Origin: Candidatus Udaeobacter sp.
GTDB lineage: Bacteria; Verrucomicrobiota; Verrucomicrobiia; Chthoniobacterales; UBA10450
Reading direction: 5' to 3'
Assembly (NCBI GenBank): GCA_035938475.1
Contig: DASZGW010000045.1
Span: 17,746 to 81,745 of the forward strand
DNA length: 64,000 nucleotides
The position numbers and the translations under genes were made by a program. This document shows positions 1 through 64,000 of the stretch, one piece after another. Under the pieces are notes generated by a model. It had not been told where the DNA came from and made no database searches. It worked only from the letters and a program-made list of their open reading frames with translations. Each line of letters begins with the position of its first letter. The first letter of the stretch is position 1.

Positions 1-1
1 G

Positions 2-355
2 GCGCTCTCGCGCAATCTTTTGCGTAAGGCGGCGTTCCAGATGCTCGTAACAGGCGAATTTATCAGCGCCGACGAAGCAAAAGTGCACGGGTTGATTAAC
101 CGCGTAGCGGAACCGGAACAGCTCGACGCCGAAGTTGAGAAACTCGTTGCGGCAATCGTTGCGAAACCGCGTGTCGCTGTGGCGATAGGAAAGGAATTCT
201 TTTACCGGCAAATTGAACTGGGCATTGCGCCAGCCTATGAAGCGGCGGCGCGGACCATGGCCTGCAATATGATGGATGAAACTGCGCTCGAAGGCGTTCA
301 GGCATTCATTGACAAGCGTCCGCCGCGCTGGCCCAAGAATCCAAAGGCATCGTGA
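2..355 (+). CDS. enoyl-CoA hydratase/isomerase (crotonase) family protein, C-terminal fragment; 5' end outside window
   Basis: Frame is open to the window edge. C-terminal crotonase-like sequence (TGEFISADEA..GLINRV, ETALEGVQAFIDKRPPRW). Confidence 0.6.
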   Translation, partial: ALSRNLLRKAAFQMLVTGEFISADEAKVHGLINRVAEPEQLDAEVEKLVAAIVAKPRVAVAIGKEFFYRQIELGIAPAYEAAARTMACNMMDETALEGVQAFIDKRPPRWPKNPKAS

Positions 356-433
356 TTTTTTCAATCCTTGCCTGGCCGCCGTAACCTTGGCGAAGATGGC
401 AACGGTTCAACTGTTTGGCGATTTAATTTTTCC

Positions 434-1447
434 ATGTCCTACACTCTTCAAGAACTGGCCAGCATGTCTGGCGGCGAATTGGTTGGCGATCCAAAGCTGA
501 AGATCACCGGGGCTGCATCGCTGGCAGAAGCGACTAGCGGAGAGATCAGTTTTTTCGGCAACCGAAAGTATATCGGACTGTTGCGCAAGACGCGGGCTTC
601 AGCTGTTTTCGTTCCGCCCGATTTCGCCGAACCGCTGGCGCCCGCCCAGGTTCGCGTCTCAAATCCTACCAAGGCGTTCGAGGAAGTTGTGCTCAAATTT
701 GCACCTAAACCGATCACCTATGCTCCGGGCATTCATCCGAGCGCGATTGTCGGATCAGGCGTTCGCCTGGGAGAACGTGTATCAATCCAGCCTCATGCGG
801 TCATCGAAGACGGTTCCCAAATCGGCGATGACACAATTATTGGCGCTGGAAGTTACATTGGACATGAAACAACAATCGGGTCGGCATGCGTGATTTATCC
901 GCTCGTGACCGTTCGCGAGCGCAGCCGGATTGGTTTGCGGGTAATCATTCACAGCGGTGCCGTCATTGGTGCGGACGGCTTCGGCTTTGAAATGGTTGAT
1001 GGCCGACAGCAGAAGATTCAGCAGCTCGGAATCGTGCAGATCGACGACGACGTCGAGATCGGCGCGAACACGACCATTGATCGCGCCCGGTTTGGTCGGA
1101 CCTGGATTCAACAAGGTGTGAAGATCGACAACCTTGTGCAAATCGCGCACAACGTCGTCATCGGAAAAAATTCCGTGATCGTGGCGCAGACTGGAATCTC
1201 AGGCAGTACGCGTGTCGGCGAGCGCGTCACAATGGCGGGACAGGTAGGCATTGTCGGCCATGTCGAGATCGCGGACGGCAGCATCATTGGTGCGCAGAGC
1301 GGCGTCTCCAAGAGCATTCCAGGCGGTGTGTGGTTCGGTTATCCCGCGGGCCCGATTGACGAAGTGAAGCAACAGATTGCCTGGATCCGCGGACTGGGAA
1401 AACTCTTTGCACGAGTAAAAGAGATTGAGAAGAAACTAGGATCCTAA
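434..1447 (+). CDS. lpxD: UDP-3-O-acylglucosamine N-acyltransferase
   Basis: LpxD-type N-terminal domain (ITGAASLAEATSGEISFFGNRKY, ASAVFVPPDF) followed by long hexapeptide (LbH) repeats. ATG at 434 preferred over the TTG at 368 used by the ORF track. Confidence 0.9.
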   Translation: MSYTLQELASMSGGELVGDPKLKITGAASLAEATSGEISFFGNRKYIGLLRKTRASAVFVPPDFAEPLAPAQVRVSNPTKAFEEVVLKFAPKPITYAPGIHPSAIVGSGVRLGERVSIQPHAVIEDGSQIGDDTIIGAGSYIGHETTIGSACVIYPLVTVRERSRIGLRVIIHSGAVIGADGFGFEMVDGRQQKIQQLGIVQIDDDVEIGANTTIDRARFGRTWIQQGVKIDNLVQIAHNVVIGKNSVIVAQTGISGSTRVGERVTMAGQVGIVGHVEIADGSIIGAQSGVSKSIPGGVWFGYPAGPIDEVKQQIAWIRGLGKLFARVKEIEKKLGS

Positions 1448-1854
1448 CCTCGCAGCACACTCGAAAGAAGCCCGCGAAGCGCTTCAGAGGAAATCCACTC
1501 TGCGCCGCACGCCTGGACCGTTTCTGCTTCCAGGGAATCGGAAGTGGCGACCATCAGCTCGAACCGTTTCGCGTATTTGCTTGCGAGTCGCTCGACGATA
1601 GCGTCGGCTGTCTGCCCTGTGCGGGAATAAAAGACTTGGACGTCAGCCGGGTGTGAAGTCGCCTCTATCTTTCTTCCTTTGCCATCAAAGACGACTACTA
1701 CACGCACACCGGTCCAATCTTGATAATCTCGCAAGCGCTTGATCAGCGCTTCGCGCGCCAGCGACGACCGCCGCGCTTGGAGCTTGCGCAATTCAGGCCA
1801 TGCAAAAATAACGCTGTGTCCATCGACAATCAGATAACGGGCTCGGTTCGGCAT
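1444..1854 (-). CDS. YacP/Rae1-like NYN-domain (PIN-like) ribonuclease family protein
   Basis: YLIVDGHSVIFAWPEL..TGVRVVVVFDG..TADAIVERL..VATSD pattern matches the YacP-like NYN fold. ATG at 1854 preferred. Stop codons of lpxD and this gene overlap convergently. Confidence 0.7.
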   Translation of the reverse strand: MPNRARYLIVDGHSVIFAWPELRKLQARRSSLAREALIKRLRDYQDWTGVRVVVVFDGKGRKIEATSHPADVQVFYSRTGQTADAIVERLASKYAKRFELMVATSDSLEAETVQACGAEWISSEALRGLLSSVLRG

Positions 1855-2195
1855 TGCGATGTCTCTGCATGGAAAGCACCGACCCATGTCAGCAGACAGC
1901 GATCGAGTCGAATTTACTTTTCCGCGTCGGGTTCCCTCTTTGCCCGCTGCTTGCCTGATGCTGGTTGCATGGCGCTGGCTCGCGGCGCTGCTTTCTTGCG
2001 CTCCAGATAGGCTCTACGTCGCTTGCGTTTGGATCGTACACGGTGCTGTTGTCCCACGGGATGTCTATCGGTTGAAACAATGACAAACGCAATCTGATTG
2101 AACTCAGATCATTTTGCACCCCAACCTTCGACGCGAAATCAGGATTGCGTTTCTGCGTGCTTCGTTTAAAAAAGCCTCACTCCTCACACTCTCCT

Positions 2196-3029
2196 ATGAC
2201 GCACCGGGAATCCGCGGTTACAGCGGTCACACCGAAAGGCGTGGCCGGCTTTGCCATTTTGCTGCTCGTATTGGCCGCATTTTTTGGGTTTTTAAACACC
2301 CAAAAAATGAAAACGCTTCGCGCAAATCTTGCGACTCCACAGGCTGCGCGCGATACAGCCGAACGCGGCATACGCGAGAAACTGAATCCGTCGGCCGGTG
2401 CCGCCGTACAAGACCAGGGTAAAGTCGCACAAGCGGAAAACAGAGCCGCAAAAGCAGAAGCAGAGCTCGCCCAAATACAGAAAGAGAAGGCCGATCTGCA
2501 GACCAAATTGGACGAGAACCAGAAAGAGATCGCTTCTTTGCACACGCCTGTGCAAGAAGCGGAAAAAAAACCAAATGCTTCGCCGGCTGACAACTCCGCC
2601 ACAGCGCCCGCCGCGGATTTGCAGTCGCAAGTCGATGATCTTCGCCAGCAATTGGACAGCGCGGAAAAAGAAAAGGCTTTTCTTTCCGAGAAACTCCAGG
2701 ACGTCCAGAATCGCGCAGATCAGCCGAAGGAAGGAAAGAAACGGCGGGAATCTGTCCGCGAGACTGCCCCCCGCCGAACAGGTTTGCGCGGGACGATCCT
2801 TGCAGTCAATCAGGCGTACAACTTCGTAGTATTGAATCTCGGCACTCGTCATGGAGTCGAGTCGAATGCGGAGATGCTTGTTCTGCGGGATGGAGCGTTA
2901 GTCGGAAAAATTCGCATTTCTTCAGTTGAACCGGCGACCGCAATCGGCGATATCATCACCGGTAGTTTGGCGCGCGGCGCTCAAATTCAATCCGGAGACA
3001 ACGTAATTTATGCTGGCACAAATCCGTAA
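2196..3029 (+). CDS. membrane-anchored coiled-coil protein with small C-terminal beta-rich domain (hypothetical)
   Basis: One N-terminal TM segment (GFAILLLVLAAFFGFL), then ~150 aa of A/E/Q/K-rich coiled-coil-like sequence, then a C-terminal GTILAVNQAYNFVVLNLG..GKIRISSVEP segment. No family recognised. Confidence 0.5.
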   Translation: MTHRESAVTAVTPKGVAGFAILLLVLAAFFGFLNTQKMKTLRANLATPQAARDTAERGIREKLNPSAGAAVQDQGKVAQAENRAAKAEAELAQIQKEKADLQTKLDENQKEIASLHTPVQEAEKKPNASPADNSATAPAADLQSQVDDLRQQLDSAEKEKAFLSEKLQDVQNRADQPKEGKKRRESVRETAPRRTGLRGTILAVNQAYNFVVLNLGTRHGVESNAEMLVLRDGALVGKIRISSVEPATAIGDIITGSLARGAQIQSGDNVIYAGTNP

Positions 3030-3216
3030 TCTTGGAACAATTGTCGTCCCTGTTCTGCTGTGTGCGTTCGTGATAGGCATGTCCTCATGCGCGACACAGA
3101 AGGAAACCGCACTAGTCAGTGATCCGAATGATCGTCACGACTCGCAGATCCCGTGGAATAAGCAGGAAAAATGGGAAACCACTGGGCAGTTTGCGGGGAT
3201 GACAGATAGACGGTAG
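3010..3216 (+). CDS. small putative lipoprotein (hypothetical)
   Basis: Signal-peptide-like N-terminus ending in a lipobox-like GMSSC. Overlaps the upstream ORF by 20 nt, which suggests coupling. Confidence 0.4.
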   Translation: MLAQIRNLGTIVVPVLLCAFVIGMSSCATQKETALVSDPNDRHDSQIPWNKQEKWETTGQFAGMTDRR

Positions 3217-3294
3217 CCGCGGGCGTTGACTGCGGCAGTGAGGAACAAAAAGCGCCGTTCTGGGGTCATCAACCCCGGGCTGCAACAAAACCGA

Positions 3295-4635
3295 TCAAAT
3301 CCAGAAACCGGCTGGAATGACTGCGTTTTTGGGTATCACGACAATGCCGTCGCGGATAAAGTAATTTTCCGCATCCAAATTTGGCGGTTTACCTTCCGGC
3401 GTAATCACAACGCCATCGGCGATGCGAGCATTTTTGTCGATGATGGCGCGATCGATCACACAATTGCGTCCAATACCCAGGGGCAGCTGTGACGAATCAG
3501 TTCGTCCTAATTCAAAATAATCCGCGCCCATCACAATGCTGTTCCGGATAGTCGCGCCGCTGTGAATAACGCTGCGTATTCCCACCACACATCGTTCCAG
3601 ATGCGCATCCGAGATGATGCATCCATCCGAAATGATCGCCTGTCGCAGGGTGGCGCCATTGATTTTGCTTCCCGGCAAAAAGCGCGGATGCGTGTAAATC
3701 GGAGACTCGGGCTCAAAGAAACTGTACTCGGGCACTACATCTGTGAGATCCAGATTCGCCTCGTAGAAAGCGCGGATTGTTCCGATGTCTTCCCAATAAC
3801 CCTCAAAAATAAATGCGCTGACATGCCGGTCTTTGATCGATTGCGGGATAATATGTTTTCCGAAATCGACCAGTTCGTTCCGCAACGATTGGATGAGCAC
3901 GTCGCGATTGAAGACGTAAATTCCCATCGAGGCCTGGAACAATTCTTCGTCTTCGTCGGAGCCGATGGCGCTGAGAAGCGCCCGGCTCATCTTCATTTCC
4001 TGTAAGACTGCTTCATCGGTCGGCTTCTCGACGAAACGCGTGATTCGGCGATCAACACCACTCTGCATGATGCCGAACTCAGAAACCTGATGCAGCGCTA
4101 CCGGTTTAGTGGCCAAAGTGATGTCTGCGCCAAGCCGGATGTGCTGATGCAGCAGCGCACGAAAATCCATCCGGTAAAGCTGGTCGCCGCTTAGGACCAG
4201 GTAATAATCAAACGGACGCTCAAGGAAATAGCGCATGTTTTGCCGGACAGCGTCAGCAGTTCCCTGATACCACTGCGAGCCGGTTGGCGTTTGTTGAGCG
4301 GCGAGAATGTCCACAAAGCTTCGCGAGAAATTGTCGAACTTGTAGCTGTCTTGAATATGCCGATTCAGCGACATGCTGTTGAACTGGGTCAGCACATAGA
4401 TCGAGCGCAGCCCGGAATTCAGACAATTGCTGATGGGGATATCGACAATGCGATATTTGCCACCGAGCGGTACGGCAGGTTTGGCGCGGTCCTTCGTCAA
4501 TGGGAACAAACGGGAGCCGGCGCCACCGCCCATAATGATGGCAAGCGTTCGCTGGGTTGTGCCGGGCGGCAACGCCCCGAACGCTTCTGCGCTGGGATTT
4601 TTTGGAAACAAATCGCGCTGCGGCTGGTGTTGCAT
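3295..4635 (-). CDS. glgC: glucose-1-phosphate adenylyltransferase
   Basis: GGGAGSRLFPLT..RAKPAVPLGGKYRIVDIPISNC N-terminal motif plus a C-terminal LbH domain. ATG at 4635 preferred over the TTG at 4644. Confidence 0.9.
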   Translation of the reverse strand: MQHQPQRDLFPKNPSAEAFGALPPGTTQRTLAIIMGGGAGSRLFPLTKDRAKPAVPLGGKYRIVDIPISNCLNSGLRSIYVLTQFNSMSLNRHIQDSYKFDNFSRSFVDILAAQQTPTGSQWYQGTADAVRQNMRYFLERPFDYYLVLSGDQLYRMDFRALLHQHIRLGADITLATKPVALHQVSEFGIMQSGVDRRITRFVEKPTDEAVLQEMKMSRALLSAIGSDEDEELFQASMGIYVFNRDVLIQSLRNELVDFGKHIIPQSIKDRHVSAFIFEGYWEDIGTIRAFYEANLDLTDVVPEYSFFEPESPIYTHPRFLPGSKINGATLRQAIISDGCIISDAHLERCVVGIRSVIHSGATIRNSIVMGADYFELGRTDSSQLPLGIGRNCVIDRAIIDKNARIADGVVITPEGKPPNLDAENYFIRDGIVVIPKNAVIPAGFWI

Positions 4636-4754
4636 TTTTACCAATCAATAACTCAGCGACTGCTTTTTTGCGGTAACTTTTTTACTGCGGAGCCAAGGCG
4701 ACGCCGGCGCCTCGAGTTTTTCACGAAGGGTGTAAGCGAAAGTGTCTGTTTCTT

Positions 4755-4778
4755 GCGGCTGAGGACAGCCGCCGCTAC
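4755..4778 (-). repeat. GTAG-headed REP-like palindrome (gcggctg-agga-cagccgc + cgctac)
   Basis: Perfect 7-bp stem with 4-nt loop. On the minus strand it reads GTAGCG + palindrome, like the copies at 11735, 12288 and 14310. Lies 13 nt upstream of the glmS ATG. Confidence 0.6.
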
Positions 4779-4790
4779 ACTCCAAAAAAC

Positions 4791-6662
4791 ATGTGTGGAA
4801 TTGTTGGCTACGTTGGGCGCGCTCAAGCCGCGCCCATTTTGCTCGACGGACTGCGTCGCCTTGAATATCGAGGCTACGACTCAGCCGGCATCGCCATTTT
4901 AGACGGGGGGCGTCTGGAAACGCGAAAATGCGCCGGACGCATCGCAGCTCTCGCAAGGCTAATGAGAAAGCAACCGGTCTCAGGTTCGCTCGGGGTCAGT
5001 CACACACGCTGGGCGACGCACGGCAAAGTCACCGACCAAAACGCGCATCCACACTTCGATGCCAGCGGCAAACTGGCACTGGTCCACAACGGCGTTATAG
5101 AAAATTATCAGACGCTCAAAGATGAGCTGATCCGAAACGGTGATACAAAGTTTCGCTCCGAAACCGACACCGAAGTGCTCGCGCATCTGATAGGCAAACT
5201 CTATGACGAATCGTGCGCCAGCACGGTGGATGTTCCCGAAAAAAAGGCCCGACTGCTTACGGCCGTTCGCGCCGCGCTTCGCCAGGTAATCGGCACATAT
5301 GGTATTACTTTGGTCCATGCTGACGTGCCGGATTTCATGATCGGCGCACGGCGTGGAAGTCCACTCGTGCTTGGAGTAGGCAACGGCGAAAATTTTCTGG
5401 CCAGCGACGTCAGTGCAATCGTCGCTTACACCCGTGACGCTGTTTATCTAAATGATTTCGACGTAGTCGCTGCGGGAAGCGACAAATTCGAGATCACTTC
5501 GCTCGCTGGAGACAGCAGCGAGCATCCTGTCAGTAAAGTCGAATTTACCGCCGAAGATATCGGAAAAGGGGATTATCCCCATTACATGCTCAAAGAAATC
5601 TTTGAGCAACCAAACACGGTACGCGACGCGATGCGTGGCCGTCTCGACCCGGATGAATGCACGGCAAAGCTGGGCGGCTTGAACATGACGCCTCCCGAGC
5701 TTCGCGATGTCGGCCGTATCGTCCTTACAGGTTGTGGCACCGCGCTTCATGCCGGCATTGTCGGTGAATATTTGATCGAGCGACTTGCGAACATTCCAAC
5801 CGAAGTCGAATACGCGAGTGAGTTTCGTCATCGTAATACACCAATGACTCCTGAGACGCTGGTCTTTGCGATCAGCCAGAGCGGCGAAACCGCGGATACA
5901 CTCGGAGCCCTGCGCGAAAGCCGGCGCAAAGGCTTTCGCACTTTGGGAATTTGTAACAACGTCGCGAGCACGATCGCCCGCGAGAGCGATGGAGGAGTTT
6001 ATATGCACGCAGGACCGGAAATCGGCGTCGCTGCTACGAAATCTTTTACGTCGCAACTTGTCATTCTTACGCTCCTTGGGTTGCTCTTTGGTCGGATGCG
6101 AAATCTTTCCGCAACGGATGGAAGCCGCGTGATTGAAGCGCTTGAAGCGTTGCCCGGCCAGATCGAAACGGTTCTGGATCTCAGCGACCAAATTAAGGCA
6201 GTCGCCAAAAAATATGCCGATGCAAACGGCATCCTTTTCTTTGGCCGGCAATTCAACTTCCCCGTCGCGCTTGAAGGCGCGCTGAAGATGAAGGAGATCA
6301 CCTATCTGTTTGCGGAGGGGCACCCCAGTGCCGAGCTCAAGCATGGCATCATTGCGCTGATTCGTCCTAATCTGCCCTCCGTATTTATCGCGCCTGATGA
6401 CTCAGTTTTCTCCAAAAACCTGAACAACATCGAACAGGTTAAGGCTCGCAAGGGGCCCGTCATTGCGGTGACCAGCGGAAACGGCCCGAAGCGCCTCAAA
6501 GAAATTGCCAATGAAATAATCGTGCTGCCGGAAGTGCCCGAGTACGTAATGCCCATTCTTGCTGTCGTCCCGCTTCAACTTCTCGCTTATCACCTGGCAG
6601 TTCAGCTGGGCCGCGATGTCGATAAACCACGCAATCTCGCAAAGAGTGTGACCGTGGAATAA
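4791..6662 (+). CDS. glmS: glutamine--fructose-6-phosphate aminotransferase (isomerizing)
   Basis: MCGIVGY N-terminal Cys nucleophile, two SIS domains, C-terminal ..NLAKSVTVE. Confidence 0.95.
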   Translation: MCGIVGYVGRAQAAPILLDGLRRLEYRGYDSAGIAILDGGRLETRKCAGRIAALARLMRKQPVSGSLGVSHTRWATHGKVTDQNAHPHFDASGKLALVHNGVIENYQTLKDELIRNGDTKFRSETDTEVLAHLIGKLYDESCASTVDVPEKKARLLTAVRAALRQVIGTYGITLVHADVPDFMIGARRGSPLVLGVGNGENFLASDVSAIVAYTRDAVYLNDFDVVAAGSDKFEITSLAGDSSEHPVSKVEFTAEDIGKGDYPHYMLKEIFEQPNTVRDAMRGRLDPDECTAKLGGLNMTPPELRDVGRIVLTGCGTALHAGIVGEYLIERLANIPTEVEYASEFRHRNTPMTPETLVFAISQSGETADTLGALRESRRKGFRTLGICNNVASTIARESDGGVYMHAGPEIGVAATKSFTSQLVILTLLGLLFGRMRNLSATDGSRVIEALEALPGQIETVLDLSDQIKAVAKKYADANGILFFGRQFNFPVALEGALKMKEITYLFAEGHPSAELKHGIIALIRPNLPSVFIAPDDSVFSKNLNNIEQVKARKGPVIAVTSGNGPKRLKEIANEIIVLPEVPEYVMPILAVVPLQLLAYHLAVQLGRDVDKPRNLAKSVTVE

Positions 6663-6768
6663 TCTCCACGTTGATATGGACATCGCCGCGCGATGCGCCC
6701 CACATCCGCTGCCGCTGGAAATTTAGCGTTTTTGCAGTAAACTGCGCGCGCTCCAGCATTCTTCCCAG

Positions 6769-8472
6769 GTGCAACACAACGAAGAGTACGTGCTAAAGGT
6801 CCTCGAAGAAGGTGGACTCATCACGCGTCCGCAGATCGACAGCGCGCGGTCACTTCTAAACGGCGAACCTGGCGTAGTCGATATTCTAATCAACGACGGA
6901 GTTGTCTCCGACGTGGAGGTCTCGCGCACCCTGGCAGCGCAAGCGCATATGGATTGGATCGACATCTCTTCCATGGTGATTCCGCCACAAATCATCAATC
7001 AAATCCGGGGCGAAGACGCGCGTCGGTTCAAAGTGATCCCGGTCGCCTTCGGCGAGACCGGCCTGGTGGTGGCGGTCGGTAATCCACTCGATATCGATAC
7101 GATCGACAGCCTGAGTTTTCTCCTGCAACGCGAGTTGGAACTGGTGTGCACCAGCCCCCAGAAAATTCGTGAAGCACTGATCAAATACTACGGGACGGCG
7201 GACGAAGCAGCCGACGTCCTGCAGAAAAAAATCGGAGCAGACATCGATCTCGGATTGGAAATTGGCGATGGTTCGGAAGCGACCGCAGTCGATGAAGCCG
7301 ATGCGCCAATTATCCGGCTTGTCTCCATGTTGCTGATCGAGGCGCACCGCGCAGGCGCAAGCGATATTCATCTTGAACCGCTGGACAAGAAGTTTCGCGT
7401 TCGCTTCAGAATCGATGGCGTTTTGCAAGAGATGCAAGCGCCACCGAAACGTTTGCAATCCGCAATCATCAGCCGCCTCAAAATTATGACTGGTTCAATG
7501 AGCATTGCCGAGAAACGCCTGCCACAGGACGGCCGGATCCAGGTTAAAATCAAAAAGAAGCCAATCGATCTTCGGGTGTCAACGATTCCTACCAATCACG
7601 GTGAAGGCGTAGTGATGCGGCTGCTGGATAAATCCAGTCTAAAGCTTGGCTTGCCGGAGCTTGGATTTTTGTCAGACGACCAGGAAATGTTCGAACGCCT
7701 GATCAAACTGCCGGACGGCATTCTACTCGTCACCGGCCCTACCGGCTCCGGAAAGACAACCACTCTCTACTCCTGCCTCAACTACATCAACAAGCCCGAC
7801 CGCAAAATTATCACGGTGGAAGAGCCGGTCGAGTATCAAATGACGGGCATCAACCAGGTGCAGGTGAATAGTGAGATCGGGATGAGTTTTCCGGCGGCCT
7901 TGCGCTCCATTCTGCGCCAGGCGCCGAACATCATCATGATTGGTGAAATTCGAGACCTCGAGACAGCGAGCATTGCTACGAACGCGAGTCTCACTGGTCA
8001 CCTCGTCTTCAGTACGCTGCACACCAATGATGCCCCTTCTGCCGTGGCGCGCTTGGCCGATCTTGGTGTTCAGCCATTTCTGGTGGCTTCCTCTGTGCGA
8101 GCGATCATGGCGCAAAGGCTTGTCCGCCGATTATGTGCACACTGCAAACAACCAGGGGAACTCAGCGAGACCGAATTGCGCGCATTACGAATCGAGCCCG
8201 GTCAGCTCTCCGAGGCTCAAGTAATGAAGCCAGTAGGGTGCGAGCGATGCCGGCAAATCGGTTACAAGGGTCGAATTGGTATCTTCGAGATTTTTGTGAT
8301 CAACGACGATGTGCGCCACATGATCAACAAACGCAGCCCGACTTTGTTGCTGCGGCAACGAGCGCGTGAACTTGGCATGCGGACGCTTCGCGAAGACGGG
8401 GTCCGCAAGGTGCTCGCTGGCCTCACCTCTGCGGAAGAAGTCATCTCCATCACAGTCGGGGACGTAAGCTGA
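6769..8472 (+). CDS. GspE/PilB-family secretion/pilus assembly ATPase (copy 1)
   Basis: N-terminal T2SSE_N-type domain, Walker [10 protein letters not shown], Asp/His boxes, tetracysteine CAHC..CERC motif. GTG start as given by the ORF track. Confidence 0.85.
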
Positions 8473-8477
8473 CGAAC

Positions 8478-10172
8478 ATGAAGGAAAAGCAGTTAACCGA
8501 ATTTTTTATCGAGCAGCGCGTGCTCGAGTCTTCACAAGCGGAAGACGTCCTGAGCGAAGTAGAACTGAACGGAAAGACCGTTGCTCAGGCGATGATCGAT
8601 GGCGGCTTCATCGACGAGCAGGGATTTTATCAGACAATTGCCAACGGGCTCGGCACCGATTTGATCGATCTAACCGAGCGTGATATCCCGGCGGAGATTT
8701 TGCGGCTCATTCCCAGCGGCCTGGCTCGGTTACACGGTGCTCTTCCCGTTGAGATGAGCGGAACCACTTTGCGAGTCGCCCTCGTTGATCCGTTCGATCT
8801 CCACGCTGCGGAGGATCTTCGCTTTGCGCTCGGTAAAGACATCCACGTCGTCGTTTCGCCCTCAGATCAAATCGAAGACCTGATCAAACAGCATTACGGC
8901 ACCGATACGACGAGCATGGACGAAGTTCTCAAGCAACTCGGCCAAGCTGGCGAGCTTTTGTCCGTCTCAGGCGGACGCGACGGAAACGGCGAAGCGGCAG
9001 TTGAAGCCGAAGCAAACGCAACTCCGATCATTCGCTTTGTCGATCTCATTCTTTACCAGGCGATCCAGGACCGCGCGAGCGACATTCATTTCGAGCCATT
9101 CGAAAATGAGTTCAAAATCCGCTATCGCGTTGATGGCGCGCTCTACGAAATGTCGCCACCGCCGCGTCATCTTGCTCTGCCGGTCATCTCGCGGCTGAAA
9201 GTGATGGCAAGTATGAATATTGCAGAAAGACGTTTGCCACAGGATGGTCGCATTCAGAAGCATATCGCCGGGCGCAACGTCGATCTTCGAGTTTCAACAT
9301 TGCCAACTCAATTCGGCGAGAGCCTCGTGCTGCGGGTTCTTGATCGCAGCATCGTAAATCTGGACCTCGAAGCACTTGGAATGCCCGATTACATCTACAA
9401 TTTTCTGCTGGAAATTATCGAGCGTCCGAATGGCATCTTCATTGCGACCGGACCGACCGGTTCGGGGAAGACAACGACGCTTTACTCCTGCCTGCGTAAG
9501 GTCAATACGATTGATTCGAAGCTCCTGACTGCAGAAGAACCGGTCGAATACGATCTGGAAGGGATCGTACAAGTACCGGTGAACGATGCTATCGGTCTGA
9601 CGTTTGCGCGTGTCTTGCGGTCGTTTCTGCGCCAGGACCCGGATCGCATAATGGTCGGCGAGACACGCGATCTTGAGACCGCGCAAATTGCAATCCAAGC
9701 GTCTCTCACCGGGCACCTTGTTTTCACTACGCTCCATACAAACGACGCGCCCGGAGCAATCACACGCTTGATCGACATGGGTGTAGAGCCGTTTCTAATC
9801 TCATCCACGCTCGAGGCAGTCCTCGCTCAGCGTTTACTGCGCAGCATCTGCCGACAGTGTCGCACGACTTACACACCGAGCGAGACGTTACTTGCTGAGC
9901 TGGGAATCTCGCGGCAGGACATCGGCGACAAACAATTCTTTTATGGCAAAGGTTGTGACGCTTGTAACAACACCGGTTACAAAGGACGAAAGGGAATCTA
10001 CGAGCTGTTGAGACTCACCGACCCGATTCGTGAGCTGATCAATGAACGCGCACCAACGGTTACCTTAAAGCAAAAGGCTGTGGAGCTTGGAATGGTAACA
10101 CTACGCCAGGACGGCTTGCGCAGCATCTTCGCTGGCGACACCACCGTCGAGGAAGTGGTCAGATACACATGA
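8478..10172 (+). CDS. GspE/PilB-family secretion/pilus assembly ATPase (copy 2)
   Basis: Same architecture as copy 1 ([17 protein letters not shown]). Starts 5 nt after copy 1 ends. Confidence 0.85.
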
Positions 10173-10271
10173 GGAAATGACGAAGCAGTAATGACAAAAA
10201 AAGGCCGAAGGAAGCCAAAATCACCAAATGATGAAACAACAGACGTCGCTTTTCCCTTCCTGGGCGCTTTG

Positions 10272-10292
10272 TCATTCGACATTCGCATTTCG
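10272..10292 (-). repeat. three tandem heptamers (CGAAATG CGAATGT CGAATGA read on minus strand)
   Basis: Plus strand reads tcattcg acattcg catttcg. This is an inverted copy of the heptamer tract at 11663-11697, so the two tracts flank the gspF/pilC-like gene. Confidence 0.7.
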
Positions 10293-10359
10293 TCAGTTTG
10301 TCGGATCGTGGAATCCTAGTGCTCGACACAGCGTCCCGAGTTAACTAAAATCGCTCGCC

Positions 10360-11649
10360 ATGGCGCGTTATAACTACGTAGCTCTCGATTCTCGGGGACA
10401 AGAAGCGACTGGGTTGGTTGAAGCCGCTTCGACCAATGACGCAATCGGCCGATTGCGTCAGGCTGGGTATTTTCCAACGAGTGTCTACGAGGAGGCTGTA
10501 GCCCGCCCCGACGACAAAGCAGCCCGGCGCCAGGCGGCGAAGATGGTGCGCGCGACGAAACCACGCGCGAAGACCGGAATTGTTCTTTTCAAGCGCACGA
10601 AGATTAAGTCAAAAATCCTGATGATTTTCACGCGTCAATTGGCGACGCTGATTGATTCCGGATTACCACTGCTGCGGAGCTTAACGGTCTTGGCGAAACA
10701 GGAGCGGGATAAAGTTTTGAAGAACACCATCAACAAGCTCGCTGACTCGGTCCAGAGCGGTAACACATTTTCGGACGGGCTGGCGCTGCACCCGCGGATC
10801 TTTAACAATTTGTACGTTAACATGGTCAAAGCCGGCGAGGTCGGCGGCGTCCTCGAGTTGGTGCTCACTCGGCTTTCGGAATTCCAAGAGAAAGCTGCGA
10901 AGGTCAAGAACAAGGTCGTGTCGGCGATGGTCTACCCGATCATTGTGATGACTATGGCAGTGGGCATCATGGCTTTTCTTCTTGTCTTCATTGTGCCGAA
11001 ATTCGAGGCGATCTTTCACGACATGCTTGGTGACAAACCGCTACCAGCGGTTACCCAGTTTGTTATCGGAGCCAGTAGCCTCGTAAAGGATCATGGTCTT
11101 GTTCTGCTCGGAGCGATAATCGTCGCCGTGACGGCTTACAAATTTATTGGCCGCACTCGCGGCGGGCGATTCGTGATTGACAGTTTCAAGTTGCGCATGC
11201 CTCTCTTTGGCGATTTGAATCGCAAAACGGCAATCTCGCGGTTTGCGCGCACACTTGGAACGCTGGTCACGAGCGGTGTGCCGATTTTGCAGGCATTGAA
11301 TATCACCCGCGAAACCGCCGGCAACTCCGTAATTGCCGCCGCGATCTCACACGTGCATGACAGCGTAAAGGAAGGCGAATCGATCGTTCAACCGCTGGAA
11401 GCCAGTCGCGCTTTTCCGCCGATGGTGACCAGCATGGTCGAAGTGGGCGAAGAAACCGGTAAACTTCCAGACATGCTCCTGAAGATTGCCGATGTGTACG
11501 ATGATGAGGTCGATAACGCGGTTGCAGCCCTCACATCGATGCTCGAGCCCATCATGATCGTGTTTCTCGCACTGATTGTCGGCACGATCGTGCTCGCTCT
11601 CTTTACGCCGCTAATCAGCATTATCACCGGCTTGCAGCAGCAGACATGA
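10360..11649 (+). CDS. GspF/PilC-family inner-membrane platform protein
   Basis: Two T2SSF-type repeats (FTRQLATLIDSGLPLLRSL.. and FARTLGTLVTSGVPILQAL..) with TM segments. Confidence 0.85.
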   Translation: MARYNYVALDSRGQEATGLVEAASTNDAIGRLRQAGYFPTSVYEEAVARPDDKAARRQAAKMVRATKPRAKTGIVLFKRTKIKSKILMIFTRQLATLIDSGLPLLRSLTVLAKQERDKVLKNTINKLADSVQSGNTFSDGLALHPRIFNNLYVNMVKAGEVGGVLELVLTRLSEFQEKAAKVKNKVVSAMVYPIIVMTMAVGIMAFLLVFIVPKFEAIFHDMLGDKPLPAVTQFVIGASSLVKDHGLVLLGAIIVAVTAYKFIGRTRGGRFVIDSFKLRMPLFGDLNRKTAISRFARTLGTLVTSGVPILQALNITRETAGNSVIAAAISHVHDSVKEGESIVQPLEASRAFPPMVTSMVEVGEETGKLPDMLLKIADVYDDEVDNAVAALTSMLEPIMIVFLALIVGTIVLALFTPLISIITGLQQQT

Positions 11650-11662
11650 TGCGCCTCCGGCA

Positions 11663-11697
11663 CGAATGACGAAATCCGAATGACGAATGTCGAATGT
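11663..11697 (+). repeat. five tandem heptamers CGAATGN
   Basis: cgaatga cgaaatc cgaatga cgaatgt cgaatgt. The tract contains the predicted ATG (11680) of the pseudopilin. Confidence 0.8.
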
Positions 11698-12291
11698 TGT
11701 AGAGGCGTTCGCCGCGGCGAACGCCCGACCAGTTGTAGCGGCGAGCGCCGCTGCAATGCGGCTTTCACGCTCATTGAACTGATCGTCGTCACCACTGTTA
11801 TCATCATTCTGACTGGATTGGTTCTAAGCACCGCCGGCTACATTCAGAAGAAAGGTGCCCGCGCCCGCGCCGAAACTGAAATCGCTGCCATATCTGCAGC
11901 TTGCGAGAGTTACAAGGCGGACAACGGAATTTATCCGAGAGATAATACGACAAACCAATATACAGACACCTTGGATGCACGGCAGAATTTCGATGCCACA
12001 CAGCTTGTATATCAGCATGCCAGCTTTTACCTGTATACGCAGCTGAGCGGCGATAGCAGCGGAAACCGGAGCCCGACTGGAAAGAGCTACATGCAATTTA
12101 AGCCGAATATGCTTTTGCCTCCTGGGGGCAACGGGCCAGTGATCGCGATTTCCGATCCGTTCCACAATAGCTATGGCTATTCGACTGCCAATCAGGCTGA
12201 CCCGGTAACGCCAAAAGGTTACAACCCTACGTTTGACCTATGGAGCACCGCGAATTCGACTGATCCAAATCAATGGATCAAAAACTGGTAG
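11680..12291 (+). CDS. type II secretion pseudopilin / type IV pilin-like protein with atypical long Cys-rich leader
   Basis: Class III signal motif AFTLIELIVVTTVIIILTGLVL. The only in-frame start upstream of it is the ATG at 11680, giving a 27-aa leader (MTNVECCRGVRRGERPTSCSGERRCNA) encoded by repeat DNA. Confidence 0.65.
   Translation: MTNVECCRGVRRGERPTSCSGERRCNAAFTLIELIVVTTVIIILTGLVLSTAGYIQKKGARARAETEIAAISAACESYKADNGIYPRDNTTNQYTDTLDARQNFDATQLVYQHASFYLYTQLSGDSSGNRSPTGKSYMQFKPNMLLPPGGNGPVIAISDPFHNSYGYSTANQADPVTPKGYNPTFDLWSTANSTDPNQWIKNW
11699..11725 (+). repeat. GTAG-headed REP-like palindrome (GTAGA + 22-nt perfect palindrome ggcgttcgccg/cggcgaacgcc)
   Basis: Perfect inverted repeat read directly. 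Shares its TGTAGAGGC head with the copy at 14273. Confidence 0.7.
11735..11754 (+). repeat. GTAG-headed REP-like palindrome (gtagcggcg-ag-cgccgctgc)
   Basis: 7-10 bp GC-rich stem. Head TGTAGCGGCG is shared with the minus-strand reads of 4755-4778 and 12288-12304. Confidence 0.65.
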
Positions 12292-12304
12292 GGCGCGCCG
12301 CTAC
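12288..12304. repeat. short GTAG...CTAC palindrome around GGCGCGCC between convergent genes
   Basis: gtagggcgcgccgctac overlaps the pseudopilin TAG stop. REP-like, possibly a bidirectional terminator. Confidence 0.45.
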
Positions 12305-12311
12305 AGGGACT

Positions 12312-13361
12312 TCACCCTTCGCTCGTGTGCACCACAACCTCCACTCGGCGGTTGGGACTCTGCTCTTCAATTGATCCGTTCGGCGAAGCACGGAATTTCG
12401 TCGGTCCGTAACCGCGCGTTTCGATTTGCGCAGGATTAATCCGCATTGCCTCCACTAAATAACGTTTCACGCTGTCAGCGCGACGTTGACTGAGACCCAG
12501 GTTGTATTCGAATGAGCCGAATGAATCCGTGTAACCTTCCACGGAAAATGTCGCCTTCGGATTGCGCTGGATGAGAGTGCCCAGCTTTTGCAATTGACTC
12601 ACGGCGCTTGATTGCAGCACGTCGCTGTCATACTGGAAGAGTTGATCGTCCGGCAGTCGTAATTTTGTGCCTGACCCGAGCGGACCTTTTTGCGCGAGCA
12701 GTTGATCCAAATCGCTGAAGCCGGCAGTGTGCCCTTTAATTGGTCCGGCGCTGTCACCGGGAATCTTGCTGGTAAAGGTATTGGGGCGCTTGATCGTTGT
12801 ACTTGTAGCCAACTCCGTCCCGCTAAGCGCGGGCTGTGGACGGCCTGATTGCGAACTATTGTTGAGCAGCGATTGTTCGTGCGTCGCGTTTGAATCGTTG
12901 ACGAGACTCTGCGCAGTCGATTGCTCGATTTCGGTAAGAACGGAATTTACCTCAGGCTGTTCCACCTTCGGTTGATCAGGCAAAACGTCCCGCATGTCGT
13001 CCGGGATCGCCGCGCTTGCTTGAATGTCCTGCAATAGCTTGTCGAACGATTTCTTTTCGTCTGGCAACTGCACATCGGTGTTGTCCGGGTTCGGTTTTGC
13101 GGCGGGATTTGTCTGATCGACGCTGCTCTTGCCCAGATCCGACGCGTTGATGCTCCTGACCTTGAACGTTGGCGTCTGCACATTTGCTGGGATCAAAGGT
13201 TCTATAGTTTGGAAACGCGTCCGATAAAAATAAGCGCAGAGCGCGAGGTGTATTCCCAGCGAAACGATTAATCCAAACCAGAGCCAACTGCGCTCTTTGC
13301 TGCCCGTGAGCAGTCCTTCGGTCTCGAACCGGTCGAAGTCGTCGAAATCGGAAACTCTCAT
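12312..13361 (-). CDS. OmpA/MotB C-terminal-domain protein with N-terminal membrane anchor
   Basis: TM segment WLWFGLIVSLGIHLALCAYF, a long low-complexity linker, then an OmpA-like domain (VEGYTDSFGSFEYNLGLSQRRADSVKRYL..NRRVEVVV). Confidence 0.75.
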   Translation of the reverse strand: MRVSDFDDFDRFETEGLLTGSKERSWLWFGLIVSLGIHLALCAYFYRTRFQTIEPLIPANVQTPTFKVRSINASDLGKSSVDQTNPAAKPNPDNTDVQLPDEKKSFDKLLQDIQASAAIPDDMRDVLPDQPKVEQPEVNSVLTEIEQSTAQSLVNDSNATHEQSLLNNSSQSGRPQPALSGTELATSTTIKRPNTFTSKIPGDSAGPIKGHTAGFSDLDQLLAQKGPLGSGTKLRLPDDQLFQYDSDVLQSSAVSQLQKLGTLIQRNPKATFSVEGYTDSFGSFEYNLGLSQRRADSVKRYLVEAMRINPAQIETRGYGPTKFRASPNGSIEEQSPNRRVEVVVHTSEG

Positions 13362-13431
13362 GTGGAAGTCAACATATCACATTCGGACAGGCGAGCTATG
13401 GCCCGACGAAAGTTCACTAAGGCATTATCTT

Positions 13432-14184
13432 CTAACCGCCAGCACGCGTTTGCTCGATGAAGGCTCTGGCAGCGCGGCGGATTTCATCTGCTACGTGCGC
13501 CTCGGGTGACACAAATTTCGGCGTGAACCATGGAAATAGTCCGATCAAGTCGTGCGTGACCAGGATTTGTCCGTCGCAATGCTTGCCTGAGCCAATACCG
13601 ATGGTTGGGATACCGATTGCCCTTGTGATCTGTTTTGCGATATCTGCGGCCACAATCTCCAGGACGACTGAAAATGCACCGGCCTCTTCCACAGCGCGGG
13701 CGTCGACCAGCAGGGCTTCCGCCTCGGATTGAGTACGGCCCTTGATCCTGTAGCCACCTTCCTCCCGCACACTTTGGGGTAGCATGCCGATGTGCGCCAT
13801 GAACGGGATGCCTGCGTTTGTGATCGCTTGAATTTCCGGCACATGACTCACACCGCCCTCCAGCTTCACCGCCTGTACGCCAACATCGACAAATTTCCTG
13901 GCAGTCTCCAGGGCCTGTTTGGGTGTGTCGTACGTGTGGATCGGCAGATCCGCCACGAGCAACGCCTCTTTAACACCGCGAACGACTGCGCGGGTGTGAT
14001 GCAGCATTTCTTCCAGCGTTACACCAGTCGTATCCTGGCAACCAAGTACCACCATGCCTAACGAGTCGCCTACCAGGATGATGTCGATGCCGCTTTCGTC
14101 CAGCAGACGCGCCGTGGGATAATCGTAAGCCGTCAACGCGGTGATCTTTTCAGCACGTTGTTTCATTTGGCCAAAATCTTTCAT
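13432..14184 (-). CDS. panB: 3-methyl-2-oxobutanoate hydroxymethyltransferase
   Basis: KITALTAYDYPTARLLD..ILVGDSLGMVVLG..VKLEGG motifs. ATG at 14184 (MKDFGQMKQ) preferred over the 41-codon upstream extension. Confidence 0.9.
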   Translation of the reverse strand: MKDFGQMKQRAEKITALTAYDYPTARLLDESGIDIILVGDSLGMVVLGCQDTTGVTLEEMLHHTRAVVRGVKEALLVADLPIHTYDTPKQALETARKFVDVGVQAVKLEGGVSHVPEIQAITNAGIPFMAHIGMLPQSVREEGGYRIKGRTQSEAEALLVDARAVEEAGAFSVVLEIVAADIAKQITRAIGIPTIGIGSGKHCDGQILVTHDLIGLFPWFTPKFVSPEAHVADEIRRAARAFIEQTRAGG

Positions 14185-14272
14185 CGGATCTGCCCGAAGA
14201 TCAGCCGCTAACCTGAGAACGCAAGCTGTAGCCGAAAAGAGCCACCAGCAAAATTTGCGGCGCCAAATTCCT

Positions 14273-14295
14273 GTAGAGGCAGGCGTTTCGCCTGC
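14273..14295 (+). repeat. GTAG-headed REP-like palindrome (GTAGAG + gcaggcg-ttt-cgcctgc)
   Basis: Perfect 7-bp stem with 3-nt loop, in the folK-panB spacer. Confidence 0.65.
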
Positions 14296-14309
14296 GATCC
14301 ACACCAAAC

Positions 14310-14332
14310 GCAGCCGGCGCGGCTGCCACTAC
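14310..14332 (-). repeat. GTAG-headed REP-like palindrome (minus strand: GTAGTG + gcagccg-cgc-cggctgc)
   Basis: Perfect 6-7 bp stem. Inverted orientation relative to 14273-14295, so the two form a BIME-like pair. Confidence 0.6.
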
Positions 14333-14343
14333 GGTGCATCGAG

Positions 14344-14844
14344 CTACCAGTCGTTCATCACCCCAACTACCTCTCCAGATTCGTCGGATTCCGCGAGCAA
14401 TTCTCGGACAGTTTTTCTCTGATTAGGCAAGACCAATTCAGACCGGATATCGGCGAGCGGTTGAAGTACGAATTTTCTCAAGTGCATCCGCGGGTGCGGC
14501 AATTGCAGTCGTTCGTTGTCGATCTGCCGATCGGCACAGTAAAGCAGGTCGATGTCGATCCTGCGCGAGACATTTTTTGGATGATCGCGCTTGCGGCCTA
14601 ACGACTGCTCGATTCGAACAAGTTGTTCAAGCAGCTGCGCGGGGTCACCTTCAAAATCAAATTCAATGACTGTGTTCAAAAATTTTGACGCTCCCGGCTC
14701 ACAATCGACGGGTTCGGTTTCGTAGATCCCCGCAGAGACAACGGGCGGTCTTACATAAGCAAGCTCGATAATTTGTCGTCGCGCTTCACGCAAATTCTCG
14801 AGCCGATCCCCGAGATTGGATCCGAGCGCAACTGCCGTTCTCAT
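14344..14844 (-). CDS. folK: 2-amino-4-hydroxy-6-hydroxymethyldihydropteridine diphosphokinase
   Basis: AVALGSNLGDR..L..PHPRMHLRKFVLQPL HPPK motifs. ATG at 14844 preferred, because the 21-codon extension in the ORF track runs into the repeat at 14854-14935. Confidence 0.85.
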   Translation of the reverse strand: MRTAVALGSNLGDRLENLREARRQIIELAYVRPPVVSAGIYETEPVDCEPGASKFLNTVIEFDFEGDPAQLLEQLVRIEQSLGRKRDHPKNVSRRIDIDLLYCADRQIDNERLQLPHPRMHLRKFVLQPLADIRSELVLPNQRKTVRELLAESDESGEVVGVMNDW

Positions 14845-14853
14845 TTTTCTGCA

Positions 14854-14935
14854 GTCATGTCGAGCGAAGTCGAGACATCCCGCGATCAAACCTTTGAGGC
14901 AGCGCAACGGGATTCCTCAACTGCGCTCGGAATGA
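14854..14935 (+). repeat. MITE-like ~80-bp element with imperfect terminal inverted repeats, copy 1
   Basis: 5' arm gtcatgtcgagcgaagtcgagacatc and 3' arm attcctcaactgcgctcggaatgac (20/26 complementary). Same arms as the copy at 16671. Lies in the folK-dapB spacer. Confidence 0.8.
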
Positions 14936-14943
14936 CCAAACAG

Positions 14944-15633
14944 CTACAGTCCCAGCACATCCTGCATGCTATAGAAGCCCGGTGGCTTTCCCATAATCCA
15001 TTCCGCTGCGCGCAGTGCGCCTCGCGCAAAGATTTCCCGGCTCGCCGCGCGATGCGTGAGCTCGAGGCGCTCGCCGGGACCGCTGAAAATGACTGTATGT
15101 TCGCCAACTACGTCGCCTTCGCGAATTGATTGGATTGGAATTTCACCCTTCGTTTTTTTAGTCGCTTTCAAGACCTCAGCTAACGTTTTGGCCGTCCCGC
15201 TGGGCGCATCTTTTTTCATCTTGTGATGTGTTTCAACAATCGCGACGTCAAAATTGCCGCCGAGTTGATCGAAAGCTTTGCGTGTCAGCCAGAAAAGCAC
15301 ATTGACTCCGATGCTGAAATTGGATGCGAACACGATCGGTAACGATTGCGCGGTCTCTTCGATAGTGCTGCGTTGCTCCGTAGAGTGACCGGTCGTCCCA
15401 ATGACCAACGGCTTGCGATGCTGCAACGCAGCGCGACAGGTTTCAGTGGTGGCGCCGGCGTGACTAAAATCAATCGCCACATCGCAATTTCTCATGGCGG
15501 GCTCAATTGGATCGCCCAGATCACACCGGGCTATGATGTCGATTTTTGGGTAGTCCTTCGCAAGATCACTAATGGTTTTTCCCATCCGGCCAGCCGCGCC
15601 AATGAGTAAAACGCGCAGAAGAGACGATTTCAT
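14944..15633 (-). CDS. dapB: 4-hydroxy-tetrahydrodipicolinate reductase
   Basis: N-terminal GAAGRMG Rossmann motif and E.HH..K.DAPSGTA catalytic motif. Confidence 0.9.
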   Translation of the reverse strand: MKSSLLRVLLIGAAGRMGKTISDLAKDYPKIDIIARCDLGDPIEPAMRNCDVAIDFSHAGATTETCRAALQHRKPLVIGTTGHSTEQRSTIEETAQSLPIVFASNFSIGVNVLFWLTRKAFDQLGGNFDVAIVETHHKMKKDAPSGTAKTLAEVLKATKKTKGEIPIQSIREGDVVGEHTVIFSGPGERLELTHRAASREIFARGALRAAEWIMGKPPGFYSMQDVLGL

Positions 15634-15761
15634 CTTAGCAGAACGCTCATCCTACCCTCTCGTGGGAAGACAGAGGAGATTGCTCATTACCCGTTGAAAC
15701 AATTCTGGCTCTCCCTTTACGGAAGGCGACAGGTTTGCGGTGAAGGGTTCACGCTCGAAAA

Positions 15762-16640
15762 TCATTTCTGCCGCTCAAACTCTTCGAGCGTCCTGCGCAA
15801 GCGCGCTTGATTCGCTTCATTCATCTCGCATAAAGGGAGACGCACTTCGCCGGACATCGCCCCGCGCCAACCGAGCGCTGTCTTTACCGGCACAGGATTC
15901 GGTTCAATGAACAAGTCCTTGAAAAGCGGAAACATCTTATGATGCAGGTTGAAGGCTAACTTCGTATCGCCGCATTCATAAGCTCGAACGAGCGCGCAAA
16001 CTTCAGCCGGAAACAGATTCGAAGCAACGCTGACTACGCCAAGTGCTCCAACGGACATGAACGGCAGCGTTAATGAATCGTCGCCGCTCAAAATCGCAAA
16101 TGATTCAGGCAACCGGGTGCGCAACTCGCTGACACGCTCGACACTTCCACTGGCTTCCTTGATCGTAACAATATTCCTGCATTCCGTCGCCAGGCGCGTC
16201 ACCGTATCGGACGCGATGTCCACTCCGCATCGGCCAGGAATGTTGTAGAGCATAATGGGTAGGGCCGTGGCGTCGGCAATTGCTTTGAAATGGCGAAACA
16301 AACCTTCCTGGCTCGGTTTGTTGTAATATGGCGCGACGAGCAGTGCGCCGTCAGCGCCAAGTTTCTCGGCCATCTTTGTATCGGCCACGGCGTGCTGCGT
16401 CGCGTTGGAACCTGTGCCGGCGAGAACCTGACAACGATTTTTCGCGGTGGCGACTGCAAGGCGAATCAGTTCCTGGCGTTCCTCGTGTGACAAAGTCGGC
16501 GATTCGCCGGTGGTGCCTACAGCGACGATTCCAGTAATTCCGGCAGCGATTTGGTTTTCGATCAGTTTCTCGAAAGCACCAACATCAATCGCGCCATTGC
16601 GAAACGGTGTGACTAAGGCCGTGAACGTACCGCGGAACAT
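15762..16640 (-). CDS. dapA: 4-hydroxy-tetrahydrodipicolinate synthase
   Basis: GTTGESPTLS, YYNKPSQEG and the IKEASG Schiff-base lysine region. Confidence 0.9.
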   Translation of the reverse strand: MFRGTFTALVTPFRNGAIDVGAFEKLIENQIAAGITGIVAVGTTGESPTLSHEERQELIRLAVATAKNRCQVLAGTGSNATQHAVADTKMAEKLGADGALLVAPYYNKPSQEGLFRHFKAIADATALPIMLYNIPGRCGVDIASDTVTRLATECRNIVTIKEASGSVERVSELRTRLPESFAILSGDDSLTLPFMSVGALGVVSVASNLFPAEVCALVRAYECGDTKLAFNLHHKMFPLFKDLFIEPNPVPVKTALGWRGAMSGEVRLPLCEMNEANQARLRRTLEEFERQK

Positions 16641-16670
16641 GTGATTAACTGTAGGTTGGGCTATACAATT

Positions 16671-16749
16671 GTCATGTCGAGCGAAGTCGAGACATCTCTG
16701 ATTACTTCTGCCTTAAGATTAGACATTCCTCGACTGCGTTCGGAATGAC
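16671..16749 (+). repeat. MITE-like ~80-bp element, copy 2
   Basis: Arms gtcatgtcgagcgaagtcgagacatc ... attcctcgactgcgttcggaatgac, near-identical to copy 1 with a different central segment. Lies in the dapA-dapF spacer. Confidence 0.8.
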
Positions 16750-16769
16750 AGAGGCCAAAGTTGCGGGTG

Positions 16770-17573
16770 CTAAAGCTCGATCGTGCCTTCAAATGCAAAC
16801 TCGGCCGGGCCAGTGAGCGTAACATTGCGAAACTGCTTGTCTATCCTGTCAAACCCAACGCACAGTTCATCTCCCCCGCGTGCAATCACGGTGATCGGAC
16901 CCTTCGCGTTTTCAGTAACCGCGAACACGAGTGCGCTCGCAACTACGCCGGTGCCGCACGCGAGGGTTTCATCTTCCACACCTCGTTCGTAGGTGCGGAC
17001 AGCGATCTTATCAGCTCCGCGTTTCTCAATAAAATTCACGTTTGCGCCCTTTGGCGAAAACATTTCGTGATAGCGAAGGGCTGAGCCTTCTCGCGGCACG
17101 TCCACATCGCCGACTTGTGCGACGGGAACAACCACATGAGGCACACCGCTATTAATGAAATGAACGATTCTTTTCTCCGCGCCGATACGAAGGGGAATGC
17201 TCAGACGCAAATCCGTGGGCTCCGTCATTTGCAAAGTCACGAGATCTCCAACTAACTCCGCCGAGATGACGCCAGCTGGCGTTTCAAAGGAAATTTTGCC
17301 TTCGGCTTCTGTCACCTTGTTTGCAAAACGCGCAAAGCAGCGCGCGCCGTTTCCACACATCTCCGCTTCTCCCCCATCGGCGTTAAAGTAGCGCATTCGG
17401 AAATCGGCGTGGTCCGATGGATTTTCCAACAACAAAATTCCATCCGCGCCGACGCCACGGTGGCGATTACAAAGGCGCGCGATTTGGCTGGGATCTAGAT
17501 GGATATCCCCTGCTCTGTTGTCGATCAGGATGAAATCGTTTCCTGCGCCGTTCATTTTGGTAAAACGCAGCAT
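16770..17573 (-). CDS. dapF: diaminopimelate epimerase
   Basis: F.KM.GAGNDF start and two catalytic Cys motifs (MCGNGARC, LACGTG). Confidence 0.9.
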   Translation of the reverse strand: MLRFTKMNGAGNDFILIDNRAGDIHLDPSQIARLCNRHRGVGADGILLLENPSDHADFRMRYFNADGGEAEMCGNGARCFARFANKVTEAEGKISFETPAGVISAELVGDLVTLQMTEPTDLRLSIPLRIGAEKRIVHFINSGVPHVVVPVAQVGDVDVPREGSALRYHEMFSPKGANVNFIEKRGADKIAVRTYERGVEDETLACGTGVVASALVFAVTENAKGPITVIARGGDELCVGFDRIDKQFRNVTLTGPAEFAFEGTIEL

Positions 17574-17675
17574 GGAATCCGTCTAACACAGCAAGGTGTC
17601 GCAGGCAATCGTGCCTGCAGATCTTAGCGATTCAGACAGGATCGCCGGGTCCCGGCATTGCCAGATCGCGTTTTG

Positions 17676-18443
17676 ATGATTACTTATCCCACCTTGAAGC
17701 AACTAGCGGCTTGGGTTTTTCTGGGGATTCTTGTATCGCACGCATTGTTCGCGGGCGACTACAACAGCTTGATCCTTGAGCAGATTAAGGAGATGCCGCA
17801 AGGCGGTCGCTATTCTGTTTCGCACTTTGCAAAGATCCGTCTTCAATCTTCGGCGCACTTTGAGTCCGGCAAATTTTTCATTTTGCCTTCGCAGGCCTCG
17901 CCGAGTTTTTGCTCAGGCGCAACCTATCTGGTTTTTATCAGAACGATCGAGGCTTTGCGTGCGCGCGGCCAGCTGCACCTCGATTATTCCACGTTGGAGC
18001 GATTGATCATTCGAGATCAGCGCGATGGCGAAGGCGTCTGGGGCCGATGGAACGCAAACGGACCCGGTACAGCCCGTCTTTTTCACGAGCTCCAGATTGG
18101 ACAGAACTTCGACAGCCTCGACCAAGCCAAGCCGGGCGATTTCATGAAGATCTTCTGGTCGCGACAAGTGGGAAAAAACGAGCACGGACATTCCACGATT
18201 TTTCTCGGCACGGAGAATCACCCGGACGGCCAGTATGTCCGTTACTGGTCGAGCAATATCCCGTCTGGCTATGGTGAGAAAAGCGTTCCGCGAAGCAAGA
18301 TTAGCTATGCAATTTTTTCGCGTCTTCAGTCGCCTGTCAATCTCGCGCGGATCAACGACGCTCCGTCCGTCGATACATATTTAGCATCTCTCCTTCGAAG
18401 TCGCTCCACCATTGCGGAAGCCAGCGCTAAGTGCGGATTGTGA
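17676..18443 (+). CDS. secreted hypothetical protein with possible NlpC/P60-like Cys-His motif
   Basis: Signal peptide (LAAWVFLGILVSHALFA). SFCSGATY (candidate nucleophile) plus KPGDFMKIF..HGHSTIFLG resemble the NlpC/P60 DCSG / GD..ff..H.giy.G motifs. ATG at 17676 preferred over the TTG at 17658. Confidence 0.4.
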   Translation: MITYPTLKQLAAWVFLGILVSHALFAGDYNSLILEQIKEMPQGGRYSVSHFAKIRLQSSAHFESGKFFILPSQASPSFCSGATYLVFIRTIEALRARGQLHLDYSTLERLIIRDQRDGEGVWGRWNANGPGTARLFHELQIGQNFDSLDQAKPGDFMKIFWSRQVGKNEHGHSTIFLGTENHPDGQYVRYWSSNIPSGYGEKSVPRSKISYAIFSRLQSPVNLARINDAPSVDTYLASLLRSRSTIAEASAKCGL

Positions 18444-18575
18444 TGGTTGCGCTGCAAGGAGCGACAGCTTCCTAGCGGTCGATGGGAAGAATTCGTTGGG
18501 AAGGCGCCCTTCGCTGGATGAAGCGTCCATCAAATGGTGCTTGCCTTCATTGGCGCCCGTCATTAAAACGAACAA

Positions 18576-19127
18576 ATGCTAATCGAAACCTTAAAACGTC
18601 ATTGGTGGGTTCCAGTGATAAGGGGTGTCGCTGCAATTATTTTTGGAATTATCGCGTTCGTATATCCTGGTTTAACTATCGCAACGTTGGTGCTGTTTTT
18701 TGGAGCGTGGGTATTAATCGATGGGATATTTCGCATTGTCGGCGCGATTGGACATCGTGCTTCCGACCCGGACTGGGGCTGGCAGCTCGTCATCGGCATT
18801 GTCGGAATCATCGTCGGACTTCTCACATTCCATGCACCTCAGATAACGGCCTTGGCGCTTATCATCTATATTGCGGCCTGGGCGCTTATGATTGGCGCGT
18901 CTGAGATTGTGCTGGCAATAAAGATGCGCCGGGAAATCAAAGGCGAATGGTTTCTGATCCTTATGGGGCTCGCATCAATCGTCTTCGCGGTCCTGCTTCT
19001 GTGGAACCCTATTGCTGGCGCAGCAGCGGTGATCTGGCTTATCGCATGGTACGCGGTTGTACTCGGCATTCTTGCCATCTTTTTTGGCTTCCGGCTGCGC
19101 AGCCTGAAAACGTTGGCTCCCTCTTAA
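18576..19127 (+). CDS. HdeD/DUF308-family membrane protein
   Basis: Six TM segments with repeated G(I/V)..I..G(I/V) periodicity (WWVPVIRGVAAIIFGIIAF...), typical of HdeD-like proteins. Confidence 0.75.
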   Translation: MLIETLKRHWWVPVIRGVAAIIFGIIAFVYPGLTIATLVLFFGAWVLIDGIFRIVGAIGHRASDPDWGWQLVIGIVGIIVGLLTFHAPQITALALIIYIAAWALMIGASEIVLAIKMRREIKGEWFLILMGLASIVFAVLLLWNPIAGAAAVIWLIAWYAVVLGILAIFFGFRLRSLKTLAPS

Positions 19128-19376
19128 AAAGTATCGTACCAAGAGAAGCGTGCGGGGCTGGGCTCGTTTCGTGGCCTTTTTTAAGCATTAAGCATGGCCT
19201 TTTTGCGCCCGCGCGCTCTTTTTCTGCGCGACAAAGCCAGGGAGCCTCGGGGTTTGTTCAAGAAAATACGGCTTGGTGCGATTGATGGAGCGATTACTCT
19301 ACGACGCTGTAATATGAGTCTTCCGATCTTACGCGTCGAATTCTTAAGGCGGCATTCGCCGGCTTCTTAACCGCTT

Positions 19377-22300
19377 ATGAAGAAAAAGACCTCTGCTCCC
19401 AGGATGCGTCGGGCAAACGGCTCGCATGTGAACAACGGTGACCAACTCGACAGCAAGCAGTTGCTTGCAGCCTTGACGGCATTCAAGCGCGGAGATTTTT
19501 CAGCTCAATTGCCGGACGATTGGACAGGCCTAGCCGGCAAGGTTGCAGATACGTTCAACGACGTGATCCGGATCAATCAGCGCCTGACGCAAGAATTAGC
19601 ACGCATCCGGCGCGTAGTTGGAAAAGAAGGCAGGATCAGACAAAGAGCCTCTCTCGGAGAGGCGTCCGGTTCATGGGCTGACGCGATGAAGTCGGTCAAT
19701 AATTTGATCGAGGATTTGGTTCATCCCACGAGCGAAATGGCACGCGTAATCGGTTCCGTCGCAAAAGGAGACCTGTCTCAAACGATAGCGACTGAAATTG
19801 AAGGCCAGGCGCTCGAGGGAGAGTTTCTGCGTACCGCAAAAATCGTAAATACAATGGTACGTCAACTCAGTGGTTTCGCTTCCGAAGTCACGCGTGTCGC
19901 GCGAGAAGTGGGCACAGAAGGCAAGCTGGGCGGCCAGGCGAATGTGAAAGGCGTTGCGGGCACGTGGAAAGATCTGACTGACAACGTCAACCTGATGGCC
20001 GGCAACCTTACCGATCAGGTCCGTAATATTGCGACCGTGACAACAGCAGTGGCGACCGGCGACTTAGCAAAGAAAATCACAGTCGACGTAAAAGGGGAGT
20101 TTCTTGAACTGAAAGACACAATCAACGTGATGGTGGATCAGCTTCGGTCGTTTGCCTCGGAGGTAACGCGCGTGGCACGCGAAGTGGGTTCTGAGGGAAT
20201 TCTTGGTGGACAAGCCCGTGTCGAGGGCGTCTCAGGAACATGGAAGGACCTGACAGATTCCGTGAATTTCATGGCGCGCAATCTTACAGGCCAAGTGCGC
20301 AACATTGCCGCTGTCACGACGGCTGTCGCCAAGGGAGATCTGTCGAAGAAGATCACCGTCGATGTGAAGGGTGAAATCCTTGAACTGAAAAATACGATTA
20401 ACGTGATGGTGGATCAGCTAGGCTCGTTTGCCTCGGAGGTGACGCGCGTTGCGCGCGAGGTTGGCACGGAGGGAAAACTTGGCGGGCAAGCGGACGTGAG
20501 AGGTGTCGCGGGAACCTGGAAAGGTTTGACTGAAAGCGTCAATTCCATGGCGAGTAACCTTACGGCACAAGTGCGCAACATTGCCGAAGTAACGACGGCG
20601 GTGGCCAACGGCGACTTGTCGAAAAAAATCACGGTGGACGTTCGGGGTGAGATTCTAGAGCTCAAATACACGATCAACACGATGGTTGATCAGCTTCGTT
20701 CGTTTGCATCCGAAGTGACTCGCGTGGCCCACGAGGTTGGCAGCGAAGGAAAGCTGGGTGGGCAGGCAGACGTGCGAGGAGTTGCTGGCACGTGGCAAGA
20801 CCTGACCAACAACGTGAATATGATGGCGGGAAATCTCACAGCTCAGGTTCGCAACATCGCCGAGGTGACGACTGCGGTGGCGCGCGGCGATCTGTCGAAA
20901 AAGGTCACAGTCGATGTGAAGGGCGAAATTCTTGAGCTGAAAAACACCGTCAACACGATGGTGGACCAGCTTAACTCATTCGCGTCGGAGGTAACACGTG
21001 TCGCACGCGAAGTCGGCACGGAAGGTGAACTAGGGGGACAAGCTACGGTTCAAGGTGTTGCCGGCACCTGGAAGGATTTGACCGACAGCGTGAATTTCAT
21101 GGCCCGCAATCTGACGAACCAGGTGCGTGGTATCGCCAAAATTGTGACGGCGGTTGCAAAGGGAGACTTGAACCAAAAGCTCCTCGTTGAAGCAAAGGGC
21201 GAAATCGGCGAGCTCGCCGACACAATCAACAACATGATCGATACCCTGGCGACGTTTGCGGATCAGGTAACTACTGTCGCGCGCGAGGTCGGCGTCGAGG
21301 GGAAATTGGGCGGACAGGCCAATGTGCCAGGCGCCGCCGGAACTTGGCGCGACCTGACCGATAATGTAAACCGACTCGCGGCGAATCTGACGACGCAACT
21401 TCGAGCCATTGCCAATGTTGCTACCGCCGTCACGAAAGGCGATCTGACACGTTCGATTCACGTCGAGGCACAGGGCGAGGTCGCGGCCGTTAAAGACAAC
21501 ATCAACGAAATGATCCGCAATTTGAAGGACACCACGTTGCAAAATCAGGAGCAGGACTGGCTCAAAACTAATCTCGCAAAGTTTACGCGCATGCTGCAAG
21601 GCCAGCGAGATTTGTTGACGGTTGGCAAGCTGATCTTGTCGGAGCTCGCCCCGGTGGTTCCGGCTCAACAAGGGGTTTTCTACAGCATGGACAAATCGGG
21701 GCGAGAACCGGAGCTTAAACTCCTGGCGAGCTATGCCTGCCGCGAAGAGGGCGGGCCGAAGCCTTCTTTCAAGCTGGGGGAGAGCCTGGTGGGGCAAGCC
21801 GCCCTGGAAAAACAACGCATTCTCCTAAATGATGCGCCCAGCGATTATGTGAAGGTAAGTTCCGCTTTGGGTGCGGCCCGCCCAATGAACATCGTGGTCC
21901 TGCCGATTTTGTTTGAAGGAGAAGTAAAGGCAGTCATGGAACTTTCATCGTTAGAGCGCTTCCATTCGACGCACCAGGCATTTCTCGATCAATTAACGGA
22001 GAGTATCGGAATCGTCCTGCATACAATTGAGGCAAACACGCGGACCGAAAACCTCCTCAAGCAATCGCAGTCACTCGCGTCAGAGCTTCAGAATCGCCAG
22101 GAAGAGTTGCAAAAAACCAACCTGGAATTGGCAGAAAAAGCGCGCTCCAATCTAGCGAAGGATCAATTTCTCGCGATGCTCAGCCACGAGTTGCGCACGC
22201 CTCTTACTCCAGTGTTGGCGTCCGCGCTTGCGCTCGAGAGCGAGCCGGCATTGCCCGAGGACATCCACGAGTCGCTACAGATGATCCGCCGCAACGTGGA

Positions 22301-23249
22301 ATTGGAGGCGCGGCTTATCGATGATTTGCTCGATTTAACTCGAATCGATCGAGGGAAAATACAGCTTAATTTTGAAGTCGTCGACGCTCATACCTTGTTG
22401 CAGAATGCCCTCGAGATTTGTCAGGCGGAAATTGACCGAAAGCATCTGAGGCGTTCCCTCAATCTCGGCGCACGGAAAGTCCATTTGCGAGCAGATCCGG
22501 CGCGACTTCAGCAGATCTTTTGGAACCTGATCAATAACGCGGTGAAGTTCACACCCAGCGATGGGCAGATTTCCATTTCTACCAGCAACACTTCCAAGGG
22601 AGAACTGCGCGTTGAAATCGCGGACACCGGCTTGGGAATTGAGTCTGAAGCGTTGCCGAAAATTTTCGATGCTTTTGAACAAGGCGGCCGGACACAACTT
22701 GGAGGGCTGGGTCTTGGTCTGGCCATCAGCAAAGCACTTGTGGAAGCGCACAAGGGAACAATCACTGCACAAAGCGCCGGGCGAAACAAAGGCTCCACGT
22801 TTACGCTCGTCTTTCCAACGAGCGAAAAAGCCCCAGCTCAAATTGCGCCGGCCGTTTCGCCCAAATTGCCTGAACATCAGGCCATGCGGATTCTGCTTGT
22901 CGAAGATCATGAAGATTCGAACCGATCGCTTACGAACTTGCTTCGACGGCGCGGGTACCACGTGCAATCAGCTCTGAATTTCCAGTCTGCGCTCGATCTA
23001 GGCACAAAGGGGCAATTTGACGTGCTCATTAGCGATCTGGCTTTGCCCGATGGCAGTGGCATTGATTTGATGCAAACGCTGCAGTCCACGCGCCCCGTTG
23101 TTGGGATTGCTCTCACGGGTTTCGGAATGGAAGATGATGTTCGCAAGAGTCGGGAGGCAGGATTCCAGCACCATCTCGTCAAGCCGATCGATTTGAACAA
23201 GCTCGATTTGCTTATTCAAGAAAGCGCAGCCGCGCCGGTAAGCGCATAA
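19377..23249 (+). CDS. soluble hybrid sensor histidine kinase: poly-HAMP array - GAF - HisKA - HATPase_c - receiver
   Basis: No TM segment. One degenerate plus six regular 92-aa di-HAMP units, a GAF-like region ([20 protein letters not shown]), H-box SHELRTPL, G-boxes DTGLGI/GGLGLGL, and a receiver ([22 protein letters not shown]). Confidence 0.9.
19875..21530 (+). repeat. six in-frame tandem 276-bp repeats (92-aa di-HAMP units) inside the kinase gene
   Basis: Each unit starts [13 protein letters not shown] (or [13 protein letters not shown]), at 19875, 20151, 20427, 20703, 20979 and 21255. By eye the DNA copies are diverged, roughly three quarters identical. Confidence 0.9.
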
Positions 23250-23393
23250 GATTCCGTTCGCGCTGCCGCTGAATCGCATTGTAAACGCCTCTGTGGCGAT
23301 CCTGTCTCCGGCCGGAACACTATGCGTAGTCGGTTTCCGCCTGGAACGCGCGAGCACGCTCGCAATTTCAAAGACTCGTGAGAACTGCTGGGC

Positions 23394-23579
23394 CTATGGC
23401 GTAAACGTATAAACTACAGTGTGCACGGCTCTTCTTGTGCCTTTGACCACACTGTGGCCGACGTTCTTGGCCGTCTGCACACTGCTATTCGCCACGTTTT
23501 TCGCTGTTCTCACAGGTCCCGCCTCAATCGCGCCGACGGAAATGGCAAACGCGAGAATTATCGAAACGAACGCTTTCAT
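23394..23579 (-). CDS. small secreted basic protein (hypothetical)
   Basis: 61 codons. Signal peptide MKAFVSIILAFAISVGAIEA, then an internal TAKNV duplication. This is only the 3' part of track ORF 23394-23762, whose upstream part reads through a tRNA. Confidence 0.3.
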   Translation of the reverse strand: MKAFVSIILAFAISVGAIEAGPVRTAKNVANSSVQTAKNVGHSVVKGTRRAVHTVVYTFTP

Positions 23580-23659
23580 AGTACTAAATAATTCGTTTCT
23601 GAGGGCCCGCCTGCGCCTACCTGATGGACGCCGCGTGGCGCCCTGAAGGCCTTCGGGGC

Positions 23660-23733
<74 letters not shown>

Positions 23734-23793
23734 CGTGGATTACACAGTGAAGCATAGCACACCGCGGGCGACCAACCCCGAAAGCATTCGGGG

Positions 23794-23820
23794 CTGCTCT
23801 AACCGCTGAGCTACAGGCCC
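23794..23820 (-). pseudogene. truncated duplicate of the first 27 nt of the adjacent tRNA(CAU)
   Basis: ctgctctaaccgctgagctacaggccc is identical to tRNA positions 1-27. It is followed (minus sense) by a ccccgaa-tgct-ttcgggg hairpin instead of the anticodon arm. Confidence 0.7.
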
Positions 23821-23931
23821 CATTTGCTTGTGCATTGAAGCATAGCATATCCGGGTGACCAATCCGGAAAGCCTGAAAATCAGTTAAAATTTCGGATTGC
23901 GCATTTTGAATCGGGGATTTGGGATGGTGCG

Positions 23932-25533
23932 GTGATTCGCGGAATTCTGACCATCATCGAAATCGCAATTCTCAGCGTGCTGATCCTCGCGACACGCTGC
24001 GCGAATTATCAGAATGTTTTTGTGGCCGGGAATATTTACTTCACCGACGCGGATTGTTACGCTCGGATGACGCGCGTGCGAATGTGCTCAGAGCATCCCG
24101 GGTTGATCGTACGGCACCACGACTTCGAAAACTTCCCGACAGGAACAACTCCGCACACAACTGCGCCGCTGGATTATCTCATTCTCGCCCTGTCGATCTT
24201 GCTGAAACCATTGACGGCGCTTGCGCTCGATCTCGCCGGCGCGCTCATTTCGCCGTTTCTCGCCCTGCTCGGAGGCTGGTTTCTTTGGTGGTGGTCGAAG
24301 CAAATGAAATTCAAATATCGGTGGGTGATGCTCATGCTGTACGCGATCAGCCCCATTCTCGTTCATGGAACCGAACTCGGCAGACCCGATCATCAATCCT
24401 TGCTGATGCTGTTCGTAACAATCGCGATTTGCGCAGAATGGAGCCTTCAATGCGATACGGCACCGGCGGTTGAGGTCAATCGCCTCTACCGACAATCGTA
24501 TCGGCGATGGAGTATCATTAGTGGAGTCGCATGGGGATTGGCGGTCTGGACCTCGGCTTATGAGTCGCTCGTTTCATTTTTCCTCGTGATGGTTGTGAGC
24601 GCATTTGAAAAGCCAAAAGTGATTTCGGCCAGGTCGCGGCGCCCGGGTTGGCTTTGTTTTGTTGCAGTCATTTTGATCGCGGTTTTGATTGAACGGCGCA
24701 TTTCGTCATTTTCGACGGTGTATTCAAACCCGCTCTTTCAAAACTGGGCGCACACCATTGGCGAACTCGCGCATGTCTCACCGGCAAATCCGATCTGGTT
24801 GCGTTGGTGCGGATATTTGCTCCTCGTGACACCGTTCCTGGTTTGGGTCAGCTTGGCCAAGACCAGGCACAAAAGTGAGTTGACGCCGCCAACATTTGTT
24901 CTCGTGCTTCTCGTTGCCACCTATGTCCTGACAATTTGGCAGGCGCGCTGGGGATACTTCTTTGTAATGCTCTTCGCGTTGGCGCTGCCGCGTTTGCTCG
25001 AGCCGATCAAATCGGGTGGGGCCGTTTGGATTGCATTTTTCCTATCGATTTTTCCGATTTTGCGCGATTGGGATGAAAGGCTTTGGCCAAGCGAAGCGGA
25101 ATTCGCTCTTCGGGTTGAGCAGCGCAACGAATCGGTACAGTTGCGTGACATGGCACTTAATTTGCGATCGTCAGAGGTTCGTCCGTTCGTTGCGCCGTGG
25201 TGGCTTTCACCGTCGATCGCCTATTGGTCCGGGCAGCCCGGGATAGCTGGAAGCTCGCACGAAAGTCTGGACGGCATCGAGGACAGCGCACGATTTTTCC
25301 TTTCAGACGATTGGCAAAAAGCACGCCAAATCCTGGAAAATCACCAAACGGCGTGGGTTGTTGCGTACAATTCCGAACGTGTGACGCAAAACTCAGCAGC
25401 AATTTTGAGTCAGGCAGCGCCTGCGTTCCCGCTGTGCCTCGTGCTGGATAGGACCCCAAGCCAGGTGCCGCCGTCCCTGATTTTCGCTGCGCAGAATGGA
25501 ACGTGCAAACTGTACCGCACTATTGCACAATAA
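23932..25533 (+). CDS. STT3/AglB-like polytopic membrane protein (putative oligosaccharyl- or glycosyl-transferase) with degenerate WWDYG motif
   Basis: About 13 TM segments. First-loop acidic motif YFTDADCYARMTR, a GRPDHQSL motif, and a C-terminal soluble domain beginning APWWLSPSIAYWSGQPG where STT3 proteins carry WWDYG. GTG start. Confidence 0.55.
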   Translation: MIRGILTIIEIAILSVLILATRCANYQNVFVAGNIYFTDADCYARMTRVRMCSEHPGLIVRHHDFENFPTGTTPHTTAPLDYLILALSILLKPLTALALDLAGALISPFLALLGGWFLWWWSKQMKFKYRWVMLMLYAISPILVHGTELGRPDHQSLLMLFVTIAICAEWSLQCDTAPAVEVNRLYRQSYRRWSIISGVAWGLAVWTSAYESLVSFFLVMVVSAFEKPKVISARSRRPGWLCFVAVILIAVLIERRISSFSTVYSNPLFQNWAHTIGELAHVSPANPIWLRWCGYLLLVTPFLVWVSLAKTRHKSELTPPTFVLVLLVATYVLTIWQARWGYFFVMLFALALPRLLEPIKSGGAVWIAFFLSIFPILRDWDERLWPSEAEFALRVEQRNESVQLRDMALNLRSSEVRPFVAPWWLSPSIAYWSGQPGIAGSSHESLDGIEDSARFFLSDDWQKARQILENHQTAWVVAYNSERVTQNSAAILSQAAPAFPLCLVLDRTPSQVPPSLIFAAQNGTCKLYRTIAQ

Positions 25534-25594
25534 AAAATTGCGCGCTGAAGCGAGAATTCGTTGACATACGTTGGGGGCTGTCACAATCTACCGG

Positions 25595-26149
25595 ATGCTC
25601 AAAAGATTCGTCTCGCAAAAGCCGGCGCCGCCTGTTATAGAGAAATCGCGGTATTCGGGTATGGAAGATGACAACAATCATCCTGCGAATGGCGAAGAAC
25701 CAATAATAACAACAACAATCATCGATAAACCAAAACCTATGGCAGATCACGGTGGCAAAGACATCCTCTCGAGCGATGTCGAAATCAAAGGCTCGATCAA
25801 GTTCCAGAAGGAACTTCTCATCGACGGGAAGGTCGAAGGGGAAATCAATTCCGACGGCGTCTTAACGATTGGTGAAAACGCTGACATTCGCGGCGAGGTA
25901 AAAACCAAATCGATCACCGTCTATGGCAAAGTTCAGGGCAACATCACGGTGGCCGAGCGTTGCGAGCTAAAATCAAAATGCACATTGCAGGGAGATTTGA
26001 AAGCAGCGCGCCTTGTCATTGAAGAAGGAGCAACTTTTATTGGCAAATCGGAAGTCACCAGCGGCTCGATTTCTGCGAAGTCGGCCCCGGGCCGCCCGGA
26101 AGTCGTGCGGTCCACCGAGCCAATCAAGGCGGCGTTCGGAGGGCGCTGA
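25595..26149 (+). CDS. bactofilin (polymer-forming cytoskeletal protein, DUF583)
   Basis: Beta-helical repeats: VEIKGSIKFQKELLIDGKVEGEINSDGVLTIGENADIRGEVKTKSITVYGKVQGNI..GDLKAARLVIEEGATFIG. Start uncertain (ATG at 25595, 25661 or 25739). Confidence 0.8.
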   Translation: MLKRFVSQKPAPPVIEKSRYSGMEDDNNHPANGEEPIITTTIIDKPKPMADHGGKDILSSDVEIKGSIKFQKELLIDGKVEGEINSDGVLTIGENADIRGEVKTKSITVYGKVQGNITVAERCELKSKCTLQGDLKAARLVIEEGATFIGKSEVTSGSISAKSAPGRPEVVRSTEPIKAAFGGR

Positions 26150-26179
26150 TAGAGAAGGGAATCCAGGGGTTAGCGTCCG

Positions 26180-27025
26180 GTGGCCAGTCCGTCGCCTGCA
26201 AAAGTCAGTCTTGAATGCCCACACTGTGGCTTCAAGCAGATGGAGTATGCAGCGGCGAAAAGCTCGATTTGTCGCCAATGCGGTCGCTACTTCTCTCCGT
26301 TTGCGCCAAAACCTGGCCTGAAGCTGCGGGTTCGCGAAGAAGCGGCTGCTGCGCCAGCCACATCCTCTATCCTCGGCAAATTCGAGGATTTTTGGAAACG
26401 GCAGCACAGCTCTGTTATCGAGTGTTTCGAGTGTAAACGGAAACAGCAGGTTTGTGGCAGCGCCACTTCTACGATCTGCCCGTCGTGCAGCGCGCACATC
26501 GATCTGCGTGACTACAAAATTACCAGCGGTTTCAGCCGCACGATTCGGACACGAGGGGACGTACATCTCACAAGCAAAGGCGATTTGGGCAGCAGCAGTG
26601 TGGTCTGTCGGTGCGCCTTAATTCAGGGCAGACTCCGAGGCAATCTACATTGCGACGATACGGCCACGATCAACTTCGCAGGGAAAATTCCAGGACGGAT
26701 CAGCGCGCGGCGCGTCGTCGTCGAGCGAAAAGCCGATATTCATTGCTTTCGACGGCTCCAGGCAGAAAGCATTGAAATCAAAGGAAGGATGTCGGGAGAG
26801 ATCACTGCCCAAACCGTGGCGATTCAAAAAAAAGGCGCACTCGAAGGCGATGTCACCGCCAGGGCAATTTCGGTGGAAAAAGGCGGCATGTTTTCCGGTC
26901 AGCTTGTAATTGGCCGGGCTGATCTTACACAAGGAGAACTGTTGCAGGAACAGAAACCGGACGTCGCGCCCATTCCAGAGAGCGATTTTTCGGGGGTCGA
27001 CCCGCGGCCCTTGCCCGCGACGTAA
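26180..27025 (+). CDS. bactofilin-domain protein with N-terminal double zinc-ribbon
   Basis: CPHCG..CRQCG and CFECK..CPSCS motifs, followed by bactofilin-like repeats ending GDVTARAISVEKGGMFSGQLVIG. GTG start, 31 nt after the previous gene. Confidence 0.65.
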   Translation: MASPSPAKVSLECPHCGFKQMEYAAAKSSICRQCGRYFSPFAPKPGLKLRVREEAAAAPATSSILGKFEDFWKRQHSSVIECFECKRKQQVCGSATSTICPSCSAHIDLRDYKITSGFSRTIRTRGDVHLTSKGDLGSSSVVCRCALIQGRLRGNLHCDDTATINFAGKIPGRISARRVVVERKADIHCFRRLQAESIEIKGRMSGEITAQTVAIQKKGALEGDVTARAISVEKGGMFSGQLVIGRADLTQGELLQEQKPDVAPIPESDFSGVDPRPLPAT

Positions 27026-27039
27026 CAGAAATCTGCTCC

Positions 27040-27459
27040 ATGCAAAGACTGCATCCACGCAGTCCGTACGAGAAACTTGGCGGCTATGTGCATCTGCCGC
27101 GTTTGATCGACAAAGCCAAGCTTCACCGCGAGGGCCTGCTCAACGGCTACAACTATAAAACCGTCGGGTTCGACAAGCATTTGCTGGCTTTCCTAAGAAT
27201 TGATGGCGACGCGTTTGAAGAAATCGTCAACAGACTGGATGCGGATGACGTAATTCTAAAATGGGTGCAGACAAACGGTGCGCGGCATTCTCCCGAAGCA
27301 ATTGAACAGTGGAACCAAGCGATGCTTTCACGGCATCCAGATACGGCCGCAAAAAAGGCGCGCTTTCTCCACTTTCTAAAGGAAGCCGGTGGCGATGGGC
27401 GCCAAGACATTCGGACTTATTTCGATCTGATCGAGTTTGACGAAGGGCGATTGAAATGA
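27040..27459 (+). CDS. DUF5069-like protein
   Basis: PRSPYEKLGGYVHLPRLIDKAKL..G.L.GYNYKTVGFDKHLLAFL resembles the DUF5069 N-terminal signature as I recall it. Starts 15 nt after the previous gene. Confidence 0.5.
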   Translation: MQRLHPRSPYEKLGGYVHLPRLIDKAKLHREGLLNGYNYKTVGFDKHLLAFLRIDGDAFEEIVNRLDADDVILKWVQTNGARHSPEAIEQWNQAMLSRHPDTAAKKARFLHFLKEAGGDGRQDIRTYFDLIEFDEGRLK

Positions 27460-27508
27460 CCCGCCCTCGCCAAAGCTACGGCGTGGCAAGCGAAATTCCG
27501 ACGGCGCC

Positions 27509-28261
27509 TTAAGTCCTAAGGCCACCAAGAATCTTGTCTGCGTTCTCCAGCGTTTCTTTGCTTCCGATATCGAGCCATTTCCCCTTGGTCTGGTACGTCT
27601 TTACTGGCTTACGCGTGTAGAGCCATTGCACGAACCGGCCCGGCTGATCGGGGTTATTGCCAGCCGCAAGGTACGTGGTCAGAAGAGAGAGGACCGCAGG
27701 CGAGTAATAGTAAAGGGCAATTGCGGCCAAGGTTCCGCGCGGCTTCTGTGGTTTCTCTTCGAGGTGGGTAATGATTCCATTGTCGTCGATTAAGACGTTG
27801 CCATACTTTTTGATCGCTTCGCGATCGCCAACGTCATAGACCCCAACCGTTGCTTCGCTTCCTTTGGCGCAAACCACAAAGCCGCTGAGTGATTCAGTAA
27901 ACAAATTGTCGCCGGCAACAATGAGGAGGCTGCTTTGGCCCAAGTTCTCGCGCGTGGCTACAAAATTGATATCTCCAATTGCTCCGAGCTTGTCGTCGTC
28001 GCTCTTGGAGCCATCGTTGACAATTTTGAATTTGAATTGCGGATGTCGATCTTGATAGCCCTCGCTCCAAGCCTGAAAGTCTCCCGCGAATTTGTCGTTC
28101 GTCACTACGTAAATCGTCTCCAGATCGGGAACACCCTGAAGATTGTCCACTACCCATTCAATAATCGGCTTACCACCGACAACGAGCAGGGGCTTCGCCT
28201 TATTGAGGGTTAGGGGATAAAGGCGTGTTGCATATCCAGCCGCGAGGATTAGAGCGTTCAT
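27509..28261 (-). CDS. sugar-phosphate nucleotidyltransferase (NTP_transferase family)
   Basis: MNALILAAGYATRLYPLT..KAKPLL N-terminal motif. ATG at 28261 preferred, because the longer track ORF overlaps glnD. Confidence 0.8.
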   Translation of the reverse strand: MNALILAAGYATRLYPLTLNKAKPLLVVGGKPIIEWVVDNLQGVPDLETIYVVTNDKFAGDFQAWSEGYQDRHPQFKFKIVNDGSKSDDDKLGAIGDINFVATRENLGQSSLLIVAGDNLFTESLSGFVVCAKGSEATVGVYDVGDREAIKKYGNVLIDDNGIITHLEEKPQKPRGTLAAIALYYYSPAVLSLLTTYLAAGNNPDQPGRFVQWLYTRKPVKTYQTKGKWLDIGSKETLENADKILGGLRT

Positions 28262-28295
28262 AAGATTAAGAAAGCAGAGTCGTGCGCGCTTCTTG

Positions 28296-31064
28296 CTACT
28301 TCGATTTTGAAGCACCTCCACCGAGAATTGCATTTTGAAGACGCTGCTGGATCGCCCTGATGCGAAGCGGATCGGTAATCTTGGCACGTGTGGAACGATC
28401 CACGACATACAAAGTATCAATGGCTGCGCCAGCTTGCGTGTTGACGCGAGAAAGCGGGATCAGAAGATTTTCGCGATCAAGGCAGGTCAAGACATCGTAA
28501 AGCAAGCCGAGCCGGTCCGGTGCCTGAATCTCAATAAGCGCATGAACCGGATGCGTTTTGTTGTCGATTGCAATCCGCGTTGGAAATTCAATTCCTGTCG
28601 TAAGACGATGGCTTTGGCGCTTGGCTTTTTCGATTAACGGAAGGAAATCAAAGCTCTCGTCTTCGAGTGCTCGCCGCAAAGTTTGCTCTACCAGCGTAAA
28701 ATCGCGCTGGTGTGTAACAGGTCGTCCTTTCGTGTCACACACACGAAAAACGCACAGCACTACATTGTCCCCCCGCGGAAAGATATCAGCGCTCAAAATA
28801 TTCAACGGCACAACCGAAAATGAGCCGGCCACTTTTGCCATTATCCGTTCACGCTCCCAGGTACAGAAGATGACAACACTATGCCCCTGCTCCGGAACGG
28901 CCTTCCATTGGATTGCCGGAGCCAGCGGAAAATCCCCTCCGACATTCTCCAGAAACGACCTGAACAGTTTCAGGTGCTCGATAATCTCGGGAACGTCGCT
29001 GGCGCGAAAATAATTGTCAGGCATAAACTCAAAATGAGCTTCGATCTCTCCTGCAAAATCAGCGGGAAGTTTTGCCGTTACCGACGCCTGCAAGCTTTCC
29101 CGCTGGACTTTTGTTTGCTCGTAGTAAGACCTTTGGTCCGCAAGACACCGGGAGGTCTCGTGAAATAGCGCCCATACTAGAGATTCCTTCCAATCCGACC
29201 ACCCCTCCGCGCTTGTGCCCTGGCCATCTGCCAGAGTAAGCAGCATCAACGCGTTTAGGTTTTTCTGGTGCTTCACGATGTGCGCGAAGTCTGTCACCGT
29301 CGCCGGATCATCAAGATTTCTTTGCTGCGCGGTCTGCGAAAGCGTGAGGTGATGATCAACCAGCAGGATAAGGGACTTGCGCTGCTCGGACGACAATTGC
29401 AGACGCGCGGCGACACGCTGGGCAAACAGCGCGCTCGCTTCGGAGTGTGGCCTGGCGCCAACCGCTTTGCCGCTATCGTGTAAAAGGAGCGCGAGATAGA
29501 GCACAAATGGATCCTCCAGTTGCTCGAAAATCTTACGATAAGCGATCAACTTCGGGTCACTCGTCTGCGCCAGGGCATCAAGTTTATCGACGCACACCAA
29601 TGTATGCTCGTCGGCCGTGTAACGATGCAGAAACTCATGCTGCACCAGGCATGTAAGCTGTCCGAATTCGGGAATGTAGCGCCCCAGAAAATCGACGCGA
29701 TGCATCATTCTGAGAATGCGACCTACCCTGCCCTTTTGTGAAAGAATGTTCTTGAAGATCGCGCGCGGTCCGCGTGCATACTGATACGTGCGGGTAACCT
29801 GGCCGAGGCTCCGGCTGAGCAGATCCTCGAGCTCCGGGCTCAGATCAAGGCCGCGTTCCTGCGCGATTTCAAATGCTCGCATCATTTGCTCGGCGTCGTT
29901 GCGAAAAAGGTCACGACGCGCCGGGTGCAACTGCTTGTTGCGAACAAAGAAAAAATCTCCCACGGGAGTTTTGTGCGCTCGCATCAGCGGAAGAAAACTA
30001 AACAGAGAACGGGTCTTGCTTGTGACATATCCGCTTACAAATTGCTCCGTGATGCGTTCCGTGACCCGGAAGATATTTCGCGTGTGCTCGTAATAATCCC
30101 GCATGAGCGCCTCGCTGCGGAGCTGGCCGTTCCCAGAAGAACAATCGAGCCGTTTTGCGATCTGTTCCTGCAAACTAATGTGAAGAATGTCGGTCGCGCG
30201 TCCCGTCGCGTAATGCAAGGCGGTGCGCAAACGCAGGAGAAAATCGTACGCCTTTTCTATCCGGCGCTGGTCGCTTTCGCTCAGCCAGTCTTTTCCCACA
30301 AGCTGGTTCGTGCTCAGTGAACCCTCTCTGAAATAGGTCATCCAAAGAAGGTTTTGATAATCGCGCAGGCCGCCGCATCCACTTTTCAGGTTCGGTTCCT
30401 GGAGATAGACACTGTCACCGAATTTCTTGTGCCGGGCGACCTGATCTTGCATGCGCAGCTCCACGTATTCTCGTTCATATCCGTTGACACACCTCGAACG
30501 AAATTGCCGCCGAAATTCCCGTGCCAGCTCGGCGTCGCCCGCGAGAAACCGCGATTCCAGCATGGCAGTCTTTGTGCGCATGTCCTGATTCGCTTGAGCG
30601 ACCGCTTCTTTGATCGAGCGCGTGGAGTGTCCAACCTTGAAACCGCTGTCCCATAGAAGATAAAGAACTTGCTCCACCATCTCCTCCAGATGTGGCGAAA
30701 TCCCTTTCTTTTCCTGATGATGTAAAAGCATCACGTCGATGTCACTAAACGGGTTCAGCTCGCCCCGGCCATATCCACCAAGAGCGACTAAGGCCAGTGG
30801 GACTTTGGCGGCCCCGTTTCCGCGAGCAGAGGTTGCAGCAGCCCCGAAAACATACTGCAATAAAACGTCAACCAGCTCAGCGCGCCGGGAACAAATTTCA
30901 CGGCCACCGCCACCCGCCTGATGTTTCAGGCGCAATCGATGCTCCTCGACCTTGAGAAACTTCTTGTAAAGCGGAAGGACTTCGGTTGGGCGTCTTGCAC
31001 CTGTCGCTGCAAGACGGCTTGCGGCATGCGCCAAAACCTGCTCCAGATGACGGGACGTTTTCAT
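28296..31064 (-). CDS. glnD: [protein-PII] uridylyltransferase / uridylyl-removing enzyme
   Basis: Nucleotidyltransferase motif (GGYGRGELNPFSDIDV), HD domain (LLLHDSGK), two C-terminal ACT domains. ATG at 31064 preferred over the TTG at 31070. Confidence 0.9.
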   Translation of the reverse strand: MKTSRHLEQVLAHAASRLAATGARRPTEVLPLYKKFLKVEEHRLRLKHQAGGGGREICSRRAELVDVLLQYVFGAAATSARGNGAAKVPLALVALGGYGRGELNPFSDIDVMLLHHQEKKGISPHLEEMVEQVLYLLWDSGFKVGHSTRSIKEAVAQANQDMRTKTAMLESRFLAGDAELAREFRRQFRSRCVNGYEREYVELRMQDQVARHKKFGDSVYLQEPNLKSGCGGLRDYQNLLWMTYFREGSLSTNQLVGKDWLSESDQRRIEKAYDFLLRLRTALHYATGRATDILHISLQEQIAKRLDCSSGNGQLRSEALMRDYYEHTRNIFRVTERITEQFVSGYVTSKTRSLFSFLPLMRAHKTPVGDFFFVRNKQLHPARRDLFRNDAEQMMRAFEIAQERGLDLSPELEDLLSRSLGQVTRTYQYARGPRAIFKNILSQKGRVGRILRMMHRVDFLGRYIPEFGQLTCLVQHEFLHRYTADEHTLVCVDKLDALAQTSDPKLIAYRKIFEQLEDPFVLYLALLLHDSGKAVGARPHSEASALFAQRVAARLQLSSEQRKSLILLVDHHLTLSQTAQQRNLDDPATVTDFAHIVKHQKNLNALMLLTLADGQGTSAEGWSDWKESLVWALFHETSRCLADQRSYYEQTKVQRESLQASVTAKLPADFAGEIEAHFEFMPDNYFRASDVPEIIEHLKLFRSFLENVGGDFPLAPAIQWKAVPEQGHSVVIFCTWERERIMAKVAGSFSVVPLNILSADIFPRGDNVVLCVFRVCDTKGRPVTHQRDFTLVEQTLRRALEDESFDFLPLIEKAKRQSHRLTTGIEFPTRIAIDNKTHPVHALIEIQAPDRLGLLYDVLTCLDRENLLIPLSRVNTQAGAAIDTLYVVDRSTRAKITDPLRIRAIQQRLQNAILGGGASKSK

Positions 31065-31195
31065 CGGCAATTCGGATTGCTGTTCAATCTAAAATTGGAT
31101 CTTGAAAATCCAAATCCATCTCAGACGGAGAAGAAGCAATCGGTCAGTGACGACTGCCTTCACCCTGGTGACAAGACCTTATGCCCCGCCGAGAT

Positions 31196-31726
31196 TCAAT
31201 ATTTCAAGAATGAAGTGACCGGTGTCGGCTCGAGCTGCTTACGGCCATGGAGGAATTCCAACTCAATGAGAAACTGTGCTTCGAGGAGACGTCCCCCCGC
31301 CTTGCGAATGAGGACCGCCGCAGCGGCAGAAGTGCCGCCCGTGGCCAGCAAATCATCAACCAGGACAATTTGTTCCCCCACGTTAATAGCATCGACGTGC
31401 ATCTCCATTTCCGCTGCGCCGTACTCAAGCGAGTAACTGGCGATCTCAGTCTGGAAAGGAAGCTTGCCACGCTTCCGGATCGGAACGAAACCGACACCGA
31501 GCTCATAGGCCACCGCCGATCCAAAGAGAAACCCGCGCGCATCGATCCCAACGATCTTATCAACCCTTCTCCCGCGGCAACGATCCAAAAACAGATCGAT
31601 GGACGCATGGAAAAGGGCGGGATCACCCAAGACCGGCGTAATATCTTTAAATACGATGCCTTTCTTCGGAAAATCGGGCACATCCCGTACTGCGGCGCGG
31701 AGTCTCTCAAGTGTGTCTAAAGCCAT
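31196..31726 (-). CDS. apt: adenine phosphoribosyltransferase
   Basis: DFPKKGIVFKDITP and the PRPP-binding motif VLVDDLLATGGT. ATG at 31726 preferred. Confidence 0.9.
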   Translation of the reverse strand: MALDTLERLRAAVRDVPDFPKKGIVFKDITPVLGDPALFHASIDLFLDRCRGRRVDKIVGIDARGFLFGSAVAYELGVGFVPIRKRGKLPFQTEIASYSLEYGAAEMEMHVDAINVGEQIVLVDDLLATGGTSAAAAVLIRKAGGRLLEAQFLIELEFLHGRKQLEPTPVTSFLKY

Positions 31727-31860
31727 CCGCGCGAATGCTAGCGGGCTGTTGCAAAACGTCAATCGGGCTCAGTCATGACAAACCCACAACGAGGACGCGC
31801 CACGCCCTATTTGGAGCTACGTCAGCAGGCTTCGTGAAGCGAGGCTAACCACAGCACAGA

Positions 31861-32697
31861 TTGCCAAGCAGGGAGCCTGCTCTTACAGTAGGTTTCCTTA
31901 GAGTGGATCGAGATCTTCTCATCATTTCGACAATGTGTTTTCTCGCGGCAGTCGCGCGCACCGCGGTCGCTCTGCGCGCCGGAGTTTTTCGACCAGGAAG
32001 ATTTGATTTTCTCGCGATTGGACTAGGCTTTCTTTTTCAAACGGCGTTTTTGTCGATCCGCGGTCATGCGCTGGGACGTTGTCCCCTGACGAACATGTTT
32101 GAGGTGTTTATCTTTCTCGCCTGGTCGGTAGCCCTCATTTACATGCTGGTCGGCCCAGCCTACCGTCTCTCACTCATGGGCGCGTTCACGGCGCCGCTGG
32201 TCGTCCTGCTGCAAGGCCTTGCGTTGATTGCGCCAATCGATGTTCGTCATCCAGTCAAGGTGACCGCCAATTCTCCGTTGGAATTTCATGCATCGGTTTC
32301 GCTGGTGGCCTATGGCGCCTTCGCACTCGCCTGCATCGCTGGGGTAATGTATCTGGTGCAGGAGCGCCAACTCAAGACACATCAATTGCGTTCGATTTTT
32401 TATTACCTGCCGCCGCTCACTGATCTCTTCGCGGCAATCACCCGCCTGCTTTGGTTGGGTTTCATTCTGTATACCGCCGGGATTGCCAGCGGCTTTTTTA
32501 CGGGGCGACCCTTGCCACACGTGCAAGTAGTGGCTGCGATTGCCGTTTGGTTGCTTTATGCAGCGATCCTGCAAGGCCGGTATTTTCGGCGAATCGCGCC
32601 AAAGCGAGTTGCGGCGCTTTGCATTATCGGATTTAGCGCAGCTTTAACGCTTCTCTGGGGAATCACGTTCTCAGCGCAGACGCACTCTGTCCCATGA
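31861..32697 (+). CDS. cytochrome c assembly family (HemX/CcsA-like) integral membrane protein
   Basis: Eight predicted TM segments. Located immediately upstream of hemA with an ATGA stop/start overlap, as for HemX-type genes. No W-rich heme-handling motif seen. Start uncertain (TTG 31861 or ATG 31933). Confidence 0.6.
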   Translation: MPSREPALTVGFLRVDRDLLIISTMCFLAAVARTAVALRAGVFRPGRFDFLAIGLGFLFQTAFLSIRGHALGRCPLTNMFEVFIFLAWSVALIYMLVGPAYRLSLMGAFTAPLVVLLQGLALIAPIDVRHPVKVTANSPLEFHASVSLVAYGAFALACIAGVMYLVQERQLKTHQLRSIFYYLPPLTDLFAAITRLLWLGFILYTAGIASGFFTGRPLPHVQVVAAIAVWLLYAAILQGRYFRRIAPKRVAALCIIGFSAALTLLWGITFSAQTHSVP

Positions 32698-33770
32698 ACT
32701 TTTTCTGCGTCGGCCTGAGTCATCACACTGCCAATGTAGAAACGCGAGAACGTTTCGCCGGCGGCGCTGGCGCGGAATGTACTCTTCGCGCTGCAGGCTG
32801 CGCGGAAGCAGTGATGCTCGCCACCTGTAACCGCGTCGAAGTCTATGTCGCGTCAGAGAAGCGCGTGTCAACGAATGAGATTGCTCAATGCTTATTGCAA
32901 AACGGTGAGGTCAATGACCGCGGCCACAGTAGTGCGTTGCCGTTTTACCGTTACGAAGCTGAAAAGTGCGTACAACATCTATTCCGAGTTGCATCCGGAC
33001 TTGATTCGATGGTCGTAGGCGAGACAGAAATTCTTGGACAAACAAAAAAGGCTTATCAATTTGCGCGCGCCTCTGGCGCGGTTGGCCCCTGCCTTCATCG
33101 GTTGTTTCAACGGGCCTTTCGTGTGGCGAAGCAGGTCCGCACGCACACCGAAATCACGCGTGGGTCGGTGTCAGTTGGCTCCGTTGCGGTCGATCTGGCT
33201 CAGAAAATTTTCGGTGAACTTGGCAATTGTAAAGTCTTGGTTTTGGGAGCTGGTGAAACGAGCGAGCGCACCGCACGCGCGCTCATTTCCCGAGGTGTCA
33301 GCGATCTGCGCGTGAGCAATCGCTCAAATGATCGCGGCCAGGAGTTGGCACAACGAGTAGGTGGCCAGGCCGTCCTGTTCGATAAGTGGCCGCAGCAATG
33401 CCGCGAGATCGATATCCTGATTACGTCGACTTCTTCGGAAACTCCGTTACTGACCCCAACAAATCTGGGACCCATGTTGGCCAATCGCATCGATCGTCCG
33501 CTTTTCATCATCGATATCGCCGTTCCGCGAGATGTCGATTCCGCAGTGAACGAGATGCAAGGTGTCTATCTTTACGATATCGATGCGTTGCGGTCTGTAG
33601 CGGAGCAGTCGCTGGCAGTGCGCCGGCAGCAAATAGCTTCTGCCGAAGCGATCATTGCCGAACATCTCGCAGATTTCCTCGAGAAAGTTTCGAACGAACT
33701 AAATCGCGTCTCGCGGATCGCCGCGGATCCGACGGTCGCTGATACTTCATTACACGCATCGCAGCTTTAG
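32694..33770 (+). CDS. hemA: glutamyl-tRNA reductase (short form)
   Basis: Catalytic ATCNRVEVY, GETEILGQ, NADPH motif VLGAGETS. At 358 aa, most of the usual C-terminal dimerisation region appears to be absent. Confidence 0.9.
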   Translation: MNFFCVGLSHHTANVETRERFAGGAGAECTLRAAGCAEAVMLATCNRVEVYVASEKRVSTNEIAQCLLQNGEVNDRGHSSALPFYRYEAEKCVQHLFRVASGLDSMVVGETEILGQTKKAYQFARASGAVGPCLHRLFQRAFRVAKQVRTHTEITRGSVSVGSVAVDLAQKIFGELGNCKVLVLGAGETSERTARALISRGVSDLRVSNRSNDRGQELAQRVGGQAVLFDKWPQQCREIDILITSTSSETPLLTPTNLGPMLANRIDRPLFIIDIAVPRDVDSAVNEMQGVYLYDIDALRSVAEQSLAVRRQQIASAEAIIAEHLADFLEKVSNELNRVSRIAADPTVADTSLHASQL

Positions 33771-33818
33771 GGAAGCAGGTAGCTTTCCCCATTTCGCTAT
33801 CGCCAACTACATTCCGCG

Positions 33819-34769
33819 ATGACGAGAAAAATCATCCTTGGCACGCGGGGCAGCGAGCTCGCACGTGCGCAAGCCAGGTTGGTTGAAAAAGCAATTCAAG
33901 CGGCGCAACCGGACGCAAAAATCGAAACAAGAATCATCACGACACGAGGCGACAAAGCCAGGATTCTTGAGCGTCAAGCTGGTCGCAAAGGATTGTTCAC
34001 CGCAGAGATCGAGCAGGCCCTTCTTGCCGGCAACGTCGATGTCGCGGTCCACAGTGCAAAAGATCTTCCAAGTGAAACAAACCCGGACGCAGAAATTAGT
34101 GCGGTTCTTCCTCGCGGACCGATGGATGACGTGCTGGTTTCGAAACATCCGGGCGGTTTCGCTTCGTTGCCGCACAGCGGCACCGTCGCGACAGGCAGTG
34201 TGAGAAGGAAACGCCAATTGCTCTGGAAACGCGCAGATCTCAAACTCGTCGACCTTCGCGGAAACGTTCCAACGCGATTGCGCAAACTGACCAATAACAA
34301 TTGGGATGCCATCGTGCTGGCTCGCGCAGGGCTTGCACGGCTCAGCCTATCGCCCGCTCATCACGAGCTGAGTTTCGAGGGCAGACAATTGTCCATTGAA
34401 GTCCTTCCACCCGACGTTTTTTTGCCTGCGGGTGGTCAGGGAATCATTGCGCTTCAAGTTCGTGCTAATGATGAAACCGTGAAGGCGATCGTCGATCTCG
34501 TGAACGATCACAAGACATTGCTTTGTTTGCGAGCAGAGCGAGAGTTTCTGCGTTTGTTGCACGGCGACTGCAATTGTCCGGTGGGCGTGCTGGCGACAAT
34601 TGAGGGCGACAAGATGAAACTGAGGGCTCAATTGTTTACTGATCAATCAGCAGCACCACAGGAGGCTGAAGTGGAAGGTGTTCATAATGAGCGCGAACGT
34701 CTAGCGGTGCAGCTATTAAATCGATTGCAAGCACCGGCCTTCGAACAAGGCTACGGCTTACCAGGTTGA
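33819..34769 (+). CDS. hemC: hydroxymethylbilane synthase (porphobilinogen deaminase)
   Basis: LGTRGSELA..Q, HSAKDLP, RGNV.TRL, and the cofactor Cys region GDCNCPVG. Confidence 0.9.
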   Translation: MTRKIILGTRGSELARAQARLVEKAIQAAQPDAKIETRIITTRGDKARILERQAGRKGLFTAEIEQALLAGNVDVAVHSAKDLPSETNPDAEISAVLPRGPMDDVLVSKHPGGFASLPHSGTVATGSVRRKRQLLWKRADLKLVDLRGNVPTRLRKLTNNNWDAIVLARAGLARLSLSPAHHELSFEGRQLSIEVLPPDVFLPAGGQGIIALQVRANDETVKAIVDLVNDHKTLLCLRAEREFLRLLHGDCNCPVGVLATIEGDKMKLRAQLFTDQSAAPQEAEVEGVHNERERLAVQLLNRLQAPAFEQGYGLPG

Positions 34770-34771
34770 GC

Positions 34772-36301
34772 ATGGGTAAGACTGGCAAGGTTTATCTCGT
34801 TGGTGCCGGCCCGGGCGACCCCGGCTTGGTAACATTACGTGCCAAGGAGTGCATCGAGAATGCGGACGTGATCATTTACGATCACCTTGCAAATCCCGAG
34901 ATGCTCGGCTGGGCGCGGGACGACGCTGAAATCATTTATGTCGGCAAAACGCCTGGCGAATCGCGGACCAACCAGAATGAAATTAATGCGTTGCTGATCG
35001 AGAAAGCGCACGAAGGGAAGCAGGTCGTTCGGTTGAAAGGCGGGGATCCCTTCGTGTTTGGTCGAGGCGCTGAAGAAGCGCAGGCGATCGCCGAAGCAGG
35101 TATTCCATTCGAAGTTGTGCCCGGAATCACCTCATCCATTGCCGGGCCAGCTTATGCAGGTATTCCCATGACGCATCGGACGCACAATTCCCATGTGACA
35201 TTCTTCACGGGACACGAAGATCCGGCGAAGACAGAAAGTGCAATCGATTACGCAGCGCTGGCGAAACTTGGCGGGACCCAGGTAATGTTGATGGGCGTGG
35301 AACGCCTCGGGTCGATCACGAGCGAAATGCTGAAGCACGGTGTACGCGGCGACTTGCCGGTAGCGCTTGTTCGCTGGGCGACTACTGGACAACAAGAAAC
35401 GCTCACCGGTACACTTCGCGATATTGCCCAGAAGGCGGTCGCGAATAGTTTTACGGCGCCTGCAGTCGCAGTATTTGGGGAAGTTGTCGCATTGCGAGAC
35501 AAGCTCAATTGGTACGAGAAGCGGCCGCTCCTTGGTAACACAATTGTCGTTACGCGAACAAGAAAACAAGCCAGCGTGTTAAGCAGCAAGCTGCGCTCGT
35601 TGGGTGCTAACGTTATCGAACTGCCCACCATTCGCATCGAGCCACCGAGTGATTTACGCGAATTCGCAGAACTTGTGCAGCACGCGCACAACTACGACTG
35701 GATTGTGTTTACCAGCGCAAACGGGGTTGAAGCTTTTTTCAATATTTTCTTCAAACTATACGATGATACGCGCGAAATCGGCGGCGCCCGGCTTGCCGCC
35801 ATCGGTCCGGCTACGGCTCAACGGGTGAAAGACTTTTATCTGCATGTCGATCTTCAGCCGAAAGAATTCGTTGCTGAGGACGTCGTACGTGAATTCAAAA
35901 AGCAGGGAAGCATCGAAAATTTGAAGATTCTCTTGGTGCGCGCGGAAAAAGCGCGGGAGGTGCTTCCAAAAGAGCTCTCGGCCCTGGGAGCGATCGTGGA
36001 TGAAGCATTCGCATATCGGACCGTGCCCGAGACGAACGACACGAGCGGGGCGCGGCAACAACTGGCGAAGAACGGGGCCGATTTAATTACCTTCACCAGT
36101 TCTTCAACCGTGGAAAATTTTCTCGCCCTAGGGCTACCCTGGCCGAAAAGAATGCAAGTTGCCAGCATTGGCCCAATCACGTCGCAGACAGCGCGCGACA
36201 ATGGTTTGAAGGTCGAAATCGAAGCAAAGCGCCACGACATTGACGGTCTGGTAGAAGCAATCGGCGCCTTCTTTGCCGGGAAGGCTGCTAAGAATCGTTA
36301 G
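34772..36301 (+). CDS. cobA-hemD: fused uroporphyrinogen-III C-methyltransferase / uroporphyrinogen-III synthase
   Basis: N-terminal SUMT domain (VYLVGAGPGDPGL.TL.A) and C-terminal HemD-like domain (VVTR..Q.S.L...L..LGA.V.E.P.I). ATG at 34772, just after the hemC stop. Confidence 0.85.
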   Translation: MGKTGKVYLVGAGPGDPGLVTLRAKECIENADVIIYDHLANPEMLGWARDDAEIIYVGKTPGESRTNQNEINALLIEKAHEGKQVVRLKGGDPFVFGRGAEEAQAIAEAGIPFEVVPGITSSIAGPAYAGIPMTHRTHNSHVTFFTGHEDPAKTESAIDYAALAKLGGTQVMLMGVERLGSITSEMLKHGVRGDLPVALVRWATTGQQETLTGTLRDIAQKAVANSFTAPAVAVFGEVVALRDKLNWYEKRPLLGNTIVVTRTRKQASVLSSKLRSLGANVIELPTIRIEPPSDLREFAELVQHAHNYDWIVFTSANGVEAFFNIFFKLYDDTREIGGARLAAIGPATAQRVKDFYLHVDLQPKEFVAEDVVREFKKQGSIENLKILLVRAEKAREVLPKELSALGAIVDEAFAYRTVPETNDTSGARQQLAKNGADLITFTSSSTVENFLALGLPWPKRMQVASIGPITSQTARDNGLKVEIEAKRHDIDGLVEAIGAFFAGKAAKNR

Positions 36302-36312
36302 AATTGGAACTA

Positions 36313-36391
36313 GTTAAAAAGTTAAATTGGGTGTCAGAAATGCCTCTTACCCAAACAACCTTTTAACTTTGCAATATTTTAACTTTTTAAC
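36313..36391. repeat. AT-rich 14-bp inverted repeat (gttaaaaagttaaa ... tttaactttttaac) between convergent cobA-hemD and rpsU
   Basis: Arms at 36313-36326 and 36378-36391, plus an extra direct ttttaacttt copy at 36361. Arm 2 overlaps the rpsU stop codon. Possibly a bidirectional terminator or a binding site. Confidence 0.5.
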
Positions 36392-36587
36392 CTTGTGGAT
36401 TAAATCGGAACTTGGTTCGACCGCGCTTGGCGTTGGCTTTGGCTTTGCGACGATGCTTCTGCGAAGGCGTCTCGAAGGCGCGCAAACGGCGGACCTCCTC
36501 GAGAATGCCCTCGGCATCCAGCTTGTTCTTCAGCCGCTTCAACGCGCGATCGACGGGCTCACCTTTGCGAACGATCACTTCTGGCAT
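36387..36587 (-). CDS. rpsU: 30S ribosomal protein S21
   Basis: MPEVIVRKGEPVDRALKRLK..RR..FE.PS.K.RRK. AGGAG Shine-Dalgarno sequence upstream of the ATG at 36587. Confidence 0.9.
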   Translation of the reverse strand: MPEVIVRKGEPVDRALKRLKNKLDAEGILEEVRRLRAFETPSQKHRRKAKANAKRGRTKFRFNPQG

Positions 36588-36745
36588 CAATAATCACTCC
36601 TGACTTTAGCGATAGACTCCTAATCGGCGAGCGGGAGCCTACTCGGCCCCAGCGGCGGCGTCAAATCTGCTCGAAAAGGGCCTCCGGGAATCGCTGCGGG
36701 CGTCCAGGCCCAGCGGTGGCAATGGGCTTGGACTTCAAAAACGGC

Positions 36746-39091
36746 TCAGCGCTGGGCAAGAGGATTGGCTGCGGCCGCTTTCTCGGTAACCTCGCGTCGC
36801 AAGGCTGTAGCGCCGCCACCGCGGGCGCGCGTCCACCACAGCACAATAGGTGAGGCGATAAAGATGGAGGAGTAAGTGCCGACAACCACGCCGATAATGA
36901 TGGCGAGCGAGAAGTCGCGCAGCACCGCGCCGCCGAACAAAAACAGGCAAAGAATCGGGATAAGCGTCACGGTGCTTGTAAGAATGGTTCGGCTCAGCGT
37001 CTGGTTGATGCTCGAGTTCATGATCTCCTCAATCGTGCCACGCCGCCCGCTGGCCAGGCCTTCCCGAATCCGATCGTAAACGACAATGGTATCGTTGATC
37101 GAATAGCCGGCCACAGTGAGCACAGCGCCGACGATGGTGAGGGTCAACTCGCGGCCGAAGAGAGCGAACACGCCAACAGTCATAAGCACGTCATGCAAGA
37201 GCGCGACAATCGCGCCTACGGCAAAGGAAAGTTGAAACCGGAAGGTTACGAAAATCAAAATACCCAGGATGCCCAAGCCGAGCGCGATTAACGAATTTTT
37301 TGCCAGTTCACCACCGACGAGCGCACCGACGCGTTCCGAGCCTTCCACTCTAAAGCCAGAGCCTGGCAGCGTCTGCATAACTTGCTTTTCCACCTTGTCG
37401 CTGGTGTTCAACGGTGTCCGGATCGTGATGTAACTCCTGCCGACTTGCGTGGATTCCTGGATGGAAGCGTCAGCAAGCCCGATTGGCTTGAGCGCACCGC
37501 GCACCTGCCCGATATCGATCTTGCCAGGTGCACTCAAAGTGATGAGATCGCCGCCGCGAAAATCGACGCCAAAATTGCGTTCGCCGCGTTTGTAAAAGGC
37601 TGCTGCGCCAGCTAGAAGCAGCGCGAGCGAACACATGCAGGCAATAAAGCCTTTGCCGAGGAAATTGATATTTCGCGCTGAAATCAAGTGCAGCATCGAG
37701 ATCCGTTTCAGTCGCCCCGTATCGACAAACCAGCCGAGGCAATTCCGCCCTACAATGAGTGCGGTAAACAACGAAGCCAAAATGCCGAGGCTAAGTGAGA
37801 TGGCGAAGCCTTTGACCGGGCCGCTCGCTTTCCAAAAAAGAATCGCTGCTGTAATCAGTGTCGTAACGTTGGCGTCGAAAATCGAGCTGAACGCTTTCTC
37901 GTACGCCGTGTTCAGCGCGACCTTGAGCGATTTCCCAAGCGCCATTTCTTCGCGCAACCGCTCGTAAATCAGCACGTTCGCATCCACCGAAAGGCCAATA
38001 GTCAGGATGATACCCGCGATGCCGGGCAGCGTGAGCACGAAATGGAACATCGTCAACGCACCGACGAGCAAAATCAGATTAATGATCAAAGCGAGATTTG
38101 CGATGAGACCGGGAATTTTGTAATAGACGGCCACGCAAACGAGCGTGATGACCAGACCGACCAAGCCGGCGAGAATGCTCGCGCGAATCGAGTCCAGGCC
38201 GAGAGTGGGCGAAACGCTGCGCTCTTCTTCGATGCTCACCGGCGTTTGCAACGGATTCTCTAATACGCTGGCGAGACCCCGCGCTTCCGGTTCACCCATG
38301 CGCCCGCCGCTGATGACCGCGTTGCCCCCGTAAATGGCCGTTTTAATGACAGGCGCGGACTGGATCACACCATCGAGAACGATAGCGAATCGGTGACCTA
38401 CGTTTGCCGCGGTGATATCGCCGAATCGTTTCGCGCCTTCTGTATCGAAATCCAATTTAACCTCCCATCCCTCGTTGCCATAGCCGGCGCTTGCATGACT
38501 GACATGTTCCCCGCCGAGATCTGCTTTCTTTTTTACAAGCAATCGCTCCTCCCTTGGCTTCTCGTTTTCTTCTGCGGCGACCTTGTAAACTTCGATCCGG
38601 TAGTCCGGCGGGATCACTTCTTTGCCGGCATCAATCGCGCGCAGGCGATCACCATTGTCAGGATAAACCATCCGAAACTCGAGTTTCGCCACGCGCGAAA
38701 GTTGACCGCGCGCTTCCTGAATCTTCGCGGGGTCGAGACCGGGAATCTGGACCAGAATCCGATCGCTGCCGACCGGACTAATGATTGGCTCGCCCCCGCC
38801 AAAGTAATCGACACGCTTGCGAATGACCTCGACTGCCTGATCGAGCATTCCCTTGGTGACTTGTTTATCGCCACCTTTCAGCCGGATGAGAAAGGATGTG
38901 CCGCCTTGAATGTCGAGGCCGAGCGCGATCTTTTTCTGCGGCGGCCAGATAGTGACAATGCTGGAAACGACAAGCAACAGCACGAGCGTCATGGCCAGTA
39001 GGCGTTTCCGCAGTCCCTGATCGGTGGCGAAATACCACCCGAAGAGGACGAGGATTGCGAGTCCGGCAACAAATGTAAACGCAGGGGTCAT
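36746..39091 (-). CDS. secDF: fused protein translocase subunit SecDF
   Basis: SecD periplasmic head and 6-TM region, then a SecF 6-TM region (LGLDIQGG.., GIAGIILTIGLSVDANVLIYER, AGYSINDTIVVYDRIRE). Confidence 0.9.
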   Translation of the reverse strand: MTPAFTFVAGLAILVLFGWYFATDQGLRKRLLAMTLVLLLVVSSIVTIWPPQKKIALGLDIQGGTSFLIRLKGGDKQVTKGMLDQAVEVIRKRVDYFGGGEPIISPVGSDRILVQIPGLDPAKIQEARGQLSRVAKLEFRMVYPDNGDRLRAIDAGKEVIPPDYRIEVYKVAAEENEKPREERLLVKKKADLGGEHVSHASAGYGNEGWEVKLDFDTEGAKRFGDITAANVGHRFAIVLDGVIQSAPVIKTAIYGGNAVISGGRMGEPEARGLASVLENPLQTPVSIEEERSVSPTLGLDSIRASILAGLVGLVITLVCVAVYYKIPGLIANLALIINLILLVGALTMFHFVLTLPGIAGIILTIGLSVDANVLIYERLREEMALGKSLKVALNTAYEKAFSSIFDANVTTLITAAILFWKASGPVKGFAISLSLGILASLFTALIVGRNCLGWFVDTGRLKRISMLHLISARNINFLGKGFIACMCSLALLLAGAAAFYKRGERNFGVDFRGGDLITLSAPGKIDIGQVRGALKPIGLADASIQESTQVGRSYITIRTPLNTSDKVEKQVMQTLPGSGFRVEGSERVGALVGGELAKNSLIALGLGILGILIFVTFRFQLSFAVGAIVALLHDVLMTVGVFALFGRELTLTIVGAVLTVAGYSINDTIVVYDRIREGLASGRRGTIEEIMNSSINQTLSRTILTSTVTLIPILCLFLFGGAVLRDFSLAIIIGVVVGTYSSIFIASPIVLWWTRARGGGATALRREVTEKAAAANPLAQR

Positions 39092-39093
39092 TC

Positions 39094-39128
39094 GATTGCG
39101 GATTGGGGATTGGGGATTGTGGATTGGC
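39094..39128 (-). repeat. five tandem heptamers (minus strand GCCAATC CACAATC CCCAATC CCCAATC CGCAATC) abutting the secDF start codon
   Basis: Plus strand reads gattgcg gattggg gattggg gattgtg gattggc. The tract ends 2 nt before the secDF ATG (39091). No Shine-Dalgarno-like sequence is visible. Confidence 0.8.
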
Positions 39129-39189
39129 TCATCGCTCCAAGCCTTAACCGTTTAATTTTCATCGACAATCCGCTATCAGACATCAACTC

Positions 39190-39510
39190 TCAGCTCTCTT
39201 TCAGCACCGTCGTGACAGCCGATTTGTCCATCTCGATCTTCACGTTGTCGGCTACTTTCACCAGCACGGTGTTTTCCTTCACATTCGAGATCAGACCGTG
39301 AATGCCGGCATTGGTCACGACCCGGTCGCCGGTTTTCAAACTCGAAATTAACTGCTGTTGCTGTTGCTGCCGCTTCTTCTGCGGTCGGATCATGACAAAG
39401 TACATGATGATGAAAATGAAAATTAGCGGCACGAAAAATGAACCAATGCCGCCGCCCGGCATCTGTTGAGGAGCCGCGCTTTGCGCCTGAGCAAGAAACA
39501 TCTGGAACAT
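39190..39510 (-). CDS. yajC: preprotein translocase subunit YajC
   Basis: Single TM segment plus the MIRPQKKR motif and KTGDRVVT..GIHG.I. ATG at 39510 preferred over the GTG at 39531. Confidence 0.85.
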   Translation of the reverse strand: MFQMFLAQAQSAAPQQMPGGGIGSFFVPLIFIFIIMYFVMIRPQKKRQQQQQQLISSLKTGDRVVTNAGIHGLISNVKENTVLVKVADNVKIEMDKSAVTTVLKES

Positions 39511-39663
39511 ATTTAGAATCGGAGAGCGCACCTTAAACGCGAAAGCGTCCGCTGCAATCGTTCTTTCGCGTGACTCGGATCATGGAGAACAGCCCGCAGC
39601 AATACGCCACTTTCGCTTGATGAAAAACGTGCCAAGCATGCTAACCTTCGTTGCGCTGATAAT

Positions 39664-39736
39664 GGGGGTATAGCTCAGCTGGTAGAGCGTCTCGTTCGCA
39701 ATGAGAAGGCCAGGGGTTCGAATCCCCTTACCTCCA
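39664..39736 (+). tRNA. tRNA-Ala (anticodon CGC)
   Basis: Manual cloverleaf fold: acceptor GGGGGTA/TACCTCC with the G3:U70 Ala identity pair, anticodon loop TTCGCAA, T-loop GGTTCGAATCC. CCA is not encoded. Confidence 0.9.
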
Positions 39737-39792
39737 CTTCCCCAGCCGAAAAACGGCAAGAAATTCTAGCGAAACACCGCTCTCGTTAGGGT

Positions 39793-42700
39793 TTAGTGGG
39801 AAATGCGGAAGTCGGCTGGAAGCACCGCGCGCGCGCCCATCGTGCCACCTGAGCTATGTTCGGCATCTATCGCGCCAACGTTGGTTGACGGCGCTGGAAT
39901 TGGTTGCTGTCCCTTGGTTTTGAGAGATTCGTTCAGGGGAGGCAGGTCCTTGGCAAGCAGTTGGTCGAACTCTTTTGTTACATCATTTAATTCCCGCTTG
40001 AGCGCATCGATATATGCAATCTGGTATCCGCCAGGTTTTCCTTCGTAACTGAGAATCGCTCCGTAAAGCTGATCCGTGTGTTCTCGCAATCGCTCCTCAC
40101 CGGTGATCGCTCCACCTTCGGTTGTGGCGACGATTTTTTTACGGACAGCATCAACTTTCCCGTCGAAATCGGAGATATCCTTGTTAAACGGATCGCCTGC
40201 AGGTAACGCTCCCCCACTCTGCACCAATGCCTTACGCAAGGAAACAATGCGGCCCATTAGCGCGCTTTCCTCGTCAAAGAGCGCATGGACCTTCATCGCA
40301 GCATCGAATTGTGCCTTGCGATCCGCAGCGCTGAATTTCGCCCGGCGATCGAGACCAACCGTCAACTTGGTCTCCGAAACGTTGCCGGCCTTGGTGAGGC
40401 GCACAGTGTACACGCCCGGTACTAGCCGTGGGCCTCGCACTCCCGCATAGGCAACCTGCGCAGCGGGCGGCACACGCGGCGGCTTAGCGCGCATCGGCCA
40501 CGTCACGCGATTGAGTCCGGGACGTTTACTCGCTGGCAATTCATCGACAACACGCCCCGAGGAATCCAAAACTTCCAGCTTCAATTTTCCAAACAGATGA
40601 CGCTCGCGCTGATAGTAATTGATCACGGCAGCGTCCGGCGGATTATCGCCAGTAAAAACTGCGTCGCCATTGGCCCATCCGCCGGCGCCTTCAATCCGCT
40701 GTTGCACTGGGCGCGCTGAGACGAATGCAACTTCCTGCTTCACCAAATCCGGCGTCAACGCACGTAATGGCGTCATATCGTCGATGATCCAAATCCCGCG
40801 ACCGTGCGTTGCAAGAACAAGATCGTTATCGCGCGGATGAATCGCCAGATCTCGAACCGCAACTGCGGGAAAATGGTTACCTTTAAATTGCGCCCAGTTT
40901 TTTCCACCATCGATGGAGACCCAAAGTCCAAACTCGGTACCAAGGAACAGCAGGTCCGGCTTGACCAAGTCCTCCTTGATGACATGAGCGTATCCACGAA
41001 CGCCTTTGGCGTCCTGTGCGCTCACAAGCGGCGTCCACGTCTTGCCGTAATCGGTAGTTTTGAAAACATACGACCCCATGTCGCCAAAAGTGTGCCGATC
41101 AAATGCGGCATAAGCCGTACCGGCGTTGAAGTTGCTCGCCTGGACCCAGTTCACCCATGAATTTTTTGGCAAACCGGGAACATTGCCGACGACGTTGGTC
41201 CACGTCTTTCCGCCGTCACGGGTAAGTTGAAGGTTGCCGTCGTCTGTGCCGACCCAGATTAGCGATTTGTCCTTGGGCGATTCACTGATCGAGTAAATCG
41301 TGGTGTGCATTTCCGCCGAGGAATTGTCCACCGTGACGCCGCCCGATTGCTCCTGTTTCTGTTTTTCGGGATCGTTGGTTGTCAGATCCGGCGAAATGCG
41401 TTCCCACGTTTGGCCGTGATCGCGCGAACGAAAGAGAAACTGAGCGCCGATATAAATGGTACCCTTTTCGTTAGGCGAGAGGGCGATTGGTGTATTCCAA
41501 TTGAACCTGAGCTTTTCTTTGTAATTCGGTCTTGGCTTGATGTTGCGAGCTTCGTGCGTGTGGCGATTTACTCTCGCGATCTCGCCACCCTGGTATTCGG
41601 CATAAATGTAATCAGGATCGACGGGGTCCGGGAACATCCAGAAGCCGTCGCCATTGTACATATTTTCCCACTGCGCATTGGTAAGGCCGCCCGGGTATTG
41701 AGATTCTCCGACGAAAGAGCTGTTATCCTGCAAACCGCCGTAAACACGGTAGGGATCCTTATCATCCACGCTAACGTGATAGAACTGGGAGACCGGCAGG
41801 TTTTCGGCTTTCCACCATTTCGCGCCGCCGTTGTAGGAATACCACATCCCGCCGTCGTCACCTGCGAAGACGACCTGCGTGTTGGTTGGATCGATCCACA
41901 CATCGTGGACGTCGCCGTGCATCCCGCCGAATCCACCGACTACTGCGAAACTCTTGCCCGCGTCCTCGCTAACAATCAGCGCGCCATCAGTCTTAAATAT
42001 GCGGTCAGGATTTTTTGGATCGACAACCAGGTTCGCGAAGTAGAACGGACGCCACACCATCCACTGGCTTTTGTCGCGTTTGTCCCAGGTCGCGCCGCCG
42101 TCGTCGGAGACAAAGAGCGCGCTATCCGGTGATTCGACAAAAGCATAAACACGTTTGGCATTCGATGGTGCGATTGCTACTGCAAGCCGTCCGTATGGTT
42201 TCTTCGGGAAACCTTTGTTGGCCTCCGGCGTAATCTCCGTCCAGGTATTGCCGCCGTCCGTAGAACGAAATAATCCACTGGCCGAAGCCGCCGTCGGGCT
42301 TTCACCGCCGGAACGGTACTCCCAGCCTTTGCGCCGGAAATCCCACATCGCTGCAAACATGATATCCGGATTTGCCGGATCGATTGCGACATCGGTGGAA
42401 CCGGTCGAAAGATTCGCTCCTTTGAGGACCTGGTTCCACGTCTTGCCGCCGTCGGTGGTTTTGTAGAGCCCGCGATCGGGCGAATCGCTCCAGAGCGCGC
42501 CGGGCACCGCGGCAAAGACCGTGTCGTTGTTCTTTGGGCTCACGGCAATTTTCGCAATGCGCTCGGATTTTTCCAGACCGGAACGCGTCCATGTTTCGCC
42601 GCCGTCGGTCGACTTGTAGATTCCGTCACCAATTGAAACGCTGTTACGCGTCCACGATTCACCGGTTCCGACCCAGACATTTTTCGAATTTTTTGGATCG

Positions 42701-43110
42701 AGCGCGATCGCGCCGATTGATTGCGCGGGTTGTTCGTCGAATACGGGTCGATATCGCGTTCCGTTATCATCGGACTTCCAGACCCCGCCACTCGCTGCGC
42801 CCACAAACAGCGTAATCTTGCCAGATGGCTCGCGTGTCCCCACAAGCGCTGAGATCCGTCCGCTCATCGTTGCGGAGCCTATGTTGCGTGCGCCGAGGCC
42901 AGAGATGGTTGCTGAATTGAATGGCGCATCCTCGGCCCAACAAGAAATTATGAAGAGAAGCAGGAACGAAAGCGATGCGAGGATGCCTTGCACTCCAAAA
43001 GCACTTCGTGCAAAATCACAGGTGCGTCCATTTTGTTTCGTCCCGCAGTCGCGGGACTTTGGGAGTGCGCGCGCGTCCTCGCGTCGCTTTTGGTGATTCA
43101 GTGCCCTCAT
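39793..43110 (-). CDS. sortilin/VPS10-type BNR-repeat beta-propeller protein (annotated in many genomes as glycosyl hydrolase, BNR repeat)
   Basis: At least eight S/T-x-D-G-G-x-T-W Asp-box motifs (STDGGETWT, TTDGGKTWN, STDGGNTWT, SDDGGATWD, SRDHGQTWE, TRDGGKTWT, TTDYGKTWT, SIDGGKNWA). Signal-like hydrophobic N-terminus. Confidence 0.8.
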   Translation of the reverse strand: MRALNHQKRREDARALPKSRDCGTKQNGRTCDFARSAFGVQGILASLSFLLLFIISCWAEDAPFNSATISGLGARNIGSATMSGRISALVGTREPSGKITLFVGAASGGVWKSDDNGTRYRPVFDEQPAQSIGAIALDPKNSKNVWVGTGESWTRNSVSIGDGIYKSTDGGETWTRSGLEKSERIAKIAVSPKNNDTVFAAVPGALWSDSPDRGLYKTTDGGKTWNQVLKGANLSTGSTDVAIDPANPDIMFAAMWDFRRKGWEYRSGGESPTAASASGLFRSTDGGNTWTEITPEANKGFPKKPYGRLAVAIAPSNAKRVYAFVESPDSALFVSDDGGATWDKRDKSQWMVWRPFYFANLVVDPKNPDRIFKTDGALIVSEDAGKSFAVVGGFGGMHGDVHDVWIDPTNTQVVFAGDDGGMWYSYNGGAKWWKAENLPVSQFYHVSVDDKDPYRVYGGLQDNSSFVGESQYPGGLTNAQWENMYNGDGFWMFPDPVDPDYIYAEYQGGEIARVNRHTHEARNIKPRPNYKEKLRFNWNTPIALSPNEKGTIYIGAQFLFRSRDHGQTWERISPDLTTNDPEKQKQEQSGGVTVDNSSAEMHTTIYSISESPKDKSLIWVGTDDGNLQLTRDGGKTWTNVVGNVPGLPKNSWVNWVQASNFNAGTAYAAFDRHTFGDMGSYVFKTTDYGKTWTPLVSAQDAKGVRGYAHVIKEDLVKPDLLFLGTEFGLWVSIDGGKNWAQFKGNHFPAVAVRDLAIHPRDNDLVLATHGRGIWIIDDMTPLRALTPDLVKQEVAFVSARPVQQRIEGAGGWANGDAVFTGDNPPDAAVINYYQRERHLFGKLKLEVLDSSGRVVDELPASKRPGLNRVTWPMRAKPPRVPPAAQVAYAGVRGPRLVPGVYTVRLTKAGNVSETKLTVGLDRRAKFSAADRKAQFDAAMKVHALFDEESALMGRIVSLRKALVQSGGALPAGDPFNKDISDFDGKVDAVRKKIVATTEGGAITGEERLREHTDQLYGAILSYEGKPGGYQIAYIDALKRELNDVTKEFDQLLAKDLPPLNESLKTKGQQPIPAPSTNVGAIDAEHSSGGTMGARAVLPADFRISH

Positions 43111-43117
43111 CTATTGA

Positions 43118-43888
43118 TCAACGCTGTGGTTGCGGGAGACTTATTTGGCCGGGAAACTGAAATATCGTGTCATCTACCGGCACGTTGGCTTCGACCTTAT
43201 CGATTATGATTCTTTGCTTGTCGGGCGCTCCCTTGCCCCCGACCTCAATCGACGTTGGAACGAATACGCCTCCGACCTTTTCATAATCGCCCAGGTCGGT
43301 CTCTACCTCTTCGTGCGCGCCGTGTCTGGTCCGTTGTGTTAAGACACGAATCTCCAGAAAGTGATCAGGATCCAGATAGACAAAACTTACGTCTCCATTC
43401 TTTCGCGTTACTTTCAACTTGTGCGCTGGGGTTCCATCCACGTCTTCGGTTCCGAGATATTCGACCGCGTTTCCTTTCGCCTGCCAATCGACCAACGGCC
43501 CGTCCATCTCCGCGTCTTCCACGAGCGCTTTGACATCATCAGCCGACATTCGTTCGGGATCTCTGCGCCCAAAGAATGGTGAGACTCTCCACCCTTCCTT
43601 GCCGTCATATGCCTCAATTTGAGTCATTCCCTGAAGAGACGCTTCAGTGCGCACATCCTCGGGCCGCTTCTTGACCTGCATGAAGGCCAATTGAATTTGC
43701 CCTTCTTGCACAAGCAGCTTGCCACTCAGCCGCAGGGTTCTCAGATCGTGCAGGGCGCTCGCGCCACCCTTCGCCTCGATGTTCTTCGTCATCAATTCGT
43801 CAACCGTCGGCTGACTTTTATCTTGAGCGAAAGCGTCTGAAACAACGAGAGCGGCGGAGATGAAAGCGATTAGAAAACGCAGATACAT
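43118..43888 (-). CDS. secreted LolA-fold / outer-membrane lipoprotein-sorting-like protein
   Basis: Signal peptide MYLRFLIAFISAALVVSDAFA, ~255 aa beta-rich, ends 7 nt before the sortilin-like gene starts. Family assignment comes from overall resemblance only. Confidence 0.5.
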   Translation of the reverse strand: MYLRFLIAFISAALVVSDAFAQDKSQPTVDELMTKNIEAKGGASALHDLRTLRLSGKLLVQEGQIQLAFMQVKKRPEDVRTEASLQGMTQIEAYDGKEGWRVSPFFGRRDPERMSADDVKALVEDAEMDGPLVDWQAKGNAVEYLGTEDVDGTPAHKLKVTRKNGDVSFVYLDPDHFLEIRVLTQRTRHGAHEEVETDLGDYEKVGGVFVPTSIEVGGKGAPDKQRIIIDKVEANVPVDDTIFQFPGQISLPQPQR

Positions 43889-44046
43889 AATAGTTTTGGT
43901 GACGAATAGGAGACACCACACGGGCACCAATGTTCAAAGCAGATTGCAATGCAAGCTGTTCTCGAAAAAAAATACTGCGGACGCGATAAGGCAATTTTCG
44001 TGTCCCTAATTGCCAAAGCCGATTAAAGTTCACGCCGAAATAAATC

Positions 44047-45930
44047 GTGCCTCCAATCAAAAAACACAAAATCCGACCCGCGCCGGATGCAACCGCGGAT
44101 TCGCGGCGTTCTGCTGCGGCGAAAAGCCAACATAAACCGGGCAAAAGAAAATCCAACCATCCGTACGCCTCAGTCGTACCCGGCTCATGGCGACTCAATT
44201 ATGGCATTGTCCTTCTGTGTATCGTCGCTACCGCTGTGCTTTATGCGGGCGACCTTCATCTGGGCTTTTTCAGAGTCGATGACCAGCAGTATGTCGTCAG
44301 CAATCCGTGGATACAGGGAATAACCTGGAAGCATCTCACGCAGATTTTCGTTAATCCTTACTACCTCAATTATTCCCCTCTTCATTTGTTATCCTACGCG
44401 CTTGATTACGCGGTTGGCGGCTTGAACGAATACGCATTCCATCTATCAAGTAATCTCTGGGCCGGAGTTGTTGCCGGTTTTGTATACCTCATTGCACTTG
44501 CCCTAACGCAGGAACGCAGAACTGCGATGGTTGCTGTCTTGTTATTTGTTGTTCATCCAGCGCACGTGGAAGCGGTCGCCTGGATTTCAAGCCGCAAGGA
44601 TTTGGTGGCTGCTGCATTTGTGCTGCCTTGTGTTCTTGCATACCTAAAATACAGGCAGCGTGGTGAAATCGGCTGGTACCTCGCTTCACTTCTGCTGTTT
44701 CTCTTCGCATTGCTGGGAAAACTATCCGTTGCCGCTTTCCCCGCGGTGCTAGTGGTTCTCGACCTGGTGCTTGAAAAGCGCTCATTAAGCCGGTCAATCA
44801 TTGACAAGGTTCCATTCCTTGGTCTGGCGGCTTTGGTAGCAGTGGCAGTGCAGAACGCACAACCGAGCACTGGATTGCAGTCTGACCTGGCCATGCATGC
44901 AAAGGCCATTGTCCAGAGTTTGTGGCTGCTTACCGGCCTGGGAAGTTATGTTATATATCGTGTACCTCCTGCGCCGGGAGGTACTTTGTCACAATTGATT
45001 GGACTAGGTGTCCTACTTGGCTTGTTCGTATTGCCGTTGTTCCTGCGCAAACGCTATCCTGTGGCGACCGTTTCGATCTACTGGATCTTGTTCACTTATC
45101 TCCCAACACAGGTTCTGCCATTCAGTTATCCAGTAACTGACCGCTACCTTCTTTTGCCGTCAGTAGGCGCGGTTATTCTCATTGCATGGCTGTTGATCAA
45201 AGCAACAGATCATTTACACAAGTGGAAGGTAGCCGCTTCAGCAACGTTGGTTACGGCAGTTAGTTTCATTTGGCTCACGAAAACCGTTGATTACTTGTCC
45301 GAATGGCGGGATCCGCGATCGGTTTGGTTCGCTGCAACACGCAAATCAGGTGACGTCCATCTGTATTACGAACTCGGATGGGAATACCGCGAAAAAGCCG
45401 CAAGCTTTGGAATGCAACGACGAAATGCTCCGCTTCCTCCAGAAGAAGCTAAAAATTATGCTTCCGTGGTTTGGAAGGATGATCCCCGACTTCCAAAATT
45501 GCTGGCTGAATTGGCAGAGAACCAGCATAGCGGACCGGTTGAGAAAGCGTTTAAAGAATATTTGCTGGCCAACGCGTCAGAAAATTTTGACGAAGCCGTC
45601 ACAAGAAAGGGAGCCCACATTATGCCGGACCTCTTTCTTAGCCGCGGGGTCTATTTTCTCGACAAAGGCGATATGCAGTCTGCAAAAAAAGAATTCCTGG
45701 CGGGGCTCGATGAAGCCTCCGGGTTGCCGTATTCTGAAGGTCAGCAGGAATCCTTAATCGCATGTCATTACAACCTGGCAGTTGCGGAACAGGGACTTGG
45801 CCATTCCAAAGAGGCGTTGTCCTGGATCAGGCTTGCGGAAGAAGAACAGGATAAACTTGGTAGAACTGTGCTCCCCGAAATCACTCCAGGTCGTCAGAAG
45901 CTTGAGTCAATCCCAACAAGCTTTCGGTAA
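44047..45930 (+). CDS. TMTC/PMT-like polytopic membrane protein with C-terminal TPR-like region
   Basis: FFRVDDQQYVVSNPWIQ loop motif after TM1, ~10 TM segments, C-terminal helical repeats. GTG start at 44047. Confidence 0.6.
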   Translation: MPPIKKHKIRPAPDATADSRRSAAAKSQHKPGKRKSNHPYASVVPGSWRLNYGIVLLCIVATAVLYAGDLHLGFFRVDDQQYVVSNPWIQGITWKHLTQIFVNPYYLNYSPLHLLSYALDYAVGGLNEYAFHLSSNLWAGVVAGFVYLIALALTQERRTAMVAVLLFVVHPAHVEAVAWISSRKDLVAAAFVLPCVLAYLKYRQRGEIGWYLASLLLFLFALLGKLSVAAFPAVLVVLDLVLEKRSLSRSIIDKVPFLGLAALVAVAVQNAQPSTGLQSDLAMHAKAIVQSLWLLTGLGSYVIYRVPPAPGGTLSQLIGLGVLLGLFVLPLFLRKRYPVATVSIYWILFTYLPTQVLPFSYPVTDRYLLLPSVGAVILIAWLLIKATDHLHKWKVAASATLVTAVSFIWLTKTVDYLSEWRDPRSVWFAATRKSGDVHLYYELGWEYREKAASFGMQRRNAPLPPEEAKNYASVVWKDDPRLPKLLAELAENQHSGPVEKAFKEYLLANASENFDEAVTRKGAHIMPDLFLSRGVYFLDKGDMQSAKKEFLAGLDEASGLPYSEGQQESLIACHYNLAVAEQGLGHSKEALSWIRLAEEEQDKLGRTVLPEITPGRQKLESIPTSFR

Positions 45931-45938
45931 TCGGTTCC

Positions 45939-48341
45939 TCACTCTTCCCGCAGGAGTTTGGATGGATCGACGGCAAGCGCTCGCAGGGCTGGAATAGCGG
46001 ACGCTGCAATGCCTAGCAGTATCATTATTAGCACCGCGCCGAGCACGACCACGGGATCTCGTGGGTTCGCTTGATATACAATCTGCGCCAGAAGGCGGCT
46101 GGCGAAGATGCCGGTCAGTAGCCCTGCTAGCGATCCCACTCCAAGCAGCACGATCGGTCGACCCACCGCTGTACTCAGTACGTGTTTCGCGCGCGCGCCT
46201 AACGCCATGCGGATGCCGAGTTCCTTCATCCGGCGACTCACGTTGTATGCCGCCATGCCGAAGATACCCGTCACCGCCAGCATCGACGCGAGAAGGCCCA
46301 TGACGCCGAGGGCTACGGTTGCCGCCCTGGCCGGGAACAACACATATGAAATTTTATCGAGCCAACTCTCAACGGTGACTAACGCATCCGGCTCGAGCGC
46401 GTGCAGCACTCGTTCGATGGCTGGCGCTATTTCATTCTGTGACCGATTCGACCGCACTACGAAAATCGGCTTGATCTCCTCGTTTTGCGACAACGGCAGA
46501 AAGACCGCCGGCTGCGGCGACTCCGTCACTTCGAAATACTTGCCGTCCTCCGCTACGCCCACGACTTCTCTCAAGTGGTCCAGGAAAATAAAACGTTGTC
46601 CAATTGCCGGTGTGTCGCCCCACATTTTCCGAGCAAAAGTTCGGTTCACGATCGCGACGTAGGGCGTGCTCGTGGTGTCACGCCATGAGACATCGCGCCC
46701 CTCCAAGAGTTGGGTGCCGGCAGTCTCAAGGTAGCCCGGCGAAATTGTAAAGCCGTAGGGTGACAGCACAGAATTGTTCAGCGTGAACTCTGTCGTCCCG
46801 GGCAGGAAAACCGGAATACCACGCAGCCCGCCGTAAAGTGGCGATCTACTTAACGCCCCGGCCGCCGTCACACCGGGGATGTCCCGCACCGCTTCAATCA
46901 TTGCTTTCTTTTTTTCGAGCGGCACGTTGCCTCCTTCCATCAGGCTGAAGTCGACGTCGGCCAGCATCACACCTTGAGGCTGGAATCCGATCGGAGCGTG
47001 CAGCATCCGCACCATGCTGCGCACCGCGACCAGCGAAGCGGTGACCAAGAGCATGCAGATCGCAATTTGTGCGCCTAACAAGAGGTCGCGCAGCGCAAAG
47101 CGGCGCGGCGTAATTGAATCCGCCGGTCCGCTCTCCATCGCCTGCAACGGACTGCTGTCCCACACTTTTCTCGCCGGAATTATTCCAAACAAGAGCGCGC
47201 TAACCAGGGTGAAGGTGAGAGCTACAAGACAGACACGCGTATCTACACTCACGGCCAGATGATTATTGGAGTCTCCTAACCGGCTCAGCAAATTCAACAG
47301 CAGACTTGCGGTGACCAGCCCTGCTGCACCGCCCAGAATCGACAACGCTATCGCCTCAGTCATCACTTGCCTAACGAGTCGCCATTGGCTCGCTCCCAGA
47401 GCCACCCGGAGCGCCAGTTCCCGGCTGCGATCGGCCGCGCGCGCCGCGAAAAGGCTGGCCAGATTGGCGCAAGCCGCTACCAACACCAGCAAAGCCAGCC
47501 CGGTCACGCTATAAAGAAATCCGCGAATAACGTCACCGTCTTCTGCCTGAAGTCCTGGTCGAACCAGACGCAGTGGCATTCCGGAATCGGTCTTTGGATA
47601 TTCCCTGGCCAATTGCGCCGCGATTGCGCTTAGATTTTCCGAAGCCTGCGGGGGCGTCACGCCTGGCTTGACACGGCCAAGCACCACCAAAGGTCTACCC
47701 GTCCGATCCTCCAGGTAAGCCCGCTCGAAGTAGTTTACGATCGGAATAAAATAGTCCGGCCAGACAAATTGCTCAGTGCCATGAAACGACGCCGGGGCCA
47801 CGCCGATTACAGTGAAGGGATCTTTATTGAGACGCACCGTTGTTCCAATGACACCCGGATCGGCGTTAAATGCGCTTCGCCAAAGATTATCGCTCAATAC
47901 AACATACGGCGCTGAGTTGGGACCATGCTCGTCGGCCGACTGAATGAACCGGCCCATCTCTGGTTGCACGCCCAGCATTTCGAAGTAATTGCCGGTAACC
48001 GCATAGCCAGAGATACTTTTCACGGCTTTACCGCCGCTCAATCTCGCCTGGCAATATCCGTAAAAGCCGGCCAGTTCACTAAAGCTGGTGTTCCGCTGCC
48101 CATAGTCTTGAAATGCGGGATAAGATGTAGTGAGCAGCTTGCCGTGATTCCGCGGCTTCAGGCGAATCTGGTAGAGATTCTGTGGGTCGCTCACATCCAG
48201 CGGGTGCAGCAGGACCGCATTGATGACGCCGAAGACGACAACGTTTGCCCCGATGCTCAACATCAAACTTAGCAAGGCGACGAGCGTAAACGCGGGAGAC
48301 TTCCAAAGCATTCGCAATGCAAATCTTAAATCCGCGATCAC
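45939..48341 (-). CDS. ADOP-like duplicated FtsX/MacB-type ABC permease, paralogue 1
   Basis: DLRFALRMLWKSPAFT signature and two (periplasmic domain + FtsX 4-TM) modules. Start uncertain: GTG at 48341 gives the canonical N-terminus, whereas the track start at 48437 overlaps the upstream gene by 70 nt. Confidence 0.8.
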   Translation of the reverse strand: MIADLRFALRMLWKSPAFTLVALLSLMLSIGANVVVFGVINAVLLHPLDVSDPQNLYQIRLKPRNHGKLLTTSYPAFQDYGQRNTSFSELAGFYGYCQARLSGGKAVKSISGYAVTGNYFEMLGVQPEMGRFIQSADEHGPNSAPYVVLSDNLWRSAFNADPGVIGTTVRLNKDPFTVIGVAPASFHGTEQFVWPDYFIPIVNYFERAYLEDRTGRPLVVLGRVKPGVTPPQASENLSAIAAQLAREYPKTDSGMPLRLVRPGLQAEDGDVIRGFLYSVTGLALLVLVAACANLASLFAARAADRSRELALRVALGASQWRLVRQVMTEAIALSILGGAAGLVTASLLLNLLSRLGDSNNHLAVSVDTRVCLVALTFTLVSALLFGIIPARKVWDSSPLQAMESGPADSITPRRFALRDLLLGAQIAICMLLVTASLVAVRSMVRMLHAPIGFQPQGVMLADVDFSLMEGGNVPLEKKKAMIEAVRDIPGVTAAGALSRSPLYGGLRGIPVFLPGTTEFTLNNSVLSPYGFTISPGYLETAGTQLLEGRDVSWRDTTSTPYVAIVNRTFARKMWGDTPAIGQRFIFLDHLREVVGVAEDGKYFEVTESPQPAVFLPLSQNEEIKPIFVVRSNRSQNEIAPAIERVLHALEPDALVTVESWLDKISYVLFPARAATVALGVMGLLASMLAVTGIFGMAAYNVSRRMKELGIRMALGARAKHVLSTAVGRPIVLLGVGSLAGLLTGIFASRLLAQIVYQANPRDPVVVLGAVLIMILLGIAASAIPALRALAVDPSKLLREE

Positions 48342-48367
48342 TGTTTCCCCTGTGCCATTGAACCCGA

Positions 48368-50818
48368 TTACTCGGAGCGCAGTGCCTGCATCGGATCGAC
48401 GCGCATGGCGCGTCGCGCCGGAATATAGCAGGCGCATAATGCGGTTGCTGCCAAGGTCACAGTTGCGATGAACATAGTCCTCAGATCAGTCGTGCCGACG
48501 CCGAAAAGAAGACTTTGCAAGAGACGAGAGCAGGCGAACACGCCGATTAAGCCGACCAGCACACCGATGCCAACAAAGCGCATACCCTGGCCGATGATGA
48601 GACGCAGCACGTCGTAACGTTGCGCGCCGAGCGCCAGGCGAATTCCGATCTCCTGCGTCCGCTGCGTGACCGAGTAGCTCATCACTCCAAAAATTCCGGC
48701 CGCTGCCAGAAGTAGTGCAATGAGCGCAAACAAACTGACCAGCATCGCGTTCAAACGCGGCTGTGCGATCGACTGGGCCCGGTAATCGGCAAGCAAGCGC
48801 GGCCGATAAACCGGCACCTCCTTGTCGATCTCGCCCACGGCACGACGCAGAGCCGTTATCATCGAACCCGAGTCAACCTGCGTTCGCATAAAGATCGACA
48901 GCGACTGAATGGCGAACTGCGGATACGGAACATAAATCTGTGGCTTGGGCGGAACCTTAAGACTGACCAGGTTCATATCGCCCACCACGCCGATGATTTC
49001 GCGAACGGGCGGTTTGCCAGACTCGACCGAGCCGTCTGGAATGATCCGCTTGCCGATCGGATCTTCGCCATGAAAAAACTGCTTCGCAAAAGCCTCCGTC
49101 ACAATTGCGACGGGAGGCGCATTTTTGTCGTCCCGCTCGGTGAACCAGCGACCTTTGCGCAAGGGAACTCGCACGGCTTTGAAATAATCAGCTGTGACCG
49201 CATTAAATTGTGCCACTGGCTGCTGACCTTTTGGTACTGGATGAGCATCGAAATTGAAGGCGAAACTGATTTCACTGCCGCTGAGCGGAATCCACCATGC
49301 CGCCGCAACCGACTGCATTCCGGGCTGGCTGGAAAGGCGTTCCAGCAACTTTTTGTAAAAAGCGGCTGCCTGTTCCGGCTTACCATAATTTGTTTGGTTC
49401 AGCGCTACCCGTGCCGTCATGACATTCGTCACATCAAACCCGCCAGGAACTCTTTGAAGACGAATAAAACTTTCGACCAGCAATCCGGCGCTCGCGAGCA
49501 GGACCAGCGCGAGAACGATTTCGACTACGACGAGCGCAGCGCGGGTGCGATGCGTGCTCGCGCTTTGGCTTGCACCGCGGGGAGCTTCGTTGAGCGACAC
49601 GGCAAGATTCGAACGTGATGCGCGCCACGCTGGAAATAAACCGGAAATAATTCCGACTCCAAGACTGGCAATGGCCGTAATGACAAGAACCAGAGGGTCC
49701 GGTGAAATTTCGTCAATCCGTGGAATGCTCGGCAGAAATGCTTTCAGCGAATCAATTCCCCAGATCGCAACCACTAATCCGGCGAGACCGCCCAGAGCGC
49801 CGAGCAACGTACTTTCGGCGAGCAATTGTTTAATAATCCGCCAGCGGCCGGCGCCGAGCGCGGCACGGATGCTTATTTCCCGATTGCGCGAAAGTGAACG
49901 CGCCAGCAACAGATTCGCGACATTGACGCAGGCGACGAGCAGCACGCAGCCGGCCATCGCACACAACATCAGTAACGCGGAATGCGTGCTACCGATCATG
50001 GCGCTGATCTCTGGAATGACTTTCGCGCCGGTGTGCAGCTTTGAGTCCGGATATTGTTGACGCCAGTTTGCGGTAATGCTGTCGATGTTCGCCTGCGCCT
50101 GCTGGATCGAGACGTTTGGTTTCAATCGTGCGACGCACCCAAAAAAATCGTTGTCCCGCTGTTCCGTCATCGGCGGCGAGCCATCCTTCGACTCGCGCAA
50201 GGTCGACATCGAGACCCAAAGTTCCGGCGAAACCGCCGCAATCGGAAAAGTAAACCGTGAGGGCATCACCGCCACTACCTCGAACTGCTGACCATCGAGC
50301 GTAACGGTTTTACCGACAATGTTGCGATCAGCCCCAAATCGGCGTTGCCACAACGCATGGCTCAAAATAACCACATGATTTCCGGGATTATCTTCGTTAG
50401 GCAAAAACGTACGGCCAAGAAGCGGTTGAACTCCGAGCAACGGAAACAAATCGGCCGATACTGATTCGCCTTGAACATGCAGCGCTCCATTTCCATCGGT
50501 GAGCGTGCTCACGCCTTGGTTGGTATAAAGCGCAATCCGCTCGAAAACCTTGTTCTGGTTACGCCAGTCAACGTAATCGAGGTACGAGATCGAATTGATA
50601 TCCGTTCCCGGATCGGCTTTTTCGCGGGTATCATATTCGCCGATCGCGACGAGATTTTGTGGTTGGCGGAAGGGCAGCGGCCGCAATAACACTGCGTTGA
50701 GTACGCTGAACACCGCAGTGTTGGCACCAATCCCAAGCGCAAGCGTTAGCACCACGACACAAGTAAATCCCGGAGATTTGCCGAGTTGGCGCAGCGCGAA
50801 TTTCAAATCACCGATCAT
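48368..50818 (-). CDS. ADOP-like duplicated FtsX/MacB-type ABC permease, paralogue 2
   Basis: MIGDLKFALRQLGKSPGFT ... PARRAMRVDPMQALRSE. The ATG at 50818 overlaps the ATPase TGA stop (ATGA). Confidence 0.85.
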   Translation of the reverse strand: MIGDLKFALRQLGKSPGFTCVVVLTLALGIGANTAVFSVLNAVLLRPLPFRQPQNLVAIGEYDTREKADPGTDINSISYLDYVDWRNQNKVFERIALYTNQGVSTLTDGNGALHVQGESVSADLFPLLGVQPLLGRTFLPNEDNPGNHVVILSHALWQRRFGADRNIVGKTVTLDGQQFEVVAVMPSRFTFPIAAVSPELWVSMSTLRESKDGSPPMTEQRDNDFFGCVARLKPNVSIQQAQANIDSITANWRQQYPDSKLHTGAKVIPEISAMIGSTHSALLMLCAMAGCVLLVACVNVANLLLARSLSRNREISIRAALGAGRWRIIKQLLAESTLLGALGGLAGLVVAIWGIDSLKAFLPSIPRIDEISPDPLVLVITAIASLGVGIISGLFPAWRASRSNLAVSLNEAPRGASQSASTHRTRAALVVVEIVLALVLLASAGLLVESFIRLQRVPGGFDVTNVMTARVALNQTNYGKPEQAAAFYKKLLERLSSQPGMQSVAAAWWIPLSGSEISFAFNFDAHPVPKGQQPVAQFNAVTADYFKAVRVPLRKGRWFTERDDKNAPPVAIVTEAFAKQFFHGEDPIGKRIIPDGSVESGKPPVREIIGVVGDMNLVSLKVPPKPQIYVPYPQFAIQSLSIFMRTQVDSGSMITALRRAVGEIDKEVPVYRPRLLADYRAQSIAQPRLNAMLVSLFALIALLLAAAGIFGVMSYSVTQRTQEIGIRLALGAQRYDVLRLIIGQGMRFVGIGVLVGLIGVFACSRLLQSLLFGVGTTDLRTMFIATVTLAATALCACYIPARRAMRVDPMQALRSE

Positions 50819-51486
50819 TCGCCTTTCACAATCCAACCGTCGCGCAGTTGAATGACTCGTTTGCCATAGGAGGCATTCTTCTCGGAGTGCGTGACCTGCA
50901 CAATTGTCATGCCTTCATCATTGAGCTTGCGAAACAGCTCCATGATCTCTTCGCCTTGGCTGGAGTGCAGGTTTCCGGTCGGTTCGTCGGCGAGGAGCAG
51001 TTTTGGTTCGGCGATGATCGCTCGCGCAACGCCGACCAGCTGCTGTTGTCCGCCGGAGAGCTGACTCGGATACAAATCCTTTTTGCCTACCATTTGGAAA
51101 CGATCGAGCATGTCCGCCACCATCGCGGCACGTTCGCTCTTTTTGTAGTGTCGATATGACAGTGGGATATCGAGGTTTTCGTAAACCGTGAGATCATCAA
51201 GCAAGTGATACTGCTGGAACACGAACCCGATCTGCTCGTTGCGCAACGTGGCGCGTTCCTTCGGCTTCAAATGATGCACGCCGGTTCCACCCAAAAAATA
51301 TTCACCGCGCCAGCCGTGATCGTGCATCCCAAGGACGTGGAGCAGCGTTGATTTACCCGCGCCGGAAGGCCCCATGATCGAGACAAAGTCTCCTTCCTCG
51401 ACCTCCAGGTTGATGTCGCGCAAGACGAAAAAAAACTTCTCCTTCGCCAGGGGATAAGAGCGTTCAAGATTTTTAAGTTTGATCAT
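50815..51486 (-). CDS. ABC transporter ATP-binding protein (MacB/LolD-type NBD, stand-alone)
   Basis: Walker A GPSGAGKST, Q-loop, signature LSGGQQQ, Walker B LLLADEPT, H-loop VTHS. Confidence 0.9.
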   Translation of the reverse strand: MIKLKNLERSYPLAKEKFFFVLRDINLEVEEGDFVSIMGPSGAGKSTLLHVLGMHDHGWRGEYFLGGTGVHHLKPKERATLRNEQIGFVFQQYHLLDDLTVYENLDIPLSYRHYKKSERAAMVADMLDRFQMVGKKDLYPSQLSGGQQQLVGVARAIIAEPKLLLADEPTGNLHSSQGEEIMELFRKLNDEGMTIVQVTHSEKNASYGKRVIQLRDGWIVKGE

Positions 51487-51492
51487 GGTAAA

Positions 51493-53964
51493 TCAACCGT
51501 TGTTACCAAGCGCGATCATCGGATCAGCGCGACTGGCGCGCAGAGCGGGGAGATAGCTCGCCAGCAAGGCGATCGTAGCGAGTACGACTGTGACAAGAAC
51601 GAATGTCGCCAGATCGAATGCGTCGATGCCATAAAGCAAGACTGAGAGAGCGCGCGTGGAGATGAGAGCGAGAAGAAGCCCAATTCCGGTACCAATGCCG
51701 ACAAGTTTCAGCGCGTGGCCAATGACCAGAGCTAGCACATCGCGCGCTTGTGCGCCGAGCGCCATGCGCACTCCGATCTCGTGCGTCCGTTGAACGACCA
51801 GATACGACATCACTCCATAAATTCCAACAGAGGCGAGCAATAGCGCAACGCCGGCGAACACTCCCAACAACAGAACCGACATGCGGCGCGGTCCAATCGA
51901 GTCGGAGATAACTTGTTCGAGTGTGCGCACGTTGGCGACGGGCTGATCAGGATCAATCGATAGTAACTCGCGACGGATTGCATGTGTTAAGGTGCGCGGA
52001 TCTTGCGAACTGCGGACAGCCAACACCATGAACCGTGATGGCAGCTGCGTGTGCGGCACATAGAATTCCGGTTTTGCATCCAAATCGAGAGCGCGATGTT
52101 TAATGTCACCCACAATTCCAACAACCGTCGTCCATTGGGGATTCTGATCGCTAAAGGAAATCCGTTTGCCCAAAGCATCTTCGTTAGGCCAGTACTTCCG
52201 CGCAAAGGCGCGATTAATGATAATAACCTTCGAGGAGTCGACCGTGTCGGAATCAGAAAAAAAGCGGCCTTTCAGTAGCGGCGTCTGTAGTACCCGAAAA
52301 TAATCGGGTGTTATTACGCGAATTTCTTCGTCTGGTGAAACCTTTTCCTGGCTTGAATTGCGGCCTTCGATCACGAATGAATAATCGTTGTTCGATCCGC
52401 TTAGCGGGAGCGCGGAGACAAATGCTGCGTGTCCCACTCCTGGCAAATTCGCGATGCGTCGCCTCGCTTCGGCAAAGAAGTTGATTGTTGCGATCCCACC
52501 AACGTAGTCGTCGTTCGCCGGCGGCGGATATTTCAGTTGCGGCAACGCGAGCTCCATCGTCAGGACGTTGTGTGAATCGAATCCTGGGTTGACTGCCTGG
52601 AGACGCATAAAGCTCGTCATAAGCAAGCCCGCGCCAATTAGCAGAACCAACGCCAGCGCGATTTCTGCGATGACCAGTCCGTTGCGCACTCGATTTGACC
52701 GCGCGCCGCTGGTTGATCCGCGACCGCCTTCTTTCAAAACCTCCGTCAACTCCGGTCTGGCGCTCGATAACGCCGGAATCAATCCGAACAGAATTCCGCT
52801 TCCGATAGCAACTGAAGCGGTCACGAACAATACCGTCCAATCAAGCGTCACTTCATTCAGCCGCGGAATGGTGCGCGCACCGAGGTGTTTAAGAACGTCC
52901 AGACCCCACACCGCCAACAATACGCCGACCGTCCCGCCTATCAGAGCTAGCGTCACACTTTCGGTTAACATTTGGCGCAACAGCCGAGACGGGCTTGCGC
53001 CAACTGCGACGCGAATAGCGAGTTCCCGCTCGCGCGCGCTCGCCCGAGCCAGCAGCATCGTCGCAAGATTTGCGCATGCGACGAGCAAGACCAGCGCGAC
53101 GGCTCCAAGCAAAATAAAAAGGCCGTCGCGCATTCCGCCCGCAACCTGTTGCTGCAACGGATAAATTTTCGCGCCGAAACTGCTGAAATCCCCGTAGTTC
53201 TTTGGATGCTGCCGCTTCCAATCAGCGGTAATCGTACTGACTTCGGCCTGGGCGCTCGAAACGCTCGCATCGGCGCGCAGTCGGGCGATCACGCCGTAGC
53301 TGCGCGAGCCGCGCGATTCCAATTCGCCCTTTGTAAACGCGATCGGCTTCCAGATGTCGGCTCGTTCGGTAAACTGCATCCCTTGAATATTGAAAAGAGG
53401 AAGCGGGAACTCGAAACGCGCCGGCATGATTCCGATCACTGTATAACTGCGGCCATTCAAATAGAGTTTGTTTCCGATTAAGGCGGGATCGGAATTGAAT
53501 CGCCGTTTCCATAAACGTTCGCTGATCACGACTACGTCGTCACGACCTTCGCCAAATTCTTCCTGCGCAAATGTACGGCCTTTGATCGGCTCGATCCCGA
53601 GCAGCGGAAAAACGCTCGGCGAAACAACGGCGCCTTGGACACGCTCTGGAAGATCAGCTGTTTTCAAATTAAAGCTCGCGGAAACGAACGCGGCGATTCG
53701 CTCGAAACTGTGCGCCTGTTTTTCGTAATCGAGATACTCAGGCACAGAAACTGGGATGCGCTCCAGACCCTGCGAGGGGAATTGCTCCCACAGCAAAACC
53801 AGCCTTGAAGAATCTTGATATGGAAGAGGCTTCACGAGAAGCCCGTTGATCAAGCCGAAGACAGCGCTATTCGCACCAATCCCCAGCGCGAGTGTGAGGA
53901 CGGCGACGGCAGTAAAACCGGGAGATTTTGCAAGCTGGCGGAGCGCGTATTGAAGATCGGTCAT
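51493..53964 (-). CDS. ADOP-like duplicated FtsX/MacB-type ABC permease, paralogue 3
   Basis: MTDLQYALRQLAKSPGFT ... PALRASRADPMIALGNNG. ATG at 53964 preferred over the 30-codon extension. Confidence 0.85.
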   Translation of the reverse strand: MTDLQYALRQLAKSPGFTAVAVLTLALGIGANSAVFGLINGLLVKPLPYQDSSRLVLLWEQFPSQGLERIPVSVPEYLDYEKQAHSFERIAAFVSASFNLKTADLPERVQGAVVSPSVFPLLGIEPIKGRTFAQEEFGEGRDDVVVISERLWKRRFNSDPALIGNKLYLNGRSYTVIGIMPARFEFPLPLFNIQGMQFTERADIWKPIAFTKGELESRGSRSYGVIARLRADASVSSAQAEVSTITADWKRQHPKNYGDFSSFGAKIYPLQQQVAGGMRDGLFILLGAVALVLLVACANLATMLLARASARERELAIRVAVGASPSRLLRQMLTESVTLALIGGTVGVLLAVWGLDVLKHLGARTIPRLNEVTLDWTVLFVTASVAIGSGILFGLIPALSSARPELTEVLKEGGRGSTSGARSNRVRNGLVIAEIALALVLLIGAGLLMTSFMRLQAVNPGFDSHNVLTMELALPQLKYPPPANDDYVGGIATINFFAEARRRIANLPGVGHAAFVSALPLSGSNNDYSFVIEGRNSSQEKVSPDEEIRVITPDYFRVLQTPLLKGRFFSDSDTVDSSKVIIINRAFARKYWPNEDALGKRISFSDQNPQWTTVVGIVGDIKHRALDLDAKPEFYVPHTQLPSRFMVLAVRSSQDPRTLTHAIRRELLSIDPDQPVANVRTLEQVISDSIGPRRMSVLLLGVFAGVALLLASVGIYGVMSYLVVQRTHEIGVRMALGAQARDVLALVIGHALKLVGIGTGIGLLLALISTRALSVLLYGIDAFDLATFVLVTVVLATIALLASYLPALRASRADPMIALGNNG

Positions 53965-53995
53965 ACGAGCGCAATCAATAATTTGGCAAGTCCAT

Positions 53996-56458
53996 TCATT
54001 CCGCGCGCAGTGCTTCGATGGGGTCCACTCGGCTCGCACGCCGCGCGGGCACAAAACAGGCGATCAGCGCCACCAGCGAAAGCGTTAGTAGAGCACTGAT
54101 GAGCGCCGCCGGGTCCAACGGCGCGACGTTATACAGGACGCTTGTCAGAGCGCGGCTGACAACAAACGCCCCGAGTAATCCAGCAGCCAGTCCGATCCCG
54201 ACCAAAACAGCCCCTTGACCAAGGACAAGTCGCAGGACATCACCGCGGCTGGCACCGAGGGCAAACCGAATGCCGAGCTCGCGTGTGCGTTGGGTGACAA
54301 TTAATGCCATTACGCCGTAAAGCCCGATACTCGCGAGAATCAGCGCGAGTCCCGCAAATACGCCGAGCAATGTCATCGTCAGACGCCGCGAAGCGAGGCT
54401 GTCGTCGATGTTTTCTTCCATCGTGGCGATTTCGGTCACGGCCTGGTTACGATCTAGCGTTGCGATTTGGTCTTTGATCGGACTGACCAGGGAGTGCGGA
54501 TTCAATCCTGCTTTCGCGCGGACGATCAGGTTCTGCTCGCCTTTCGCAAACTGCGACGCGCTGAAGTACATCATCGGCAAATTCCGAACATCAATTTTGT
54601 CGCCCGGCGCATTGTTCCGGGTGTGCGGCACGATTCCAATGATGGTCAGCGGAACGCCCCCCGAAATGTTATCTGTTATCGTAACCGGATCGTCGATCTG
54701 TTTGCCGATCGGGTCGGTGCCCGGAAAAAATTTTTGGGCGGCAAGCTCATCGATCACCACTGTTCCCGGACGACCGTTCACGTCTTCCAGGCCAAAATTT
54801 CTGCCGCGCAAAATCGCCATCCCAAGGCCGCGAAAGTAATCCGGTGAAACAATCGCCATCTCGCTGGTCGGCTCCTGACCGTGAGGATCAGGAGGCGTGC
54901 CGGTAATATGAAATGAACTGTCCCATTCGTGATGATCAAATGGCGCATTGTTGCAAACCGCCGCGGCGCTCACACCGGGAAGTCGTCCCACTTTCTCAAC
55001 CAATTGATCGTAAAAACGAACGATCTTCTCCGGCGAAGCGTAACGCGATGGCGGCAACGCAATGCTCATGGTTAAAACACCCCGTGGATTGAATCCAAGC
55101 GGTACCTGCTGCGAGCGCCAGAAGCTCTTCAACGTTAAGCCCGCCGCTGCGAGCAACAGGACCGCAAGCGCAACTTGTGCAATCACGAGCACTCCGCGGG
55201 CGCGCTGTCGTTGCGCCCCGCTGGTGCCGCGTGCGCTCTCTTCATGTAACTCGCTCGCCACTGAGGCGGTGTTCGAAACGCGAAAAGCGGGCCAGATTCC
55301 AACGAGCAACCCGCCCACCACTGAAATAACTGTTGTGATCCCAAGCACGAGGCCGTCGATATTGGTTTCCTGAAATCGCGGCACGTTCGGCGGAAGGAGC
55401 GCGCGAATCGTGTCCAGACTCCAGACGGCGATTAGCACAGCACAAATGCCGCCTAACAAAGCAACCACTCCGCTTTCGACCAACATCTGGCGAGCAAGAT
55501 CCCAGCGGCTCGCACCAAGCGCGGCACGTACCGCGAGTTCTTTGCGCCGCGCAAGACCACGCGCGAGCTGAAGATTCGCCACATTTGCGCACGCGATCAA
55601 AAACACGCAAGCTACGGCCGCAAGTAGCACACCAAGAAGATATCGGTATTCGCCTACTGAATATTCGAGCAGCAACTTTGCGGAAACCTGCCGGCCGGTG
55701 TTCGAATCCGGATACCGCCGCGAAAGATCAGCCGAGATAGTATCGAGCTCCGCGATTGCCTGCTTCAATGTCGCGCCCGATTTCAGGCGGCCCAGGCACG
55801 AAAAAGCATCGTGATTTCCACGCGACAGAAAATCGTGATCAGCGCGCAAATCGGCCAGTGGCAGAAAAACGTCGCAGTTTCGCGGGAAACGAACGCGCTC
55901 CGACACAACGCCGATAATCTCGCGCGGCACGCCATCGATATTTAATCGTTGTCCGATTGCGATCGGCAATGCGCCAAATTGCTTCCTCCAAACTCGTTCG
56001 CTGATGAGGGCTACTTTCGCCGCGCCAGGGACATCATCGCCCTCTACAAAATCACGGCCGATCAGCGGCGGGACCTGCAAGATCGACAAATAATTTGCGG
56101 TAATGCGGCCGGCTCGAATTGCTTCGGGCGGCGATGTGCCGTCGGAAGCAGAGAGGCTCACACCCTCCGTCCTTGCCAGTGCGAGATCAGTGAAGCTTTT
56201 CTGCGCGGCCCGCCAGTCGAGATAATTCATGTAACTGACCGAGCCCGATTCGAAACCGGATGGCCCGAGTAATCTCTCACGCAGCAACACCAGTTGCTCT
56301 GAATGTGGATAAGGCAGCGGCCGCAACAGCACCGCGTTAACAACGCTAAAAATCGCAGTGTTCGCGCCGATACCGAGCGCAAGCACGAGAACGGCGATGA
56401 ACGCGAACCCCGGTTGCTTGAACAGTTGACGCAAAGCGAATCGAAGATCTTTAAGCAT
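53996..56458 (-). CDS. ADOP-like duplicated FtsX/MacB-type ABC permease, paralogue 4
   Basis: MLKDLRFALRQLFKQPGFA ... PARRASRVDPIEALRAE. ATG at 56458 preferred (TTG at 56464 in the track). Confidence 0.85.
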   Translation of the reverse strand: MLKDLRFALRQLFKQPGFAFIAVLVLALGIGANTAIFSVVNAVLLRPLPYPHSEQLVLLRERLLGPSGFESGSVSYMNYLDWRAAQKSFTDLALARTEGVSLSASDGTSPPEAIRAGRITANYLSILQVPPLIGRDFVEGDDVPGAAKVALISERVWRKQFGALPIAIGQRLNIDGVPREIIGVVSERVRFPRNCDVFLPLADLRADHDFLSRGNHDAFSCLGRLKSGATLKQAIAELDTISADLSRRYPDSNTGRQVSAKLLLEYSVGEYRYLLGVLLAAVACVFLIACANVANLQLARGLARRKELAVRAALGASRWDLARQMLVESGVVALLGGICAVLIAVWSLDTIRALLPPNVPRFQETNIDGLVLGITTVISVVGGLLVGIWPAFRVSNTASVASELHEESARGTSGAQRQRARGVLVIAQVALAVLLLAAAGLTLKSFWRSQQVPLGFNPRGVLTMSIALPPSRYASPEKIVRFYDQLVEKVGRLPGVSAAAVCNNAPFDHHEWDSSFHITGTPPDPHGQEPTSEMAIVSPDYFRGLGMAILRGRNFGLEDVNGRPGTVVIDELAAQKFFPGTDPIGKQIDDPVTITDNISGGVPLTIIGIVPHTRNNAPGDKIDVRNLPMMYFSASQFAKGEQNLIVRAKAGLNPHSLVSPIKDQIATLDRNQAVTEIATMEENIDDSLASRRLTMTLLGVFAGLALILASIGLYGVMALIVTQRTRELGIRFALGASRGDVLRLVLGQGAVLVGIGLAAGLLGAFVVSRALTSVLYNVAPLDPAALISALLTLSLVALIACFVPARRASRVDPIEALRAE

Positions 56459-56520
56459 AAGCAAGTCGTTGTTTTATTCAGTCCAAAACGATTTGGCTGG
56501 GGATTCGAAAGGCATAGTCA

Positions 56521-58968
56521 TCATCGCTCACGTAAGGCCTGAACTGGATCGATGCGTGTCGCGCGCCAGGCGGGCAAAAAACACGCAGCTAAAGAAGCGA
56601 GCGTGATCACGACGAATGCCAATCCGAACGCAAGCGGGTCGCGCGGACTGACTTTGTAAAGCAGGTTTCCCATCAAACGCGTGAGCACGAACGCGGCGAT
56701 TGCTCCGACAAGGATTCCTGCCGTTGTCAGTCGCAGGCCGTGCGAAAGCACCAGGCGCAAGAGATTGCTCGCATCGGCGCCGAGAGCCATGCGCAATCCC
56801 AGTTCGTGCGTGCGTTGCGAAACTGAGTACGACATCACGGCATAAAGCCCGATCGTGGCTAGGAACAACGCCATCCCGCCGAAAATCCCGAGCAACGTGA
56901 CGGCGAGTCGCTGAGTGTAGCCCCGTTGGTCGACTTGCTCCTGCAAACGATCCGCGGCGTATGGCGCCAAGGTCGGATCGAGCGCGTGCACTTCGCGCGA
57001 CAGCGCATTCGTGATTGCGCCCGGACTTTCCCGTGTGCGGATGAGCAAAGTGTTCCCGACAAAAAAGTTCTGGCGCACCGGCACGTAAAAGAACGACCTT
57101 GGAGCTTCGAGCTTTGTCTCGTAGTACACATTTTTCGCGACACCCACGATTTGCATCCAGGTATCTTTAACTTTGAGCCGTTGACCGATCGGATCTTTTC
57201 CCGGCCAATACTTGCCGGCCATCGTTTCATTAATGATCGCCACCGGAGGTGAGTTTTCGTCGTCATTTCGAGTAAACTCACGGCCGGCGACCAGTGGGAT
57301 CCCGAGAGTGGAGAAATAATCCTCGCTGACTTGAACATAATCTGCGTTCGGTTGCTCATCAGGCGCGGGCTGGTAGCCATCGATCTCGATCGGCGCGGAA
57401 GAAGGAGGGTTGTAACTGAACGGCATTACCCGCGTCAAAGCCGCGGACTCAACACCGGGGAGCGTACGGACGCGATCGAGCAACTGAGTGTGAAAAATTT
57501 TCGCGCGATCGAGTTTGTAACCTGCCGAAAACAAATCCACGACCGACACGATCACATTATTGGTCAAGAAACCGGGACTGGTGTTTTGCATTCGCTGCAG
57601 GCTTTGCAAAAGCAAGCCGGTGCCGGCGAGAAGAACAAAACTGAGCGAGACTTGGACCAGGACCAAGGCCGAGCGCAATCGGGATCGGCCGCTGCCGCCG
57701 ACCACGCCAGCCCCTTCGCTCTTGAGCACGCCGGAAAGATCGACATGGCTCGATTGAATCGCGGGCATGAGCGCGAAAAGCATTGTCGATCCAATACAGA
57801 TCGCGACGCTGAGTAGGAGAACGCGCCAATCCAGTTGTCCGGGATAATCAATTGTGATCCCGGGCACCGATGGCGGAAACGCGAGGACGAGCGCGTTGCG
57901 GCTCCAATAGGCGACCGCGATTCCGCCGAGCGCGGCGATCATCGAAAGGAGCAAGCCTTCGGTGAAGAGTTGCCTGATCAAACGGCGGCGTCCGGCGCCG
58001 AGCGCCAGCCGCATCGTCATTTCATGTCGGCGCAAGAGCGATCGCGCGAGAAGCAGATTGCTCACGTTGGCGCAAGCGATGAGGAGGACAAAGAAAACGA
58101 CGGCCGCGGTGATGCCCAGCGTCGTCGAAATCCCGCCTGCCGCGTTGAACGGCGTTTTCCACAACGGTAACAGCCCAACCTCGTGGCCGCGATCCGTTTG
58201 CGGGTAATCGTTCTCCAACCGTTTGGCGATCGCGGAAAGTTCCGCCTGCGCCTGCTGCTGCGTGACTCCGGGTTTGAGAAAAGCGTAACCTTCAATCCAG
58301 CGCGCGCCCCGATCTTCGAGTTTGTAGCCCGTGTTATCGAACGTCTCCTGCATCGACGTCGGCACCCAGAAGTTGAACGAATAGCCGATGAACGTGCCGT
58401 GGAATCTTTCCGGGGCGACGCCGATGATCGTGTGCTGAACGCCGTTCATGTACTGCGTCTTGCCAATGATGTCAGGATCACCTTTGTAACGATTCTTCCA
58501 CGTCATGTAACTTATGACTGTGACCGGATGGGCGTTGCGACCGGTTCCTTCTTCCGGTCTGAATCCGCGGCCGAGAATCGGCCGCACGCCGAGCGCGTCG
58601 AAATAATTCGCGGACACCATTCCTCCGACCGCACGCTCGGCGCGGTCGCCATTGCTCAGCGTTGTGCCGGTAATTTTATCGATGATGAACGACTCGAACA
58701 GAGTCGAGTTTTTTTCGAGATCGAGGAAGTCGGGATAAGAAAGTCCGGTGAAACCCTGAGCGCCCCGGGTCGTGCAGTTGAGCGCGAACATTCGGTCCTG
58801 GTGCGCGACGAGCGGATAGGGACGGATGAGAATCCCTTCGATCCAACTTAAGGCGGCGGCGTTAGTGCCGATGGCGAGGGTGAGGCAGAGAATAGCTAGA
58901 ATGGAAAAGCCAGGACTGCGCCGAAGCATTCGGAAGCCAAAGCGAAGGTCCTGGAGAAAAGTGTGCAT
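56521..58968 (-). CDS. ADOP-like duplicated FtsX/MacB-type ABC permease, paralogue 5
   Basis: MHTFLQDLRFGFRMLRRSPGFS ... PAWRATRIDPVQALRER. Confidence 0.85.
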   Translation of the reverse strand: MHTFLQDLRFGFRMLRRSPGFSILAILCLTLAIGTNAAALSWIEGILIRPYPLVAHQDRMFALNCTTRGAQGFTGLSYPDFLDLEKNSTLFESFIIDKITGTTLSNGDRAERAVGGMVSANYFDALGVRPILGRGFRPEEGTGRNAHPVTVISYMTWKNRYKGDPDIIGKTQYMNGVQHTIIGVAPERFHGTFIGYSFNFWVPTSMQETFDNTGYKLEDRGARWIEGYAFLKPGVTQQQAQAELSAIAKRLENDYPQTDRGHEVGLLPLWKTPFNAAGGISTTLGITAAVVFFVLLIACANVSNLLLARSLLRRHEMTMRLALGAGRRRLIRQLFTEGLLLSMIAALGGIAVAYWSRNALVLAFPPSVPGITIDYPGQLDWRVLLLSVAICIGSTMLFALMPAIQSSHVDLSGVLKSEGAGVVGGSGRSRLRSALVLVQVSLSFVLLAGTGLLLQSLQRMQNTSPGFLTNNVIVSVVDLFSAGYKLDRAKIFHTQLLDRVRTLPGVESAALTRVMPFSYNPPSSAPIEIDGYQPAPDEQPNADYVQVSEDYFSTLGIPLVAGREFTRNDDENSPPVAIINETMAGKYWPGKDPIGQRLKVKDTWMQIVGVAKNVYYETKLEAPRSFFYVPVRQNFFVGNTLLIRTRESPGAITNALSREVHALDPTLAPYAADRLQEQVDQRGYTQRLAVTLLGIFGGMALFLATIGLYAVMSYSVSQRTHELGLRMALGADASNLLRLVLSHGLRLTTAGILVGAIAAFVLTRLMGNLLYKVSPRDPLAFGLAFVVITLASLAACFLPAWRATRIDPVQALRER

Positions 58969-58976
58969 TTAGTTCA

Positions 58977-61391
58977 TCATTCTGCCCGAAGCGCTTCGAT
59001 TGGGTTTACGAATGTTGCGCGCCGTGCCGGCAAGAAACACGCAAGCAAAGCCACCGCCCCGAGAGTAATCGCTGTGGTAACAAGAAGCGCCGGATTGTGC
59101 GGTGAAACCTGGTAGAGCTGCGTAGTGAGTAAACGACCCAACGCAAGAGCAGCCACCATTCCGATGACGAGTCCCAACACGACAGGAGCCATTCCCTGAC
59201 GAACAACAAGCCGCAGTACATCCGAAGTTTGCGCGCCAAGCGCCATGCGCACGCCGATTTCGCCTGTCCGCTGTTCGACCGTGTAAGCGACGGCACCGTA
59301 GATTCCAATCGTAGCGAGCAGCAACGCGACGCCTGCGAAAATTCCCAACAGAGCCATCATTAGTTTTGCCTGGCCGAGCGCCTGTCGCATGATCTCTTTG
59401 ACCGGCTGCGGCAAGATGAGCGCAAGATTCGGATCGATCGTACGCAATGCCGCCTGTACGGTTTTCGTGACAGTATCTGTCGGCAAGAAACTCCGCACTG
59501 TGATGGAGAGAAACGGAAAATTCTCCTGCGCGTATGGGCGATAAAATTCCATATCATTGTGCTGATCGAGTCGCACAGAGCGCACATCGCCGACTACGCC
59601 AACGATCTCGACCGGAATGCTGCCGCTGGTGATGAGCAATGTTTTCCCGATCGGATTTTCATTTCCAAATACCGCTTTTGCTCCCGATGCGCTGATTAGA
59701 ATTACGTTCGGATGATCTGCAACGTCCTGCTCGGTGAAGTCGCGACCGGCAAGTAACGGAATCCCAAGTGTACGTAACCATCCTGGTGAAATGTCATTAG
59801 AAGGAGCGCCTTTGCGTTCAGCAACGGGTGGCACGTTGCTGTCCGCACGGGCATAAAGCGTAGCGCCGGCGCCGCCAGTGAGCGGAATACCAGTGCTAAT
59901 GGTCGCTTCTTGCAGGCCGGGCGTTGCCCGCAAGGTTTTCGTTAGCTGGTCTGCGAACCGGGCTCGTGTTCCTTCGTTTGAATATTGCGCTTCTGGCAGA
60001 ACGGTGAAACACGTCCAGAGATTTTCGAACCTGAACCCGGGATCCTGACTGCTCAGCCGAACAAAGCTTGCTATGAGCAACGATGCGCCGGCGAGTAGCG
60101 TTACGGAAAGTGCAACCTGCGCGCCGACCAGCAATTTGCGGAAACGTTGTTGGCGCACACTGCCGGAAGTCCCGCGGCCGCCTTCCTTCAGAGCATCGAC
60201 AATATCAGCGCGCGAACTTTGCAACGCGGGATAGAGACCCATCACCAGGCCGGTCAGAAGCGAGAGCGCAATTGTGAATCCGAGCACAGGAAAGGAAATC
60301 GCGGTGGCGCTTCCCTGTTCAATCGGAAGGAAGTTCGCCGCGATTCTCGGCACAACCGGCACCAATTGCCACGCGAGAACCGCACCGAAAATACCCGCGA
60401 GCAGGCTGATCAGAACGCTTTCGAAAACAAATAGCCGCAGCACGCTTGCGCGCGTCGCGCCCAAAGCCATTCGAAGTGAGATTTCACGCCGGCGGCCAGT
60501 GAACCGAACAAGTAACAAATTGGCGACGTTGCTGCACGCGATCAGCAAAACAAAGGTTACCGCCGCGAGCAATGTGGCGAAACCCGGTCGCAGATTTTCC
60601 GTTACATCCTCCGGCAGAGTCTTCACTATCGTACTGGATTTTGCGTCGATTTTCTCCGGGTACTGCTTGCGATAACTGTTTTCGAGCAACTGCAGCGCGG
60701 CGCGCGCCTGCATGACGGAAATGCCCCGCTTCAATCGTCCGACCGCGCGCAGAAATGCGGTACCCCGCATCATCCGTTCATGGGAAAAACCCGGGATGAT
60801 GAACGGCTTTGTTGTCCAGATATCGGCATTCGGTCCGGTCCATGAAACCGGCAGCGTCGGTATCACACCGACGATGGTATGCGACACTCCATCGAGCGTG
60901 AGTCCGCGCCCGATCACATTCGGATCGCCGCCAAGGCGCGATTTCCAAAACCGTTCGGTGACGACCGCAACATCGGCGCCTTCCTCCTCCTGAGCCAAAA
61001 ACGTCCGGCCTCGGATCACCCGCACACCCAGCACATCGAAATAGTTTGCAGTTGTCTTAAAGATTGGAACTTGGAATGGATCGCCCACGCCAGTCACGGT
61101 CGCCGCAAGCCCGTTTTCCCCAGCAAATCCGTCAAAAATGGTTTGGCCGTCGCGAAAGTGCATGAAACGCGGCGCCGAAAGTGGAAAATCGACCCGCTGA
61201 TCTTTGGCATGCGAGAAGACGTGCAGGACCCGGGAGGGTTGCCGAAACGGAAGTCCGCGCAGGAACAGATCGTTGATCAAACTAAAGATCGCCGTGTTCA
61301 AACCGATCCCGAGCGCGAGCGTGATTACCGCGATCGCGGTGAACCCGGGTGATTTGCGGAGCTGGCGCAAAGAAAACTTTAGATCATTCAT
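58977..61391 (-). CDS. ADOP-like duplicated FtsX/MacB-type ABC permease, paralogue 6
   Basis: MNDLKFSLRQLRKSPGFT ... PARRATFVNPIEALRAE. The ATG at 61391 lies 1 nt after the stop of paralogue 7. Confidence 0.85.
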   Translation of the reverse strand: MNDLKFSLRQLRKSPGFTAIAVITLALGIGLNTAIFSLINDLFLRGLPFRQPSRVLHVFSHAKDQRVDFPLSAPRFMHFRDGQTIFDGFAGENGLAATVTGVGDPFQVPIFKTTANYFDVLGVRVIRGRTFLAQEEEGADVAVVTERFWKSRLGGDPNVIGRGLTLDGVSHTIVGVIPTLPVSWTGPNADIWTTKPFIIPGFSHERMMRGTAFLRAVGRLKRGISVMQARAALQLLENSYRKQYPEKIDAKSSTIVKTLPEDVTENLRPGFATLLAAVTFVLLIACSNVANLLLVRFTGRRREISLRMALGATRASVLRLFVFESVLISLLAGIFGAVLAWQLVPVVPRIAANFLPIEQGSATAISFPVLGFTIALSLLTGLVMGLYPALQSSRADIVDALKEGGRGTSGSVRQQRFRKLLVGAQVALSVTLLAGASLLIASFVRLSSQDPGFRFENLWTCFTVLPEAQYSNEGTRARFADQLTKTLRATPGLQEATISTGIPLTGGAGATLYARADSNVPPVAERKGAPSNDISPGWLRTLGIPLLAGRDFTEQDVADHPNVILISASGAKAVFGNENPIGKTLLITSGSIPVEIVGVVGDVRSVRLDQHNDMEFYRPYAQENFPFLSITVRSFLPTDTVTKTVQAALRTIDPNLALILPQPVKEIMRQALGQAKLMMALLGIFAGVALLLATIGIYGAVAYTVEQRTGEIGVRMALGAQTSDVLRLVVRQGMAPVVLGLVIGMVAALALGRLLTTQLYQVSPHNPALLVTTAITLGAVALLACFLPARRATFVNPIEALRAE

Positions 61392-61392
61392 A

Positions 61393-63900
61393 TCATTCGG
61401 TGCGTAGTGCTTGAATCGGGTCGACACGTGTGGCGCGGCGCGCCGGAACAAAACAGGACACCGCTGCAACGAGCGTGAGCAGGCCGGCGACCGCGAAATA
61501 AATGGACGGATCGAGCGGGTTGACTTTGAAGAGAATGTTTCGCAAAGCAGCCGCAACCAGGACTCCGAGCAACAAAGCGGCGGCGCCGGTGCCAAGCACA
61601 AGTCCGATGAGCAACTGCCAGGCGCCTTGCGTCATGACCATTCGGAAAATTCGTCGCGCGTCCGCTCCAAGAGCCATTCGAATTCCAAATTCCTGCGTGC
61701 GCTGGCTCACCGAAAAACTCATCACGCCGTAGAGACCCACCGCAGAGAGAACGAATGCGACGCCACCGAAAATCGCGAACAGACTAACGATGATGCGATT
61801 TCCGGAAAGACTTTCGTCGTGCAATCGAGCTGCTGTGCCGGGAAAATAAATCGGCACATCCGAATCCAGCTGAGTAACTGCCTTCGTCAGCGCCGGACCG
61901 AGCGTTTCCGCGCGTTGGCCTGCGTGCGGCCGAACGAGGATCGTACAAAATTGAGTGGACGGCGATGCGCCAAGGAGTGGCATGTAGAAGCCGGCATTGT
62001 CCGTCTGCTGATCGAACGGTCCCTGCATTAAAGTGTCGGGAACAACGCCTACGATCGTTCGCCACGGCTCCGGCTCGCCTGGGTTGAAGATTCGGACCTG
62101 ATGTCCGAGCGCGCTTTGGTTGCCCCAATGCTTCCGCGCAAAACTCGCGTTCACGATCGCAACCGGTCGCTTGGCGTCGCTATCATCAGTCGCAAAATCG
62201 CGCCCTTCCAAAATCTTTAGCCCGAGTGTCGAAAAATAAAGGTCCGACACCGATTCGAAGTTTCCGCGCGGCCGATCGCGGTCGGTGAGATAATTTTGGC
62301 CGTCAACTTCATATTGGCCGCCGCCTGCAAATGTCATTCGAAAGCGATCAGTCAGCGCTGCCGAATCAAACTGAGAGTTGGTACGCAATTCCCGAACGGT
62401 GCGTTTGAAAAAATCGCGGCGGCCATCTTCGGTATAGGCGCCTTCCATCAACGCCATCCGGGCGGTGTAAATCGCGTTCTCGTCGTAACCATAGTCGAGC
62501 TTGAGCTGGTTTCGGATCGACCTGATCTCGAGGGTTGTCGCAATCAACAGCGCCGCAGTCAGGGCGATCTGCGCGATCACGAGAAGCCGCGTGATGATGT
62601 TGACCAACCGACTGCTGTTGCCGCGCCCGCCTTCCTTCATCATCTCCGCTGCATTGCCGTGAGCACTGACCATTGCCGGGACCAGGCCGGAAACGATCGT
62701 GGCGACCAAGGTTATCCCAACGATGAACGCGAGCACTCGCGCGTCGATCGTAAATCGAATCCAGTAAGGCAATGCAAACCCCGACGGCAGAGCGTCTGTG
62801 GCGCGGGTTAGCAAGTCGACGCCCCAATAGGCTAAAAGAACTCCCACGATCGCGCCGAATACGGCGACCACCAGACTTTCGGTCAACATCTGCCTGACGA
62901 GTCTCCAACGTGTCGCCCCTAATGCGCCGCGAATCGCCAATTCTTTTGCTCGCAATGCGGCCCGGCCGAACTGCATATTCATGACGTTCACGCACGCGAT
63001 CAGTAAAACGAGAATTACCGCAGCCAGCATCGCCCAAACGGTCTGCCGAAATTGAATGCCGATAATCGAGTTCGCGAGCGGTTGCACGGTCGCCGATGTG
63101 AAATTTTGGTTGGTCTTTGGATTGTCTTGCGCCAACTGGCGAGCAAGATTGATAAATTCCGCATTCGCCTGATCGATAGTGACCCCCGGTTTAAGCCGAC
63201 CCATCACCGCCGGTGCGGCGTTGTTTGCGCCGATCACCAGCTGCCCGCGCGGTATCGGGGGAAATTGATTGTAAAGCGGCGTCCAGAGTTCCTCAAAACC
63301 TGGGAACTTAAAATTCGGCGGCATAACACCAATGATGGTTGCAGCTTTGCCATTAACTCGAACGTTCCGTCCGACGACATTGTGATCGCTGTTGAAATCC
63401 CGCTTCCAAATTTCGTGACCGAGAATGATGACCCTTTCCGCACCCGGCTTGTTGTCAGCGGCGGTGAAATCGCGTCCGATAATCGGCGATACTCCAGTGA
63501 TCTTGAAAAAATCCTCTGTGACGTAACCGCCGTTGTAACGTTGCGGATTGTTCTTGTAGGTGACGTTTATCGTAGATCCACTGAGATAGCCGGCCATCAA
63601 CGAGCACGACTTCTGGGTCGCTTTCAAATCTTCGTAATCCTGCGCTGTTGGAATCTGGCCGAACCCGAAATTGTTGTTTTGATCGCTCGTCTTCGGATCG
63701 ATCAACCCAACGCTCACCAACTGCTCCGGATGTGGAAAGGAAAATCCGCGCAACACGACTGCATTGACGACTGTAAATTGAGTCGTCGCCCCGCCGATGC
63801 CGAGGCCGAGAACAAGCACAGCTAGAAAACAAAAAGTTTTGTCTTTGAACAAAACACGGAGCCCAACTCGGACATCCTGGCGAAAGGAATCTAGAATCAT
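61393..63900 (-). CDS. ADOP-like duplicated FtsX/MacB-type ABC permease, paralogue 7 (most divergent N-terminus)
   Basis: MILDSFRQDVRVGLRVLFKDKTFC ... PARRATRVDPIQALRTE. ATG at 63900 preferred. Confidence 0.8.
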   Translation of the reverse strand: MILDSFRQDVRVGLRVLFKDKTFCFLAVLVLGLGIGGATTQFTVVNAVVLRGFSFPHPEQLVSVGLIDPKTSDQNNNFGFGQIPTAQDYEDLKATQKSCSLMAGYLSGSTINVTYKNNPQRYNGGYVTEDFFKITGVSPIIGRDFTAADNKPGAERVIILGHEIWKRDFNSDHNVVGRNVRVNGKAATIIGVMPPNFKFPGFEELWTPLYNQFPPIPRGQLVIGANNAAPAVMGRLKPGVTIDQANAEFINLARQLAQDNPKTNQNFTSATVQPLANSIIGIQFRQTVWAMLAAVILVLLIACVNVMNMQFGRAALRAKELAIRGALGATRWRLVRQMLTESLVVAVFGAIVGVLLAYWGVDLLTRATDALPSGFALPYWIRFTIDARVLAFIVGITLVATIVSGLVPAMVSAHGNAAEMMKEGGRGNSSRLVNIITRLLVIAQIALTAALLIATTLEIRSIRNQLKLDYGYDENAIYTARMALMEGAYTEDGRRDFFKRTVRELRTNSQFDSAALTDRFRMTFAGGGQYEVDGQNYLTDRDRPRGNFESVSDLYFSTLGLKILEGRDFATDDSDAKRPVAIVNASFARKHWGNQSALGHQVRIFNPGEPEPWRTIVGVVPDTLMQGPFDQQTDNAGFYMPLLGASPSTQFCTILVRPHAGQRAETLGPALTKAVTQLDSDVPIYFPGTAARLHDESLSGNRIIVSLFAIFGGVAFVLSAVGLYGVMSFSVSQRTQEFGIRMALGADARRIFRMVMTQGAWQLLIGLVLGTGAAALLLGVLVAAALRNILFKVNPLDPSIYFAVAGLLTLVAAVSCFVPARRATRVDPIQALRTE

Positions 63901-63916
63901 AATGAATTTCTTTTTG

Positions 63917-64000
63917 TTATTTGTTAACGATCCAGCCATCCCGCAGTTGGATGACACGGTTGCCGTAGACCGGGTTCTTTTCTGAATGCGTGACCTGCAC
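63917..64000 (-). CDS. second ABC transporter ATP-binding protein, C-terminal 27 codons only (rest outside window)
   Basis: Minus-strand translation VQVTHSEKNPVYGNRVIQLRDGWIVNK* parallels the C-terminus of the 50815-51486 ATPase (VQVTHSEKNASYGKRVIQLRDGWIVKGE*). Confidence 0.75.
   Translation of the reverse strand: MQVTHSEKNPVYGNRVIQLRDGWIVNK

Follow-up and report, generated by a model that had tools for sequence, protein, structure and literature searches.

A probable type VII ABC efflux operon with eleven duplicated ADOP permeases in Candidatus Udaeobacter

Background

In E. coli, YbbAP is encoded by one permease and one ATPase gene and has no adaptor. Its permease YbbP joins two MacB-type units in one pseudo-symmetric chain, which has two periplasmic domains and ten TM helices (4+2+4). 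Two copies of a MacB-clade ATPase, encoded by a gene of its own, drive it, giving a 2:1 NBD-to-permease stoichiometry (PMC12646458; PDB 9GE6-9GE8). MacB, on the other hand, is homodimeric, each chain carrying its NBD fused at the N-terminus, and MacAB-TolC has one permease per system and an HlyD/MFP adaptor. DarBCD combines a single duplicated FtsX-type permease of ~780 aa with a periplasmic adaptor and a separate ATPase.

The ADOP family (TIGR03434) was originally described as an acidobacterial 'orphan' permease with no fused or adjacent ABC ATPase gene; its NCBIfam name is now just 'ADOP family duplicated permease'. The original ADOPs are usually solitary genes linked to PadR. A literature search for ADOP, TIGR03434 and 'duplicated orphan permease' retrieved two passing mentions only, and nothing on array architecture or experiments. 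On genomic island 43 of Psychroflexus torquis (Bacteroidota), about ten ADOP paralogues stand together with other transporter genes, including ATP-binding ones, in a 42-kb cluster that is highly expressed at the protein level (PMC3914696); its architecture is only sketched there and no scheme of adaptor and two ATPase lineages, as found here, is described.

Extent and organization of the array

The stretch of DNA analyzed (64,000 nucleotides, hereafter the window) carries seven intact minus-strand ORFs of 800-835 aa, which the earlier note had recognized as paralogues of ~800 aa. Positions 45939-64000 probably form the distal three-fifths of a single ~30.5-kb operon of Candidatus Udaeobacter encoding a battery of type VII (MacB-type) ABC efflux permeases. 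The part beyond position 64000 was read from three contigs of the same strain (L006, L015 and L016; 99.98% identical), which were reached through exact matches of the gene callers' 848-aa P1 and of P0122; exact database searches with the 835-aa P1 model and with P0123 returned no match. Looking past the window edge for further copies and an adaptor, as had been proposed, yielded four more ADOPs, an adaptor and an ATPase gene (ATP1), so that the operon totals 11 ADOP permeases, two intact ATPases and one adaptor. Combining L015 with the window, the order is a sigma-54 promoter, a small membrane ORF, the HlyD/MFP adaptor, ATP1, four ADOPs, a 64-codon relic of an ATP2-type gene, five ADOPs, ATP2 and two ADOPs. 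The closest proteins to the array are named Candidatus Udaeobacter or Verrucomicrobiota, and the host is not an acidobacterium. The remainder of the window holds ordinary chromosomal genes, with no further ADOP, ATPase or adaptor.

All genes of the array within the window lie on the minus strand. The permeases are P1 (61393-63900, 835 aa), P2 (58977-61391, 804 aa), P3 (56521-58968, 815 aa), P4 (53996-56458, 820 aa), P5 (51493-53964, 823 aa), P6 (48368-50818, 816 aa) and P7 (45939-48341, 800 aa, GTG start), and ATP2 (50815-51486, 223 aa) lies between P5 and P6. From P1 through P7, ATP2 included, the spacers measure 1, 8, 62, 31, 6, -4 and 26 nt, the one between P3 and P4 shrinking to 56 nt if P4 starts at TTG 56464. 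The -4 spacer is an ATGA overlap of the ATP2 stop and the P6 start (50818-50815), and the 1-nt gap separates the P1 stop from the P2 start in a TGA-t-ATG (61395-61389). P7 is the last gene of the operon, and a convergent gene ends at 45930, 8 nt from its end. The coordinates thus agree with the earlier description of one operon-like array with close spacers, both junctions and a MacB-type ATPase inside it. Scans for consensus sigma-70 promoters and terminators across 45000-64000 gave counts at or below the shuffled expectation and were uninformative on transcript structure, which leaves gene spacing as the sole argument for a single transcript.

The order proposed earlier (ATPase, five permeases, ATPase, two permeases) has to be corrected at its first position, since only one of the two supposed ATPase genes, ATP2, is intact. 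The copy at the window edge is a decaying remnant, of which the last 27 codons and the TAA lie in the window (63917-64000, minus strand, translation VQVTHSEKNPVYGNRVIQLRDGWIVNK). It is complete in L006, L015 and L016, where its 64 codons (MNPKLLLLDEPTG...) match ATPase residues ~161-223, from Walker B onward, without Walker A, Q-loop or LSGGQ. The relic is 80% identical to the C-terminus of ATP2 and 43% to ATP1, and its start overlaps (ATGA) the stop of the eighth ADOP. A misassembly was rejected as the source of this junction, which is shared by three assemblies from different samples and by a species with an 87% identical P0; the similarity at the junction is microhomology alone, too short for assembler k-mers. 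A functional mini-protein was likewise rejected because the Walker B region of the relic is out of frame in L097, where the intact part has accumulated ~6 non-synonymous versus 5 synonymous changes.

Structure, divergence and selection of the permeases

The profile searches proposed in the earlier note (TIGR03434, FtsX, MacB_PCD and PF00005) matched all seven permeases and ATP2 as anticipated. P1 to P7 scored 779.8, 840.8, 893.5, 895.9, 979, 965.3 and 739.9 bits with TIGR03434, above the curated cut-off of 622.3 bits, and aligned from model positions 1-3 to 800-803. Each contains two MacB_PCD (PF12704) and two FtsX (PF02687) domains, i.e., an internal duplication, and ten ADOPs tested from other loci were also internally duplicated and also passed the cut-off. 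The family-typical N- and C-terminal signatures noted earlier are present, though not in every copy: P1 has DVRVGLRVLFKDKTF, P5 ends in ...ALGNNG and P7 in ...LLREE.

A topology scan placed eight TM helices in each ADOP (4+4, with a cytoplasmic linker). The AlphaFold2 model of P6 (pLDDT 73.9) has the same eight helices and two beta-rich periplasmic domains, and shows the features of a type VII unit, namely four TM helices, a large periplasmic domain between TM1 and TM2 and a coupling helix between TM2 and TM3. Each ADOP is a single-chain pseudo-dimer, in which the eight TM helices (4+4) are combined with a pair of periplasmic core domains and a pair of cytoplasmic coupling loops. Foldseek matched the model to YbbP, MacB, Spr0695, LolC/E, BceB and HrtB at probability 1.00, the best PDB match, over the full length, being YbbP (9ge6_A, E 8e-19), followed by MacB, LolCE and BceB. 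ADOP and YbbP are alike as pseudo-symmetric fusions with separately encoded ATPases; they differ in TM number (8 versus 10), and sequence similarity is marginal (29.5 bits with the YbbP model NF041854 versus a cut-off of 999). By sequence, the closest solved relative is MacB (E 1.6e-38), which has the same 4-TM FtsX fold with a MacB periplasmic core domain, whereas the ADOP chain is duplicated and its NBDs are separate. Scores with the MacB equivalog NF007826 were 66-148 bits, against a cut-off of 966.

Domain-wise comparison of the 11 paralogues bore out the earlier impression, gained by eye, that the extracytoplasmic domains are the most divergent. In the periplasmic parts the mean pairwise identity was 27%, while the TM segments averaged 41% and the cytoplasmic elements 48%. 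Resolved by element, the C-terminal tail was the best conserved (67%), ahead of the N-terminal helix (55%) and the coupling loops (49-51%), and the periplasmic domains were at 26-29%. Such conservation would fit a cytoplasmic interface common to all copies, but cytoplasmic elements are better conserved than the remainder in ABC permease families generally, so this pattern alone is no proof of a common partner.

With the paralogues just 27-40% identical, synonymous sites are saturated, and the dN/dS among copies suggested in the earlier note was replaced by omega from orthologue pairs. Other Udaeobacter contigs carry separate orthologues of individual paralogues in shuffled order. P1 has orthologues of 93% (L097) and 89% (L007) identity (omega 0.12-0.16), the latter immediately after an intact ATP2 gene. 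P2, which shares 56% identity with P0, has an omega of 0.12-0.16, P3 matches the first ADOP of L011 at 78% identity and has an omega of 0.11, P4 has a 92% orthologue in L008 (omega 0.11) and P5 has orthologues of 60-66% identity (omega 0.14-0.16). For P7, the most divergent copy (27-32% identity to the other paralogues), no orthologue was available, and it was left out. Across the permeases tested, omega was 0.10-0.16, and for ATP2 it was 0.05-0.065. Judged from these sequence comparisons, the paralogues are old, as their low identity indicates, each is individually conserved, and all tested copies are under purifying selection.

The head of the array and its relation to export systems

The earlier note had found no adaptor. 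This holds inside the window and is an effect of its edge, since the same operon of the same strain encodes an HlyD/RND_mfp-type adaptor (L015:398-1723; TIGR01730, 101.9 bits versus a cut-off of 94.9) that is also above the thresholds of the Pfam models HlyD_3 and HlyD_D23. The adaptor and ATP1, a canonical MacB-clade ATPase with complete catalytic motifs, head the operon ~12 kb past position 64000. Upstream of the adaptor gene, L015, L011 and L043 share a sigma-54-type sequence (TGGCAC-N5-TTGCA), and an NtrC-type regulator and a histidine kinase are encoded upstream in L011-L014 and L043; in the strain studied, the two contigs that reach this end of the operon stop at position 1 of L015. The array is σ54/NtrC-associated and not, like the original ADOPs, linked to PadR. 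No TolC/OEP gene was found among the large ORFs of the window or the called genes of the strain's contigs; TolC-like OEP genes lie directly 3' of ATP2 orthologues in L115, L117 and L122. Conserved genes just downstream encode a LolA_like protein (a weak match) and a BNR/Sortilin glycosyl-hydrolase-like protein.

ATP2 (PF00005, 106 bits) belongs to the MacB/LolD/FtsE clade and has Walker A, Q-loop, LSGGQ, Walker B-E and H-loop, deviating only in its D-loop (GNLH; Asp to His) and in QQQL. Profile matches of both ATPases comprised DarD, the MacB NBD, FtsE, LolD and YbbA. The array differs from MacAB and DarBCD, with one permease each, and from the adaptor-less YbbAP, with single genes for permease and ATPase, in combining 11 permeases with two ATPase lineages and an adaptor. 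Like MacAB-TolC it has an HlyD/MFP adaptor, and mechanotransmission is presumed for both; with DarBCD it has in common the set of duplicated permease, adaptor and separate ATPase.

The same machinery might do another job, moving envelope components or exporting the cell's own peptides or toxins, with each permease serving one class of cargo. Possible models are LolCDE and YbbAP-TesA, which handle lipoproteins, lipids or glycolipids, and DarBCD and bacteriocin exporters. The Dar models (NF038008, NF038010 and NF038007) indeed rank first or second in NCBIfam for ATP1, ATP2 and the adaptor, and the best matches of ATPase, adaptor and permease are DarD, DarC and DarB; the best fold match, YbbP, comes from a lipid-extracting complex, and the LolA_like and glycosyl-hydrolase-like genes are conserved just downstream. 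However, the YbbP score and all Dar scores fall far under the equivalog cut-offs (DarD 240.6 bits, the best NCBIfam match of ATP2, and 256 versus 375; DarC 83.7 versus 450; DarB at most 53 versus 700). The operon has no darA or darE neighbourhood and no precursor peptide, radical-SAM or TesA-like gene, its adaptor and the OEP linkage suit trans-envelope export, and the downstream synteny may merely reflect close genome relatedness. We therefore regard this alternative as rather unlikely and favour efflux.

ADOP loci in other genomes and the sharing of ATPases

Searching with P6 retrieved, at E<=1e-30, 70,077 representatives of clusters formed at 50% identity, and ADOPs are concentrated in the dominant soil phyla. 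A MacB-type ATPase stands in the run at 18 to 21 of 80 ADOP loci from GTDB genomes, nearly all of them multi-ADOP arrays, while 19 of the 20 single-copy loci have no ATPase within 10 kb. Adjacency to an ATPase, which the earlier note had treated as exceptional, is accordingly common in multi-ADOP arrays (Acidobacteriota, Verrucomicrobiota and Gemmatimonadota); the literature search brought up no experimental characterization of it. Solitary ADOPs of L045, L047 and L090 have PadR upstream. Neither part of the original description fits the array: ATP2 lies inside it and ATP1 heads the operon, and contigs labelled Gemmatimonadota and Opitutaceae contain further members of the family. The full arrangement MFP-ATP1-ADOPn-ATP2-ADOPn recurs in L007, L011-L014, L021, L036, L040, L089 and L097. 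The ADOP array with its adaptor and ATPases is a widespread, uncharacterized variant of MacAB/DarBCD/YbbAP-type systems.

ATP1 and ATP2 represent two ancient lineages (46% identical). ADOP or ADOP-like permeases flank the gene at 23 of 29 informative ATP2-type loci, and its site varies from the tail of the array (L089) to a place before the MFP gene (L036) or beside ATP1 (L021, L054 and L099). The two ATPase genes are adjacent or overlapping in L021, L054, L099, L120 and L142. The D-loop lacks Asp in all 49 sequences of the ATP2 lineage (H 44, N 4, Q 1), whereas Asp is present in 42/42 ATP1 and 30/30 other MacB-type ATPases. Together with the recurrence of ATP2 beside ATP1, this suggests an asymmetric ATP1/ATP2 motor common to many permeases.

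We infer that two separately encoded NBDs may bind each ADOP, by analogy with the two YbbA that bind YbbP. Eleven permeases against two ATPase genes would require the ATPases to be shared, most likely in the form of an ATP1-ATP2 pair. Mechanotransmission powered by ATP would then act in the divergent periplasmic domains to expel different periplasmic or outer-leaflet substrates (possibly antibiotics, peptides and lipophilic compounds) through the common adaptor and a TolC-like channel encoded elsewhere, and an NtrC-type two-component system would control expression. A single energizing module for many membrane partners is known from group II ECF transporters and from the multitask ATPases MsmK/MsiK; these are importers with unrelated membrane folds, and the sharing among ADOPs is deduced from gene counts only. 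A single motor driving many permeases that diverge in their periplasmic domains, as first proposed in the earlier note, is still the most economical reading. Trans-acting ATPases are needed anyway, as seven ADOPs at one Udaeobacter locus have no ATPase in the 10-kb flanks to either side, and L142 has MFP-ATP1-ATP2 and no permease downstream. On the other hand, L035 and L038 have ATP1 and no ATP2 within a bounded array, which indicates that ATP1 homodimers may suffice, and the one adaptor would need to accept, as docking partners, periplasmic domains of just ~27% identity.

A more ambitious version, which we put forward tentatively, is that ATP1-ATP2 forms an obligate asymmetric heterodimer serving as a universal, exchangeable motor for the whole ADOP superfamily, driving the 11 permeases of the operon in cis and the many solitary 'orphans' in trans.

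Conversely, the ATPases may pair only in cis, an ATP2 homodimer with P6 (perhaps P5 or P7) and ATP1 with the first ADOP. The other ADOPs would then be orphans without dedicated ATP hydrolysis, acting as sensors, scaffolds or partners of other proteins. The ATGA overlap ties ATP2 to P6 specifically, solitary ADOPs without an ATPase are the rule, and FtsX- and BceB-type relatives among the PDB matches have signalling or activation roles. Nevertheless, the shifting position of ATP2 between genomes points to no fixed cis partner, the coupling loops and C-terminal tails are conserved in all 11 paralogues, and every tested copy is under purifying selection, which makes exclusive cis-pairing quite improbable. 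Finally, runaway tandem duplication that left the array largely redundant or decaying, with the relic as a visible sign of pseudogenization, is scarcely credible: the relic is further decayed in L097 and ADOP ORFs are fragmented in L007, L008, L009 and L040, but those frameshifts may be sequencing errors, all seven window permeases are intact end-to-end on the family model, and the ancient paralogues have conserved orthologues with low omega.

Conclusions

These results provide a testable mechanistic frame for ADOPs, in which array-type members belong to operons encoding an adaptor and two conserved ATPase lineages, joined in some genomes by a TolC-like gene and a σ54 two-component regulator. 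The locus is not exceptional, as similar loci are numerous in public data. If true, the heterodimer motor would resolve the puzzle of the 'orphan' permeases and establish a class of modular type VII ABC exporters in which one motor serves many permeases. For Ca. Udaeobacter, among the most abundant soil bacteria, multidrug resistance and a wealth of MacA/MacB-like genes have been reported (PMC7343977). Should the ATPases be shared, this bacterium would possess a single inducible operon of eleven substrate-specific exporters, with relevance to soil resistomes and to the diversification of type VII ABC systems.

The ADOP array and its genomic surroundings

ORF listing and start-codon inspection delimited eight minus-strand genes at 45939-63900, together with a fragment at the window edge. 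Seven of the genes encode permeases of the duplicated MacB/FtsX family (ADOP, TIGR03434), namely P1 (63900-61393), P2 (61391-58977), P3 (58968-56521), P4 (56458-53996), P5 (53964-51493), P6 (50818-48368), and P7 (48341-45939, with a GTG start), and an ABC ATPase gene, ATP2 (51486-50815), lies between P5 and P6. From P1 to P7, ATP2 included, the spacers measure 1, 8, 62 (or 56), 31, 6, -4, and 26 nt. All seven permeases passed the NCBIfam ADOP model over its full length with 740-979 bits (cut-off 622.3 bits), and Pfam searches detected two MacB_PCD and two FtsX stretches in each. ATP2 (223 aa) is a complete ATPase of the MacB/LolD/FtsE clade. Since the seven proteins pass the ADOP model and this ATPase is complete, the core of the observation made in the earlier note stands.

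The gene convergent with the array (44047-45930, plus strand) ends at 45930, 8 nt from P7, and encodes a multi-TM protein of 627 aa that matches neither Pfam nor NCBIfam models. It is missing from the corresponding position in contigs L011-L014, and therefore seems to have been inserted between the array and conserved downstream genes. Downstream of the array are a 270-aa protein with a weak, below cut-off LolA_like match of 21 bits (43118-43930, minus strand) and a 1105-aa BNR/Sortilin-Vps10 protein resembling F510_1955-family glycosylhydrolase (39793-43110, minus strand); the same pair follows an ADOP array in L011-L014 and L008/L009. The remaining genes are ordinary chromosomal ones (GlmS, T2SS/T4P ATPases, GlgC, SecDF, GlnD, and a hybrid kinase). 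Among them, two T2SSE/PilB-type secretion ATPases in tandem, of 567 and 564 aa and both carrying an MshEN domain, precede a T2SSF platform protein at 6769-11649 (plus strand), and the 1290-aa hybrid histidine kinase at 19377-23249 (plus strand) carries GAF and receiver domains as well as an unbroken row of six to seven HAMP domains. The closest proteins are named Candidatus Udaeobacter sp. and Verrucomicrobiota, and the host is not an acidobacterium. Multidrug resistance and an enrichment in MacA/MacB-like genes have been reported for Ca. Udaeobacter (PMC7343977).

Operon head and ATPase relic

Metagenome contigs of the same strain were recovered through exact protein matches (99.9-99.98% identity over 2.7-15.7 kb). 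One of them, L015, contains the operon head: a small ORF whose C-terminal part includes a hydrophobic segment, an adaptor (441 aa), an ATPase designated ATP1 (232 aa), four ADOPs (863, 825, 806, and 806 aa, the fourth of which is P0), an ATPase relic, and the start of P1. Joined to the array, this head gives an operon of ~30.5 kb with one adaptor, two intact ATPases, one relic, and 11 ADOPs, of which the last 18 kb fall inside the window. The adaptor passes TIGR01730 (101.9 versus 94.9 bits required) and the Pfam models HlyD_3 and HlyD_D23, its second-best NCBIfam match being DarC. The absence of an adaptor claimed previously thus holds for the window itself but not for the system. ATP1 is a canonical MacB-clade ATPase sharing only 46% identity with the embedded ATP2.

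A textbook σ54 promoter sequence, TGGCAC-N5-TTGCA, occurs 5' of the adaptor gene in L015, L011, and L043. Just ahead of the adaptor it is followed by a conserved small ORF that has a hydrophobic C-terminal segment (...SFRNISRHYFQKEARRDF...) and no Pfam family. The predicted promoter and small ORF map to L015:69-86 and 41-391, and also to L011:2572 and L043:7431. Comparable sequence lies ahead of the adaptor gene in L011, L040, L043, and L097, and an NtrC-type response regulator and histidine kinase precede the promoter and adaptor in L011-L014 and L043.

At the window end, 27 codons (VQVTHSEKNPVYGNRVIQLRDGWIVNK*) resemble an ATPase C-terminus, which the earlier note had counted as a second embedded ATPase gene. 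This was wrong: in the same-strain contig L006, which runs 2465 nt past position 64000, the ATPase-like frame comprises just 64 codons (MNPKLLLLDEPTGNLHSS...) that retain Walker B and the H-loop but lack Walker A, the Q-loop, and LSGGQ. The start of this frame overlaps the P0 stop codon as ATGA, and the frame shares 80% amino-acid and 74% nucleotide identity with residues ~161-223 of intact ATP2. The same junction is found in L015 and L016, two further assemblies from other samples, and the junction is also present in L097, from a species with an 87% identical P0 orthologue. There the Walker B region no longer lies in frame, and non-synonymous substitutions are about as frequent as synonymous ones across the rest. 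The fragment is an old, decaying pseudogene remnant. In the Udaeobacter contig L007 an intact ATP2 gene directly precedes the P1 orthologue (89% identical), so the relic marks where, at a rearrangement junction, an ATP2 copy was lost. The final 60 nt of P0 (L006:2298-2358) and P1 (61452-61393) are 96.7% identical and encode one common tail (PARRATRVDPIQALRTE), although the two proteins share only 33% identity overall, a pattern suggestive of either local gene conversion or a scar left by recombination at this junction.

Divergence and structure of the permeases

Pairwise identity among the 11 ADOPs is 27-40%, with the P0/P2 pair at 56%. Clear orthologues of several (60-93% identity) occur in other Udaeobacter contigs in differing gene order. 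Orthologue comparisons gave omega values of 0.10-0.16 for P1-P6 and 0.05-0.065 for ATP2, no P7 orthologue being available for comparison. Mean pairwise identity among the 11 paralogues was 55% in the N-terminal helix, 62% in TM1, 49-51% in the coupling loops, and 67% in the C-terminal tail, and 26-29% in the two periplasmic domains. The AlphaFold2 model of P6 (pLDDT 73.9, pTM 0.64) shows two periplasmic domains of mixed alpha/beta fold alongside 8 TM helices. Its top full-length PDB match was E. coli YbbP (9ge6_A, E 8e-19), followed by MacB, Spr0695, LolC/E, BceB, and HrtB; among proteins of solved structure, MacB is the closest in sequence. YbbP binds the separate ATPase YbbA in two copies (PMC12646458).

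ATPase linkage across genomes

An ADOP-centred scan of GTDB species genomes yielded 80 loci with 10-kb flanks, mainly from Acidobacteriota and also from Verrucomicrobiota, Gemmatimonadota, and others, in which six-frame ORFs were labelled with an HMM from the 11 paralogues, plus the two ATPases and the adaptor. A MacB-type ATPase lay inside the ADOP run in 18 to 21 of the 80, ten of these ATPase-carrying loci having an adaptor in addition. Arrays of at least three ADOPs carried an ATPase in ~15 of 28 cases, though the 10-kb flank cuts most arrays, while 19 of 20 solitary ADOPs with complete flanks had none, and the three solitary ADOPs checked had a PadR gene upstream. TIGR03434 was passed by all ten permeases sampled, nine of them from ATPase-linked arrays. 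Reciprocally, ADOP or ADOP-like permeases adjoined 23 of 29 informative ATP2-type genes in a metagenome scan. By these counts the family occurs in two genomic modes, solitary PadR-linked orphans and adaptor/ATPase-linked arrays, and our locus is a large example of the latter.

Embedded MacB-type ATPases were also observed in metagenome contigs (L127, L131, L132, L134, L135, and L138; L132 from a human-gut metagenome) whose arrayed, duplicated FtsX-type permeases of ~800 aa have low ADOP HMM scores, with an adaptor in L131 and L134; the multi-permease layout therefore reaches beyond the ADOP subfamily. The literature on ADOPs holds passing mentions only, such as a cluster of ten paralogues amid ATP-binding transporter genes in Psychroflexus torquis (PMC3914696) and 28-33 copies in Dyadobacter (PMC11573002).

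A plausible shared motor and two ATPase lineages

The components can also be encoded apart: in a Udaeobacter relative, seven ADOP genes form a bounded array (P0190 locus, JGI 3300067032) with neither ATPase nor adaptor in the 10 kb to each side, and L142 carries adaptor-ATP1-ATP2 with no permease downstream. A DUF4097 protein lies upstream of the P0190 array. Such separate encoding is a prediction of a shared, trans-acting motor. TolC-like OEP genes directly 3' of ATP2-type genes (L115:5947-10810, L117:1-5380, L122:208-3916) link the system to an outer-membrane exit duct; no ADOP lies near them, and they are followed by a σ54 regulator and kinase of the kind described above for L011-L014 and L043 (L115, L117) or by an HlyD adaptor (L122). 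On balance, we lean towards an efflux model in which the permeases share their ATPases. The earlier note's interpretation is partly right: the genes are not orphans, and a shared motor, proposed there as one NBD dimer, is plausible; its premise that the family lacks adjacent ATPases was outdated, and its missing adaptor was a window-edge artefact.

ATP1-type genes follow the adaptor gene, and those of the ATP2 type lie within the array or at its tail end; the two lineages are each conserved across phyla (Acidobacteriota ATP2 orthologues are 63-70% identical to ours). In L021, L054, L099, L120, and L142 the two genes sit directly side by side or overlap. One D-loop position is Asp in all 42 ATP1-type sequences, in all 30 other MacB-type sequences, and in the closest solved NBDs; among ATP2-type sequences it is His in 44, Asn in four, Gln in one, and Asp in none. 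We infer that the two ATPases cooperate on the pseudo-heterodimeric permease, plausibly in the form of an asymmetric heterodimer, and L035 and L038, with ATP1 only, argue that this partnership is not universal.

The locus belongs to an architecture that is widespread yet untouched by experiment, and whose best description is that of a multi-permease variant of type VII ABC systems of the MacAB/DarBCD/YbbAP type. Of the new leads, the conserved pair of ATP1 and ATP2, the latter with its non-canonical D-loop, is the most interesting.
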